In this document: positions 1 to 64,000 of the stretch, one piece after another
Layout of the letters: every line of letters starts with the position of its first letter
Position numbering within the stretch: position 1 is the stretch's first letter
Source: Isurus oxyrinchus
Taxonomy: Eukaryota
Length of the DNA: 64,000 bases
Direction: 5' to 3'
Assembly (NCBI GenBank): GCA_026770705.1
Contig: JANJGN010000008.1
Span: 87,110,001-87,174,000, forward strand
Translations under genes and position numbers: made by a program
Notes under the pieces: generated by a model
What the model saw: the letters and a program-made list of their open reading frames with translations, nothing else
Told to the model about the DNA's origin: nothing
Databases searched by the model: none

Positions 1-52
1 GTTGTAATTCCTGAAGAACAGATCACAATTGTCTATCATTGCTTTAATACAG
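1..52 (+). other. SYCE3: Probable 5' non-coding exon of SYCE3 (5' end outside window)
   Basis: Strong donor CAG|GTAAGT at 52/53, then a 64-nt intron (53-116) ending in a T-rich tract and tgtag immediately before the SYCE3 ATG at 117. Its only open frame is out of phase with the SYCE3 CDS, so it is read as UTR. Confidence 0.6.
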
Positions 53-116
53 GTAAGTTGTTATGTATAATCTTAAATTATTTCTGAAAATTATTGTGCT
101 CTCAATTTTTTTGTAG

Positions 117-219
117 ATGGCAGAAGGTATACCATGCACTCATGAAGACATCATAAAGTTTCTTGAAGATATGCGTGTTAAATTGGAAGAAAAGTTAAAT
201 GAATTGGAGATGTTGTCAG
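117..219 (+). CDS. SYCE3: SYCE3 first coding exon: MAEGIPCTHEDIIKFLEDMRVKLEEKLNELEMLS + 1 nt (phase 1)
   Basis: Acceptor ttttttgtag|ATG and donor CAG|gtgcag; 103 nt = 34 codons + 1. The heptad-like helix aligns with the recalled mammalian SYCE3 N-helix (…MLKMLSDLNKDLEKLLEEMEKIS) and splices in frame to 12397. Confidence 0.9.
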
Positions 220-2260
220 GTGCAGTTTGTTACTGCCTATGATTAGATTTTAGAATATTTTATAAGAAATATAGTGATATCCATATCCATACTTTGATGA
301 GTTTCCAGAGTTTGAGAAAAGAGTTCTGAGAACATTGAAGTGAGAGGTTCAGGGAATGGTTCAGGACCCAAGGTGTGACATCACTGAGGAAGAGCTCCTC
401 TGTTTAGTCATATTAAGAAGGGAGTTCACAAGGTCTAAATGCATTGGAAGCAATCCTGAACTTGGGAGGCATTAGTTGGCAAACTTCTTTAAAATGCAGG
501 GTCATATTAATAGTACATGTGTAGCTATGAATACTCTTAAAAACTAACCCACTGGTAGGCTTTCATTCCATTGACTTTCGATAGCTGGCCGGTGCATGCT
601 CTTGGTGAGAGAGTAGGTTGTGTTTGATCTTCTTGTTAGCCTTATTCTGCATATTCCACTCAATAGAACAAAGTTACACACTGTTGCGCCACAGTTGGGA
701 TCTGGTGTCTTGAACAACATTCTTTGAACCAGCAATACCTCAAAAAAGATTAATTGATCATCTTACTTATTGATTGTTGGACCTTACTGTAAACAAATTA
801 GCTATAAGGTTTTCCCACATAATAATGACAGGACTATAACAGTCATTATTTGGCTGTGAATTATGTTTGGATATCCTGAGGATGTGCAAGTGAAAATTAT
901 TTATTTCTGTAAAGCAATAGTGGTTTGAACTGTAAAATGTATTCCAGTACCTGTATTGAGTTTAGCAATAGCACCACCAAGTGGTGGAAGTCAAGAATTA
1001 CAGCAGTATAACCATACATCTAATTCAATTTACAATTGTTTGTATTATAGTAACATGGGGATACATCTACTGTGTATGTGATGACTCATATCATGGCACT
1101 ACTACACTTATTCACAAAGCCCTTGGAAAATGTTCCATGTCACATTTACAGCTGATTAGTTCATGGACAAATTTATTTCATCACTCTGTTGCCTATAACT
1201 AGTACTTTTAAAAAATCTATAATTTTCCTTCTTGCTATGCATTAAACTGTTACCCAGATTCCTACCCTGCCCTCTTGTCATCTTTTAATTGAGGGAAGTA
1301 TTTATGTAACTACCACCATTTTAATATTCTTCTAGGTCAGCACCATGTTGCACAGGCTTCACCTGATGCCTACCTTTTTCATTCCATGTGATGAGCTCCT
1401 GTTCCAATTAGCTCTCTCTCATCACTTAATTTTTAACCTTTTTTTATTTAAGTGGCTGAAACACTGATGAATAGTAAAGGCTAGAGCATAGTACATTCAT
1501 AGTCAATTGATGGAATAAATATTAAAGGGGACAAATTTAATCTCGGTCTACAGCACCTGCATAAATCACTCAATGCACGGTTTTCAAACACCTGATTTTT
1601 ACATTGTTGAACCTGTCTGTTTTTCTGGATTCAGCTTATCTCATACTGTGGTTGTGACCCAAACATGATGAAGAACTTCTTGGTGTTCGCCCAGTTGGGA
1701 ACTGAATTCACATGCTGCTTAAAGGCCTCAGGAGTATTTCACAATGTCCTTGTATCAACTCATGGCAGTAACAGGACACTGCTGTTTGAAGAAAAAGCTA
1801 AGAAATGTTTGTGTAACAATTGGTTTGTCGTGTCAAGGGCAGCAGCATTGTGTAGAGAACGTGAATTTAGTGCTGGGTAAAGTTCAATAACACTAAAATG
1901 AGTGGAAATGTAAGGGATCATACTGACATCAGTTATACAGTGCAACAAAAACTAAACGATCCTTTCTTATGTTATTCTTATGCTATTTATCTGACTTGCT
2001 CCAATTTTCCATTAGGTGCACTACACTTCCTACCACTCTTTCCTAACACCACCTCTATCAATGAGTCTCTGTAGTATCTGCTAACGTTCATGTATAGCAA
2101 TTACATAATGTTTTATTCTGTCATCCAAAACTCACAAATAGCCACCTGATAAATAGGTTTTGTTGTACGTGATATCACCAACATCAGTTGTTCACTGTAT
2201 TAGGCCTCTGCTTTTGAATGATAGAAACTATACAACAAGCGCAAGGATAAAAACAAGGAG

Positions 2261-5200
2261 AAAAAAAATATACCTAGAAAAACTCAGCAGGTCTGACAGC
2301 ATCTGCGGAGAGGGATACAGTTGACGTTTCGAGTCCATATGACCCTTCATCAGAACTAAGACATATAGAAATGAGATGAAATATAAGCTGGTGGAAGGGG
2401 GTGGGACAGGAGTGCTCAACAGGGGGCCAGTGATAGGTGGAGGCCAAGAAGAGACTGCCAAAGATGCCATAGACAAAAGGACAAAGGGGTGTTGATGGTG
2501 GTGATATTATCTAAAGGATGTGCTAATGGGGACATTAAGGGAAGCAAGCTAGTGGCAGATGCCCTAGTGCGGGTGGGGTGAGGGGAATGGATCGAAATTG
2601 GTTAAAAGGTGGAGATGAAACAATAGATTGAAATAAATTTAAAAATAGGATGGAAGAGAAAAAAATAGTTGTAAAAAAAATTATAAATTATTGGGAAAAG
2701 GTGGATGGGAAAGTGGGTGGGGAAAGAGGAGAGAGTTCACGAGCTGAAACTGTTGAACTCAATATTAAGTCTGGAAGACTGTAAAGTGCCTAGTCAGAAG
2801 ATGAGGTGCTGTTCCTCCAGTTTGCGTTGAGCTTCACTGGAACATTGCAGCAGGCCAAGGATGGACATGTGGGCATGAGAGCAGGGTGGTGTGTTGAAAT
2901 TGCAAGCAACAGGGAGGTCTGGGTCATGCTTGTAGACAGACTGAAGGTGTTCCGCAAAGCGGTCATCCAGTCTGCGATTGGTCTCTCCAACGTAGAGGAG
3001 ACTGCATTGGGAGCAGCAAATGCAGTAGACTAAATTGAGGGAAGTGCAAGCGAAGTGCTGCTTCACTTGAAAGTTGTTTGGACCCTTGGACGGTGAGGAG
3101 GGGGTAAGTAAAGGGGCACATGTTGCACCTACTGCAGTTGCATGGGAAGGTGCCGTGAGAGGGGGTTGAGGTGTAGGGGGTGATGGAGGAGTGGACCCGG
3201 GTATCCCAGAGGGAACGATCCCTGTGGAAAGCTGCCCGGGGTTGTAAACGGAAGATGTGTTTGGTAGGGGCAACATGCTGGAAATGACGGAGGATGATCC
3301 TTTGAGTGCAGAGGCTGGTGGGGTGATAAGTGAGGACAAGGGGGACCCTATCATGGTTCTGGGAGGGAGAGGAAGGTGTGAGGGCGGATGCGTGGGAGAT
3401 GGGCTGGACACGGATGAGGGCCCTGTCAACCACCGTGGGTGGTAAACCTCGCTTAAAGAAGAAGGAAGACATGTCAGAGGAACTGTTTTGGAAAGTGGCA
3501 TCATCAGAACAGATACGATGGAGGCGAAGGAACTGAGAGAATGGGATGGAGTCCTTACAGGAAGTGGGATGTGAGGAGCTATAGTCGAGGTAGCTGTGGG
3601 AGTCGATAGGTTTGTAATGAATATTGGTGGACAGTCTTTCACCAGAAATTGACAGAGAGGTCAAGGAAGGGAAGGGAAGTGTCAGTGATGGACCATGTGA
3701 AAATGATGATGGGGTGGAAATTGGAAGCAAAATTAGTAAATTTTTCCAGATCCAGATGAGAGCATGAAGCGGCACTGAAGCAGTCATCAATGTACCGGAG
3801 AAAGAGTTGTGGGAGGGGGCCTAAGTAGGACTGGAACAAGGAATTTTCCACATATCCCATAAAGAGACAGGCATCACTGGGGCCCATGTGGGTACCCGTA
3901 GCTGCACCTTTTATTTGGGGGAAGTGAGATAAGTTTAAGGAGAAATTGTTCAGTGAGAGTACAAGTTCAGCCAGACGGAGGAGAGTAGTGGTGGATGGGG
4001 ATTGTTTGGGCCTCTGTTCGAGGAAGAAGCGGAGAGCCCTCAGACCATCCCAGTGGGGGATGGAGGTGTAGAGGGATTGGATATCCATTCATTACAAGCC
4101 TACTGACTCCCACAGCTACCTCAACTACAGCTCCTCACACCCCGCTTCCTGTAAGGACTCCATCCCATTCTCTCAGTTCCTTTGCCTCCGTCGCATCTGT
4201 TCTTCTGTTCTTCTTCTTCATGTCTTCCTTCTTCCTTAACCGAGATTTTCCACCCATGGTGGTTGACAGGGCCCTTAACAGTGTCCGGCCCATCTCCCGC
4301 ACATCCACCCTCACACCTTCCTCTCCCTCCCAGAACCATGATAGGGTCCCCCTTGCCCTCACTTATCACCCCACCAGCCTCCACGTTCAAAGGATTATCC
4401 TCCGCCATTTCCGCCAACTCCAGCATGATGCCACTACCAAACACATCTTCCGTTCACCCCCTCCCGGCAGCTTTCCGCAGGGATCGTTCCCTCCGGGACA
4501 CCCTAGCCCACTCCTCCATCACCCCCTACACCTCAACCCCCTCCCACAGCACCTTCCCATGCAAGCGCAGAAGGTGCAACACCTGCCCCTTTACTTCCCC
4601 CTTGCTCACTGTCCAAGGGCCCAAACACACCTTTAAAGTGAAGCAGCACTTCACTTGCACTTCCCTCAATTTAATCTACTGCATTCGCTGCTCCCAATGT
4701 GGTCTCCTCTACATTGGAGAGACCAAACACAGACTGGGTGACCGCTTTGCGAAACACCTTCAGTCTGTCTGCAAGCATGACCCAGACCTCCCTGTCGCTA
4801 TCAATTTTAACACACCACCTTGCTCTCATGCCCACATGTCCGAGCTTGGCCTGCTGCAATTTTCCAGTGAAGCTCAATGCAAACTGGAGGAACAGCACCT
4901 CATCTTCTGACTAGGCACTTTACAGTCTTTCAGACTTAATATTGAGTTCAGCAATTTCAGATCATGAACTCTCTCCTCCATCCCCTCCCCTTTTCCAATC
5001 TCCCTTTTTCCAATAATTTATAATTTTTTTTACAACTTTTTTTTCTCTTCCCTCCTATTTTTAAATTAATTTCAATCTATTGTTTCAACACCACCTTTTA
5101 GTCCATTTCGATCCATTCCCCCACCCCACCTGCACCAGGTCCACCTGCCACTAGCTTGCTTCCCTTAATGTCCCCATTAGCACATCCTTTAGATAATATC

Positions 5201-5467
5201 ACCACCATCAACACCCCTTTGTCCTTTTATCCATGACAGTCTCTTCTTGGCCTCCACCTATCACTAGCCCCCTATCGAGCTCTCCTGTCCCACCCCCTTC
5301 TACCAGCTTATATTTCAACTCATTTTTATGTCTTAGTTCTATGAAGGGTCATACGGACTCGCAATGTCAACTGTATCTCTCTTCGCAGATGCTGTCAGAC
5401 CTGCTGAGTTTTTCTAGGTATTTCTGTTTTTGTTCTAGATTTCCAGCATCCGCAGTATTTTGCTTTT
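2261..5467. mobile_element. Penelope-like retroelement, inverted (palindromic) insertion: minus arm 2261-~4086 (RT C-terminus + GIY-YIG endonuclease) and plus arm ~4087-5467
   Basis: Frameshifted ORFs carry PLE RT motifs (MDIQSLYTSIPH, QIKGAATGT, LRYIDDCF) and GIY-YIG motifs (LVYCICC…LYVGETNRRL…RFAEH…EEQHLI). The two arms are reverse complements. A 14-bp TSD flanks it: ATAAAAACAAGGAG (2247-2260) / ATAAAAATAAGGAG (5468-5481). Confidence 0.9.
2319..2357 (-). ncRNA. Minimal type I hammerhead ribozyme in the Penelope 3' tail (best-preserved copy)
   Basis: Minus strand reads AGUU-CUGAUGA-A-GGGUC(AUAUG)GACUC-GAAA-C-GUC-AACU. It has the conserved CUGANGA and GAAA cores, a 5-bp stem II, stem I AGUU/AACU, a very short stem III and a GUC cleavage triplet. 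Confidence 0.8.
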
Positions 5468-5597
5468 ATAAAAATAAGGAGGACTGGTAAAGTTGCTTGC
5501 CCTCATTTTTGCAAAGCAGATCAAAAATGCACTTATAAGACTTTGGAGGGGGAGATAGAGAAAGCAGGAAACCTAACCTTAGCTTTGGGTTTGTGAC

Positions 5598-8248
5598 TGT
5601 TTGGGTTTTGAAATGTAACCAGTCTGATTGTTGCATCTGGTTTTCCATAGTCATATGACAGTGCCATGAGGCTGCTTCTGGAGGCAGACACCTTAGAACA
5701 GTTCAATAAAGACTGTTGCTGAGACAAAACACTGAAGAAGACTGCTGTCCTTATACATGAAACATGATGTCAGAAAGTAGAGAAAAAATAGCTTTTTCAA
5801 CCCTGGAAATGATACAGAGAAGATACCGAGAACCCAAGAACACAGAAAGGTTCAAATCTGCAAAAAAAAACAGCTACTGAGTAAAGGACAAAAAGAAAAG
5901 CTGAAAGTACAATACTGGCTACAGAGAAGACACAACTAAGAAAGGCACACAGCAAAGTTCAAAGCTGCTGCAAAAGGACAAAGGCAAAGCAGACATGAAA
6001 GGACAAAAGGAACACAAACAAAGGCTGCAAGTAAATTAGTGAGTGAGTAAAAATGGCTGCAGTAAATTTTCCACTTCCCTCCAGTTGAAATGAACTGGCA
6101 GTTTTTCCACTTATAATGGAAAAACTATGAGCTGGCAACATACATAATTAATGAGCCCGAACTGATAAGAGTAGCCACATTTTTAATACTGATGGGGAGG
6201 GACTGCTACAAAGTGGATACCACCCTAAATCTAACTGATGAGCAAAGAAAACAGTAGAAAATTTGAACACCTTGAATGTACATTTTGAACCCCTGAGCGA
6301 ATGTTACATATGAATATTATGTCTTCAACACTAGAGGTCAGAGTGAAAACAAGACCATTGAATGGTATGTGACAGCAGTAACATAACTGGCAGAATCATG
6401 TGAATTTGGACAGCTAAAAGATGATCTGATTAAAGATAGATTAGTCTTAGGCATGAGAGACTTCTCAGTGAGAGCAAGTCTGCTAAAAGATGAGAAGCTA
6501 ACGCTAAAGAAAGCGATAGATGTGTTGAAATGAGGAAGTTGTGAAATGTCAGCTAAAGCATATATATAGCAGAGCAGACCAGGAGATACATTATGCTGAG
6601 AGACAGTCTGAGCCAACAGAGCGGAACAATTGCGGGCAAAGGGCAGAACGCAAATACTGTGGAGGACAACATAAACAGGGAAAGAAGGATTGCTCCACGT
6701 GGGAAAGCAGTTTTTTTAACTGCAAGAAGCAGAATCATTTCGCACAAAGAAAGAAGCAAAACAAGCCTATAAATATGGCCATAGGAGAGATATCAGCGAA
6801 TGAGTCTGATGAACAACTATATACCATACAACATGTTGATTCAATCAAGTTCATAGGTGACAAGTGGTTTGTGACTGTTCCCATGATGACTGCAGAGGGA
6901 GAGTGTCAGGTTAACAAGAAATGCCAAATAGACACTGTGCATCACGCAACATAATGACCTTCATATATCTGTGTGAAGTGGCTCAACATGGCGATCTGAA
7001 AATGAAGCCTTCAAAAGTAAGACTGAGGCTATATCATGGCATGCTACTCAGACCAAGAGAACAAATTAGCCTGATAACGCAATGCAATGGCAAGAAGTAC
7101 GGTTTGGAGTTCTGGATCATAATGGCATGCAACGGCCACTCATCTCAGCTGAGGCAAGTCTAAAGCTTGGACTAATAACCCTAAGTATGCCACAAGGAAA
7201 GGGAAACAAAAGGTTCCAGAGCAAGGGAAACAATATGTAAGTAAACCACAAGATGGTTGCTGACCAAGGAAATGCAGAAGCAGAAAGTAAATGAAGCAGT
7301 TCTACAGAAAAACATACACCTCGTAGCTGAACTGGAAGACTTGAAGGGCAAGATTCCAGCAGAGTATATACTGTTAAAAATGCACTATAAACTGAATCAT
7401 ACTGTGCAAGATCAAAACACACAAATTTCAGAGACAACACTAAGGTATCAGGAGGAAAGAATGACCCACAATTTCATAGTTGGTAACTCAAAGTGGGAGT
7501 TTAAAAAATTCAACCAGATGTATGGCCAGATAAAACGGTAGGCAGAAAAGACCTTGAAAAACTCCTTGAAGAATCAATATGTAGTCATAGAAAAACATGA
7601 GGATCCAGTCAGGGTATGAGCCCTCAATGCTCTCAACAGGAGTCAGCCCATGTGTAAACTTGGGAGTGAAGCTGTTCCTTCACTGCAATCGGCCGGTCAG
7701 AGAGCAGGGATCTCATCAGCTGTACTGAATATAGAATCTTCATCAATACTAGAGGTCCACATGTTCCCAAAAACGCCAGTGGAATAACAACAGTCATCAA
7801 GGCAACAAGGGCCAAGGAAACGACATTCTCAGGACAAAGAACATCACCCAGACAAATAGCCAATGTAACCGCGCATGCACACCATTAAGAAACCTGCACG
7901 ATTTAAAGACTGTGCACAATGCATGTGCAGTGACTGACTAATAGAACAAGCAGTGGTTAATGCATGAGAACAGTGGGTGTATTGTGGGTAACTCACAGTT
8001 GCACAGGATTGTGCAAGCAATAGTGTCTTTTGTTCACTAGGAAAAGGGGGATGCTTGTATCTTTTGTTCGATATGAAAAGGGAGATGTTTGGGTTTTGAA
8101 ATTAATCAGTCTGATTGTTACATCTGGTTTCCTGTAGTCATGTGACTATACCACGAGGCTGCCTCTGGAGACAGACATCTTAGAATAGTTCAGGAAAGAC
8201 TCTCACTGAGACAAGACACTAATGAAGACTGCTGTCCTTACACATGAA
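5598..8248 (+). mobile_element. Internally deleted, degenerate Gypsy-type LTR retrotransposon
   Basis: Direct LTRs at 5598-5764 (TG…CA) and 8086-8248. PBS-like TGATGTCAGAAAG follows the 5' LTR and PPT GAAAAGGGAGA precedes the 3' LTR. 5-bp TSD GTGAC/GTGGC. Gag remnants (IKDRLVLG, CKYCGGQH…C knuckle) and a protease-like CQIDT are present; no recognisable RT or integrase. Confidence 0.82.
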
Positions 8249-10379
8249 GTGGCACATATCCTTCATATCATATTCCTATAATGGAGCCACGATCTGACCT
8301 TGAAGCATACATTCAATGGCAGGTTTATCCCACCAAAATAGGCAAAGGTTGCATGCAAGGAGGTTATATTGACACATTGGTAGCACTTTTTCTTCTGTTT
8401 CTGCAGATATGACAGTGGAAGCTGAAACATAGAGCAATGACTAACAATAACCATGCACCTCAGAGCACATCATTTTAACCTCATCCTGACAAGCACTAAC
8501 ATAGGTACATTCACCCTGGGGGATTTAGAAAGTAAGTTTGATAAGAGTACACTGATTAAAACAGAGAACAAATGGAGGAAGCAGCTGGTCAGAGCATGAG
8601 ATTGCATCCATCCACAACTGATGAGGGCCTAAATCCTGATTTCTGAGGTCCTACTTTTAAAAGGATTCCTCCTGGATAGGAGTATGCCTACTGAGTTTAA
8701 TCACATAGTGATTAGTGTGGAGAATTCTATACACGCGCAGTATGTTCAGAAAGGAGGCCAACATGCTGGCATGCACTAGAGTCAGAGAGACATCACATCT
8801 TGATAAATTGTAGCACTTGACGTGTGTGCAGGTAGTTTCATTTGTACGTCTTCAAGAAATACATATGCAGTTGCATAGAGTGGCATGACTGGCAGAGTAC
8901 TGCAGCTGGATCCTCTGCCTCTTTAGTGGCATTTAGTTGGTGATGCTCTGTGGCTTGTTCTAATTGCTTCATGTGGATCCCTTGTTGAAGAGTGACATTA
9001 TGCAACATGAAACACACCACAATGATTCATTTGGTCATGGGACTTCGACCAGACTACTGGAGAACATTTCTGTTACATTTTCTAACCACCTTATTCTTAA
9101 TTATTTTTAGCTATCCCATGTTTAATTATTCTCACTGTTGAGTCTTAACTCCCCATAACTTTTATTTGACATGTAGGTAAGCTTTATGTAATGTACTCAA
9201 GATAACAAGCAGTAAAACCTGCTAATTATTCTTAACCTGCTGGAATTTATCTAGTTTCTCTATAGGATATTTCTCCAGTTTCCACAAGTAATAGAACAAG
9301 AAGCAACATGATTAAAGCTATGAAGCAAAGCACTATAAAGAAATAAATTCTTTCTAGATTATAGATGAAGACAAACACTGTCTCTTGATTCCACACTTGC
9401 AGTACCAGCTCATATTGACACTACGCATAAGTTAGAGGAAAGCGTAGAGGCTGGAACTGCATGTGGTGAGACACTAGGTATGAGCCGGTTCCAGCCAGTG
9501 CAAGGGGCGAGTAGAACAGTTGCCAGCTCACTGTAGGGTGAGGTCACACACCAGTTCTGCTGCAGAGAACTAGATTAACACCTTGATGGGATGGTTTGCA
9601 AAAGAAAGCTGATGGGTATGCACACTCAGCTTGCTGCCACACAAGCTCAGACTGCTACAATTATAGGTGTGTATACCAGTGCTGCAAAGGGTTTTGCAAG
9701 CTCTTAGAGCAGTCCAGTAACCTGTTCTCTTAACAGATTTCTAGGTTTGCTGATGTGTCATCCCTTTAGAGTGGTAGTGGTTCTGTGGAACAGGAACCTG
9801 CTGTGCTCTTTCAGGGTGACAATACTTGCCCTCCTACCACAACCGTTCCACCAGTTCCTTTGCTGCTGTAAGCCAGCCAACCCAGACTGCTGTTGCCCAT
9901 GCAGATGTAGTGCAATCCAAAGCTGGGGCTAAGGGCCAGAGCTGCTTGAAGCTGTCCTACAGGACCATCTGCAGTACCCCCAACTGAAAGTCTGCAGCTT
10001 TCCCCCAACCATATTGTAACCACTAGAGTAGCACTGCATAGGAGCAGTAGGACAAGCAAAGACACAAAGGGAGTGCACCAGGGTGATGAGTTAATTTTTA
10101 TGTGCAAAATTGAATGATTTGATTTATAAATTTGGTTAGAATGTTTTGTGTCCAAGAGGACCCTGAGGAATGGTGAGGTGTGGGACTGTTGGTGAATGTA
10201 GAATTTGGGTTGCTTTCACTGGTACTGCAGTCAGATGAGCCAATCACAGACAGTCTGGCCAGGAAGTGAATCTGTTAGTTGCCTCCTCCCTTACTTCTCC
10301 TTCTCAACTGTTCCCTGTACAGCTTATGGCAAGGGCTATGACCTCATAATGGCGAAGTGCAGGACACAGTAGACCAAAA

Positions 10380-10720
10380 TGAATTGTGACATATGCTCTT
10401 GAGTTTACAGCAGGATTCCTTCAGAGTGGCCTAGGCAGCAGATGCGCCAGTGATATGTTTGATGACATTTAATTTGGCAACATGGGGGTTTTCGTTATAT
10501 GCATGTTGACCATGTCTTCCTGGATGATGAGCCAGTGGATAGCCCTGGTTGCCCAATAGCCACCCTTTGGTTTCTTGTTGTGGTTCAAATACAGTTGGTG
10601 CAGTGGGCCACCATAGAATGCTGCCAGGATAATGGACATTGAACTGCATGATGTGCTGAATATGGCCAAATCCCAGTTGGATATTGAGAAAGTGGAATTC
10701 CTTCCAATTGAAGTGCATCT
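10380..10720 (-). mobile_element. Degenerate PIF/Harbinger (HARBI1-like DDE) transposase fragment
   Basis: ORF 10431-10718 has NxKxFHxLNIQL, YPGS and WLLGNQGYPL motifs, the same motifs seen in the transposase at 37663-38740. Confidence 0.65.
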
Positions 10721-12396
10721 CAGAATTTAATTGCAGTCAAAAATATACCTACACAAAAAGTCCTTCTTAGGTCAAGTAGTGAACAATCACAATTTGTAGC
10801 AAAAACTCTAGATTATGGGCAGAATTTACTGCAGCCCCCTCTTCTTGCCAGAGGCAAGTTCGGAATAGAGGGGAGGGTGTAAGGTGGGCACCCCACCATC
10901 TCCCTGCCTTCCCTTGATCAAACTTTGAGCAGGAAGGTGGAGGGCAGCCTTCCGACCCGGAGCCAATTGAGGCTCTTGAGTAGTTACTTAATGCTTTGCT
11001 GCTATTCAACCAGCAGTGGGTGGGGAACTCACCATGCAGGAAGGTGCACAGTAACCTTGTCCGCCTTCCAGGTGGGAGAACTTCTCTTTCTCATGCACAG
11101 TATGTCCGATTGGAGGACCCAGCATTGCGAAGTGGGGAGCCTGGAGGACCCAACATCAGGAAATGGAACCGTTGGAGCCCACCGCACTGTGCAAATTTCC
11201 GATCCCCTTTGCAGGCAACCCCCTCCCTGCAACCTCCATCCAACCAACACAAACCTCTATCTGGTGATCCAGCAGTGATCTTCAAGGTAAACCTGAATGT
11301 AGGAACAGCAGTGGCGACCACTCCCAATGGCGCTTCTGGTACTAGAGAGCTGCCAGCCTCTGATTGACTGACAGCTCTTGGGGATATGATTTTCACCTTA
11401 TTTGGCACTTGATTGCCTGGGAGGCCCGACGCTGTCTATGTATGTGCCTGATTGCCTCATAGTAGCCCCAGGCCTCCTGGAGCGAATCAACATGGGAGTC
11501 CTGTCTGTTCTGCAACTGGTGGGCAGGATCCCTGTTACCAACACTAAACTTCACCCAAATCTCCTCTCAACCTTGCTTTTGGTAAAGAGAATATCATGAA
11601 ATATGGGCACGTGGAGCAGTTGAAATTCTGTTTCACTTGAGTTAAATTTTAAAAAGTAGTTTGGAACTTTTTTCTCTAAAATATCACAAAATTCCTTGAA
11701 AATCACCTGCATGTTTATAATGACTAACTGCTTCAAGACTTCAAATACCTGTGTCTTCACTTTCACCTCTGCTACTGTCCACAGTGGCATCAAAACAATA
11801 TCACCTCAGTTTCCATCTCCAATATCCAGAGACCCCTTTAGAGGTATTGGTATTGGCCACATGCCAGAACTTATTACCATGTCTTTCATTGCAAAATGGT
11901 CAGGTGGATAAATCCTATCACGATCCATACCCAAGAATTTCTAGCACTGAGTCTAGCAGTTAACCAAATGACCTACCTGATCATCATTATAAGAATAGGC
12001 AGTTTGTTTTATTCTTGTGCAGTCTTGAAAACATGTTTGTTGTGTAAACAAAAACAGAAAATGCTGGAAAAACTCAGCAGGCCAAACAGCATCTGTGGAG
12101 AGAAAAAAAGAGTTAATGTTTCGAGTCTGTATGACTTCTTGTGTAGACATTAGTGTGTGGTATAAGGTTTTGAGGAGGAAGAAAAATATGTGAGAAAATT
12201 ACTCATATCTGCACAGATAGATCAGTGCTAAGGAAAAAGTGGCTTGATGGTTTTTATAATTAGGTTCAACCAAATGAAGATTGAAAACATTGCCATGAAT
12301 TGTGCAACAGTAATTATCATTAGTTAAGGAAGGTGCGTTATTAGATGAAGATTCTCTTATCTTTTTCTAATTAAATTATTTGTTAACATTTTCTAG

Positions 12397-12566
12397 TGCA
12401 AGCAACTTGTATGACCTATGACATGGTTACCCTGCGTACAGACCCCTCTGTCGTGGAATCAATGATACAATTAAATGAAGCATACCTGAATTGCAGAGAA
12501 TCAGTGGCAAAGGACTACAAAGAAATGCTAACCAAACCCAAAGAAAATGAATCAAAAACAGTTTGA
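12397..12566 (+). CDS. SYCE3: SYCE3 terminal coding exon: VQATCMTYDMVTLRTDPSVVESMIQLNEAYLNCRESVAKDYKEMLTKPKENESKTV*
   Basis: Acceptor ttttctag|TG; phase-1 join gives V. Ungapped match to recalled human VQATWMAYDMVVMRTNPTLAESMRRLEDAFVNCKEEMEKNWQELL. TGA at 12564-12566; total 90 aa; candidate polyA signal ATTAAA at 12769-12774. Confidence 0.93.
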
Positions 12567-15500
12567 TAAATAATTTTGACACTTTAAATCTTAGGTTGTA
12601 TAGTCTGTAATTTTTGATTCACCTTTGTGAATTACTCGTTCAAAGTATCCAGTCTTATTCTACTTATTGGAGCTACTCTACTTATTGGAGCTGCCAGTTG
12701 CTTTGATACTTGGGTAGCATATATCAATTTTGTGCATTGTGCCTACATTTATAATGTATTTTTATCATATTAAAAGCAAAACTTTACTAACGTTTATTTG
12801 TTTCTATATTGCTTTGAGAAAGCCATTTTAGGGCATTGGAAGTGTGTTCAAACTGTATGAATGGGACAACTTCCCAATACACTGGGACTTAAATATTACT
12901 ACCATCAGAGAGATCACTGCTTTAGTGAAAATTGATGATTGGATGTGCAAGAGGAAATCAGAAATTCTAATTTAGCATCTATTTCACACTGCCCAACTAC
13001 ATCTAGATGTCCACGAAGGAACATAAGCTTTTTTGAGGATGCTGTCTGCAGGTGCAAATTAATAAAGTACTTCTTGTGTTCTTTTCTGTTGTTTATCTTC
13101 ATACTTTTCTTAGGGGCAACTGCAATTCATGTGTGCTGGGATATAATTGACTACTGTTTCTATGCGATTCCCCCAGTACCTGAAGAGACTGTTATGATTG
13201 CCAGTTCGAGTCTCTTACTGAGGTTACTCTACCTGCTTGAGCTGGGTGTTGAGGTGGATGCCACCCACTGCATTATATTCACAGATGCGACAATTCTCTG
13301 GTTATGTCTTCTGTTGCATATACAGTTGAAGGAGAGAGTAGTAGATTCTGGATATGAACAGCACACCTGATGGCATCTATGTGAATTATAAGCCTCCTGT
13401 CAATCTGATCTGCCAGCACCTGGAAACAAGAGGAGAGAGCATGTAAAGTAATGGTGGGCCTAAGTATGTGGGGTCTCCACTGCAGAGTTACTTGGAGTTG
13501 CCACATACTCCAGGGTGCAATGCTGTGTCTTTAGCCTCCTTGTACACAAACTGCATGTGGCCTCCTCCACAATACTCTTTATCTGTTCCAGGTTGATAGC
13601 CACAGTGTTCACTGATTTTATGATACAACTGTAATCATAAAATAATCTTTTTAAAACAGTTCCTGTGAGGCCTGGATCCCTTGGCTCCCAAAATGAAGGA
13701 GGATTCAATTTTACCCTTCTGACAGTAGATTCCTGCACTAATCTGTCTCCTCGAACATCATCTGTTTACCTGTTATTTGTGAATTACCTAGCGCAGCCTC
13801 ATCACTATACTCTGGGTTGAATGCATCTGAACTGGACTTAAGTTGTTGACTGAATTATGTTGCCTGTTTTGTGTCAAGTACTTGTAAGGTCTGGCGTTGT
13901 GGCCTGCTGAGATTGCGTTTGTTATCAATCTAGATAAATTAAATGAGAAGATACAGATAGATAATAGTGATTGAATTCCACGTAAAATGAATTATATTAG
14001 AATTGGCTGGTCTTGTATTTCAGTGCTGCATTGGTGAATGAGTGATAGAGTCAGAAGCCAGTCCTCACTCACTCAACAAACTCATTCAACAGCTTCTGTA
14101 CTAAGTAGAATGAGATTTAGCTGTTCAAAACAGGAAAAGCCAGGAGTTGCATGGTCCTCTGCCTGGTCAGTGCTTATCTACCATCTTGTCGTGGAAGAAG
14201 AAGCACAGGGAAAAGTTTATATTGTAAGGAAGAAATTTAGAAATAATGTGAAGACAACAGAATAAGTGATTACGTAGATTTGTGTCATGTAACTACATTG
14301 ATGAGGATGGGAAGTAAAATGCAACTTTCCAGGAAGGTGAGTGAAGTCGTTCGTACCTAATAACAGGCATTACACAGCCCAAGTGCTCATTGGTTTTACA
14401 GCTGCTGAACTGGCTTTTTGTCAAGTTCTCATCTGTGTCAGAAAATCTATCCCATGTTTACATGTATTTCTGTATTACAAGTAGAACTATCCATGGAATG
14501 GTAAATTCATGAAAATGTCAAACAATTGCGCAGCTAATCTGAAATTGCTAATTACAAAATGTAATAAAATCATTTAATGATACAAAAGTAGACTCCAATG
14601 ATATTTTCTCCACACATCATCTAGTTTGATCCCATTCTCCCACTTGTCACATGTCCCTTAATGGGCTGTAAGTTCTGATAGAGTGCAATTGAGTTAGATT
14701 GCCACTCTGTTCAAAAGTTCCTACCTCAAAATTCAAGGGATCCTATCTTGCCTGACCTTCTGACTGAGGCTGGGTGAGATTTGGGCAATGCAGCATGTCC
14801 CTGGGGCTTAGCGTTGAGGGCTGTAGAATTGCAGGTAAGTAAGCCATGCCCCCTTTTTACGGCACCAGCTGCTGTAAACCAGGGGTTGGCTCAGGCCTTG
14901 TTGGGGGGTGAGTGGGACAGTGGGTGTCAGTTTAACTTAGGCCTTGTGGGTGGGGGTGTCAGATAGGGTCAGGCCTTGGGGGTGGGGCTGTATTGGATCC
15001 AGCCTAAGGGGTGTGGATGTCGTGTCAGACCTTGGTGGGGTGTTGGGTCAGGTCTGGCCAAGGGGGGATGGGTCTCTGGACAGGTTGGGGCTTTGGTGGG
15101 AGATAGGCTTGGGGATGAGAGTTGGGTCTGGCAGCAGCAGGAGGAGGAGAAGGAAGATCGGCAGTTGGGCCTGACAGAGGGTGGTGATTCAGGCTTGATG
15201 GGGGAGTCCCGTTGGGGGTGGGGCAAATCCCATGGGTTGTGGAGTTTCCATTAGGGAGTGTGTAGACCCTTGGGGGTGGGGGGTGTACCACGGTGTGGGG
15301 AGGTGGGTTGAGTGGAAGAATCCCATGGGGGGGGTGGTGTGGTACTCGGGGTCAGTGTGGGGCTGTACAATAGTTACCCAGAAGCTGGAATTGGTTTTAA
15401 TTCTTTCAACCTTTTCTGGGTAACTATTGGTGTAACGCAGTTGGAACCATCCGAAGTTTACGATTTAAATTGTATTTTCAGATGGTTCCCAGTGCAGGAC

Positions 15501-16114
15501 ATTTGCCCATGGGAAGTTTGCAATTACCATGTGGACATTACCTGGGAACCACTGGGGGGGTATTCCCCAGCGCATCTTTGGGGTACCCCCCCAAATACTA
15601 CGCCCTGGAGCTCAGAAGTTACAGCATACTTTCCCAGTAACTATCTCTTTAACACAAGTATTTAATATCTCTGATTAAACTGTAGCTTATGGCAAAGCAT
15701 TCCCTATTCTAACCACTTTGTCATCTTAATGACCAATGGAAACAATTCAACATTATGTTCCATAGTTTAACCCTTCATAATCTGAAGAATTTTTGTGAAG
15801 TTACCCATCAACTTTTGAGCTGCAGTGAAAAAAGTCTGTCTGCTTAACTGTAATTCCTTATCCCTGAAAACATTTCAGTTAATCTACACTGTCTTCAATG
15901 AATCTACACTCCATAGGAAAGTGAAGTTGAGACCAAAACCAGATCAGTTATGATTTTATTGAATGGCGGAGCATCGTCAAAGGGCTGCGTGACCTACTCC
16001 TACTCCTAAGCCCTATGTTTCTATGACTTGCAGTATCTTTATATCCTTCCTATAAATGGGCTACTCATAACTATCTGTAACACTCCAATTGTAACTGAAC
16101 TAAAATGTTTAGTG

Positions 16115-16640
16115 CTAGCTTGGCTGGTTGGCTAAATGTTTACCTTTGAGTCAGAAGGTTGTGAATTGAAGGATTTCAAGAAAGTGATTCAGTTCTTGAT
16201 CTAGGTTTATTCAGAGTACTGATGAATTGCTGCATTGTCAGATCTACTGTCTTTCAAAAGAGATGGTAAATTAAGATCTTGTCTGCTTAGACTTAAATTA
16301 TTCTTTCAAAGAGGAGTATGGCATTCTCCTGTTGGTTTCTTGAACATTAATGCCACCACCTGCACAGATTAATGTGTCTTTAATTTACTATTGGTAATGC
16401 TTTGTGCACAGATTGACTGCCACAATCTCCGACATAACTGTGACAATACTTCAAAGGACAATACTTCAATACTTCCCCCCTCTTCACCGTCCAAGGGCCC
16501 AAATACTCCTTTCAAGTGAAGCAGCACTTCGCTTGCACTTCCCTCAACCTTAGTTTAGTCTACTGCATTCGCTGCTCTGAAGTAATTTGGGGTGTCCCTC
16601 CTGTGAACATAAAAGGCATGATATAATTGCAAATTCTTTA
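16115..16640 (+). mobile_element. Degenerate DeuSINE (SacSINE1-like) SINE, interrupted by a short Penelope GIY-YIG fragment (~16470-16577)
   Basis: tRNA-like head (…tgagtcagaaggttgtg…), Deu-domain-like core (gcattgtcagatctactgtctttc…cagattaatg…tgtgcacagattgactgcc) and tail atataattgcaaattcttt. Recognised from recalled consensus; boundaries approximate. Confidence 0.55.
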
Positions 16641-17685
16641 TTGTGTAAGTTCAACCAAGCTTCTGCGCTTTTGTATTATAAGCCTCTGTAAAATACAAAA
16701 CCAATTCCAGTGGTCTTTAAATGGTTGTGTTTATTTCCACAAATTCATTTAATAATCTTATCCATTTAATAAAACTACCATAGTTGAATCACCCACCATT
16801 AATATGCTGGAGGTCACTATTAATCAGAAATTTAACTAGACCAGCCATATAAATGCTGTACAAGATGTTAGAATCATATCTCTCAGGACTGAGCTTTTCT
16901 TTTACAAAATGGAAGGAAATGGCTAACCTGGGATTTTTTTTTAAAGAGGTCATGTTCACCTTGAGATTGTCAACAAGGCCTCTTCCAAGAAGTCACCTAT
17001 CCTATATGGTATTTGAGAAGGAGTTGTTTGTTCCGAACTGCAACTTTAATTTATGAAAGCTGGAAGACAAAAAAGCAATTACATGGCAGAGGCAAACGCT
17101 AAGTTTAAACCTGTGGTTTTGCTTTCAGTCTTGTTGGGGAACAAGCTGAGGAAGGAAGGCTACCCTAATTGGTTCCTTCTCTCTTGCCTAAAATTGTGTG
17201 TGGCTATCAACCTGTAGCCAGAGAACCTTCATTCAGGTGTAACTAGTCTGCATTTGGACCTACAAAGCTGAGACCAGTTGGTGAGAACTTCCAGACACCC
17301 ACCAGGATTAGTGGCCCGTCTTCACATGATAAAACTCCAAGTCGACAGCGTTGAGACCTTGTGGACTTTATCCTTTATTTTATAACGCCGATCCTCCAAA
17401 GCCCATCTCTGTAGAGAAACTCGATTTGTTTGTCTGTGTGTATGTGCGTGTATGTGTGCTCGTGCACTATGGGAATTCTTTAGGAAGAGATAGATAGTTA
17501 TACTTCCCAATTACAATTATGTGTTAACCAATACTTGCAACTTGTTGAGAGAATTTTTGTTTTAAAATAAATTAATCATTCTGAGTTCTTTGAAAGAAGC
17601 CTGCTCAGAGTCTCTTCTTCTGGGCACTAGAAGTATAGGTGAACAATTGGCCATTACGGTGAGAAAATTAAACATTTAAATTAAT

Positions 17686-18750
17686 GCATGATGCCACCAC
17701 CAAACACCGCCCCCCCCCCCCCCCCCCACCCCCCATCGGCATTCCGTAGGGATCGTTCCCTCTGGGACACCCTGGTCCACTCTTCCATCACTCTGTACAC
17801 CTCAACTCCCTCCCACGGCACCTTCCCATGCAACCACAGAAGGTGCAACACTTGCCCCTTTACTTACCCCTCCTCACCATCCAAGGGCCCAAACACTCCA
17901 TTCAAGTGAAGCAGCACTTCACTTGCACTTCCCTCAATTTAGTCTACTGCATTCGCTGCTCCCAATGCAGTCTCCTCTACATTGGAGAAACCAAATGCAG
18001 ACTGGGTGACCTCTTTGCGGAACACCTTGGGTCTGTCCACAAGCATGACCCAGACCTCCTTGTCGCTTGCAATTTCAACACACCACCCAGCTCTCATTCC
18101 CACATGTCTGTCCTTGGCCTGCTGCAATGTTCCAGTGAAGCTCTATGCAAACTGGAGGAACAGCACCTCATCTCCCGACTAGGCACTCTACAGCCTTCTG
18201 GACTTAATATTGAATTCAACAACTTCAGATCATGAACTCTCTCCTCCATCCCCACCCCCTTTCTGATCCCCCTTTTTCCAATAATTTATAATTTTTAATA
18301 TATTTTTTCTTTTCCCACCTACTTCCATTATTTTTAAATGTATTTCCATCCATTGTTTTATTTCTAGCTTTTAGCCCATTTTGATCCCTTCTCCCCACCC
18401 CCCCTCCACCTCACCCCCACCCCCACTAGGGCCATCTGTCACTTGCTTGCCCTGCTTGCTACCCTTAATGTCCCCCTGAACATATTCCTTAGCTAATATC
18501 ACTACCGTCAACACCCCTTTGTCCTTATGTCTATGACATCTTTGGCAATCTCATCTTTGCCTCCACCTATCACTGGCCCTCTATCCAGCTCTACCCCCCC
18601 CCCCACCTCAACCAGCTTATATTCCACCTCATCTCTATATTTCTTAGTTCTGATGAAGAGTCATACGGACTCAAAACGTTAACAATATTCCTCTCCACAG
18701 ATGCTGTCAGACCTGCTGAGTTTTTCCAGCTATTTTTATTTTTGTTTTAT
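17686..18750 (+). mobile_element. 5'-truncated Penelope-like element (GIY-YIG + 3' tail with hammerhead at 18646-18683)
   Basis: ORF 17828-18235 is GIY-YIG (LVYCIRC…LYIGETKCRLG…GLNIEF). The 3' tail matches the arms of the 2261-5467 element. Confidence 0.88.
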
Positions 18751-18854
18751 TTAAATGAACGGCATGGCCTGTGGAATAGCGGGGCTTGATAATTTGCACA
18801 CTGCTATCCTGGTCGTAAAAAAGAGCAGTTCAAGGGCTGATTATTCTGAAACAA

Positions 18855-19415
18855 GCGACTCACCTCTTGACTCCCCAAAGCTCATCCACCATGTACAAGG
18901 CACAAGTCAGGATGAAATACCCTGCACTTGCCTGGATGAGTGCAGTTCCCAAAACACTCAAGAAGCTCAACAGCATCCAGAACAAAGCAGCCTGCTTTGA
19001 TTGGCAAACCATCCACCTTTTATATTCACTCCCTCCACCACAAGTGCAATGCGGCTGCAGTCTGCACCATCTATAAAATGCACAGCAGTAGCTAGCCAAG
19101 GCTTCTTTAGCAGCAGCTCCCAAGCCCACAACCTCTATCATCTAAAAGGACAAGGGCAACAAGCGCAGATGAACATCATCATCTTTAAGTTCCTTTCCAA
19201 GTCACACACCATTCTGATTTGGAAATAGATTGTATTCTTTCATAGTTGTTGGGTCAAAATCCTGGAACTTCCACCCTATTAGCACTATGAGAATATCTTA
19301 ACCACATTAATTGAAATAGTTCAATGTGATGGCTCACCACCACTTTCTCAAGGGCAATTAAGGATGGGCAATAAATCCTTCCTTTAGCAGCGACATCTAC
19401 ATCCTGTGAATTAAT
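18855..19415 (+). mobile_element. 3' fragment of a CR1/L2-group LINE (RT C-terminus + 3' UTR)
   Basis: ORF 18867-19076 (MYKAQVR…ALAWMSAVPKTLKKLNSIQNKAA) is typical of a non-LTR RT C-terminal region. Its 3' tail is shared with the SINEs at 44945 and 58108. Confidence 0.7.
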
Positions 19416-20874
19416 TTTAAAATGTCTATTCATCTCCACAGCTAGGTCCCAATGCTTGTATATTCAGTTTGCATTCTTACATTTAAAGTCCTTTCCAACC
19501 CACTTCCAAAACATATTACTTCACATTTCTCTACATTCAACGAAGTCTACTAACTTTCTGGCCATTCTGTTAACCTATCCAAGTCCCCCTACACACCTTT
19601 ATTGTTCTCACCACAAATGCATATTTGGCAATTCAGTTTCATCCACAAGTGTCAAAATCATTCTGACCTTTCTTTAGATTATTTCATTGATATCTGTAGT
19701 CAGTAACAATAGCTGCAACACAGATATCCGTGGCATAACATTCACAATCCTTATTAAGCATTAGGGGAGGTGGTTTCATTCCACTTTGAGTCAGTTTGGT
19801 CCTTCGCAAATGGTTTATAATCATGATCTGATTTGTGCAAGCCACTTGCAGTTTCCTATTACAGAAAATATGTGGGTAGGTGGTGGTTTGGGGCAGGGGT
19901 GGGAGGGTTGGTAATGGTGGTGGAATTCTAACTCTGAAAGGTTTGGGTCAGGTGGAGTTGTCAAAGTGTTGAAAGTTTCAGTCCTAATCTCAACCTGCCC
20001 CCAAACTGCTCATTTCCAGTTTGAATGGAGGCGTGGGTGATCAATCTTTAAAGAGGCGGGTTGGCTTAAATATTATAATATGGCTGCATGCCTCATTTGG
20101 CATGATTTGAAATTTAACTCTGGCTGGCTGGGTTCCTGAACCCCGCTCCCTCTGAAGACCGTAGAATCTTCCTATCACAAAATCCCTCTGAGCTCCTCCC
20201 ATCCCCACTGAGGCCTTTGATACCCCCAGACACTAGGATTGGCCTGCCCAGACCGTGGGCTCGCATCCACTCCCCCAGATCAAACACCCTCCTGAGGATT
20301 GGCCCCCAAAACACTGGGATCAATTCCCCCAAACATTCCTACTAGGGAATAGTCCTGTGGCCTTCAGGCTGCTGTCCAATTGACCGAAGGCCAAGTCTGT
20401 CAATCAGGTTTAATTCTGGGCAGGGAAGCTGACGGTAATGTCACATGCAATCTGTTAAAACTCCACGATGTGTGGGGGAACCTCGACATTTGGGTTTCCT
20501 GTGTTGTACTGCTCCCCCCACTAACAACTCCCATTGGGTCAGCAAAGTTAAAACTCCCCTGAAGCCTGAATGCTTTGTTAAAAAGATTCTTATTCTGAGT
20601 GGCAAGTTGAATTTTAAAAAAAAATGCAACATTAATAGTGCGAAGTTAAGCTATTGAAAATTACAGTTAACCTGAATCAGATTATTGTTACTTGGATTAT
20701 ATGATTTCCAGTCTGGCTCACAGATGTTTAGTTAAGAATTTGATAATCTCCCTTCTATCATGTTTATAACATTCATGATTTCACTCCTCTCAAATTTACA
20801 AGCTTGATGGCCATTCATCAAAATGATTGGACCCTATGTTTTGGGTAATTTTTTGTATTTATTTGTTGAATTAG

Positions 20875-20983
20875 GTACACAAGGAACCAGTGAGTAATTT
20901 TTGCATGGCTGAGCAGCAGGAAATACTTGAGGAAATGATTAACTATTTGGGCACAATGTTAGAAGATATGGACCAACTATATG
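20875..20983 (+). CDS. SYCE3-like paralogue, coding exon A: (VHKEPVSNFC)MAEQQEILEEMINYLGTMLEDMDQLY + 1 nt
   Basis: Acceptor tttgttgaattag| and donor TATG|gtaaca; 109 nt, open throughout, phase-1 end like SYCE3. ATG at 20905. The hydrophobic heptad register matches SYCE3 (L..M...L..ML.DM..L). Confidence 0.72.
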
Positions 20984-22017
20984 GTAACAATGATTATATT
21001 TAACAGACAAAATGAATTATTAAATTAAATTTAAGGTACCAACTTAAATTGGATATCAAAATGTAATGGACTCAACTGATAGATTCTCATTTTAATAGAT
21101 TTTCTAGGCTTTGTTTTTTTCTCTTTTTCTATCAATGTCCACCTTTCCCTCCACCCATCCTCAAGCTGTTGATTGCAATCAGCCATATGATTGCTAGACA
21201 CCAGTTGTCTTACATTTTCTATTTTAAGTCACCACTATTCTTAAGAATATAAGATTTAGGAATAGGAGTATGTGATATGACCCTATGAGCCTGCTACACC
21301 ATTCAGTAAGATCTTAGCTGATCTTCTACCTTAACTCCATCTTCCTGCACAATCCCAGATTCCCTTAGAACCAACACATTTCTCAGTCGCTGAGCATTCA
21401 CAGCTTTTTGGAATAGAGAATTTCAAAGATTCACATCCCTTTGGGTGGAGAAATTTCTCCTCATCTCAGTCCTAATTAGATAACACCCTAACACTGTGAT
21501 CCTCTAGTTCTAGATTCCCCTGACAAGGGAAACATCCTCCCAGCGTTTATCCTGTCAAACCCTTAAGAACACAGAACATTTTTAACAAGAGGCTGCAGTT
21601 GTCTAAGGAACCTATGTTTATACATCTTGTTTTTATGAGGGTTAAGGTGTCCTGTGGCCGGTGTAAGCTGAGTTTGTTTAAAAGCATTAGCGAAGCCATT
21701 GGCAAAAGCCATAGGCTGTTCATTATGTGCTTGTGTCATTTGGGAACAGACAGCCATTAGGTTCATGCTTAGGAGATTCAAGACCTCTGAGTGGGTTGTC
21801 ATACAGTGTTCCAAGCTGCATAACTTGCAGATCAATGGCACCTTTCAGGCTCTTTTCAGTGCCTATCTACGGGATCTTTATTAGATCATTTTCTTGAAGC
21901 TCTATATGAAATAATTTTCCAGTTTTCGATTTAGTATTGATGTTTAATGGGTTATCATCATACATAATAGGGCTAAATTCTCTTGCCATTGTCTGTGCTG
22001 GCTCTGATCTGATCCTG

Positions 22018-23867
22018 AAAGCAATATATTGTGGATGCTGGAAGTCTGAAATAAAAACAGAAAATGCTGGAAAAACTTAGCAGGTCTGGCAGCATCTGTG
22101 GAGAGAGAAACAATTAATGTTTTGAGTCTATATGACTTCTTCAGAGCTAAAGAGACATAGAAATGTGATGGATTTTATACTGTTTAAGAGGGGTTGGAGC
22201 AGGTGAAGCAAGATAGAAGGTTAGCAATAGGTGTGAGCTAAGGAGAGATTGACAAAGATATCATGGACACAAGACAAAGGGAGTGTTAATGGTAGTGGTA
22301 AGGACTAAATAAGGTGCTGATACTGGCAGAATGTGTTAATAGCAGAGCAAGAGTGAGCGCTCTGTGAAAGCGCAACATAGAGACAAGTGACAGATGACAT
22401 TGGGGAGTGGCACATTGGGGGAAAAAGGATTATAAATAAGTAAGCAAGATTAAAAATAAAATTTAAAAATAAAAAAATCGATTAAAAAAGTAGAGATAGG
22501 GGAGAGTGTTCATGGTTTGAAGTTGTTGAACTCAATGTTAAGCCTAGAAGGCTGCAAAGTGCCTAATCAGAAGATGAGGTGCTGTTCCTCCAGTTTGCGT
22601 TGAATTCACTGGAACATTGCAGCAGAACAAGGATGGACATGTGGACATGAGAGCAGGCTGGTGTGTTAAAATGGCAAGCGACAGGAAGGTCTGGGTCATG
22701 CTTGCAAACTGAGCGAAGGTGTTCCACAAAGTGTTCACCTAGTCTGCATTTAGTCTCCCCAATGTAGAGGAGACCACATTGGGAGCAGCGAATACAGTAG
22801 ACCAAATTAAAGGAGGTGCAAGTGAAGCACTGCTTCGCCTGAAAGGAGTGTTTGGGGCCTTGGATGATGAGGAGGGAGGAGGTAAAGGGGCAGGTGTTGC
22901 ACCTTATGCGATTGCATGGGAAGGGAATGAGGAGCTGGGGGGGTGACAGAGGAGTGGACCAGGCTGTTAAGGAGGGAAGGGTCCTTATGGAATGCTGACT
23001 GGGGGGAGGTGCTGGTGAGGGGAAGATGTGTTTGGTGCTAGCTTTATGCTGAAGTTTGTAGGAATGACGGAGGATGATCCATTGAACGCGGAGGCTGGTG
23101 GGGTGAAAACTGAGGACAAGGGGGACTCTCTATCATGATTCTGGAAGGGAGGCAAAGGGCTGTGGGCACAGGTGTGGGAAATGGGTCAGACGTGGTTGAG
23201 GGCCCTGTTAACCACAGTGATTGGGAACCCTCGGTTAAGGTAAAAGGAAGACATGTCAGAAGCGCCGTTTAGGAAGGTGACATCATCTAAACAGATGCGA
23301 CAGAGGCGGAGGAACTGAGAGAATGGGATGGAGTCTTTACAGGAAGCAGGATGTGAGGATTTTCATTACAAGCCCACAGACTTCCACAGCCACCTTGGGT
23401 ACGGTTCCTCACACCCTGCTCAACCGTGCCCAACCCATCTTCCGCACCTCTGCCCTCACCTCTTCCCTCCCTGGTCCATATTTTAAAAAATCTTTTTTCC
23501 CCAACAACCCATCCCCACTCCCCCCAGCCCTATCTTTCACTTGTTTCTGTGTTGTGTTTTCACAGAGCACTCACCCTTGTTCTGCTATTAACACATTCTG
23601 CCACTATCAACACCTTCTTTAGTCCTTACCACTACCATTAACACTCCCTTTTTCTTGTTTCTATGACATCTTTATCAATCTCTCCTTAGCTCCCTATCCC
23701 TGACCTTCTATCTTCCTTCATTGGCTCCACCCACCTTCAACAGTATAAAATCCATTACATCTCTACCCTTTATCTCTGAAAAAGAGTCAAACGGACTCGA
23801 AACGTTAACTCTGTTTCTCCCTCCACACATGCTGCCAGACCTGCTGAATTTTTCCTGAATTTTCTGT
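22018..23867. mobile_element. Penelope-like element, inverted insertion (minus arm 22018-~23359, internally deleted plus arm ~23360-23867)
   Basis: GIY-YIG ORF remnant at 22563-22805(-). Both ends carry the PLE tail in opposite orientation. 15-bp TSD TCTGATCTGATCCTG (22003-22017) / TCTGATCTGATCTTG (23868-23882). Confidence 0.85.
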
Positions 23868-24061
23868 TCTGATCTGATCTTGTTGGACAATCACTTGATC
23901 AGGCGATCCTGCAGCTCCCCTTGGTGGTCATTTCTTAAACAAAAATTGTGACCCTGCCTCCCAACCCCCCAGCTCCTTTTTTAAATCCACCGCTGTATCC
24001 TTTCTCAAAGCTCTGTAATCAGGAATTTTGAGCTGCTATTACTGCCCTTCCTGAGCCATAC

Positions 24062-26280
24062 GAACATACAAAATAGGAGCAGAACTAAGCCATTCGGCCC
24101 CTCGAACCTGCTCTGACATTCTATTAGGTCATGGCTGATCTGTTTGTTTTTGAATTCCACATTCCCATCTGCCCCTGATAACCTTTGATTCCCTTGCCTA
24201 ACAAGAATCTATCTACCTCCGCCTTTGAAATATTCAATGACCCCCCCTCCACCGCTTTCTGAGGCAGAGTTCCAAAGTCGCAAAATCATCTGAGAGAAAA
24301 AAATTCTCCTAATCTCAGTACTTAAAGGGTGACCCCTAATTTTAAAACTGTGCCACCTAGTTCTAGACTTACCCAGAAGAGGAAACATCCTTTCCACATC
24401 CACCTTCTCGAGACCATTCAGGATCTAATATACTTCAATCAAGTTACCCATCACTCTTCTAAACAAGCCCAGTCTGTCCAACCTTTACTCATAAGACAAG
24501 CCATTCCTTCCAAGTATCAATCTAGTGAACCTCTCTGAACCGCTTCCAACATATTTATATCCTTCCTTAAAGAAGGAGACCAAAACTGCACACAGTATTG
24601 AGATGTAGTCTCACCAATGCCCTGTATAACTAAAGCACAACATCCTTACTTTAATAAAAGCAAAATACTGTGGATGCTGGAAATCTGAAAGACAGAAAAT
24701 GCTGGAGAAACTCAGCAGGTCTAGTAGCATCTGTGGCGAGAGAAACAGGGTTAAAGTTTCGAGTCCATATAACCCTTTTTCAAATCCTTACTTTTATGTT
24801 CAATTCCTCTCAAAATAAAGGATAGCATTTCATTACCCTTATTAATTACTTGCTGTACCTGCATACTAACTTTTTGTGACTCATGCACACCTAGAACACC
24901 TACATCACTTTACACCTTGGAATTCTGCAGTCATTCTCCATTTAAGTAATACTCTGCTTTTTTAATTCTTCTTGCCAAAGTGAACAACTTCACATTATCC
25001 TTCATCTCAAAATTTTTGCCCACTCACTTAACCTATCTATATCTGTCTGCATCCTCCTTATGCCCTCTTCACAACATACTTTCCTACCTATCCTTGTGTT
25101 ATCTGCAAATTTAGCCACCATGCCTTCACTCCCCTCATCTAAGTAATTGATGTAAATTGTAAAAAGTTGAGGCCCCAGCATCGAGCACTGCTGGACTCCA
25201 CTTGTCACATTTTGCCAATCAGAAAAAGACACATTTATGCATTCTCTCTGTTTTCTACCAGTCAATCAATCTTCTATCCAAGCTAATATGTTACCCCCTG
25301 CATCATGAGCTTTTATTTTCCGCAATAACCTTTGATGTGGCACCTTAGCAAATGTCCTCTGGAACTCCTAGTACAGTGCGTCATAAGGCTCCCCTTTATC
25401 CACTGCACATCTTACTCCTTCGAAGAAATCCAAAAAATTGTTTAAACATGATTTCCCTTTCACAAAACCATATTGACTCTTCCCGATTACCTTAGGTTTT
25501 CCTAAGTGCCCAGCTATAACCTCCTTAATGATCAATTCTAACACCTTCCCCACAACAGACATCAAGATAACTGGCCTGTGCTTTCCTGTTTTCTGCTGCC
25601 CTCCTTTGTTGAATAAAGGGGTAATATTTGCTAGTTTGTAGTCTGATGGAACCTTTCCAGAATCTAGCGAATTTTGGAAAATTAACACCAACTACTATCT
25701 CATTAGCCACCCCCATTAAGACCCTAGGATTAAGTCTATCAGGTTCCTGAGAGTTGTCAGCCCGCAGCTCCATCATTTTGCTTGGTATTGCTTCCCTAGT
25801 GATTGTAATTTCACCAAGTTCCTCTCTCCCTTCCACCTCCTGATTTACAGCTATTACTGGAATATTTTTTGTATGTTCTGTATCATATTTCAGTACTTTC
25901 AAGTGTATATCTGTGCCCTCAGCTCATCTACCTTATTCACTAGCATTCTTGCATTGAAGCATGTAGCATCAATCACTGCACAACATTTTTGTTTTATACT
26001 CTTTGTTTTCACAATCTTCCAAACTTGCTAATTAATTTTCTGCCTTTGATTTCTAGCTTTGTTTCTTCGTCCCTCTGAATCTACGCTCAGGTTCCTTCCT
26101 CCCTGCCAAAATAGTTATAAGTTTCCTCTACAACACAAGCAACCTCCATGATATTGGCCCCAATCCTGCTAAGGTGTACCCCATTCAGCTTGTAAAGGTT
26201 CCACCTCTCCCAATGCCCCCAGAATCTGAAACCCTCTCTCCTGCACCATCTCTCCTGCCATACATTCAGCTGCACTATCC
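24062..26280 (-). mobile_element. Degenerate CR1-clade LINE (RT and 3' UTR, ORF1 esterase-like remnant)
   Basis: ORF remnants IFQNSLDSGKVPSD…ANITPLF, QYGFVKGKSCLNN, VTSGV.Q.SMLGPQLFTIYIN, KFADNT and WCRREGFRFWGHW. Boundaries approximate. Confidence 0.85.
24656..24783 (-). mobile_element. ~128-bp Penelope 3'-tail insertion inside the CR1 LINE
   Basis: PLE tail sequence whose 5' end falls in a degenerate hammerhead core. 14-bp TSD ATCCTTACTTTAAT (24642-24655) / ATCCTTACTTTTAT (24784-24797). Confidence 0.75.
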
Positions 26281-26801
26281 TATTATTTTTATACTCAAGA
26301 TCTTTTGCCCTACTTTTTCATTTCTTTCCTGGTTCCTTCCTTTGGCAGATTTGGTGTGTCATCCCACCCATTGTCTCAGATTGGTCAGGAAATTTGGAAG
26401 TGGAATGCTAATGCCATGGCTGAGCTAAAGAGCCATTACAAAGCTTGCTGACAGTTTAAGCAGCATAAGGGTCCACTAAGATAAAATTCTACCTTATGAA
26501 GCAAATCAGTTTAATGTGTGACTTGGAGGTGATAATGTTCCCACGATTTGTTGCTCATGTTCTTGGTGGAGAGTTCATGAGCCTGTAGCTGCTATTGGAG
26601 TATGTTTAGTGACTTGCTGCAACACATCCTGTGCAGACTACAATGGGTGATTAAGAAATGCCTCTGAATTGTATTTCCTTTGTTGTAGTTTTGGTCAGCA
26701 ACAGCATTTCTTTGGTAATGTAGGTTTCCTACCCTCAAATCACATTATTAGCAGTAAAGATTGTTTAATAAGTGTTTCTTTCGCTAACTGAAAAAACTTA
26801 A

Positions 26802-26929
26802 GGCCGGGATTTTCTGACCCCACCATGGTGGGACCTGCCGCAGGGGGATGCAGCAGGCCAGCCAAAAGTCCACTGACTTTGGCAGGACCGGAAGACCCAG
26901 GTGGTGGGCACGGCTGTAAAATCCCAGCC
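26802..26929. mobile_element. Short Harbinger-type MITE
   Basis: Terminal inverted repeats GGCCGGGATTTT…AAAATCCCAGCC, the same TIR family as 50669-51361. Confidence 0.6.
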
Positions 26930-27569
26930 AACTTTCACGCTTTGCTGTTCTTATTAATTATCTTTTATAAGAAAGATAGGAAAGAGAAATAATATCCTTT
27001 TGGGATCAACATAGACTTGGACATTAGGTTCTTAAAATATTTGCATTCAAAATGTTAATTTTTTTGTCTACTATAAATAACTTAGCATTTCCATTCAATT
27101 AGATCATATTCAATAACTGTAATTTTCAGGGTAATGTGAAACAAAGAGTTAACTGAGGTTCTGTTGGCTGTTCTTATTCTGTAGCATGGCCCAGTCAACA
27201 CTATTCCAGTGCCATTACATGACGGACATACTTCTGTGACACCCGATGTCAAAGGATGACCTTAAATTTACACTAGTCAGTCACAATTGAATATGTGTTA
27301 CACTAAATACATTTTCAATTAAATCTCAAAAATAAAACAGACACTCAGACAAATAATACATTTTTTATTGTTATTGAAATTTAGAGTTTCTAGAATTCTG
27401 CTGAAAGTATTCAAAAGAGTAATAGTAAAAATCATAACTACTAGCACAAATAGCCATTGATATTTTTCATAATCAGAACTAATAAATAAAACTTTGTGGT
27501 AGAGTATTGAAACTGGTAGCAATTTCCTGCCCAATGCTTAGTCTTTTTGATATGATTTTTGCATTTTAG

Positions 27570-27691
27570 TGCAGACACAGCTTCTCCTGTGCGACATGAC
27601 TATATGCTTCAACTCTCCAGCAAAGATGGAGGCAGTCAAACATGGTGAAGAGAGGTACAAGCATCACAGAGAAATATCAGACCACCAATAG
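27570..27691 (+). CDS. SYCE3-like paralogue, terminal exon: VQTQLLLCDMTICFNSPAKMEAVKHGEERYKHHREISDHQ*
   Basis: Acceptor tttttgcattttag|TGCAG mirrors SYCE3 ctag|TGCAA. Ungapped alignment keeps VQ, DM, the loop Pro and the E/EE/Y positions. TAG at 27689-27691; AATAAA at 27851-27856. Confidence 0.72.
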
Positions 27692-27967
27692 CATTAAAGA
27701 AGTAAAAAGAAAATATCTTACACACCCCAAATTTTGATATAAACAACATTAAACAATGATTGATTTTCATGGTGTTGGGAATCTTGTGAAAATATTTGTC
27801 TTCTGTTTGCTCTTTCTGCTGTAATGTTATCTGTTCATGTGACATTCGGGAATAAAAGTGACACATATTTTACTTTAAGTGTTTTTGTTATTGTCCTGTG
27901 TTCACATGCTAATGCCCTTAAGAACAGTATAGTAAGAGTAAAACATAAGAAAGTTTTGAAGAAATCA

Positions 27968-29185
27968 TATCAATGATTTGGATGAGGGAACTAAATGTGA
28001 TATTTCCAAAGATAAAGATAAAATACTGTGGATGCTGGAAATCTGAAACAAAAACAAAAAATGCCGGAAAAACACATCAGGTCTGACAGCATCTGTGGTG
28101 AGAAAGACAGAATTAATGTTTCGAGTCCGTATGACTCTTCTTCAGAGCTCTGAAGAGGAGTCAGCTCTGAGGAAGAGTCATACGGACTCAAAACGTTAAC
28201 TCTGTCTTTCCCTCCACAGATGCTATCAAACCTGCTGAGTTTTTCCAGCACTTTTTGTGTGTAATATTTCCAAGTTTGCTGACCCAACACGAAACTTGGT
28301 GGGAATGTGAGTGGTGAGGAGAGTGTTAAGAGGCTTTGAAACGATTTAGACAATTTGAATGAATGGGAAAATACATAGCAGATGCAGTATTACATGGATA
28401 AGTGTGAAGTTATCCACTTTGATAAGAAAAACAGAATGGCAGGGTATTATTTAAATGGTGATAGATTGGGAAATGTTAATGTACAAAAGGACCTGGGTGT
28501 CCTTGTACACCAGTCACTGAAAGCAAGCATCCAGGTGCAGCAAGCAGTTAAGAAGGCAAATGGTATGTTGGCCTTCATTGCCAGAGGACTTGAGTACAGG
28601 AGCAAGGATGTCTTACTGCAGCTGTACGTGGCCTTGGTGAGACCACACCTGAAGTATTGTATGCAGTGTTGGTCTCCTTACCTAAGAAAGGATATACTTG
28701 CTATAGAGGGAGTGCATCAAAGGTTCACCAGACTGATTTCTGGGATGGAAGGATTCTTGTATGAGGAGAGATTGGGTCGACTAGGCCTATATTCGCTGGA
28801 GTTTAGAAGAATGAGAGGGGATCTCTCTGACAGGGCTGGACAGACTGGATGCAGGGATGATATTTCTTCTGGTTGGGGGGTCTAGAACAAGTGTTGCAGT
28901 CTCAGGATATGGAGTAGGCCATTCAGGGCAGAGATGAGGAGAAACTTCTTCACTCAGAGGGTGGTGAACCTGTGCAATTCTCTACCATAGAGGACTATGG
29001 AGGCCAAGTCATTGAATATATTTAAGAAGGAACTAGATAGATTTCTAGACTCTAAAGGCATCAAGGGGTATGGGGAGAGAGCGGGAGTATGGCATTGAGA
29101 TAGGGGATCAGCCATGATCATACTGAATGGTGGAGCAGGCTCAAAGGGCTGAATGACCTACTGCTCCTATTTCCTATGTTTCTAT
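27968..29185 (+). mobile_element. 5'-truncated CR1-clade LINE (RT C-terminus + 3' UTR)
   Basis: ORF 28382-28885 (KCEVIHF…KDLGVLV…KANGMLAFI…LVRPHLKYC…LEFRRMRGDL) and a typical tail ending cctatgtttcta. Confidence 0.88.
28010..28259. mobile_element. 250-bp palindromic mini-Penelope made of two divergent hammerhead-containing tails, inserted in the CR1
   Basis: Minus tail ~28018-28149 and plus tail ~28164-28259. 14-bp TSD TGTGATATTTCCAA (27996-28009) / TGTAATATTTCCAA (28260-28273). The CR1 RT sequence (ISKFAD) resumes across it. Confidence 0.82.
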
Positions 29186-29909
29186 ATTCAAATTGAAATG
29201 TTAATTCTGTTTCTGTCTCCACAGACGCTGCCAGACCTGCTGAGTATTTCCAGCATTTTCTGTTTTTATTTCAGATTTCCAGCATCTACAGTATTTGCTT
29301 TTAAAACAAAATCAATTTGTTGAAAACAATGCATGAACAAGTCAGGCAGTATCATTGGAGAGCGCAGATGGGTTGAGATTTCAGCTCTGAGCTCTTTGTC
29401 AAGATTGGAGGGTATTGCAGATGAACAACACTCAGAAAGGAACATAACAACAATAAGGTACAGAAAGAACACACAAGGGAATAATTAGAATGACCCAATA
29501 AAATGCTTAATTGGAAAATGAGCTGTTTAAATAGCAGAAATGATATTAAAATTAGACAATAGTGAGGCATAATAAGAATAACCAAGAAACTCAAGACAGT
29601 TACAAAACACAGGGAACATGTGAATTGCTGAAGCATGCAAGGGATGAGATCAGTGACGAATTTACAGTTAATGGGGCCCTGTCCTCAGGTTCACTTTCGG
29701 AGTCCTCCCACCCCACCAGGACTCCCGCCCCACTTCTGGAAACAAGCCAAAACTATGGGGCATTGGTTATTTCACTGGCTTTTTCACAGTCACATAACTA
29801 CTTCTGCACACTATCACATAAACTTAGTTATCGCCACTTAATCGAAAAAACTTAGTGCCTCTAATGAGATGATACAACTTAAAGCATGTATGCAATTGAG
29901 TGCTCCTTT

Positions 29910-30004
29910 GCTCTCGTGATGCAATCGGTTAGCACGTGATACATTAATGGCAGGATTGAAGCATGTGCCAAGGTTGTGCTTTCAAGCCAAACTTCTGTTC
30001 AGCA
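29910..30004 (+). pseudogene. Degenerate tRNA-Ile(UAU)-like pseudogene with intron-length spacer
   Basis: gctctcgtgatgcaatcggttagcacgtgatacattaa…tgccaaggttgtgctttcaagcc aligns with recalled vertebrate tRNA-Ile-TAT (GCTCCAGTGGCGCAATCGGTTAGCGCGCGGTACTTATA-intron-ATGCCGAGGTTGTGAGTTCGATCC). The anticodon and acceptor stem have decayed. Confidence 0.6.
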
Positions 30005-31283
30005 GCTCATATTGCGAAAAGCATGAGCTTTTGACTGACTGTGGAACGGGATATGGTGCAACCTTGAGCAATAAAATAATTTAATTGGAAGGGACCAATT
30101 TCTGTAGATTGAGAATGGATCTGTCCCGATTAAATGTCTCAAATATCAACATAAATGCTCCAAATACTCAACAGCTTCTATGGAGAGAGAAACAAAGGCA
30201 ATGATCTTTCTGATATCACTGATACTGCACTGTGTGTTTCATCTTGGTATTGATTCTCTATCTCATTGCATGTTGTTCAATTTGTTGCCAATTTCTCACT
30301 GAAAGAGGTCACAGCAATGATTACTATAATCTAAACCATCCAATGTTTATTAGCTATGAATAGGTTAAGCATTCAGGTTAGAGATTAAAGTCTGTGGTTA
30401 AGCTCAATCGTATAAACCAGTTCATTTATACCCAAACTCACCTCATAACTTATTTATTGTCCTTTAGAATGCATCAGTATATGAAGTAGGCAATAGAATT
30501 CTCGAAGTATGTTAGTCGGTGTGGGCCGGAGGGGAGTCATCATGTAGTCACCCGACTAGCAATATCCAGGTTAATTTAGTTTGTGACTCTCTTCAATCTC
30601 TCCCCATCTTTAAGCTGGAGTTTTTAAAAGAAAGACTGAAATGTAATAATGCTTTGAGACTTCTGGCGATGGTGAATAATCACAATACAGCCAATAAAAT
30701 ACTGTTGAGTTGCAGTCATTGTTGCATACAGGAAGCTCCCACAGATGACATGTGACCTTTACCGGATAACCTGCTTTTGTGAATCTGGTTGATGGATAAC
30801 AAGACTGCAGGAAAATTCCCCTGCTCTTCTAGAAAACAGTGCCAACTCTCTTTTTAGCATTGTCCTCCAAACACTTTTTAAAAGGAAACTGCGCCAGATA
30901 TACTTTTAAGGGAACTCAATTTTAAATCTTTGTTAGCAGACGGGTTTTGAGCGAGTAAAATCTGGCAACTTCCCCAGATTCAAAATCAATCTGTAATGAC
31001 TGCTATCTTCCTAATCAGTCAATTTTCAAAGAGAATTTTGGAGATGAAATAGTTGAAATTCAATCAATTGTAAGATACCTAATAAAGAAAAGTAAAACAC
31101 TAGTTAACAAGTTGTGTCAGATAATAAACAGGGTAATACTAAAATCAGCATATTCACTTTGAAATTAGTGCCTAAAAAGTAGGCGCTCTGAAATTAGTTT
31201 AATTTTTAAAAATTATTTCCAAATGTCCAAAAGTCCAAATTCACCTAGCTAGTTTCTGCAGGAGGGAATTTCCAGCCATTTAC

Positions 31284-31320
31284 CTGCAAGAAAGAACTTG
31301 TTCCCTTGGCCGAACAACCA
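31284..31320 (-). other. Immunoglobulin light-chain J segment: WLFGQGNKFFLA + G|gtaaat
   Basis: FGxG motif, 37 nt ending in a phase-1 GT donor, directly preceded by heptamer CACTGTG. The usual T after FGxG is N. Confidence 0.85.
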
Positions 31321-31359
31321 CACAGTGAAAGGTTCTAGGGTTCAATCCATACAGTCATC
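31321..31359 (+). promoter_or_regulatory. 23-bp-spacer recombination signal sequence of the J segment
   Basis: CACAGTG (31321-31327) + exactly 23 nt + degenerate nonamer ACAGTCATC (5/9 to ACAAAAACC). Confidence 0.75.
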
Positions 31360-31659
31360 CAGGAACCTGCAATCAGACAGAAAACACGTTCAGATGCACC
31401 AGTCCGAACACTAATCAGACTTCATGTATTCTCAATGTCCCTGTTGGTGAGGGACAGTAAGAAATGAACTCATAGCACCATCCACATTAACATCCACATT
31501 AAAATGTTATCAACACCCAATAGTGGGCAGTAATATTCAGAATGTTATCAATTATGAAATGATATAAATTGGAAACTTTTGTATGAAGGACAAAATTAAA
31601 GTGATTTTATAAAATGTAAAATATTAGGATGTTCTAACCAAAACATATTTGCTTCTCCC

Positions 31660-31687
31660 AGTTTTTATTTTAGCTTCTGTCACTGTG
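31660..31687 (-). promoter_or_regulatory. 12-bp-spacer recombination signal sequence of the V segment
   Basis: Minus strand CACAGTG + ACAGAAGCTAAA (12 nt) + ATAAAAACT (7/9 to the consensus nonamer). Confidence 0.88.
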
Positions 31688-32015
31688 ACACATAAGTACT
31701 GCTTGAGGAAACCCACTTTCCACAGTATTAGATGACAGCATAATTTGCTTCCACGTTCTTTATGATTAACTGGTAAATATTTTGGCCACTGTTGGCTTTT
31801 GATGTGAAACGATTGCTGCTAAACCCAGAACCATAGTTAGGGTTACTCCATGAATAGTAAAAATTGAGGACCCATTGAGCAGCTGCTCCTGGTGTCTGCA
31901 TGTACCAGTTGACACAATAGCAATCATGCGTTTCAATGTTGCAGTCCAATGCAGCCATGTGTCCCCATTTCACCAGGCAAGTCTGGAGGCTGAGTCAGAG
32001 TCTGAGACTGTCCAT
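31688..32015 (-). pseudogene. Ig light-chain V segment, sigma-type, pseudogene
   Basis: Acceptor ttttacag| then GQSQTLTQPP-[frameshift]-VKWGHMAALDCNIETHDCYCVNWYMQTPGAAAQWVLNFYYSWSNPNYGSGFSSNRFTSKANSGQNIYQLIIKNVEANYAVI*YCGKWVSSSSTYV. Conserved C, W and YC are present. The long CDR2, YGSGFSS.RF motif and 12-RSS fit sigma. It has an FR1 frameshift and a TAA in the YYC motif. Confidence 0.88.
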
Positions 32016-32054
32016 CTGTAAAAGTAAAGGGTTTGAACATTATAAATTCACTCT

Positions 32055-35000
32055 TGTAACCTGGCAACAGATTGCAACAGATGATGGAGGAGTCCGTCCA
32101 TGTTAAGTCTGAGGTCATAGTGCCAACATGCCAGCGTATCGAGGTCAACACTGGTAGGATGGTGACTGCCATGGAGACTGTGGTCCAAGACATAGGGCCT
32201 GATGTGCACCAGGAGTTGCACTCCTTTGCTGTATGCATAGGTGGGATCCATCAGTGGCTAAGCAAGAGGGGGGATGGAGCACCTCGGCCTCACTGCGGGT
32301 GCGCCATCTCCTCAAGGAGTCAGCCGGGGCGCTAAGGCACTCATGGGGATGAGGACTAGCAGCTGGAGACCATGGCACCATCAACTCAGGTGACTCTGAG
32401 AGTGTCCAGCTGATTCTAATCTCCTCTGCCTGTGACCCCATCAACTGCAGCTCCACGGGCCAAGGAGGGTGCAGCTGCCCCACAGCAGGAGACCCAAAGC
32501 AGACTGGGGCTCTCCAGACCTTGGCCCTCCAGAGGACACCCGCCAAGGTCATCATAGACAACAGGGCATTGCAGTCAGCAGGCTGTCTCCTCCTCTGCTT
32601 TGGATATCAGGAATGCATTAAGTCACAGATGTCAGGTTAGATAAATTAAGAAATCATAGGAGCACAAAGGTGTTCACAATCTGTATGGATTTTGCACAAG
32701 CGTAAATAGGTTTCCACTCATTCCACTTCTCATGTTGTGTATGCCTCTTCTAGCTGATCTTATTCCTTGTGGTCATTCAAGTGTCACAGATTACCCCCAA
32801 CCTCCCTTGCAGATGTCCCATAATGTGCATCAGCTCTATGGTGGATGGAATCATCTCATTATAGTCTCTTCCATTCTGTGCTCAGTACTGACGTGAGTGA
32901 AGCGTCAGCATCAAAGAACTTTGTGGTTAGCCAAGGCATCTCTGAGACCTACATTAGAGGTTCATCTGATGTTGAGTCATGAGTGTAGAACTTGGAGGCT
33001 GTTTTACCCCTTGGTGCTTCTGCCTTGTAGAGTGCCCAATACGTATCCTAGATGATGAAATGTGGACAAGCATGTCCTCCATGTATTTTCTGTCAGCTTT
33101 GAGTGTGCTTTATCTCCAATCCTGAACTCTGAGGTATTAGCGCTTCTGTCTTCCTGCAGCATTATCTCATGTCCGCGTGTACATCTGCACATCACCCCAA
33201 GATTAGTGGCCACCTTGCCATCCCCATGTTTTTAAGCTTTTGAACTTGACATATGTTGGTCCTTGCATTTCCTGCTAGATGGTTAAAAAGGTGCGACCCA
33301 GGAGTTGTGTGCAGAGGCCCCATGTAGCTTGAGATGGACATAGGAGGATGCTGGGCTGGGCCATAGGTCTGGATAGCATCTCTTGACATTAACCCTTTGC
33401 CAGCTCTCAGATGGCCAATGGAAATGGCTATGTGCAACAATACAATAGCATTAGTGTGCCTGGTTTCCCTGTGCATATGTGAGACTGTTGGGAAGAAAAT
33501 ATGTAGCCCTTAAGTAGATCAGAGCAAGGCTGCAATACATCTGATGTTAGCTCTTTACTATCAAGGGCTGTCAGCATTTTTGGGAGCACAATCAGGGGAA
33601 ATTGGAGACTCCAAACAGAGGCATGTTCCTGAGTGACAGGTGGATTTCAGAAGATCATGCTCGTGAAGTTTTCATGGTCCATTAAGAGGTGAGCTGGACT
33701 GCAGCCTCGCATCCTTCACTGTGAGCTACAGATGACTGTGGCCTGAGGATGTATGTGACACTCAGGACCTGAGTATGATGAAGAGGCATCAACACTTGTC
33801 TTGCATAAATGATTGGCTGAGCAGAAAAAACACAGTGTGGAATCGAATCTACCTCACACATGAAAGTGATATCCACTGAGTGAAGATCGACCTCTGTGAG
33901 GCACCTTGTCACAATGCAGACATACTACCACATGTGCACTGAGGATCGCAGTGCTGCTCCAGCCTCTTGTAGGCTGCCATTAGGAGTGGGTTGTTGGCAA
34001 GATGCTTGATGAGGCTATATCATCCCAACTGTGCTCTTGAAACGCCCTGTTGCAGTTAATTTCACATTACAAAAAGGCCACATGCTTCCAACCCTGGATA
34101 AACTGAGGACCCTCGAAGATCTGTGGCAACTGCGAGTGACTTAAGATGTATGAGTTGTGGGAGCTCCCAGGGTATCTCGCACATACCTAAATAATCTGCT
34201 TCTGATTGCAGACCAGCTGCACATTGAGAGAGTGGAAGACTTTCCTGATAATGAATTGTAGTGGTTGATGCCAGAGAGCTTTTAAAGCCACATGGCATCC
34301 TGCATCTGTGGGAACCTCGAGATAGCAGCAAAGCCCACTGCTCTGACAGCCTGGCGTGCATCATCTAGAGAAAAGTGTACTTGTGAGCCTTGCTAAAGAG
34401 GGCTTTAGTGACCTGTGTGCGTTTGTGAATAAATCTTTGAGATATTCTGCAGAGGACCCCAGTGGTGCCCTTGAATGAGCCACTCACAAAGTTGTTCAGC
34501 GTGGTGGTGACTTTGGATCTTAAAGAGTTCTACCTTGCACTAGAAGCCTAAAGCAGTGCATTCTCCCTTTGCTTTACACTGCAGCTCCAACTTGTAGTGA
34601 TGGAATGAAAGTTTGTTGGGGGCAGGCGGGGGAAGGGGTTCCCATGTCTGAATCTGCCAGTTGCAAGGTTTAGAGGTCTTAACAAGGCATCTGCATTTTT
34701 GCCTGTGGCCCATTCTTTATTAGTTCCTTCTGATACTCGGGATTTCCCAGCAGTGGGAGAAAGGGTATTTGCAAGGCGATCGTACAATGACCACAATCGC
34801 AATTATACTCTCGCGTGAAAACGCAATAAGAGTTAAGGTGCCAAATTTACTAATTTGGTGTTTAACTCAGCTGTGCCTTCGTCTCCATTAGGAAAATCAG
34901 AATTTATTAGCATGCCATTCAACTGGCCCACAAGCCCCGAGAGCTCTTGTCTGGCAATGTTTTCATGCTTTCTTTTTCAACTGTGTCATTGATTCAGCAC

Positions 35001-35940
35001 GGAAAATGGTGGTCTGAGGTTTTACTACCAGACCAGCTTCAACTGTGTGTGTGTGAGCCTGTGACTGTGGAAATCCCTCTCATCATGCTGGAGAAGCATC
35101 ATGTTCAGGTTTTCCTCCTTCCAATCATTCTCCTTCATCCCCCTCTAATCCCTGAACCCCTAGTTATAGCTGCGGGTATCCCTGTCCTCTCCCCTGAACC
35201 ACTTGATGTTGATGTCCTGATGCCCCATGTAGACCTGACCCCTCCCAATCTTGAGGCCTATTGCACTGTGACTATAGAGACCCTACCCCTGCCATGAGAC
35301 CATCAGGTGGCTGCCCCTACATTACCTCTTTCCTATCTATAGGCTGCAGATTCCTCCCCTGATTGTGACTGTACCACCTGCAGCCCAATATAAAGCCAGA
35401 AATGCCCAGTCCCGACATGTGAGAGCAATTGACCATGCTGGGCACAACTGACACAGTACTGACAGGCCTTCCCCCTCCTTGGTTTGGGACAAGGACGGTC
35501 ATTCGAAGCACAGCCCTCTAAACTGTGGTGCTGAGCCACAGGACCACCTATGCATTCTTGTCCCAACTATTGCTCTTGTGCTCTTGCCCAGGGCTGTCTG
35601 TGCTTATGGGTCCCAAATAATTCTCTCCAACCCACCGCCCACTGCCCCTCACAGTCATGTACCTGTGTGTACCTCCACCCCACCACCCCCTCGCAGTCAT
35701 GTACCTGTGTGTACCCTTTCTCAGTCTCCCCCCCCAACCCCACTCACCAGTGAAGCCTCTGCCCTCCAGCCCCTTCCCTTGCCTTTGTCTTGTGTCACCA
35801 CCATCCCCCATGAAACCTTTGCGCTCCAGCCCCTTACCTTGCCCCTGTCTTGTCTCACACCCCCCACACCCTAATGAAGCCTTTGACCTCCAGCTCCTTC
35901 CACCATACTTACCCCACCGTACCACCCATTCTCCTCCTCA

Positions 35941-35972
<32 letters not shown>

Positions 35973-36465
35973 CCCCTCCCGAACTTCCCACTGGTCTGGA
36001 ATGGAGAGCTTTGGCTCTGAACCTCCCCCCACCCCATCCCTTGAGCTCCTGCTGATCTTGCCTGCTCAGCCTGGTATAGAGTTGGAGCAGCCACGAGCAC
36101 AGCACTTAGAAAGGTAGGTGAACATACCTCGAAGTCACAAGTGCAGTTCAGGTCGTCAGGTGCATGTCATTTGTATCCAGTTGTGAATCACGCTGGTCTA
36201 ACTAGATGCTGGCATGGCCTTTTGATCAGAGTGGGGCTGTGGTTCTGATAAGCTGGCTTTTAAATGAGTATTCAAGCTATGATAATGCATGCAAATCTGG
36301 ATCCCGACATGGTGCGGCCGCTTATTCGACCGGCCATGAAAATTGGGAGCAGACAATTGCAATCTATTTTTACGCTGCTGGGAAACTGATTTTTGGGTGA
36401 CCACCAAATTTTCCTGTCCCACACACCATTAGGCGCACTGCTAGCAGGATCGGAAAATCCCATCC
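32055..36465. mobile_element. Truncated, degenerate two-gene PIF/Harbinger transposon
   Basis: Right TIR GGAAAATCCCATCC is followed by TAA (36466-36468). A minus-strand HARBI1-like remnant lies at ~34340-34520 (KVTTTLNNFVSGSFKGTTGVLCRISQ). A plus-strand partner-ORF remnant at 32060-32660 resembles 39286-39780. Left TIR not found. Confidence 0.7.
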
Positions 36466-36956
36466 TAAGGATGCAAACCAATCCATCAGTAGGATGTTCC
36501 AAACACCAACTCATTCACCACACCCTCCTTCCAAAGCACCAACACACCCATCTCACATCAGCAACACTTGCTGCCAATGAGAAAGTGAGAGTCACTGTTA
36601 AGGCCTGAAGTTATTAAAGTCAATATTAAAACCTGAATTTTTAACAAAAAGCTACAAAAGACAAGGATTGCAAGAAAAAGAGTTTCTACTTTAGGTCTGC
36701 AGGACAATACAAAAGATTATTCTGTGAAAATTAAGTAAGATGGCCCACCAAAGCAGGATAGTGTCGCACATTCATTATTTTTAAACCATAAAACCACGCA
36801 TGAAACTGATGTGCACCAATTGGACTATGCAACTCTGGTCTTACCTATCATACTGTATGCTTCCACTTGCTGAAATATGGAAACTTAACAATTCAAATAA
36901 AACTTTATTTTATATAATGTTACACTAGTTCACCTTTAGCAAATTTGAAAAAGCAT

Positions 36957-37183
36957 GGGCGGAATTTTATGGCCCTCTTCGCAGTGTGTTCAAAACTCCA
37001 TTTAATTGCCTCTGTTTAATTCTGTTTAACTCTGTTTAACTCTGTTTGCCTCTGTTTAACTCTGTTTGCCTATGTTTAAATCTGTTTAACTCTGTTTGCC
37101 TCTGTTTAACTCTATTTAAGTCTGTTTGCCTCTGTTTAAGTCTATTTGCCTCTGTAAAATCCCGTTGGTGTAAAATTCTGCCC
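36957..37183. mobile_element. Harbinger-type MITE filled with a 10-bp-period minisatellite (CTCTGTTTAA / CTCTGTTTGC)
   Basis: TIRs GGGCGGAATTTT…AAAATTCTGCCC; tandem array at ~37005-37155. Confidence 0.72.
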
Positions 37184-37662
37184 AATGGGTTGTATTTTTT
37201 TGTCCCGCGGGCGCGCGTCCGAACCGAACGGGAGTAAAATATTGCGTGATGATGTCAGGTGAGTGCTCCGATGTCATCATGCACTCACACGATATTTCGC
37301 TTGGTGGGCACAAATGGGCACCCGCCATTAATTAACAGGCCACTTAAGGCCATTAACAATCCAATTGTCTGTGATTTTTCGTTGCCCATGCGATTTTCTG
37401 CTCGTTGCATGGGCAAAACGGGCAGGTAGCCAGCTGACACTTTCTCAAATCTCATCCAAGTGCGAGTGTGAGTAGTGAGCAGTTTTCGAGCTAGTTTGCA
37501 GCTGGTTGCTTATTGGTACTGGGCAGCTTCATTTCTGTTCGGAGCTTCAATCTTATCATTTCTAGGCCTCATTTCAGGACTCATTGCTGCCTGTCAGGCC
37601 CCCGGAGGATTCAGACTGTGTGGACCCCTCCAGGTATCAGACAGCTTTCTGTTCCCCTAGTA

Positions 37663-38740
37663 ATGGGAAGAGAGGGGCAGAAGGGAGGTGAGGCCACGTG
37701 CACCTATGCAGCTTCCAGTGGAGGGAACTCTGGAAGGAGAGTTGCAGGCACAAGGCATGCAGGGCCAGCAGGAAGTCCAAAGCAGGAGGGACCACAGAAA
37801 TCACCACTATCCTGCTGCCAGGGTTTACAGGCGGTGGTGCAGCTACCTCAATATGTCTGAGGTGCAATGCCAAAAGGAGGCTCCACAGTGACCCTCAACT
37901 TCTATGCATTTGGCTATATTCAGGGCTCAGTGGGGGATCTGTATGGAGTCTCCCAATCAGTGCCCACAATTGTGTCATGTTGGTGATAGAAGCTCAGTTC
38001 AGGTGGGTACTGACCTTTATTCTTTATCGTACAGATGAGGCCAGCCAATCTGAGCGAGCCAGAGGCTTTGCAGCAATTTCTGGGTTCCCCCTGCATCCAG
38101 AGTGCCATCGACTGCATACATGTGGCCACCAAGGCGCCAGCGTGTCAGCCGGGTGCCTTCGTCAACAGGAAGGGATTCCACTCTATGAGCGTGCAGAGAG
38201 TGTGTGACCACAGGATACAGATTCTGCAAGTCTGTCCAAGGCAGCTCTCATGTTGTGTACATCCTCAGACACTCCCAGGTGCCAAGGTTTTTCAGTACTC
38301 CAGCCCAACTGGATAGATGGCTGCTGGGTGACAAGGGCTATCCATTGAAGAGGTGGCTCATGAAGCCTCTTTGCCACCCAAGAACAGAGGCAGAGAAGCG
38401 TAACAATACAAGTCATGGCTCCAGGAGGGCAGTGGTAAAGAGGACCATAGGTCTTCTCAAGATGCGCTTCCGATGCCTGGACTGTTCAGTGGGAGCACTA
38501 CAGCAACCCCAGGGTGGGTGTCACTGATCGTGGTTGCATGCTGCGCTCTCCACTGGCACTGGCAAGAGGGGACCCGCTGGAGGAAGGGGATCTTGACACA
38601 GTTGCACAGGTCACAGATGGTGAGTCCAGCGGTGAGTCCAGAGATGAGCACAGTGAGGAGAATGCTGAGGGCGTAGAGCCAGACCTCGGGGGAGGCAGGG
38701 ACAGCAAGGACGCCTTGATCCAATACTCCTTCAGCTGGGC
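37663..38740 (+). pseudogene. HARBI1-like DDE transposase pseudogene
   Basis: RVYRR..SYLNMSEVQC, GFAAISGFP, AIDCIHV, FVNRKGFHSMSVQ.VCD, GSSH, LLGDKGYPLKRWLM and RTIGLLKMRFRCLD are spread over several frames. Confidence 0.88.
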
Positions 38741-39079
38741 TATCAAAGATCAGTTTCAAACACATGCCAGGGCTGCCTTCTCCATCCTGGATGTCTGAAA
38801 GGACCCTTTCATTTGAACACAAAGAACACTCAGCACCTGTGCAAAAAGTTCAGAGCCACGTAAGTCCAGCATTACATACTGGCGTATCCTGCCCCAATAA
38901 AATAAAATAAAATTAAAAGGTGAAGCATACTCAGGCCATGACGACAAAAGCAAAATTTATATCACTTTGACAATTACAGATTACATCAACTTCTCTGGAC
39001 TTAAACATAAATGAACATAAAATCACCCATGACCTGTCCCTCTTGTGCTCATGGTGTCAACTTACGCTTGTGAGTGCTA

Positions 39080-40860
39080 TGTCTAGGTGCTCCCCCCTCG
39101 CTGGCACGGGCATTGGAGACAGCCTGCTGACCCTGTTGTCTTGTTGGCCTTCATGATCTTGATGGTCATCCTGTGGCCAGTGAAGCCCTGTGTGCAAGCG
39201 GCCAGTGCCACAGTTGGCATCTCCGCAGTCGCCGCAGCCTCATCAGATGCACGATCACTGGTGGAGGGGCGAGGAGCTGCTGCCATCATCTGGAGCACAC
39301 TGACAGGAGCCCACAGAGACGACAGGTAGCTCGTGGTGCCAACGTGAGGTCACTGTGGACCTCCCTGTACACCATTGATGGACGGGCACCTAGCTGGGAA
39401 ACTGGGTGCTTCATCCATCTCCTACACTGACACGGTGCACCTGAGATCAGTGCCTGTGTGAGGGCTTGCAGGCCTGAGCACAACCCTAGGAACCCCTCAT
39501 TCTGTCCCTGGAACTGCCTCTCCATCAGAGTTGCCACTCTGTCAATGGAGGAGGCAGTCTGTTCATCCATGACAGTGAATGCAGTGTTCATGTTCCACAT
39601 GGACTCCTCCATCATGGAGACCTTGGCACGCAGACCCTTATGGATCTCTGCCAAATCAAGCAGCTGCCGCCTAATCGATGACTCCAGAAGCTCATCATCA
39701 GCCTTTGACTGAACATCGTTCCAGTCCCCAGCAGTACTCTGATTGCCGGCCCTCTGGGCACTCCCTGCCTCCGCCTGCACTCAAGCGAGTGTGAAATGCC
39801 CTCACCAATGTGCACCGAGATACTAGCCTCCAATCTAATGCCCACTGAGGTGCTCTTATCTGCGCTGGTGCCTGGTTCAGAGAGCAGGTGTGATGCAGGT
39901 GACAGTGATGCCCAGTGGTCCTTTGGTGTCAGGGGTGGACCTTCGGGGTCTGCAGATGAGATGCCTGCTGGCAAACCTAAAAGGGAGAACAAGGACATGT
40001 CATTAGTTAAAGTCATCACACTGTCATTGTACATGCCAGGCACACTGGTGAGACAATGGAGATCTGCATAACGATGCCATCATCTTATAGCGATCAATCA
40101 GGACGCCAGGTTCAAGGCTCACATCATTGAGGAGACTGCCCTAGAATGGTTGCACAATCTGAAAGTCTCACCTCTGTGTACTGCGCTCTTTCCATCGCCT
40201 GGCACCCCTGCTTCTCCGCACCTGGTTGCACGGGTGTTGGGAGCGGGTGGTGCGTGCCGGTTCTCCAGCTCCAGGGCATCTTGCTCGAATTTGGAGAGCA
40301 TCAGCAGGTTGGGCGGTCCTCCGCCTGTATGTGCCCTGTCGGCTTGGTAATGTCTTGTCTTCTCCTGAAAGGACAGAGGAGCATTGATTAGTCCACTCTC
40401 TACCTATTCAGCTCCAGCTGAGGAACACCTCGCAGGGCACATCTAAGTTGTGGCCCTCGAGCTGCAAGGCACTCAGTCCAAGAAGCCAAGGCTCACCCCT
40501 TTGGCCAGCTCCCTCATGATTGGCAGTTGGCACTCAGATCTAGCAACCCTGAAGTCCAATGGGAATGGCCACACCTTAACACTCCTGCACACTGATCCAT
40601 GCTAGCCCGGGGTACTCATTCTTCCTGAGTTCAACAGGTCATTGAAATGCTTCTGGCACTGCAGCTACATGTGCTGCACCACATCATGGTTGCTCACCCA
40701 GGCTGCCACCTCCTCCCATGACATCTTGGTGGCTTCTTCTTCCCATCTCTATGACAAGGATGTCCCCCCCTGGCAGCCATCTCCTCTAGCAGGACCACAA
40801 GTAATTCATCCGAAAAGCTGGGGGCCTAGTGCCCACCCGACCTGCCCTCCCGCCTGACAT
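39080..40860 (-). pseudogene. Harbinger Myb/SANT-like DNA-binding partner gene, degenerate, spliced
   Basis: Minus strand ~40620-40760 reads TKMSWEEVAAWVS…LQCQKHFNDL (trihelix/Myb-SANT signature). A coiled-coil C-terminal ORF lies at 39286-39780. Confidence 0.7.
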
Positions 40861-43043
40861 TTGCTGCTGCACTCAAGTGCATCTTCAAAACAGCAGCCAG
40901 ACGTCCTTCCCTGACAGTCTTTCTGGGGCTGCCTGGGCTTTCTTTATACTGGCCGCTGGGTCACCTGTCGACTGGGCGGCAAACAGGCCTCCGCCCCCGC
41001 TCGGCCCTTCCTGGCCTGTGACGAGCCGCATTTCACGCTGGGTGGGCTTTAATTGGCCTGCCAGCCTGAATTCATGGTCAGTGCTCGACCCTGCCCACCC
41101 AATGAGGGCAAAATCCAGCCTGTTGTCTTTGAATGACACAAACCCAGCCCAGAGACTAGGGGAATTCTATTTATTGCATTTTTGTGTTCCACTATGATAC
41201 ACATAGAAAAAGGCATGAATCTTCTTCTTGAGTTCCAACTGGACTGACCCACAGCATACAGGTGGGGGTGATAGAGGCTTCAATTTCTTTCCATCATATG
41301 GCTGATCAGAAATGTCTTCTGCTCTTACCATCTGCCAGTGGTGCATATTGGAAGGATTTACAAGTTGATGCTCAACCTATTTGGCCACACTATGAACATG
41401 CCTTCCTTGGCCATCAAGTGCTGGATTTGGACTTGAACCCAGAGATCCTGGCTCAGATGGAGGGATGCAACCATTGCGCCACAAGACCTCTCTGCAGTAA
41501 GAGGTAAGTCCCTTAAAAGTAAAAGGCTGTGACTATTTATAGAAGAAACCAATGTCCCTGAATCTGAAAAGTTTTCTGCAATAGATTATTAGGGATATTC
41601 ATAGGAGCATTCTGAAGTAAAATACATCACATAAAGAGATCACCAGATGACCAAAAGCTTGGTCACAGATGTGGGTTTTTAGGAGTGTTTCAAAGGAGGA
41701 AATGAAGTATTGAGGCGGACAGCTATAGGGAGGGTCTAGGCAACTGAAGACACATCCGCCAATGTTAGAGTCATTGAAATTGGGGACGCACAAGAGACCA
41801 TAATTAGATGAGGACAGATATCTCAGAGGGTTGTGAGTCTTGAGGAGATTACAGATATATAGGGGTGAGGAATTTGAAAACTAGGATGCATAAAAGAAAA
41901 CTTTGAAATATCGTTCTCGCAAAATCTATGTGACTGAACTGACCAGGCTAATTTCTACTTTTATAATTGAGCTATTCCAGTATTGCATTTTTAATGTTGA
42001 ACCTTTTATTGGGTCACATTATTTTGCATTACAGCAATAGAACTTGGGACATGATGAGAAATTAATTCTAGAGATATGATAATACTTAGGCCTATGTGAT
42101 ACTTTTGGATGAAAAATCTGTTGTGCTTATTTTGTTTTGTTCTATCCTGGCCAGGTGTGCCTCTGCTATATCTCCTAATCTGTCTTGACATCTCTACTTT
42201 TGTTCTCTTCCCATCTACATCTTAGTCAGTTCTCAAATTTCACTTTTCTCTATTCTTCCACAGACCCATGTTTCCTTTTTTGCCTTATCACCTTTCCTAC
42301 TGTGCCTTTTCTTTGTCTCCTCTCTTATTCAGCTCCGTGCTTGTCATTCCCCCATTGAATCCCAATGTTATTTGTTCTTTCCTGACTGGTTCTAGAGCAC
42401 AACCCAAAGTGCTCTATCATGAGTCAGGAAAAGCTGAATTTTTTAACCATACATGCATTTATTTTAACTGGAAATAAAATTAAAAGGAGAGTATATTTTA
42501 TGTTCTGTTTTTTTTTGCAGTGAGCAGAGTGAAAAAACAAGTTATGATGGATTGGAAGCTCACACTGAAGGCAGAATATGCAATACTTTGCCAAAAGATG
42601 GTTTAGATATATAATGCAGGCTTTGCAGTCAATTTGTGACTGTGACATTGTAATCTTACGCTACTTAAACTAGAGATGGTGTATCACGCTGAAGTATGTT
42701 CTCAACTGTTTCTCTCTGCTCTTTTACTACTGTTTCATTGTTTTATTTTGTCCTGTTCCCTCTGTCTTCTTCAGCCTATCTGACTCACTTGCATTCTTTT
42801 AGGCTGCATATGGTGGATAGTATGAAGGAAAAGGAATATTTCCCATTTGGCGGCTTGAGGCACTGAATTAGGAGGCATCTGACCATGGGTGGGAGGCAGG
42901 AGCAGTGTACGTGTTAAGTTCGGGAGTCACAGATTACCCGAAAAAGAGCCAAGCTCATTAGTGCAACGTAATTTATTAAGAAGCAACAGTTTAAATATAA
43001 AATGTAAGAAAAATAGAAAAAAAAAGCATACGGCCCGTGACAA

Positions 43044-43213
43044 ATGAGAGCAGCTTACCGATCCTGGAGAACAGACGAAAGGATGGAACTGATCTTTGTA
43101 GCTGGAGGTTGCAATTTCTTGAGTGTTCTGTTTGCAGCAGTCTTCTTTTTGTCCTTTGTCTTTTCGAGCTGGCCAAGGTGGAAGGAAGTTCTTTCTCCGT
43201 CTTCTTCTGTCTG
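43044..43213 (+). CDS. Candidate first coding exon of an unrecognised small membrane protein (MRAAYRSWRTDERMELIFVAGGCNFLSVLFAAVFFLSFVFSSWPRWKEVLSPSSSV)
   Basis: Unique-looking island with several CpGs. TATAAAA at ~42996; ATGs at 43044 and 43083 (aggATGG); hydrophobic stretch; donor CTG|GTAAGG in phase 2. No homologue recognised. Confidence 0.3.
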
Positions 43214-44944
43214 GTAAGGACTGCCACCTTGACATCTCGAGCACTTGTTAATATACTTTATTCCTAAAGGATGGTAGTTTACTGTCAATCACTTGTTCAA
43301 AACTTGCTAATTCAACAAACTTCAAGAAAATTCTGAAAAGTGCCATTTTTTTACAGCAGGATGAGGGGAAGAGGCTGAAAGGAAGGGATGCCTGAGTACT
43401 TGTGTTATGAGGTGCTCAGAAGAAGATGGCAAGGTGAGAGGTATGATATAATGGATTCTTATAAGGGGAAGTTATAAGAGGGAGAGAGCTATAATAAGGG
43501 GACACTGGAGACAATGAGCAAAAGATTAGTTGAAAGAATGGATTTTGAGCAGGTCTTTAAAGAGAGTTTAGGTGAGTTGGATGTATTTATGGAGGGAATT
43601 CCAGATAGTAGGACCCAGGTGGTTGATACCCAGAAGGAAACAACAGTTCAGACCATAATTCTTATTTCCCAGTTTTTACTGGTGTTCCATTTTAAGGTAT
43701 ACAAGGTCAGTTCTGACTAATATTCTTATTTTCCAGTTTTTACTGTATTTTTTGTTCTGGGTGGAACTACAACCAATTGTGAGGTGGAGGAAGGGAGGGA
43801 AAGGGACGCACTAGAGACCACAGCAGAAGATCAGTGTGTTTGGGAACCCTAGAACCGTGGAAATTTATGGTACAAAAGGAAGCAATTTGGCCCATTGCCC
43901 CTGTGTCAGCTGAAAAAGATCAATCCAGCCTATTCTTACTTTCCAGCTCTTGATTCATAATCTTGGTTCATACAAGTGCAATGTAGTGCTGGAGGAGACT
44001 ATTAGGTGGGACAAAATGACGACAATAAATATTTTAAATTTGAGTCATTAAGAATGAGGGATCTTGAGTAAATCAACAAGGATAGAGCTGATAGATGAGC
44101 AAGGCAGGTACCTGCAACAGGCTAGACAAGTTAGAATTTATAAATGGTGGATTATTGGATACCTGAGAGAGAGATTATGATCAAACCCTGTGATAGGAAA
44201 TTACATAGCAACATATACAGTACCCATGTGCTATACATTAAAAGGGCAAAGTAAAATTAATATTCAAAACCTTCTATGGAATCCTAAAACCTTAGCGGAA
44301 TCCTGTAGATGCTGTGATGTTTCATTTGTTTCAATGTTTCATATTTTCTGGCTGTGTCCAAAGGAGAAAGAGACTGGAGTCAGAGCATTTGGTGTTTGAT
44401 GGGCATGGGAATGGCTAGTGGAGTGGGATGGTGACAGTAGGAGATAGGATGGGACAAGGCCATGGGTTCGGAGTGGGGAGGGGTGGGGTGGGGTGCTGTA
44501 GGTGGTGTTAAATAAAAACATTATCATTTTCAATTTGAAACACTAGGGGAGCCAAGGTCATAAAAGGTGTGAGTATGGGAGAACAAGACTTAGGACAGAA
44601 TAGATATGTTCAGCAGAATTTTGCACAAATTGAAGTTCATGTAAGTTGCATGACTAGCAAAAAGACATGGTTACTCATATTTTTAGCCAATTTGACTTAC
44701 AGTGTGAAGGAATTTAATGATTCTTATGATTCTTTTGTTATTGGCCTCTGAAAGCTTTTTGAGGATCATGTCCTGTTGACCACTTTCGCTAAATGTTGTA
44801 TGAGCTAATAGAGATAAAATTGGCTCTTCAGTTGACATGGTGAGAAAAATGCCTTCACTTTGATACTGGACCTACAGTATAAATGAGTCATTAGAAACAA
44901 GAAACATGTGATAGGAGTCCACTGACAAAGCTGGAGAATTAATA

Positions 44945-45333
44945 GTGGCATAGTGATAGTGTCACTGGACTAGTAGTCTAGAGGCCCAGGCTAATGCTCA
45001 GGAGACCTGAATTCAAATCCCATCATGGCAGCTAGTAAAATTTAAATTCAGTTAATAAATCTGGAATATGAAGCTAGTCTTAGTAATGGTGACCATGACA
45101 ACGATCACCGATTGTTGTAAAAACCCATCTGGTTCACTAATGTCCTTTAGGGAAGGAAATCTGCTGTCCTTACCTGGTCTGGCTGACATGTGACTTCAGA
45201 CCCACAGCAATGTGGTTGTCAGGTAGCTGTCCTCTGAAAAGGCCTAGCAAGCCACTCAGTTTAAGGGTAATTAGGGATGGGCAACAAGTGCTGGCTTTGC
45301 CAGTGACACCCACATCCCATGAAAGAATGAAAA
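44945..45333 (+). mobile_element. tRNA-headed SINE sharing its 3' tail with the LINE at 18855-19415
   Basis: Head gtggcatagtgatag…gaattcaaatccc (A/B-box-like). Tail agggtaattagggatgggcaacaagtgctggctttgccagtgacacccacatcccatgaa. Confidence 0.7.
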
Positions 45334-46899
45334 AAGGCATTCACTGAATCTATTCAGTCAATTAACAAAGCTAAGTACTGGGACTGTCACTTTAAACTAA
45401 GTGGAGGAGTTTAGTAGTCCTTTAACTGGAGATTGTAATCAGGAGAAGTCAACTGATATCAAATGAGGCTGATTATAAAAACAGGCTATAAGGATCAAAA
45501 ATTAGTTTCTGATTTCTAAAAATACAGAATAAGGCAAGTTGTGTTCTAGTTATGAGCAGCATTGTCGGTTCTGAGTTGAGCCAAGTTATTCTAATCTTGT
45601 GTAATCCATTGGCAAGGAAAGCTAACATATTATATGCCATTTCGGCACCTTCACAGGCCATCAATGGATTTGAAAGATATAGAGAAGTGTAAGAAGAAGC
45701 ATTTCAAGATTTAAAGTTCAACTTTTTGGAAAGGCTCAAAAGACTGAATTTTTTTACTGGAGCAAAAACTACAGATGGAACGTTCCCAGCTTTAATTTTG
45801 CTGAAATCTTTGTAATATTGAATTTTACAGTTGCACTTTGGTCTCTTGTTTGCAAAAAGATTTTGGGTGAGAAATTGGGCTTGTTAGTGCTTTTTTTTTG
45901 GCTGCTATGAGTACCCTTAAAGTTCCAAAATGTATCTGTGGAACTATGAACACTTTAAGGGTGAATCATGCCAAACACTATGTGAGAATATTGACACAAT
46001 GCATGGTGAATATCACCAGAAGTATGTAGAACATGGAGTCAGGGTGCAAAACTGATTTGATGCCAGTGAGGCCATTTTGAAGCTCAACACTCTAGCTATA
46101 TTGCCCTTGTAATCTTATGCAACTGAACTTGCATTCATCAGTGGAAAGGACTATTTTCCCCCACTACAGCTACTTAAAGGGACCAACTACTTACAAGTTA
46201 GTTGCTGGCTGATGATTTCTGGTTTTTGCTTTGGTTTATACATGTGTTTGATGCTTTGTAGCTGTTTAAAGCTGCAAAAGGCCACAGGGAGTGGTGTGAA
46301 AGTACAACACAGTTTCTGCCGTCTTCAAGGCTTGTGTGCAAATTAGTTGTTCTGAGAAATGGGTGCACTAGTAGAAATTCTCTTTGGAATATAGCATGAC
46401 TTGGGGAAAATAAACAGAGGCCATGCAGAGTAGAACAAGTTGCTAGAAGAGCCATTACTGTTCAGGGAGCAATTCTCCGACCTGAACTTCAGGAAGGAAT
46501 AATGTGTGAGATATCTGTTTCAGTAAGGATCTCTTCCCTGAAATATGCCAGATGCTGTAGCCACAACTACTATCTTCGAGCTGGTCCAGACTCCCCAGCC
46601 AGAGGAAACATCATCCCTGCATCCTGTCTGTACAGTCCTATGGTGTGGGCAGCTGATTCACCTGCCAGACCAATGCTGAGACTCTTCCCCAGCGGTAAGA
46701 TTTTAGGGGATTGTCTCAAAGTGGCTCCCTACTATTTAACGGGTGCCTGCATTACCAGGGGGCAGTGGTAGATGTCTACCAAGGTTTCCATTGCTTAGAC
46801 TACTGATGTAGCCCTGCAGTACAAGTGCCAAGGTTCATGGCGGTCTGCTGTACAACCTCGCCAGCTTGAGGAGAGCAGCCCTTTTCACCAGCTATATGG

Positions 46900-47280
46900 C
46901 TCTAGCTGAGGAGTAGGAGCATGAGAAAAAAGGGAAAGAGAGGAGGCAGCTTAGGCAGTGCCTTCAGGCTGTCTATGAACAATTCATCTGAGTGCAATAT
47001 CAGTAAACACAGCCCTGATTTCCCCACTCACCAACAGCCCCACAACTTGCCTTCCTCTGTTTCTTTGCAAAGCAGGGCAAAGACCGCATTGCCTGTGGTG
47101 AAGGTGACGGTGGAAATAAACATTTGTTCTGGCTCCTTTCAAACTGCAGATGGAGATATTGGCAACATCTTACAGTTTGCCACCCACTATTGCATGAGAG
47201 AGGTCACTGAGACTTTATTAAAGAGAACTAACTATATTTCATTGATCTTTTCAGAGACATACAGGTAGAGTGAGCATGCA
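46900..47280 (+). mobile_element. Harbinger transposase N-terminal remnant
   Basis: ORF 46921-47268: ALPVVKVTVEINICSGSFQTADGDIGNILQFATHYCMREVTETL. Confidence 0.62.
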
Positions 47281-47399
47281 ATTTAATCTGTTACTGTCCT
47301 CTTGGCCAGAATGTAGAAGTGAAAGCTACCACAAAATAAACATTTCAAAACAAATTTCTAGATGAAATCATACCATATTGCATATGTATTGGAAAGACA

Positions 47400-48345
47400 G
47401 TTGCCTGTTCCAGGTGGCTTGTATTCCAGGTTGCTGAGGGAAGTAGGTATGGAGGGGCATTCCAAAATCTTCTCTCAATACAGGGAAGGTGCCACAGGAT
47501 TGGAAAATGGCAAATGTGATACCTTTGTTCAAGAAAGGGTGTAAGGACATTCCTAGTAACTACAGGCTGGCCAGTTTAACATCAGTGTTTAGAAAGACTA
47601 ATCAACAAAAATTAACAGGCACTTCGAGTTTGCGTTAATTAAGGAGATCCAGCACAGATTTGTAAAAGGCAGATTGTGTTTGACTAAGCTAGTTGAATTT
47701 TTTGATTAACTAACATAGAAGGTTGAAGAGAATGCAGTGGATGTTAAGAAAGCGTTTGACAAACACTACAAAAAACTGGTTAACAAAATTGAGGCCCATG
47801 GAATAGGAGAGTCAAATATCAGCTTGGATTAAAAAAAGGCTTAAGGACATAAAACGGTGAGACATTGTAAATGGTTATTTTTCAATCTGGAGGATGGTGG
47901 ACCCGTGGTGTTCTCCAAGGCTCAGTGCTAGGAGTATTATGCTTTTTGATATATATAAATAACTTGATTATTAGAAAACAAAGTAAAATTTCAAAATTTG
48001 CTTATGATACTAAAGTTGGAGCTATGGCAAACAGTGGTGATGATAACAATAGATTGCAACAGAACATAGATTGGCTAGCAGAATGGGCTGATTAGTGACA
48101 AATAGAATTTAATACAGAGAAGTGTGAAATGCTGCACTTTGGCAGAAGGGAGAGGGATGTATACTTAATGATACAATTCTAAAGAATGCAAAGAGATAGA
48201 GGGAGCTGGGGTTTCAGGTGCCAAGATCTTTGAAGATAGCAGGGCATATTGAGAGAGTGGTCAGCAAAGCATATGGGATTCTGTGGCTTCACAAATTGGG
48301 GTATTGAATGCAGAAGTAGAGAAGTTATGCTGAACTGTTATATTG
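47400..48345 (+). mobile_element. Degenerate CR1 LINE RT fragment
   Basis: DWKMANVIPLFKKG, RGVLQGSVLG…LIYINNL and ISKFAYDTKVG…LQQNIDWLAEWAD. Confidence 0.8.
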
Positions 48346-48743
48346 CATGACTTTGGTATCTGAAATGAAAAAAAGCATAAGGGTAGGGTTGTGGCGTGGG
48401 GAAGGGGAAAAGTAAGAGGTGCATGCTTACATCATTTGCAGTTTGTAAATTAAAGATAGTGTGAAATGAGAAAGTGGGATGTGAGAATAGGATATCGTTA
48501 CCTTTGGTTTCAGTCCTATCTCTGCCTCCAGCAATAGGCTTCTCAATAATGGCCAGCACCATCTGCTCCATGGGTTTAGAGCATGCACCTGACACCTGTA
48601 CCCTTCTGATTAGCTCCTGCTGCCTCCAGTTATCCTGCACCTTGTCCTACAAGAGAGAGGGAAGTGTGTCAGTGAGTGTGGTGCAATATGTTTGCGTGAT
48701 GGGGCTGTCATGGGTTACAACCAGGTTAGGAGGGGTGAGCTGA

Positions 48744-49315
48744 CTCCTCTCTTTCCCATTCCTTGGTCGCTTATAACAGAGTTTGAATTTTAAAAAAATG
48801 TGATATTGCCATCCAATATGTATTTAACTGTGTATAACTCCGGTGTAAAAATTAAGCCAGCCGGATTCCTTGAGTTAACAAGTAAGGAGTTAATTTTATT
48901 ATTAAAACTCGCACAGGTGAAATGTACGAATATGTCCAACTTTCCACTAATGCAAAAAACACACAATTTCCCCAGGCATACACAAGAAGAAATAACATCT
49001 GATACTCTGAAGTTTTAAAACTTGCTCAAGTAAAAAAGGTAAAGTCAGAAAAATTATTCACAGATTGTTCGAATGCTTGCTCACAATTAGAAAGGCACTT
49101 TCCATGATGACTGCAGTTACAAGCAATTCCGGAGCTGGTGACTAATTCCTCTTTCCTGAGGTTGGCTATAACAGAGCTTGAATTTTTAAAAAGATGTGAT
49201 TTTTCAAGTCAATATTTGACCACATGTAAAGCTATCTGAAGAAATAAGCCAGTCAGGTATCTTGAGTTAACAAGTAATGAGTTAATTTTATTGTTTAAAA
49301 ACTCACTCAAGTAAA
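48744..49315. repeat. Diverged ~170-bp direct repeat pair (48744-48920 and 49145-49315) within a probable LTR-like insertion (~48706-50267)
   Basis: Shared ataacagag.ttgaatttt.aaaa…taagccag.c.g.t..cttgagttaacaagtaa.gagttaattttatt blocks; outer ends TGTCA…TGACA. Confidence 0.5.
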
Positions 49316-50668
49316 AATAAAGGATTTATTAAAAAGGTAAAACATGTCCCGAATCCTGTGACATATATACATGCATGCACGCATATGCAGACGCACATAC
49401 ATGCAAAGCAGAACAAGTTACAGGGTGGAGGAAGTGGAATTGATAAGAGTTAGAGTCCACAAGGGAAAAAGGAAAAATATACATTCCTTTGGTGGTCTTG
49501 AAATTCCAGGGATGTTGCAACCGATGTAAGCTGGTTGTTTTGCTGGAGACAGTCTCTTTTAAACTATAATCCACCATTTTCCAGAGTGGGTGCTATGACA
49601 TTTGAAGTTCATTTTGATTAAAATTCTCTATCTCTGCGATGTAATCCAAATGTAACAGAGATGGGGGGGGGGGGGGGGGGGGGGGGGAAGAGAGAGGTGA
49701 TGTCACATTCTGCAGTCGTCTTCTGTTCCTGATGCCTTCTGCAGACTTATCTTGCTGTAACAAATAGACAAGTTTATAATCGTTACTTTTCACAAGTGGA
49801 CTCCTGGCCATGTGACAGCTGGTTATTGGCACGAAACGGAGGGAAATCCATATTAATGAAGGAACTTTGATCTCCCATTGTCAAAGCTACCAAGATGCCA
49901 CTGAAAAAGATAGAGGGTCCTTTTCACTCTCCTTGCATGACGAGTTTTGTTGGTCCTTCTTTTTTCCTGCCATCTTATGAAGTCAGGAAGTCTGGTGGCC
50001 TATTATCCTTACATTTTGCAGAGAGTTCAGACAATGGCAGTGTGAAGTCCATCAGGAAACTGCCTAGGCAAGTCCCTTGGTAATCCATGTTCAGAGGCTT
50101 CTAGAAATTTGGCCAGGTTTCTAAGGCAAGTGGCTTCAGCCATTTTAAAGTAGTGTATTTGTAGTACTAGCTGGTTCTTTCCTTTTTAATAACAATCCAA
50201 GGCATTACACCAACCAATGAAATTAACAATTAATATTCCACATTGCAAGTGACACATCGTTGTGACACTGCTGGTATTTTGGGTTTCTCACTGAAGCAGT
50301 CACTCTGCAGTCATGGTTAGTTGATTCTCTTTTCTCTTGAAGACAGTGGTGTTGAGTTGGAATCCTCCTTTAAGAACTCGGTTCACAGGAATGAGGTATT
50401 CTGATGGGTTTTCAAACCACAAACAGGCTCTAACCCTACTGTCCCTGTGGCTGTTTTTGTCTGTTGGTTCAAATCAGTATATTTTACACCCAAGAGCTGG
50501 GACACATGACCTCTCTCTGATTTTAATCTGGGGCTTATCATAGACGTTGTCCCTGAGGCTTCATAGACTCTGGTCTCCATAAAGTGGCTTGTGGCCTTCA
50601 CAAATGCAACTTAATAGCTGGCAGTGAGTGCAAGTTGAGAGATGTGGGTACAAGGCTTGCAACTTTAA

Positions 50669-51361
50669 GGGCAGGATTTTACCATCAGTGAGTGGGGGTG
50701 GGGCCCACTTGCTGATGTGTAAAATGATGCGAGATGACATCGGCGGAACTCCTGACGTCACCCCGCCCATTTAAATTTTCAGGAAGGCGGGGGTGCAGGA
50801 AAATCAGCTGCGCGCCCGCCGACCTGTCAATGGCCAATTGAGACCATTGACAGGATCAATTAAGCAATTAAAGGACCTACCCATCCAACCTTAAGGTTGG
50901 TGGGCAGGCCAGGAGCCCCAGTGGCAACTAGAAAAAACATGAAACCTCATCCACCGGCGGGATGAGGTTTCATGTAGGGTTTTAAATATTTTAATAAAGT
51001 TGTTATGGAAATTATGAACATGTCCCAGCTCATGTGACATTGTCACATGAGGGGACATGTAAGGGAATGTTTTTTTGTATTTCTAATATTGTTGAAAGTA
51101 GAGCTGATCTCCCTGAGGCAGCACTTAGCCTCAGGGAGATGAGTGTGCTCTTTCGTGCGCATGCGCAAAAGAGCGCACTCTCGATTTTAGGGATTCCCCC
51201 TCCTGCCCGCATAGGGAGCGCATAGTGCTTCCCTGTGGATGTCACGCTGGGTGGGCCTTAATTGGCCCACCCACATAAAATGGCGCCGCGCCTCCGATCA
51301 GAAGCACGCCGGCACACGCCCGTCCATCAACTTCCCCTCCGATGGGGGCAAGATTCAGCCC
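50669..51361. mobile_element. 693-bp Harbinger MITE with TAA target-site duplication
   Basis: TAA|GGGCAGGATTTT…AAGATTCAGCCC|TAA. Internal palindromes include GAAACCTCATCC…GGATGAGGTTTC and GAGTGTGCTCTTT.GTGCGCATGCGCA.AAGAGCGCACTC. Confidence 0.88.
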
Positions 51362-51923
51362 TAAGTATGTAAAACCTCTTGGAGCATCACCTCCAAGTCC
51401 TTGGAATTGGACTCCTGGCACTGACCTCCACACCTATCTGCTGCCACTGCCTTTACACTATGTATCTGGAGGGTCTTCTGGCTCCCTGCAGATACAGCAC
51501 ATCTCTGATACTACTTACTTCCTCTCCCAAGGCTTCCAGTGCAGCATCCAAAAACCTTGGAGCCCACTTTCTCCCATGATGTACCATTCTTCACTGTTTT
51601 CCAGGCCAAATTCACTTCCTGCATAACTGAAAGCACCTAAGCCACAATGCACCTTCCCTTTAAGAGGTGCCAACTATCTTTAAGTAGTAATCAGAAGTAA
51701 TTATTCTGAGCCCCCTGTTGATGTATGCCATCAGTGAATGGTCCGGTTAGTACAGCTGCACACAACAGTCATTCAAATCAGCAGGCAGCACAATAGCATA
51801 TTAAACAGGCAAGGGTTAATAACACATTACAATTTGTATGCCTGTTTTATGGGGGCTCCCTGATTTAACTCCTTTGACTTTTGACCACATATTTGTCCCA
51901 AAGTTTACATTTGCCAATCTTAG

Positions 51924-51986
51924 TGCTGCTCGGCGTCTATTCTTTGTTCACCATGCTGTAGAATACTATGAGATATCTTTCTATAG
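51924..51986 (+). CDS. Candidate internal exon (AARRLFFVHHAVEYYEISFY), 63 nt, phase 2-2
   Basis: Acceptor aatcttag| and donor TAG|GTAAGG. It is open only in the phase-2 frame, which matches the exon at 43044-43213. Confidence 0.3.
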
Positions 51987-53589
51987 GTAAGGAGCTACAG
52001 AATATAATGTTGATTTTAATTTAAGATTTTAGATTTAAAACCAGAATAGGAATACAACTTTTTGAACTTTAACAATAACTTTAGATAACTTTAAAGATAT
52101 CTTTATTAAAATGTTACCAAATATGTACGTAGAATCATTGCCTGTTATATTTTGTAGAAACTGTGTTTTTCAAAATTCAGGAAAGTTTGGAGTGCAAACA
52201 GCAAAACTTTGTTCCTTCTATATGGGTTCCAATATCTATGGGTGGATGCGGGGTGGATGCGGGGAGGCTACAAACGGCCAAAGAAACCTGCAAGTCTAGG
52301 ATGTGGAGACCCTACCAAATTTAATGAAAAGCCCTCAGTATCATATTAGTAGATATCTGTCAATGGGGATCCTTGGGAGCAGTCTCTGGCAATTAAGACG
52401 GGTGGGTTGGAGATTGTGGCTCAGTTCAGATGGATGATTCATGGCAGGAATGGGTGGGGCAGCCAGTTTGGTGGTTATGACTGAGAAAGGCCACAATTGT
52501 TCCTTGGGGGGGGTGGGGTGGTGGTGGGTGGAGGGGGCACGAGGGAGAAGAAAGGTTGGCAATCTGGAGGGAATTAGAGGGAGAGGGGTTGGGGAAGGCT
52601 GAATCCTTCCTTGTGAGGCCTAGGTGCACTCTTACTCCTCCGGTTCACAAGGAGTGCTGAGCCAGGCATTTAAGTTGTGCAGCTCATGCCTTCTTCTCAT
52701 GATCAAGGTTTTCAACTCCAACAATGAATTTTAAATCGAGCTCCATAAGGTGATGGATGCATGTGCAGCATGTTGGCGTTTCATACCTTACATTTAAGTC
52801 TTTAGCTCCCCATAGTACCCACTTATTATCAAAGCCATGGTGTTTATGCTGCATGATGAATCAGCAAGAAGGGGATATAAGAACAGAGGGAGAAGTTAGT
52901 AGAAATATTTTCATACATTCCATGTTCTAATAATATTTTGTATTACTGTATGGAGTCAGAGATTATAATCTTATTTGAAATTGAACTGATTAAGTATTTA
53001 AAACAGCAGGTTAAAAGAAATGGCGAAAGGACAGGAACATAGAATTAGAGTAGATGGATCCAATTCAGGAATTAGTGCTGGCACAGGTATGATTGCCCAG
53101 CCCTGAACTGTTAGCTCCTGCAGTATCTTGATCAAGTTTGAGTTTGTGAAGTAATGCGTTATTCAATAATATAAGGCATCACAGGTAAACTCAGTTTTGC
53201 TCTCTGGTAGCATTCACACATAACTTCAAAAGAGAATTGGATAATTATCTGAAGAGAAAAAAATTGCAAGGCTACGGGGCAATGGTTAGGAGTGAGGCTA
53301 TTTGTGTTGCTTTTACAGAGAGCTGGCATGGACATAACAGGCTGAATGACCTCCTTCTGTGACCATTTAATAATTCCATGATATGCACTTTCCATGAGAT
53401 GGCAATCAGGCATTTGAATCCTGGTTGATTCTTCTCCTTTCTCCCTCCTTTTCCAAATCAAGGGTTTGGGGCAATTAATCTTGATGCGGCTCTGGTCTGA
53501 ATAGCCTACTATTACCAATGAATAAGATGCTGACTTGGATTGCATAGATGCTGGTAGCAAAATTGACATTCTCTTTGTACACAGCTTCA

Positions 53590-54357
53590 TGAGACCGCTT
53601 TGCAGAACATCTTTGGTCTGTCCGCAAGCATTACCCAGACCTCCCTGTCGCTTGCCATTTCAACAGTCCACCCTGCTCTCATGACCACGTATCCGTCCTT
53701 GGTTTGCTGCATTGTTCCAGTGAAGCTCAACGAAAATGGGAGAAACAGCACCTCATCTTCCGACTAGGCACTTCACAGCCTTCCAGACTGAATATTGAGT
53801 TCAACAATTTTAGATCATGAACTCTCTCCTCCATCCCCACCCCCTTTCCAATTTTCCCCCTCCTTTTTGTTTTTTCCAATAATTTATATAGATTTTTCTT
53901 TTCCCACCTATTTCCATTATTTTTAAATGTATTTAATATTAAATATATCAAATGTATCCATTGTTTTATCTCTACCTTTTGGCCTTTTTTGATTCCTTCA
54001 CCCCACCCCACCCCCACCATGACTATCTGTACCTTGCTCGTCCTGCTTTCTACCCTTAATTAGCACATTCCTTTAGATAATATCACCACCTTCAACACTT
54101 CTTTGTCCTTTTGTCTGTGACATCTTTTGGTTATCTCCACCTATCACTGGCCCTCTATCCAGCTCTTCTTGTCCCCTCCTCCCCTTAAACAAGCCTATAT
54201 TTCACCCCTTTTCTATTTTTCCTTAGTTCTGTTGAAGAGTCATGTGGACTCGAAATGTTAACTGTGCTCCTCTCCACAGATGCTGCCAGACCTGCTGAGT
54301 TTTCCAGGTATTTTTGTTTTTGTTTTGGATTTCCAGCATCCGTAGTTTTTTGCTTTT
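53590..54357 (+). mobile_element. 5'-truncated Penelope-like element (end of GIY-YIG + tail with degenerate hammerhead ~54225-54263)
   Basis: Same sequence family as 4740-5467. Confidence 0.85.
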
Positions 54358-55904
54358 ACCTTCATGTGAATAATGTTGTTCTGCCTCTGCTGCAATGCAA
54401 TCTATGGACAGTAGATGTCCTTCCACTATAACCGTAAGATTTTTCATTGCACTTTGAGCAGCTGCACGGGAATAAGGATTCTTATTTCATACTATGCAAT
54501 ATAAAACTGACGGACATATTAATTTTGTTCATACCTTTAGTGAGCTTGTTGCTGTTACCCATGTATGTCTTCATACCATTGTGGCTCTAACCTGCTTTTG
54601 AATGGGTGCTGGCATGCAAAAAGCATTGATGAAAAAGTTTTAGTGAAGCCTTTTCCTTGCGAAAGGGGAGTTGTATATCAAAATATGAGGTCCATGTACA
54701 TTAACCACTAGAAGTTAATACATAGGTACAAATCATCAATAAGTGGTAGAATTTTACTTTTTATTTCAAGGGAGAAGGAATTCAAAGTGGGGAGAGAAAA
54801 ACCCTGGTCAGACCTCACCTGAGGTACTATGTTCAGATTTCGGCAGTGCACCAGAGGAAAGTTTATTGAGCAGGGTGGGGATAATTTGAGCTTAAAGGGT
54901 TAAATTTTGAAGACATGTTGCATAAAAGTTTGTGTTCCCTTGAGTTTAGAAGGTTGAGAAGTGATTTAATTTCTTCACTCAGGAGGGCAGTGAATCTTTG
55001 AAATGGATTTGTGGGTGCTCAGTTGATGAATATCTTCAAAACTGAGAGCAATAGATATATGGGCTCCAAGGAATCATGGTATATAGGGCTAGGGCAGGAA
55101 ATTGGAGTTTATGTAAAAGTTCAGCCAATGTCTTATTGAATGGCAGAAAAGGTGTGAGGGCCTATCCCTGCTCCTAGTTCTTATGTTATATGTTCATGCA
55201 TTTCAGTTGAAGTGTTTAAAATGATAATGGTTTCTGTCTCTCTCTGCAACATCCCCCTGCCTCCTGGCCTGATTTCTCTGGTTGGGGAATCCAGAAAAAG
55301 GGTGCAAACCTCAAAATTAGTGCCAGGCCATTTGGTAGTGAAATTAAAAGGCATTTTTTTCACACAAAGTGGAAATTTGAAAATCCATTCCCACCCCAAG
55401 ACCGGGACTTTTCCGAGACAGTATTGGTCCTCCCGCCAGGGACACAAGTGGAGGATGAGCTACTTTGGTGAGCCGCAGGATCTGGAACTTCAATTTACGG
55501 CAGCAACCAATTAGGTGGCTCCTGCCAAGTCTGCCTTCCTATTAAGGACAGCAACCTTAAGCCCCCAAGAGCTGCTGGTCCAATCAAAGGGCCAACAGTT
55601 CAGCAGCACCACTGGGGAGCATGGCAATTGCTGGGGCTGCACCTTAAGGAAGCTGTAGTAATCTGATGTGTAATATGCCTTTAAGACAAATGTTGTAATG
55701 TAAGATCACATGATCTTGATATCCAATCACAGAGTAGTGCAGGCTACCTCTAGAGAAGTCTTAAGTTAGAATCTGAAGTGTGAAGATAGAGATTTGAGTT
55801 GTAAGCACACAAGTGTAGCTGCTGAGTTCCTTTTGTATATAAACAGAATGTGTTTCTTCTAAGAACAGTCTACAGATCTTCTCTGTATCGGTACCAACAC
55901 GGTC

Positions 55905-56440
55905 ACGCTGCCATACCTGGAATACTGTGAATAATTTTGGTCCCATTATTTAAGGAAAGATATACTGACATTGGAGGCAGTCCAGAAAAGGTTCACTAGG
56001 TTGATCCCGGGTATGGAGGAATTTTCTTATGAGAAGAAGTTGAGAAGGTTGGGCCTGTACTCATTTGAGTTTAGAAGAATGAGAGGCGACCTTATTGAAA
56101 CATAAAAGATTCTTAGCGGGCTTCACAGGGTAGATGCTGAGATGTTGTTTCCCCTTGTGGGAGAGTCTAGGACCAGAGGGCATAATCTCAGAGTAAGGGG
56201 GCACCTATTTTAGATAAATATGAGGAGGAATTTCTTCTCTGAAGATGAATCTGTGGAATTTTTTACTGCAGAGGGCTGTAGATTCAAGGCTGAGATAGAC
56301 AGATTTTCAATCAGTAAGGGAATCAAAGGTAATGGGAAAAAGGCAAGAAAGTGGAGTTGAGGATTATCAGATAGCCATGATCTCATTGAATGGCGGAGCA
56401 GACTTAGACCGAATGGCCTTCTTCTCTCCTATGTCTTATG
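55905..56440 (+). mobile_element. CR1 LINE 3' fragment
   Basis: LEAVQKRFTRLIPGM…EFRRMRGDLIET-type coding and a CR1 3' UTR ending cctatgtcttatg. Confidence 0.8.
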
Positions 56441-57189
56441 GAAACAAGTGTGCAACCGGGATCCTTTGGCCCCAACAAACCAAGGGCACTGGATCCAACA
56501 GAAGTGGGCGTATAGATGGATGATGCCCTCACAACTAAGTAGAAGGGGTAAAGCAGGCCCCAACAAGGAGTCGGGTGGTGGTTGCTGTGGGTAGATGGCA
56601 CCAATGCTGCGGGAGCCCCTTAATGGGTCAAACAGCACCCAGAAAGGGGACTATCCACCCCTACTTTGAGTCCTACTGGGAGGCTGCTAGGCTTTACGTT
56701 GCAGCCTTGCTCTGCAGCAGCGGGTTGCCCTGTCCTGGTAAAATGGCAGCGAGGGAAGGAGGAGGCCCTCAACAATTTGCCATAATTAAGTGGCTTAATT
56801 GATCTCCAGTCAGGCAGGCCATCTGTGACCTTTCCCCCCAGCTGGAAAATTTGCAAGGTGGAGGGAAGGCATTGGGCACTCCACCCAATACCTTCCCTCC
56901 ACCATTTTGCCAGTTTTCCTGTCTCAAACCCTATCCTCAAAGGGCCTGGAAAATCCTGACCCAAAATAGGCTGTGGATTCTAAACAAAGCTTTCAAGACT
57001 GAGATTTTTAAAGGCGTATAGGGAAATGGGTCAAAGACAAGGAAATGGAACTGAGTTACGCATTAGCTATAATTTAATTGAACAGCAAACAGGCTCATGT
57101 GGCTGAATGCCCTACTTCTGTTACCAAATAGTTTAGTGTTTAAATTAATTTTGACTGATAAATGTTTCTTTATATCTACTCCTAAACAG

Positions 57190-57220
57190 TGATCTTTTAG
57201 ATGAGAAGCCAGATGCATGA
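57190..57220 (+). CDS. Candidate terminal exon (SDLLDEKPDA*)
   Basis: Branch-like ctgat, pyrimidine tract and aaacag| acceptor. The phase-2 reading ends at TGA 57218-57220 and is followed by several hundred bp of AT-rich UTR-like sequence. Confidence 0.22.
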
Positions 57221-58107
57221 CAGGTCAACAATGTAAGCAGCAACGTAAACAATCCCCGAGGAATGTGCTGCTTCAGAATAAACAGCTATTGGAAAATAAC
57301 AGCCATTTCTTTTAAAGAAGAAATGTAAGTACAATGGAAATTGGGAAAACCTAAGCCTTAGAAAGATATGATGTATTGTCAATCAAAATTACTATTATCC
57401 AGAAGTTCTTTTAGAAAATTAATTGTTACAGAAAAGAATTGTAACAAATCAGAAATGATATGGTGCATTGCTCTAGTGCTGAGAAATGAGTTGAGCCTGT
57501 TTGAAAATATGTTACAGCTGCACAAGCCTGAATTCTGCCTGTCTTGCTTGTTCCTTATTGAAGAGGACAGTATCTGCATCAGAGGGTTTGGGAAACACTC
57601 TCTGCATTTTTAAGATGATATGTTGAAGAGCATCAACATGCCATTTGAATGTGACACCTATGCATTGAACATTATAGTCCATCCCCCTCTTCAAGCAAAA
57701 TATTTGCCAAGCTTGTAAACGTGAGTGTTTAATAGGCAAATATTGTATGAGCCTGTAGTTATTATATCACATTTAGTTCATGATGAGGTGCAAACCATGG
57801 TGTTGTAACAAAGGTATATTGTGTATATTCAATAATTCTATTATCTTCTTTCTGAGTAGGTTATGTTATAGTCAATGCACTTTTTGCTTATCAATGTAAC
57901 AATGTTCAGTAAGGCTCTATAAGTCAGCAACTTTAGATGACACCTGTGAATCGCTGATGCCTTTGATGCTGTTGGTCTTGCCTCTATATTTTATCTTCTT
58001 CTGATTACTACTTTCTCTTCTGTAACTATTTTTGAGTCAAGATCTTGGTTTTGCTTAACTGATCATTCAGTGAAACCTTAAAGGTATTTCGCAAATTCAT
58101 CCTGACT

Positions 58108-58468
58108 ATTTTCATTATTTCATGGGAGGTGGGCATCGCTGGCAAGGCCAGTATTTGTTGCCTATTCCTAATTGTCTTTGAACTGAGTGGCTTTCCACAC
58201 TATTTCAGAGGATAATTAAGAGTCAACCACATTGTTGTGGGTCTGGAGTCACATGTAAGTCAGAAGAGGTAAGGTGAACTAGGTGGGTTTTTACAACATT
58301 TACATTGGTTGAATGGTCATCAATACTGAGACTAGCTTTTTGCAATTCCAGATTATTAATTGGATTTAAATTTCACCAGCTGCCATGGTGGGATTTCAGC
58401 CCTTGACTCTAAAGTATTAGCCTGGGCCTCTGGATTACTAGTCCAGTGACATTACTACTGCACCACTG
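58108..58468 (-). mobile_element. Second copy of the tRNA-headed SINE (same family as 44945-45333)
   Basis: Reverse complement has head gtggtgcagtagtaatgtcactggactagtaatccagaggccc and the same LINE-type tail. Confidence 0.7.
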
Positions 58469-60679
58469 TCTCACTGTGTTGTGCTTCAGTGGAGCTTTGG
58501 ACTAAATTGTACGTGGAAGGCTCTCTGGAGGTTCATTGCTACAGGACAGCACCGAGAGAATTTTTGCCATTAAAGTCGTGACAAAACCAGAAAGTCTCAG
58601 CCTTTCCTAATCCTTCAACTGCAGTATTGTTGCAACCTGAAAATGTTAAACCTTTCTTGCCTCAATATTTATTTAATGCACCAGAAAGACTGTTTTTGTG
58701 TTCCTTTCACCCGAGGAACAGCTTTCTGTGAAGCAGCACATATGATCATCCATTTGGGTGAGCTACCTTGTGTCTCTAGTACTGCCTTAAAGGAAGGGAG
58801 CAAAGTAATAAGTGTACACCTCCCCCTTTTTAGACTAGATGTCAGACTGGATTTTTGTGCCCTGCTGTAATGGAATGGAGGCGGATAGCATCGTCTACTG
58901 GTATTCCAGCTCCCCAGCTTCATCCCACCTTTGGGCCACTTCCCCACCGGAAGGATGGCGGTGGGGGTGGGGGCGGGTGGTGGTGGGGGCGTGTGAGTCA
59001 TGTTGCACAGCAGGACAACCCAGCTGCAAGCAGTGAGTAACCAACTGACTCACATAAAGGCATCATAAAGCTGGTTGTCAGAGGCCAACTGGGATTTTCC
59101 AGTCAGCCTCCAGGTCCCTGCAGGTGGTAGGGGTCAATGCAGCTGCATGGATATGACCTCCCAGTCGCAGACTAGAGATCTTGCCTACCTGCCTGGGCTC
59201 AGCAGCAGCCTCAGGCTGCCCTGTGGAGAGGCCACCACCCCCGCACCTCTTACCACAGCCATCCCCCCACACCACAATGGTTTTAAGGAATATCTTAAAG
59301 AGGCAAAAAGGGTTAAGGAGGGAATTCCAGAGCTTTAGGGCCTAGGCAGCTGAAGACATGGACACCAATGGTGGAGCAATTTATATCAGGGATGCACAAG
59401 GGACCAAAGAAGTGCAAATATCTTGGAGTGTTGCAGAGCTGGAGGAGGTACCAGAGAAAAGGAGGGACAAGACTATGGAGGGACGTGAAAACAAGGATGC
59501 AAGTTTTATTTTAGATTATGTACTGTAATTCTGTTAAAATTGGAGAACTTTTCTGATCCTTTATTTACCATTGGTTAGGGTTGTTTACTGAAATCTCATC
59601 CAGAAAACCATTTTCAAACCATTCCCTTTAATATATAGCTAACAATGCCCAGAGGAGAGGAAAATGTTGCACAAGCAATTGACTGTGGCTTGGGCAGAGG
59701 CAGCAGATAAAATGTTACTTTTGTACCTCATTTATCTCCCCTCCTCTAAAAGGCTTTGGCTCATTTTTTTTCGAGTTTGGCTCTTCAATTGTAAACCTAA
59801 AAACGAGCGTCAGCTAAAACCCTGGTCAAAATATACACAAAACGCATGTTAAAAATTGGGTTTGCTGTCAATACTTTCTCTGGTTTAGTGGGCAACTTAC
59901 TCTCATAGATGATCGGAGAGTCTGAATTTACATGAGTTGGCTTGCACAGCCCTATATCTACTTATGCAATTGAGCAACTCAGGAGTCTACCAATATCCCT
60001 TTGTGTTCTGAACAATTTATTTCTAAGTCCTGCTGCATTGTGTCCTCTCGCGGCCTTTTTTTGGGCTTCTCTATTTCACTTGTTTTATTTCATAAATGTG
60101 GCTGCTAATGTTTCTCTGTGTTTTTATCCCTTGTTGTCAAAGCTTTTCATTTTGCACTCATCATGACAGATGCAAGAATGCCAAATTTCGAAAGGTGCAA
60201 AATTTATACAGAATGAGAAAAGGGTGGTGATTGGTTGGCAAGTTGACTCTGTATAATAATCTTAAATTGGTATTTAGTACAATTCTTAGCATACTCGGGA
60301 TTGTTCAATGAGTGCAGAATCACATCTAACATTAGACACTGTGTTCTGAGTTTTGTAAGCAGGGACTGGTTAAGTACGGTCAGTACTTTGCCTAATATGA
60401 ACAGCCAAAGGGACGTGCTGTTTAATACAATCCGCCAGTCATTGGGACTTATATCCTACATACCTGGCATTGCACTGGCACTGAAACTTATATACCGCAT
60501 TACTCATTTGCACAATAGGCAGAACGTCTTTTCGGTTTGACGTTAGTGGAAAATACCACTCATATTGCTAGCAGCGTGAAATGGCTAGCTTCACCTGTTG
60601 TTCAAATTTTTGAGATACCTTACCATTGCAAGGTAATTTGAGATGGACATGAAAATGCCCACTTGAAAAGTGGGGGCAT

Positions 60680-60810
60680 TGAAGAAGAGTCATACGGACT
60701 CGAAATGTTAACTCTGTCTTTCTCTCCACAGTTGCTGTTAGACCTGGTGAGTTTTTCCATCATTTTCTGTTTTTGTTTCACATTTCCAGCATCTGCAGTA
60801 TTTTGCTTTT
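60680..60810 (+). mobile_element. Short Penelope tail starting at the hammerhead core
   Basis: tgaagaagagtcatacggactcgaaatgttaact…catctgcagtattttgctttt. Confidence 0.72.
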
Positions 60811-62989
60811 TTCTAAAAGTGGCAACCTTGGACCTATTCGTGAGTATGTGTGATGCACAATGAGCAATGATCTGATTGGGGTAGCCATTATCCTGCAGGA
60901 TAGCTTTGATGCACTCTATTTCATTGTCAAGCTTGCACAGTAAGCAAATGACTCTGGCCCTATTTACAGGATTGCCAATAAGGCCAATATTTTAGTACAT
61001 GGAGGTTCAGGAATCCCAACCCGTATATTGATAAGTGAAGGTAGGCTTGCTGTAGACAGTAGTAGAGAACTATTTAGCAGATTTCTCAACCAGCACTTCG
61101 AGGAAAAGGAGCTCATTTGACTGCTCCATTTCAAAGGTGAATTTGAGTGCAGCATGGATCTCATTAAGGCGTGTAAGGAATTCTTGGATGAAGCTGAAGA
61201 TGTAAGTTAAGAGTTAAGATAAGCACACTGGAGCTGGTGAGAATTGGAAAGGATGGCTTTGAGCTCATGAAATTTTTGATTTCTCCAAGAACTGTTGTCG
61301 AAAAGGGAATTGGAGGAGAATTAAACAATAAATATGGAATCAAAAGATAAAACTGGATGTCATCAATGTACATATGGGCTTGACCCTGTGATTCTGAATA
61401 TTGTCACCAAAGACAAGCATATAGACAGAAAAGGAAGGGACCAAGGAAAGAGTTTTGGGGTGTGCCAGGAAAAGAGGAATGAGCAGTGATCCACACCCCA
61501 TCATTCCCTTCTAAACTGAGATTCTGAGGCATAGAGACACAGGCCAGAATCTTCTACCCCGCAGGAGGTGAAGTAGGAGGCGGATGGACCTGAAAATTTT
61601 GTGAGTTGGCATTGAGACTGATACCCAATGTCTTCCAGCCTCAACCGGAAATAAGTTCTTCACAGGAAGGCTCATGGTCGACCTTCCCACCCCACCTCCA
61701 CTTGAGTCCCTTAAGTGGCCATTCAATGACCAATTAAGAGCCTTTTTCCTGCAATCTTCCCAGCTCTAGGCGAGCCTGCTAACATATGGCCTGTACAACA
61801 GGTAAAATTGTGGGCTGCATGTCAGTTGAGGGGAATCCTTTGATCTACACTAATCTGCGTATATACATGGGGCCGAGGGGTAGCAGTTGACTGCCAACCC
61901 CATGGCCTCCCTCTTCCCATGAGCCCCTCCCATTGACAGCCCGCCACCCTCTTTCTCTCCCTGCCCCCACCCCCACCCACCAAATCCCCTACAGTGCTTA
62001 GCTTTTTCCTGGGTCGCTGCACAACCCTGGGACTCTGAGGATGTTGTTCCTTCCGCAGTTAAGGCCTCTTCCATTGTGCTGCCGCGTGTAAGAGTTGCAT
62101 GTTGGCCTCCAATTTGCGGGCAAGATGTTGTGTTCTGGCATCCTCAGTTGGGAGGAAGGCCTGGCGCTGTCCACTTAACTGCCTGATGGGCAGAAGATAT
62201 GACGGCCTTTCCTCTTCAGAATCAGCGTGGGTGTCTTGCAGTTTTTTCAGGCAGCAGGTGAGACACCCGCCAAGAATGGAAGTTTCCATGCATGGTTCTC
62301 AAGAAAATATCCTGACTGGCAACAGGTAAACTCTTTTATTAAACAAATTGAACTATAAGTAATTACAATTTACAGCAAAGAATTGTATAATTGTGGAAAA
62401 TGATTATTCAGTTGCATCCTGCCAACTGACCCTCATCTGTATAACAAAGCATAATGTGTATTATTTAAAACTTGATTCATGTTGTTAAAAATAATTTAGT
62501 GCCTTAATGTCTGGGGACATTTGTTTTTATAATGGCACCAAAAATAGCATTCAATACTTCTCCAAACTGTGGGCTGCAGAGGAAGCTGCCCTTTCCAAGG
62601 CTGGAGAAGACTGTGGGTTAGGATAAGGAAATCCACATTTATCTGCAAAATTTCCCAGCTCACTTCATTCTGTTTGCAGAAGTCTTCATCCGGTATCCAT
62701 GATAAGACCACCTAGATGATTGCAAGAGCTGCTTAAAAGTACCAATTGTTCATGAAAAAGTTTCTGTCTTTCATAGGAAGGGGACAATGTGTTCCAGACT
62801 CACAAGGATTATTTTGCACTCTGACAGTGTAACTAAACTGGCCTGAATCTTATGCTCGTCGGGTACGTGCGATCGGTGGGCCCGGAAGCGGATGCGAAAT
62901 GCACTTCCACCCGCAATCGACCCCTGGACGCAATTTCATGCTGGCTGGCCAATTAATGGCCAGTATGAGTAAGGACCCCTGTCACAATG

Positions 62990-63535
62990 ATATCGGGCTT
63001 TGGTAAGACCATAACCTGGATTATTGTGTGTAGTTTTTGTCTCCTTACCCCTTGAAGGGGAAGCAAAGGAAATTCACCAGATTGATTCCTGGGATGAGAG
63101 GGCTATCCTATGAACAGAGATTGAGCAGAATGGGTTTAAATTCTCTGGAATTCAGAAGAATGAGAGGTGATCTCATTGAAATGTTTGCAATTCTTAAATG
63201 GCTTGATGGGGTAGGTGTTGAGAGACTGTTTCCTCTGGCTGGGGAATCTTGAACTCTCAGTCATAGCCTCAGGGTAAGGTGTCAGCAATTTTGGACTGGG
63301 ATGAGGAGAAATTTCATCATTCAGGGGACTGTGAATCTTTGGAATTCACTATTCTACTAGGCTGCTCAGTCAATGAATATACTGAAAACTGTGATCAACA
63401 GATTTTTGAGCATTAAGGGAACCAAGAGATTTGGGAATAGGATGGGAAAGTAAGTTTGGTGTAGAAGTTCAGCCATGATCGAACTGAATGGCAGAACAGC
63501 CTTGATTGGCCATATACGAAACTCCTGTTTCTTAT
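62990..63535 (+). mobile_element. CR1 LINE 3' fragment
   Basis: ORF 63037-63252: QRKFTRLIPGMRGLSYEQRLSRMGLNSLEFRRMRGDLIE. Confidence 0.8.
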
Positions 63536-64000
63536 GCCATGGCCTTATGAACTGATGATTAACATGAGGTGACGTGTTAAATCTAGGCCAGAGATTTCCT
63601 AACTTCACTTTTTACACATCCTCTTCCAGAGCAACCAGCTGACCATGTAGCTCTACCAGCACACAGGTTTAATATTTTATTCCCTTTAATGCCCAAACAT
63701 GATACAAAATGTACAAATGATAATAGGCATATATAACTTAAACAATAGCTCAATAGTACTGCTCTCATTAATGTGATGGATGAGATTATTAGTTTGATCA
63801 TAGACACGCAATGTTTAGTGTGATAGTTTGAGTAGTATGTTATAGTTAGAATGTGATGTATACAACCAAATAAAAACCCAACTTAGTTCTGAGCTCAGTT
63901 CGATTAGACAATTACTAGCCAACTGAAACCCCACTGTTGTGTATGGTGTCTATTTCATTGTATCTAGGTATCTATAATCCCTTTGTTATATCATGAAGTA

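Follow-up and report, generated by a model that had tools for sequence, protein, structure and literature searches.

In 2014, Cervera and De la Pena described minimal hammerhead ribozymes (min-HHR) in metazoan Penelope-like elements (PLEs), within the pseudo-LTRs (PMC4209133). As set out there, they have a type I fold without a stem III loop, palindromic at 15.2-16.2, with a short (4-bp) stem I, an extra base between 9 and 10.1, and a G10.1-C11.1 pair. They sit in both terminal repeats of their elements and occur in thousands of mostly solitary copies and in opposite-strand pairs. The motifs analysed here share all of these properties, whereas their counts are far higher and their dominant lineage carries U6. 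Cleavage by the published relatives is described as weak and as requiring a dimer or protein (PMC4209133, PMC11167929). Endonuclease-bearing (EN+) PLEs of the Neptune and Nematis groups, as described by Craig et al. (2021, PMC8557442), encode a reverse transcriptase (RT) followed by a C-terminal GIY-YIG domain, with a Cys-rich linker, and leave partial tandems, an inverted 5'-truncated copy and a 30-40 bp tail that is often one-ended. All of these recur here; what the present analysis adds is a quantified, strict rule of one long and one short tail.

Three further systems bear on the comparison. In PAc, a Poseidon element of Anolis, reverse transcription is reported to start at two sites downstream of the ribozyme, which accounts for the two 3' ends, to extend both strands of the target and to use mainly uncut RNA as template (Frangieh et al., 2024, PMC11167929), as appears to be the case here. 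The PAc ribozyme overlaps the start codon, whereas ours lies about 140 nt upstream of it, and protein-assisted cleavage has been demonstrated for PAc, whereas for our motif cleavage is a prediction. Animal non-LTR retrozymes, reported in one chondrichthyan genome, likewise carry type I hammerheads from Penelope terminal repeats (bioRxiv 10.64898/2026.07.22.740005). The hammerhead of phage Bcep176 has a natural change, A6C, at core position 6 (PMC3088659, PMC7151607).

The window is a stretch of 64,000 nucleotides of the Isurus oxyrinchus genome. The original prediction placed eleven hammerhead motifs in it, and all of their coordinates and strands were correct (Table 1); a twelfth remnant, absent from that list, has been added. 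The eleven motifs make up eight insertions, with 2319/5335, 22111/23773 and 28111/28164 forming head-to-head pairs flanked by short target duplications. The copy at 2319-2357(-) is the only intact one of the eleven, with a full core (CUGANGA...GAAA...UH, in type I order), both stems and GUC; its predicted cut lies between 2323 and 2322, where it had been placed before. Decay at CpG, as previously proposed, is seen in 8 of the 10 non-intact listed copies (CG>TG or CG>CA at C11.1-G12 or C15.2-G16.2), 23773 and 24749 being the exceptions. The CUGUUGA core at 54225 was also considered as decay and rejected, as it is an inherited subfamily letter. Classification as non-LTR retrozymes was rejected as well: retrozymes are tandem arrays (bioRxiv 10.64898/2026.07.22.740005), whereas the copies in the window are dispersed, truncated or mirror-image, with no tandem array among them.

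Table 1. Hammerhead motifs, the insertions that carry them and SYCE3-related exons in the window
Feature	Position	Strand	Details
SYCE3 first coding exon, predicted	117..219	+	heuristic
Penelope head-to-head insertion, left arm	2261..4087	-	remnants of RT (YIDD motif) and GIY-YIG; 3' UTR, ribozyme, short tail
Intact minimal type I hammerhead	2319..2357	-	stem I AGUU/AACU, core CUGAUGA, extra A9a, 5-bp stem II, GAAA, ACGU stem III, GUC
Same insertion, right arm	4087..5468	+	88% identity to left arm; long tail; GIY-YIG remnant 4155-4907
Broken hammerhead	5335..5372	+	core minus one base, A13>C, C15.2>U
Short copy, start within core	12046..12140	-	G16.2>A
SYCE3 second coding exon	12397..12566	+	PF15191, 46 bits; only match in genome
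5'-truncated element	17686..18749	+	GIY-YIG remnant 17750-18232; hammerhead 18646-18683, G12>A
SYCE3-like divergent paralogue, predicted first exon	20905..20983	+	no Pfam hit
Head-to-head insertion	22018..23868	both	12-bp target duplication; one long, one short tail; hammerheads 22111-22148(-) and 23773-23810(+), both broken
Short ribozyme-plus-tail copy	24655..24783	-	11-bp target duplication; G8>A, G16.2>U
SYCE3-like paralogue, predicted second exon	27570..27691	+	alignment score reached by 1/2000 shuffles
Miniature head-to-head insertion	28012..28258	both	10-bp target duplication; stem I begins each arm; hammerheads 28111-28149(-) G16.2>A, 28164-28201(+) G12>A
Twelfth remnant	29195..29309	+	tail and GAAA half, without CUGA half
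5'-truncated element, U6 lineage	53593..54358	+	hammerhead 54225-54263(+), core CUGUUGA, C15.2>U
Short ribozyme-plus-tail copy, start in core	60680..60810	+	C15.2>U

Pairing in stems I and II, tallied over 146 copies, is found together with the extra 9a base and G10.1-C11.1; the CUGAAGA subfamily (9 of 37 A6 copies) has a C-A mismatch in stem I. The palindromic stem III that had been predicted is present, but the actual palindrome is the 4-nt ACGU, and the intact copy reads AACGUC rather than AACGUU. CG at 15.2/16.2 of this loopless stem is the majority in all six subfamilies, and the ACGU self-duplex is predicted at -3.1 kcal/mol. In the isolated 2319 motif, stems I and II are predicted to pair with probabilities of 0.71 and 0.99, and the value for stem I falls to 0.02 or less once 70 nt of upstream sequence is included. 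An upstream 'anti-ribozyme' fold was rejected, as shuffled upstream sequence folds as well in 5/5 copies. Nine matches at E<=10 were returned by an Rfam scan of the window, with no hammerhead family among them, a gap that is likely due to the loopless stem III. The motif is likely a self-cutting RNA.

The variation in stem II (GGGUC or GAGUC against GACUC) had been read as pairing preserved through change. Pairing is indeed kept, but the change is a one-sided G-U/A-U exchange and not covariation, and the window's own family holds no compensatory stem change. The covariation that the original prediction called for comes from a sister family (1,464 matches versus 0 in the control), which has true compensatory changes on both sides of stem II. 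There, 10.1-11.1 is A-U in 89 of the 100 matches listed, by eye and with those letters left free, and 10.2-11.2 is G-C, as against A-U or G-U in the main family; the changes thus affect two adjacent pairs and count as two events, not many. Among the six subfamily majorities, variable columns number 82/112 upstream (inflated by indels in C runs), 2/11 in the core (one of them from a single tandem array), 2/18 in the stems and 0/2 in the palindrome. The tail is also well conserved (16/62 columns vary), and the ribozyme is therefore not singled out by conservation. The divergence of 109 young copies is 5.6% at CpG sites, as against 0.5% at the remaining core sites.

The assignment to Penelope holds: full-length copies elsewhere in the genome have RT (PF00078, 30 bits), GIY-YIG and a motif at each end. 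GIY-YIG scores lie overall just under or below the Pfam cut-off, with 21.8 bits against 22.6 in the full-length copies. A single ORF with RT and C-terminal GIY-YIG is found at two loci (L074 and L078), and remnants of it in the window. The linker of L078 reads CX4CX2C, which fits the CX2-5CxxC form of Neptune, a form also described in Nematis (PMC8557442). The terminal-repeat element is thus an endonuclease-bearing PLE, likely of the Neptune clade, a placement for which the linker motif is the sole basis. Also present are pseudo-LTRs that arise from partial tandems, truncated copies in inverted orientation and an optional 30-40 bp tail. Three tandem units lie 3,325 bp apart with identical motifs; in the source element the motif stands about 140 nt upstream of the ORF start and again 3.3 kb on. 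The motifs had been assigned to the 3' tail, which is actually the start of the next unit, its 5' untranslated leader. An AUG within the core was rejected as the ORF start, since a stop follows it and the ORF begins about 140 nt past the cut. A joint of a 5' UTR intron after the tail was absent from the RNA contigs of four runs, a weak negative; contigs of this kind cannot show where an RNA ends.

The ends of the copies are informative about the RNA from which they were made. The 3' ends are bimodal, with 100 tails at +60-74 and 107 at +95-109 among 346 off locus edges. Of the 64 mirror pairs listed, 37 could be classified, and 34 of these combine a long tail with a short one (p=1e-7); a further set of mirror pairs does so in 42 of 46 cases, with 0 long+long and 0 short+short. 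A fold-back origin of the inversion junctions was rejected because the tails of the two arms are unequal. Copies extend through the predicted cut site: of 88 unselected copies, 33 have their 5' end at -50..-26 and 3 no more than 5 nt from the cut, and neither these nor 69 leader-anchored copies show a pile-up at the cut. Since the 5' ends cluster just ahead of the ribozyme and not at the cut, the copied RNA was mostly uncut. Loci that do end at the cut site cannot prove cleavage, because 20 of 30 are inversion junctions, 5 of these joined via stem I letters. The G preceding short copies (8/33), possibly cap-derived, is close to background G content.

The reading that we favour, with a probability of roughly 0.8, is that a PLE, likely Neptune, carries these minimal type I hammerheads in its terminal repeat, and that the copies in the window are decaying passenger insertions, likely made from RNA not yet cut. 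By analogy with the described systems, a double hammerhead would form when the ACGU palindromes of two motifs pair, and its cut would follow GUC or GUU, probably at a low rate or aided by an element protein. Reverse transcription likely has two start sites, some 65 and 103 nt beyond the cut, and both ends of a staggered target break may prime; the result would be mirror-image insertions in which one tail is long and the other short. Many copies end just before stem I, the likely 5' end of the RNA. After insertion the motif decays, chiefly at CpG, and nothing points to a function for SYCE3.

The family was predicted to be very abundant, and genome-wide counts bear this out: a strict pattern has 2,531 matches in the 4.98 Gb genome (0 in the reversed control), and a loose canonical-core pattern 10,834 (98 in the control). 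Cores with U6 number 104,128, about a tenfold excess over the canonical ones. Tail divergence is 0.035 for U6C7, 0.113 for U6U7 and 0.158 for A6 in genome samples largely from one end of contig C1, which makes U6C7 the youngest, and a tree built without the ribozyme letters is a ladder from A6 to U6C7. When young copies are selected by tail alone, 108 of 109 have U6. About 82 of the 100 listed canonical copies, counted by eye, have GUU instead of GUC. It is odd that the youngest and commonest copies have altered a normally fixed core letter. Searches for A6U or the U6 letters found no Penelope paper among the titles listed; Lunse et al. 2017, which reportedly deals with dimer cleavage of Penelope hammerhead variants, may list U6. 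Literature joining hammerhead ribozyme, shark and Penelope yielded nothing relevant, although supplements of the retrozyme preprint (10.64898/2026.07.22.740005) may name chondrichthyan families. One supplementary file of PMC4209133 lists neither a shark nor Callorhinchus or Leucoraja, and lacks the cores CUGUUGA and CUGUCGA. Bcep176 is a single C6 example with low Mg2+ activity and a preference for Mn2+, whereas here the letter is U6 and about 100,000 copies inherit it (PMC3088659, PMC7151607). As A6C, a change at position 6 damages other hammerheads (PMC3088659, PMC7151607), which, given U6 in the youngest lineage, counts against the favoured reading. So do the lack of a hammerhead match in Rfam, the stem I mismatch of the CUGAAGA subfamily, the prevalence of GUU, the conserved tail and the weak predicted pairing of stem I in its upstream context.

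These numbers give substance to an alternative that we consider quite possible though short of probable, namely that the motif is a hammerhead by descent only, cutting being dispensable, and is kept as an RNA shape or as a promoter or protein-binding sequence at the start of the RNA. The excess and youth of U6 cores are consistent with it, as are reports that ribozyme mutants of the anole element insert normally in vitro (PMC11167929) and that Naiad elements thrive without hammerheads (PMC8557442). Young-family junctions number 241 at the cut, 121 at -3 and 196 at +3, which is no sharp enrichment, although the cut position tops the three counts. However, the ladder from A6 to U6C7 retains throughout the ACGU palindrome, a triplet that can be cleaved and all ten of the remaining invariant core letters, the young lineage shifted from GUU to GUC, and the A6C variant is reported to cleave still, slowly or in Mn2+ (PMC7151607). 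For the U6 lineage itself we tentatively suggest, with some doubt, that A6 was replaced and more than 100,000 copies were then made from uncut RNA with stems and palindrome kept, and that the motif, instead of cutting freely, may act mainly as a folded 5'-end signal or as a switch gated by protein or metal.

The short copies of ribozyme plus tail are unlikely to form a non-autonomous element in their own right, akin to a SINE or a retrozyme, that spreads via its own RNA. Many are of about 100-140 bp with a common start and target duplications, and outside the window one locus (L153) is a decayed tandem array of ribozyme-bearing units of about 530 bp; but the short copies have the same subfamily letters as the long ones, often stand opposite a longer arm in a mirror pair, and are dispersed, not tandem, in the window.

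The window was thought to hold two SYCE3 genes, of which the second is only a divergent predicted paralogue without the SYCE3 Pfam hit; a SYCE3 splice joint was not seen in four runs of contigs of unspecified tissue. The sense copies at 5335 and 23773 are broken, with the intact copy lying antisense, as had been observed, but the hint of selection drawn from this is unsupported: only 9 of 61 unselected old-type copies have intact cores, so that chance alone would leave both sense copies broken with a probability of about 73%. That the ribozymes cut efficiently in vivo and that selection removes or inactivates intact sense copies in introns, SYCE3 included, as harmful to host pre-mRNAs is very improbable, since the pattern of the two sense copies in predicted introns and the reported overall scarcity of tandem retrozymes in Xenopus introns (bioRxiv 10.64898/2026.07.22.740005) are set against intact copies being rare wherever they lie, three antisense intronic copies (12111, 22111, 24749) being broken as well, a lone copy having no dimer partner in cis and its mirror twin on the opposite strand, and the second gene being only predicted. 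Nothing connects the motifs to SYCE3.

The main finding extends a known ribozyme class to another vertebrate genome and carries no message about SYCE3; the side result on U6 outweighs it in importance. Searches for the canonical core would overlook about nine-tenths of the core-bearing copies in this genome. The role of the hammerhead in these elements has been called unclear (PMC8557442), and the genome holds natural cores of graded age (A6, U6U7, U6C7) that are comparable in one cleavage assay. If the reading of the U6 lineage is true, that lineage would amount to a test, run by nature, of the purpose that the Penelope hammerhead serves.

The hammerhead motifs of the window are real and belong to an already known class. 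All eleven listed positions hold the motif, of which a single copy is intact, and a transition at either core CpG site is found in eight of the ten non-intact copies, as expected from the CpG-type decay originally proposed. Across the 4.98 Gb genome the strict pattern has 2,531 matches, against none for the reversed pattern used as control, and a 22-nt pattern derived from the tail has 173,886. An Rfam scan of the window returned no hammerhead family. Cleavage of the motif is inferred.

Features located in the window
Feature	Position	Remarks
Intact hammerhead motif	2319-2357 (-)	predicted cut between 2323 and 2322
Additional hammerhead remnant	near 29195	beyond the eleven listed
U6-lineage copy	54225-54263	
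Mirror-image insertions	2261-5468, 22018-23868, 28012-28258	head-to-head
Internal endonuclease-region piece of the element	16470-16577	lone; without ribozyme or tail
SYCE3, predicted first exon	117-219	completes 90-residue frame
SYCE3, one exon	12396-12530	PF15191 match, sole one in genome
Second, divergent SYCE3-like gene (plausible)	20905-20983 + 27570-27691	two exons, 66 codons, downstream of SYCE3
Tandem 10-bp repeat	36980-37186	~15 copies
Another, older dispersed repeat family, pieces	24063-25000, 28396-29185, 54968-56440, 62996-63503	mutual identity 65-70%
Near-perfect hairpin	56850-56913	~64 nt; weak microRNA-family matches, far under gathering scores

The carrier is a Penelope-like element. 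Upstream of long copies in the window lie GIY-YIG and RT remnants, and frames of more than 800 codons are kept at two loci of the genome (DNA search with the RT-remnant region; 40 of 16,910 candidates scored). In these long-frame loci the RT match scores 30 bits and the GIY-YIG match 21.8 bits, the latter slightly below cut-off; they also contain a CX4CX2C linker, a type that marks Neptune/Nematis (PMC8557442). Full-length copies have one motif per end with ~3.3 kb between them, and three tandem units are spaced at 3,325 bp. The motif sits in the Penelope terminal repeat; the "3' tail" assigned to it is really the beginning of the next unit, because the ORF starts ~140 nt past the cut site. 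Minimal hammerheads of this kind are known in fish, coelacanth and frog elements, with low activity and as dimers only, and the anatomy found here agrees with those elements (PMC4209133). In one tandem run (L180-L181, G000:C1:12155000-12174800) full 3,325-bp units carry four identical U6C7 motifs, a natural setting for dimer formation. Another locus (L153, G000:C1:20525000-20534900) is a retrozyme-like tandem array of roughly 530-bp units, each terminal repeat plus leader, in which the motifs seen are decayed.

The 3' ends of 346 tails lying off locus edges form two groups, at +60-74 (100) and +95-109 (107) from the cut. Head-to-head pairs combine one long and one short arm in 34 of 37 classifiable cases, out of 64 listed, and in 42 of 46 further pairs; over both sets, from fetched loci, the long tail ends at about +103 and the short at about +65. 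Target duplications of roughly 9-14 bp are usual. Two start sites, with extension off both target strands, would give such long and short mirror arms; the scheme was shown for an anole element (PMC11167929), and both observations fit it. The 5' ends of unselected copies fall at -50 to -26 in 33/88 and near the cut in 3/88. Copies span the cut site, which means that at this point the template was intact or had been religated. No clear cleavage footprint was found among young-family junctions, with 241 at the cut against 121 and 196 three bases either side, and those at the cut are mostly inversion junctions. At five mirror junctions (L326, L336, L338, L340, L346) one arm stops at stem I while its partner begins precisely at the predicted cut, so that both arms share the four letters of stem I; by eye, about 20 of the 100 cut-site matches listed have such a beginning. 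The element is also covered in contigs from four runs that are likely RNA, although contigs cannot reveal ends or strand.

In the isolated intact motif, predicted pairing is 0.71 for stem I and 0.99 for stem II, and ACGU self-pairing is possible. The G/A variation of stem II, taken originally as preserved pairing, is a one-sided change only. True covariation is supplied by a sister family that is older and shares this tail (1,464 pattern matches, none in the control): pair 10.1-11.1, both letters left free, is A-U in 89 of 100 listed rows, by eye, and the pair next to it is G-C. Sister copies (L262-L321) have stem II AGGUC/GACCU with a 3-nt loop, and in some the endonuclease remnants lying upstream share 43-62% identity with the young family. 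Among six subfamily majorities, columns vary at 82/112 upstream, 2/11 in the core, 2/18 in the stems and 16/62 in the tail. A C-A mismatch in stem I of one subfamily counts against the structure, as does the predicted dissolution of stem I within natural flanking context; this loss is no greater than with shuffled upstream sequence.

The hint that sense copies in SYCE3 introns are broken while the intact one is antisense dissolves into a pattern expected by chance, since only 9/61 old-type copies are intact, antisense intronic copies are broken as well, and every sense copy belongs to a pair in which the partner arm is antisense. The second gene has no SYCE3 Pfam hit; its score against the first was reached by 1/2000 shuffles, and it could represent either a tandem paralogue or a pseudogene.

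The youngest and commonest lineage (e.g., L100, L101, L103, L104) has a CUGUCGA or CUGUUGA core, about ten times as frequent as the canonical one: U6 cores have 104,128 genomic matches (control 52) and A6 cores 10,834 (control 98). Chosen by tail alone, 108 of 109 young copies carry U6. Tail divergence falls from 0.158 in A6 (n=29) through 0.113 in U6U7 (n=50) to 0.035 in U6C7 (n=99), and a tree of 84 rows, built with the ribozyme left out, 18/60 U6C7 copies kept and a midpoint root, gives the same ladder, A6 to U6U7 to U6C7. The A-to-U direction is read from the general consensus, which has A6, and from these ages rather than from an outgroup. In other hammerheads A6C strongly reduces activity in Mg2+ (PMC3088659, PMC7151607). 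The U6 series is the part that deserves an experiment.

What the first reader, a model, noticed from the sequence alone, without database searches (positions are those of the whole stretch)
20875..27856. Diverged tandem paralogue of the meiotic synaptonemal-complex gene SYCE3
Seen: 8.3 kb downstream of the intact SYCE3 stop, on the same strand, two exons (20875-20983, 27570-27691) have canonical splice sites. They share the phase-1 intron inside the V of 'VQ', have no stops or frameshifts, and are followed by AATAAA. The spliced product is (VHKEPVSNFC)MAEQQEILEEMINYLGTMLEDMDQLY|VQTQLLLCDMTICFNSPAKMEAVKHGEERYKHHREISDHQ*. It aligns without gaps to SYCE3 and keeps the heptad hydrophobics, D45-M46 and the inter-helix P53 (human numbering from memory). 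It replaces both W41 and Y44 (with L and C) and ends 16 residues earlier than the neighbouring copy. Established: SYCE3 is normally a single-copy helix-loop-helix protein, and W41/Y44 drive its higher-order self-assembly. Inference: an open frame despite heavy divergence suggests purifying selection. The paralogue could dimerise but not polymerise, for example as a chain terminator or a sex-specific or stage-specific central-element subunit. The ORF track misses it entirely.
Basis: partly seen in the sequence, partly recalled or inferred. Interest (0 to 1): 0.82.

Follow-up and report, generated by a model that had tools for sequence, protein, structure and literature searches.

The report
Diverged duplicate SYCE3 exon cassette
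Downstream of this shark's meiotic gene SYCE3 lies an old, strongly diverged copy of its two coding exons; catshark annotation records the same copy as an alternative ending of the SYCE3 gene, so one gene probably makes two very different small helical proteins.

Summary
Both exons (20875-20983 and 27570-27691), their splice sites, the shared phase-1 intron, the open frame and AATAAA (27851-27856) are there.

The likeness to SYCE3 is too weak for ordinary searches: Pfam finds nothing and tblastn gives E 8.9. It is still not chance. When every AG and GT in the window was scored in register against a shark SYCE3 profile, the two exons ranked 2nd of 8847 and 3rd of 6748, just behind the true exons. 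In-register DNA identity is 44-47% against a 25-26% background.

The decisive result is an exhaustive protein search, which found orthologues in two catsharks with 79-82% identity from the MAE start (76-79% over all 76 cassette codons). RefSeq calls them "SYCE3 isoform X2/X3". They lie in the same gene model as canonical SYCE3 and carry its 5' leader. The copy is therefore most likely an alternative terminal two-exon cassette of SYCE3, not a separate gene.

- Canonical shark SYCE3 already has Cys at human W41.
- The loop proline is Leu in one catshark.
- Helix 2 keeps only 3-4 of 10 conserved hydrophobic positions.

No RNA run of this species was available, so expression here is untested. No paper on it was found.

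The parts
1..52 (+). 3' end of the upstream (leader) exon of SYCE3, with donor cag|gtaagt at 52/53. It corresponds in position and phase 0 to the catshark leader MAYSQDTAIIRPQ. Here it reads ...KNRSQLSIIALIQ with an in-frame stop and no ATG.
   Evidence: catshark leader in P0017 and P0019
117..219 (+). Canonical SYCE3 first coding exon (MAEGIPC...EMLS plus G of the split Val codon). Its 3' end, read in another frame (199-219, MNWRCCQ), matches the N-terminus of catshark isoform X3.
   Evidence: (79% to Heptranchias SYCE3)
12397..12566 (+). Canonical SYCE3 last coding exon with its stop. The first poly(A) signal, ATTAAA, is at 12769.
   Evidence: Pfam PF15191 E 5.1e-12; 84-85% to shark SYCE3
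20875..20983 (+). Cassette exon A': diverged duplicate of the first coding exon. Phase-0 acceptor, ATG at 20905, phase-1 donor.
   Evidence: tblastn of the catshark isoforms E 2e-16
27570..27691 (+). Cassette exon B': diverged duplicate of the last coding exon. Phase-1 acceptor, 39 codons plus TAG.
   Evidence: (80% identity to P0015, E 4.6e-13)
27692..27875 (+). Presumed 3' UTR of the cassette, with ATTAAA at 27693 and 27748 and AATAAA at 27851-27856.
   Evidence: the end of the transcript was not measured

Best explanation
The two exons are an ancient, strongly diverged tandem duplicate of the two coding exons of SYCE3. They most likely work as a second, alternative terminal cassette of the SYCE3 transcription unit, not as an independent gene. 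Transcription starts at the SYCE3 promoter. The leader exon (donor at 52, phase 0) can splice to the canonical pair (117-219, then 12397-12566 with its own poly(A) signal). If the canonical pair is skipped and its poly(A) site read through, the leader can instead splice to the downstream pair (20875-20983, then 27570-27691 with its own stop and poly(A) signals). In this species the second route would give a 66-residue protein starting at ATG 20905. It is predicted to be helix-break-helix like SYCE3. The end of helix 1 and the loop region are well conserved (VQTQ-LLCDMTICFNS), but helix 2 is short and polar and has lost most of the SYCE3 hydrophobic seam. Shown here: the exons, their phases and signals; non-chance homology to SYCE3; orthologues with kept frame in two catsharks; and that those orthologues are filed in the SYCE3 gene model with shared 5' sequence. 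Inferred: that the catshark models rest on RNA-seq; that the same splicing occurs in this shark; that the protein is made in meiocytes; and that it modulates central-element assembly rather than building it, because its helix 2 and its lateral-assembly positions differ.
For: Sequence anatomy. Non-chance homology: splice-anchored ranks 2/8847 and 3/6748. In-register nucleotide identity is 44% and 47% against 25-26% background. Codon position 2 (36/66) is more conserved than position 3 (23/66), and there are no indels over 66 codons. BLASTP of last exon against last exon is in register at E 0.005. hhalign is ungapped over 51 columns across the exon junction, E 0.005. The three nearest ESM-Atlas clusters are all PF15191 SYCE3 (0.86-0.87, 184-186 shared features). 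Orthologues: P0015 at 80% over all 40 residues, E 4.6e-13. The catshark proteins are XP_072369057 (S. torazame X2) and XP_038651254/55 (S. canicula X2/X3), with accession numbers consecutive to isoform X1 and on the same chromosome. Shared transcription unit: P0017 starts with the same 13 residues as canonical X1. The P0018/P0015 N-terminus equals the out-of-frame 3' end of the canonical coding exon, also present in the window at 199-219. The phases are compatible in the window. No CpG island lies in the first 30 kb of the window, including the stretch between the canonical exon and the cassette. Constraint: window versus catshark identity is 52-54/66 for the cassette and 78/90 for canonical SYCE3. 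Fold: helix 15-57, break at S-P, helix 60-83 in P0018, against helix 22-61, break, helix 64-93 in canonical SYCE3.
Against: No RNA evidence for this species. Every run that holds the stretch is genomic DNA, with contigs covering intron and exon alike. Their RNA support is therefore inferred from how NCBI's pipeline builds alternative isoforms. The S. torazame model may also lean on the S. canicula protein. The X3-type transcript (canonical exon joined to the cassette) puts the canonical ATG first and runs into a stop after 41 codons in the window, so part of this splicing may be unproductive. Pfam PF15191 does not recognise the product. Against a relative about 1.6% diverged, the cassette's last exon shows 2 nonsynonymous and 0 synonymous differences, at the same rate as intron and UTR. 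Between the two catsharks the cassette changes about four times faster than canonical SYCE3 (6/68 versus 2/90). Constraint is therefore weaker and could be relaxed in this lineage. No dN/dS could be computed.
Confidence: 0.68

Rival explanations
1. It is an independent tandem paralogous gene. It has its own promoter and untranslated first exon upstream of 20875 and makes a separate SYCE3-like protein. On this view the catshark 'isoforms' are read-through or merged gene models.
For: Exon A' has an acceptor, so some upstream exon is needed, and it could lie in the 8.3 kb spacer. The cassette has its own ATG, stop and poly(A) signals. Automatic pipelines often merge adjacent same-strand paralogues.
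Against: Both kinds of catshark model carry SYCE3 5' sequence, either the leader or the canonical coding exon. The frame in the window is open from the acceptor exactly as needed for the phase-0 leader splice. No CpG island or other promoter sign lies in the spacer, which is full of transposon fragments. This is weak evidence, because testis promoters often lack CpG islands.
Confidence: 0.15
2. It is a relic. The duplicated exons were once functional and are now drifting. They are spliced into SYCE3 read-through transcripts as noise, and the open frame in three species is a leftover in slowly evolving shark genomes.
For: In the last exon, 2 nonsynonymous and 0 synonymous differences to a close relative, at the intronic rate. 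Both are derived in the window lineage, because the relative carries the S. canicula residues. The cassette evolves faster than canonical SYCE3. The loop Pro is lost in S. torazame. The stop lies two codons earlier in the window than in catsharks. Helix 2's hydrophobic seam is lost. The X3-type transcript is unproductive from its first AUG.
Against: No stop, frameshift or splice-site loss in any of three species over 66-78 codons. No indel relative to canonical SYCE3 despite near-saturated DNA divergence. Cassette identity between the window and the catsharks (79-82%) is close to that of the certainly constrained canonical protein (87%). The central block LLCDMTICFNS is invariant.
Confidence: 0.14
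3. It is a chance resemblance: two unrelated open stretches with splice-like edges that happen to look like SYCE3.
For: Ordinary searches do not see it. tblastn of a real shark SYCE3 on the window gives E 8.9 for exon B' and nothing for exon A'. BLASTP of the first exons finds nothing. Pfam finds nothing.
Against: Extreme ranks in the anchored scan for both exons, on the same strand, in the right order, with matching phases and split Val codon. Conserved orthologues sit inside the SYCE3 gene model of two other species. The nearest Atlas clusters are SYCE3.
Confidence: 0.01

Closest known systems
SYCE3 (synaptonemal complex central element protein 3; Pfam PF15191; structures 6H86 and 4R3Q as cited in PMC7614228 and PMC6556580)
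   Same: Same locus and strand. Same two-coding-exon layout, with the phase-1 intron in the Val of 'VQ'. Similar size. Predicted helix-break-helix with the break at the same aligned place. The D-M pair after the junction and most helix-1 hydrophobic positions are kept.
   Different: Only about 24% identity (16/66 in the window). Not recognised by the Pfam profile. The start is 8 residues shorter and the end 16 residues shorter. The lateral self-assembly positions (human W41/Y44) are L or F, and C. Helix 2 is polar, keeping 3-4 of 10 conserved hydrophobic positions. The loop proline is not fixed. It evolves faster.
RefSeq models 'SYCE3 isoform X2/X3' of Scyliorhinus canicula (XP_038651254.1, XP_038651255.1) and 'isoform X2' of S. 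torazame (XP_072369057.1)
   Same: Orthologues of the window cassette. Exon A' is 25-27/36 identical and exon B' 33/40, with the same junctions and the same MAE start inside exon A'.
   Different: The catshark models start further upstream, at the leader MAYSQDTAIIRPQ or the out-of-frame MSWRCCQ, and end two residues later (…DQQQY). In the window the leader has no ATG and the first codon of exon A' is GTA rather than ATG, so the product would start at MAEQQ.
Alternative terminal or mutually exclusive exon cassettes that arose by tandem exon duplication (a general, well-known class)
   Same: A duplicated exon set within one transcription unit, with compatible splice phases, each cassette having its own stop and poly(A) signal. 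The choice would be made by splicing against polyadenylation.
   Different: The whole coding region is duplicated, not one domain, so the two products share at most a short leader. The copies have diverged to the edge of recognisability.
SYCE3 copy on the germline-restricted chromosome of nightingales (PMC10172847)
   Same: It shows that SYCE3 is not single-copy in every vertebrate.
   Different: That copy lies on an extra chromosome in songbirds. It is not a tandem cassette in the same gene, and nothing suggests comparable divergence.

Membership tests
SYCE3 family (Pfam PF15191 Synaptonemal_3) | Match to the family profile at or above the curated score (27 bits) | tested here: not met
   No PF15191 hit at E up to 10 for window exon A' or B', nor for the full-length catshark orthologues P0015, P0017 and P0018. 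Controls: the canonical last exon scores 46 bits and P0005 scores 65.5 bits. PDB sequence search finds no SYCE3 chain.
SYCE3 family (Pfam PF15191 Synaptonemal_3) | Descent from SYCE3: same gene structure (phase-1 intron in the Val of VQ), adjacency and in-register similarity | tested here: met
   The orthologues lie in the SYCE3 gene model of two catsharks. The three nearest Atlas clusters are SYCE3 (a lead only).
SYCE3 family (Pfam PF15191 Synaptonemal_3) | Helix-loop-helix chain with the turn at the conserved proline (human P53) | tested here: inconclusive
   AF2 monomer models place the break at S-P (58-59) in P0018 and at T-D before the Pro in canonical P0002. The alignment is shallow, helix 2 has pLDDT 63-74, and the Pro is Leu in S. 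torazame. Fold searches gave only generic long helices.
SYCE3 family (Pfam PF15191 Synaptonemal_3) | Surface aromatic pair W41/Y44 that drives lateral self-assembly (PMC6556580, PMC7614228) | tested here: not met
   The cassette has L (F in catsharks) and C at these positions. Caveat: canonical elasmobranch SYCE3 has an invariant Cys at 41 and keeps Tyr at 44 in 12 of 13 sequences (His in Pristis). W41 is therefore not a defining feature in this clade.
SYCE3 family (Pfam PF15191 Synaptonemal_3) | Hydrophobic seams of both helices that build the dimeric four-helix bundle | tested here: not met
   Helix 1 keeps 12 of 17 conserved hydrophobic positions. Helix 2 keeps only 3-4 of 10.
SYCE3 family (Pfam PF15191 Synaptonemal_3) | Dimerisation, binding to SYCP1 and other central-element proteins, and meiotic expression | not testable with these tools
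   No RNA run of this species holds the stretch. No multimer prediction or biochemistry is available.
Alternative terminal exon cassette of one gene (tandem exon duplication) | A shared upstream exon spliced to either cassette | tested here: met
   Met in the catsharks. P0017 carries the canonical leader, and P0018 and P0015 carry the 3' end of the canonical coding exon in another frame. For the window only the compatibility is shown: phase 0 at 52, 117 and 20875.
Alternative terminal exon cassette of one gene (tandem exon duplication) | Each cassette has its own stop codon and poly(A) signal | tested here: met
   Canonical: stop at 12564-12566 and ATTAAA at 12769. Cassette: stop at 27689-27691 and AATAAA at 27851.
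Alternative terminal exon cassette of one gene (tandem exon duplication) | Spliced transcripts of both forms seen in RNA of this species | not testable with these tools
   The one run search found only DNA holders. Laid contigs cover intron and exon equally.

The most novel reading that the evidence does not exclude
Sharks make, from the SYCE3 promoter, a second and very different SYCE3-derived helix-loop-helix protein by choosing a duplicated terminal cassette. This isoform keeps a SYCE3-like helix 1 but lacks the lateral-assembly surface and the helix-2 seam. It acts as a natural regulator of synaptonemal-complex central-element growth, for example as a cap or competitor, perhaps in a sex- or stage-specific way through the choice between splicing and polyadenylation.
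Probability: 0.15. Interest if true: 0.75.

Novelty: new variant of a known kind. Interest (0 to 1): 0.5.

Why it matters
SYCE3 is the adapter that remodels the SYCP1 lattice and seeds the central element. Its function in mouse depends on a few surface and loop residues (PMC6556580, PMC7614228). A naturally retained sister protein, co-transcribed from the same gene and differing at exactly those features, would be a ready-made separation-of-function variant for testing models of SC assembly. It would also be a clear case of a whole coding region duplicated inside one gene and kept as an alternative ending. The practical point for annotation is that the product is invisible to Pfam and BLAST. 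It is labelled 'SYCE3 isoform' in RefSeq only because of its position. If the cassette proves to be splicing noise, the finding reduces to an old decaying duplicate.

Tried and rejected
- **Pfam on each exon and on the catshark orthologues:** no SYCE3 hit.
- **Word-index protein search with exon B' (40 aa):** nothing. This is explained afterwards: the orthologues are 85-91 aa, outside the 22-70 aa length band.
- **tblastn of true SYCE3 on the window:** the cassette is lost among chance hits. BLASTP of the first exons found nothing.
- **DNA alignment of flanks:** no similarity outside the coding parts.
- **RNA evidence:** the single run search returned only DNA holders, plus small 'RNA?' runs that hold none of the words. 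Laying contigs on 26500-27999 showed genomic coverage, no joints and no loose end at 27570. The 6.6-kb intron cannot fit the 6,000-letter limit, so a direct joint could not have been seen anyway.
- **The look-up of encoding contigs:** I therefore have no catshark DNA, no dN/dS and no view of the catshark exon map.
- **Fold searches:** Foldseek on PDB gave nothing. VIA wide gave only generic long coiled coils at Z about 6. These are uninformative for a two-helix protein.
- **PDB sequence search:** nothing relevant.
- **Rfam on 12-30 kb:** nothing at gathering score.
- **Earlier-findings look-ups:** nothing on SYCE3.
- **Rejected readings:** chance resemblance, and a fresh pseudogene (no disabling change in three species).
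- **Joined model:** I sent no joined (spliced) window peptide to any search or fold tool. Full-length natural orthologues stood in for it. Scripts joined exon references twice, never for a search or a fold: once to read frames across junctions and once to count hydrophobic positions.
Full report
**What is in the sequence**

The claimed exons are exactly as described. Exon A' (20875-20983) follows a pyrimidine-rich acceptor (…ttgaattag|) and ends at …ctatatg|gtaaca. Its frame reads VHKEPVSNFC-MAEQQEILEEMINYLGTMLEDMDQLY, with the ATG at 20905. Exon B' (27570-27691) follows …gcattttag| and reads QTQLLLCDMTICFNSPAKMEAVKHGEERYKHHREISDHQ*. The split codon is G|TG (Val). Poly(A) signals follow: ATTAAA at 27693 and 27748, and AATAAA at 27851.

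The upstream gene is a true SYCE3:
- a leader exon ending at 52 (cag|gtaagt);
- a coding exon at 117-219 (MAEGIPC…EMLS);
- a last exon at 12397-12566, which hits Pfam PF15191 at E 5e-12 and is 84-85% identical to whale-shark and sevengill-shark SYCE3.

The distance from the canonical stop to exon A' is 8309 bases.

**Is the likeness to SYCE3 more than chance?**

Ordinary searches say no:
- Pfam finds nothing in either cassette exon.
- BLASTP of the first exons finds nothing.
- BLASTP of the last exons gives 8/27 identities, E 0.005 for the single comparison, though exactly in register from the splice site.
- tblastn of a real shark SYCE3 on the window puts exon B' at E 8.9, among more than a dozen chance hits.

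I therefore asked a sharper question. I built a profile from 13 elasmobranch SYCE3 proteins (alignment A3). I then scored every AG in the window (both strands, 8847 sites) as if it were the phase-1 acceptor of the last exon. I scored every GT (6748 sites) as if it were the phase-1 donor of the first coding exon.

Exon B' ranks second, right after the true exon (z 4.8). Exon A' ranks third (z 3.8). The result holds for other lengths. The two lie on the same strand, in the right order, 6.6 kb apart. Both are stop-free and both carry the bases needed for the split Val codon.

In-register nucleotide identity is 54/122 and 37/79, against a background of 25-26% (p about 2e-4 each). The flanking intron sequence is at background. 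Second codon positions (36/66 identical) are better kept than third positions (23/66). No indel has accumulated in 66 codons despite near-saturated divergence. Profile-profile alignment is ungapped over 51 columns across the exon junction (E 0.005, probability only 7-15%). I conclude that this is real but very old homology, with the frame kept for most of its history.

**Relatives elsewhere**

The word-index search with exon B' found nothing, because its length band (22-70 aa) excludes the real relatives.

The exhaustive HMMER search of 1.84 billion representatives found one clear hit. P0015 is 85 aa and 80% identical over all 40 residues (E 4.6e-13). A second hit, a 972-aa repeat protein, has no aligned stretch and I disregard it.

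The P0015 cluster holds three RefSeq proteins:
- XP_072369057.1, 'SYCE3 isoform X2' of Scyliorhinus torazame;
- XP_038651254.1, isoform X2 of S. canicula;
- XP_038651255.1, isoform X3 of S. canicula.

Their accession numbers run on from the canonical isoform X1 (XP_072369056.1 and XP_038651253.1), and they lie on the same chromosome. tblastn of these proteins on the window hits exactly exon A' (from the acceptor) and exon B' (E 1e-15 to 1e-20).

**One gene or two?**

The N-termini of the catshark models answer this.
- Isoform X2 of S. canicula (P0017) begins MAYSQDTAIIRPQ. These are the same 13 residues that begin canonical isoform X1. It then continues MHKEPMNNLCMAEHQK…, so the leader exon is spliced straight to exon A'.
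- The other models (P0018, P0015) begin MSWRCCQ or MSWRYCQ. In the window, MNWRCCQ is the last 21 bases of the canonical coding exon (199-219) read in another frame. These models therefore join the canonical coding exon to exon A'.

Both types tie the cassette to the 5' part of SYCE3. The window is compatible with this. The leader donor (52), the canonical acceptor (117) and the cassette acceptor (20875) are all phase 0. That explains why the frame is open for ten codons upstream of the ATG in exon A'.

In this species the visible part of the leader has no ATG and carries an in-frame stop. The product would therefore start at MAEQQ (66 aa), just as the canonical protein would start at MAEGIPC.

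The X3-type transcript puts the canonical ATG first and runs into a stop after 41 codons (…EMLSGTQGTSE*). That form is probably unproductive for the cassette protein.

No CpG island lies anywhere in the first 30 kb. The spacer and the cassette intron carry transposon fragments.

That the isoforms rest on RNA-seq is my inference from how NCBI's pipeline makes alternative variants. No known protein could have seeded them.

**Constraint**

| Comparison | Cassette (from MAE) | Canonical SYCE3 |
|---|---|---|
| Window versus catsharks | 52-54/66 identical (79-82%) | 78/90 (87%) |
| S. canicula versus S. torazame | 62/68 | 88/90 |

The window-versus-catshark difference is not significant (Fisher p 0.2-0.5). 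Between the two catsharks the cassette changes about four times faster than canonical SYCE3. The block VQTQ-LLCDMTICFNS is almost invariant.

The only runs that hold the stretch are genomic DNA of a relative about 1.6% diverged, with contigs running through intron and exon alike. In exon B' they differ at 27581 (L to F) and 27665 (H to Y). Both changes are nonsynonymous, and the rate equals that of the intron (17/1070) and the UTR (5/308). Both variant residues equal the S. canicula state, so the window lineage carries two derived replacements.

Together this shows long-term frame and sequence retention, but weaker constraint than on SYCE3, possibly relaxed recently. dN/dS could not be computed.

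**What the protein looks like**

AlphaFold2 models, built on shallow alignments, give the following:

| Protein | Helix 1 | Break | Helix 2 | Mean pLDDT | Helix 2 pLDDT |
|---|---|---|---|---|---|
| Catshark cassette protein (P0018) | 15-57 | 58-59 (S-P) | 60-83 | 74.7 | 63-74 |
| Canonical SYCE3 (P0002) | 22-61 | 62-63 | 64-93 | 81.0 | 81-93 |

The break falls at the same aligned place in both. Of the positions that are hydrophobic in at least 90% of canonical shark sequences, the cassette keeps 12 of 17 in helix 1 but only 3-4 of 10 in helix 2. The loop proline is Leu in S. torazame.

Fold searches returned only generic long helices. PDB sequence search found nothing. The ESM-Atlas feature search placed three SYCE3 (PF15191) clusters as the three nearest of 7.7 million (0.86-0.87, 184-186 shared features). 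By the tool's own rules this is a lead, but it is independent of position.

The literature facts are right. W41 and Y44 mediate lateral self-assembly, W41E/Y44E leaves a dimer, P53Q opens the loop, and Syce3 WY/WY mice are infertile (PMC6556580, PMC7614228).

However, all 13 canonical elasmobranch SYCE3 sequences have Cys at the W41 position, and 12 of them keep Tyr at 44 (His in Pristis). The contrast between 'assembly-competent neighbour' and 'assembly-dead paralogue' therefore rests on Y44 alone. The polar helix 2 also makes even SYCE3-like dimerisation doubtful. A cap or modulator role remains possible but is untested.

SYCE3 is also not single-copy everywhere. A copy sits on the nightingale germline-restricted chromosome (PMC10172847).

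**Novelty**

The cassette protein is already in RefSeq for two catsharks, labelled as SYCE3 isoforms by position. I found no paper that combines SYCE3 with catsharks, or with sharks in general, in the searchable library (also 32).

What is new is the recognition that these 'isoforms' use a diverged duplicate of the whole coding region. That makes the locus one SYCE3 gene with two alternative protein bodies.

**Limits and rules followed**

- The spliced window peptide was never joined for a search or fold. Exons were searched by reference, and natural full-length orthologues stood in for the joined product.
- Scripts joined exon references twice: once to read frames across junctions and once to count hydrophobic positions in register.
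- Read laying was given 1,500 letters.
- The window has no N.
- No step needed referral.

Noticed in passing
window 1-52 and 117-119: The conserved elasmobranch SYCE3 leader (MAYxQDxAxIRPQ in sharks and rays) is degenerate here: ...KNRSQLSIIALIQ, with AAG in place of the ATG and an in-frame TAA at 5-7. In this species canonical SYCE3 probably starts at the MAE codon at 117. Mustelus, Hemiscyllium and Chiloscyllium models also have different leaders.
   Followed up: partly
alignment A3 (13 elasmobranch SYCE3 proteins); window 12406-12408: All canonical elasmobranch SYCE3 sequences have Cys where human SYCE3 has W41, one half of the lateral self-assembly pair. Tyr 44 is kept in 12 of 13 (His in Pristis). 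Shark SYCE3 may therefore assemble through a somewhat different surface than the mammalian protein.
   Followed up: partly
window 28010-28259: Another first-stage note (s1-869058) calls this a palindrome of two hammerhead ribozymes. An Rfam scan of 12000-30000 at gathering scores found no family there. I did not try the permissive threshold.
   Followed up: partly
window 2794-4910, 17688-18235, 22563-22805, 25368-25691 (-), 38204-38527: Transposon fragments surround and interrupt the locus. There are repeated ORFs with a GIY-YIG-like motif (Pfam E 8e-4, below cut-off), typical of Penelope-like elements. A reverse-transcriptase fragment lies inside the cassette intron (RVT_1, E 2e-5). A Harbinger-type DDE_Tnp_4 transposase fragment lies downstream (E 7e-16).
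   Followed up: partly
window 26800-26900 and 27950-27999: Very high contig depth in the DNA runs, in the hundreds to 40,000 against about 5 elsewhere. This marks short high-copy repeats just upstream of exon B' and just before the palindrome at 28010.
   Followed up: no
window 117-219 joined to 12397 or to 27570 (phases only): The donor of the canonical coding exon (phase 1) is also frame-compatible with the acceptor of cassette exon B' (phase 1). A hybrid of canonical helix-1 start and cassette end is therefore possible in principle. No model or read for it was seen.
   Followed up: no
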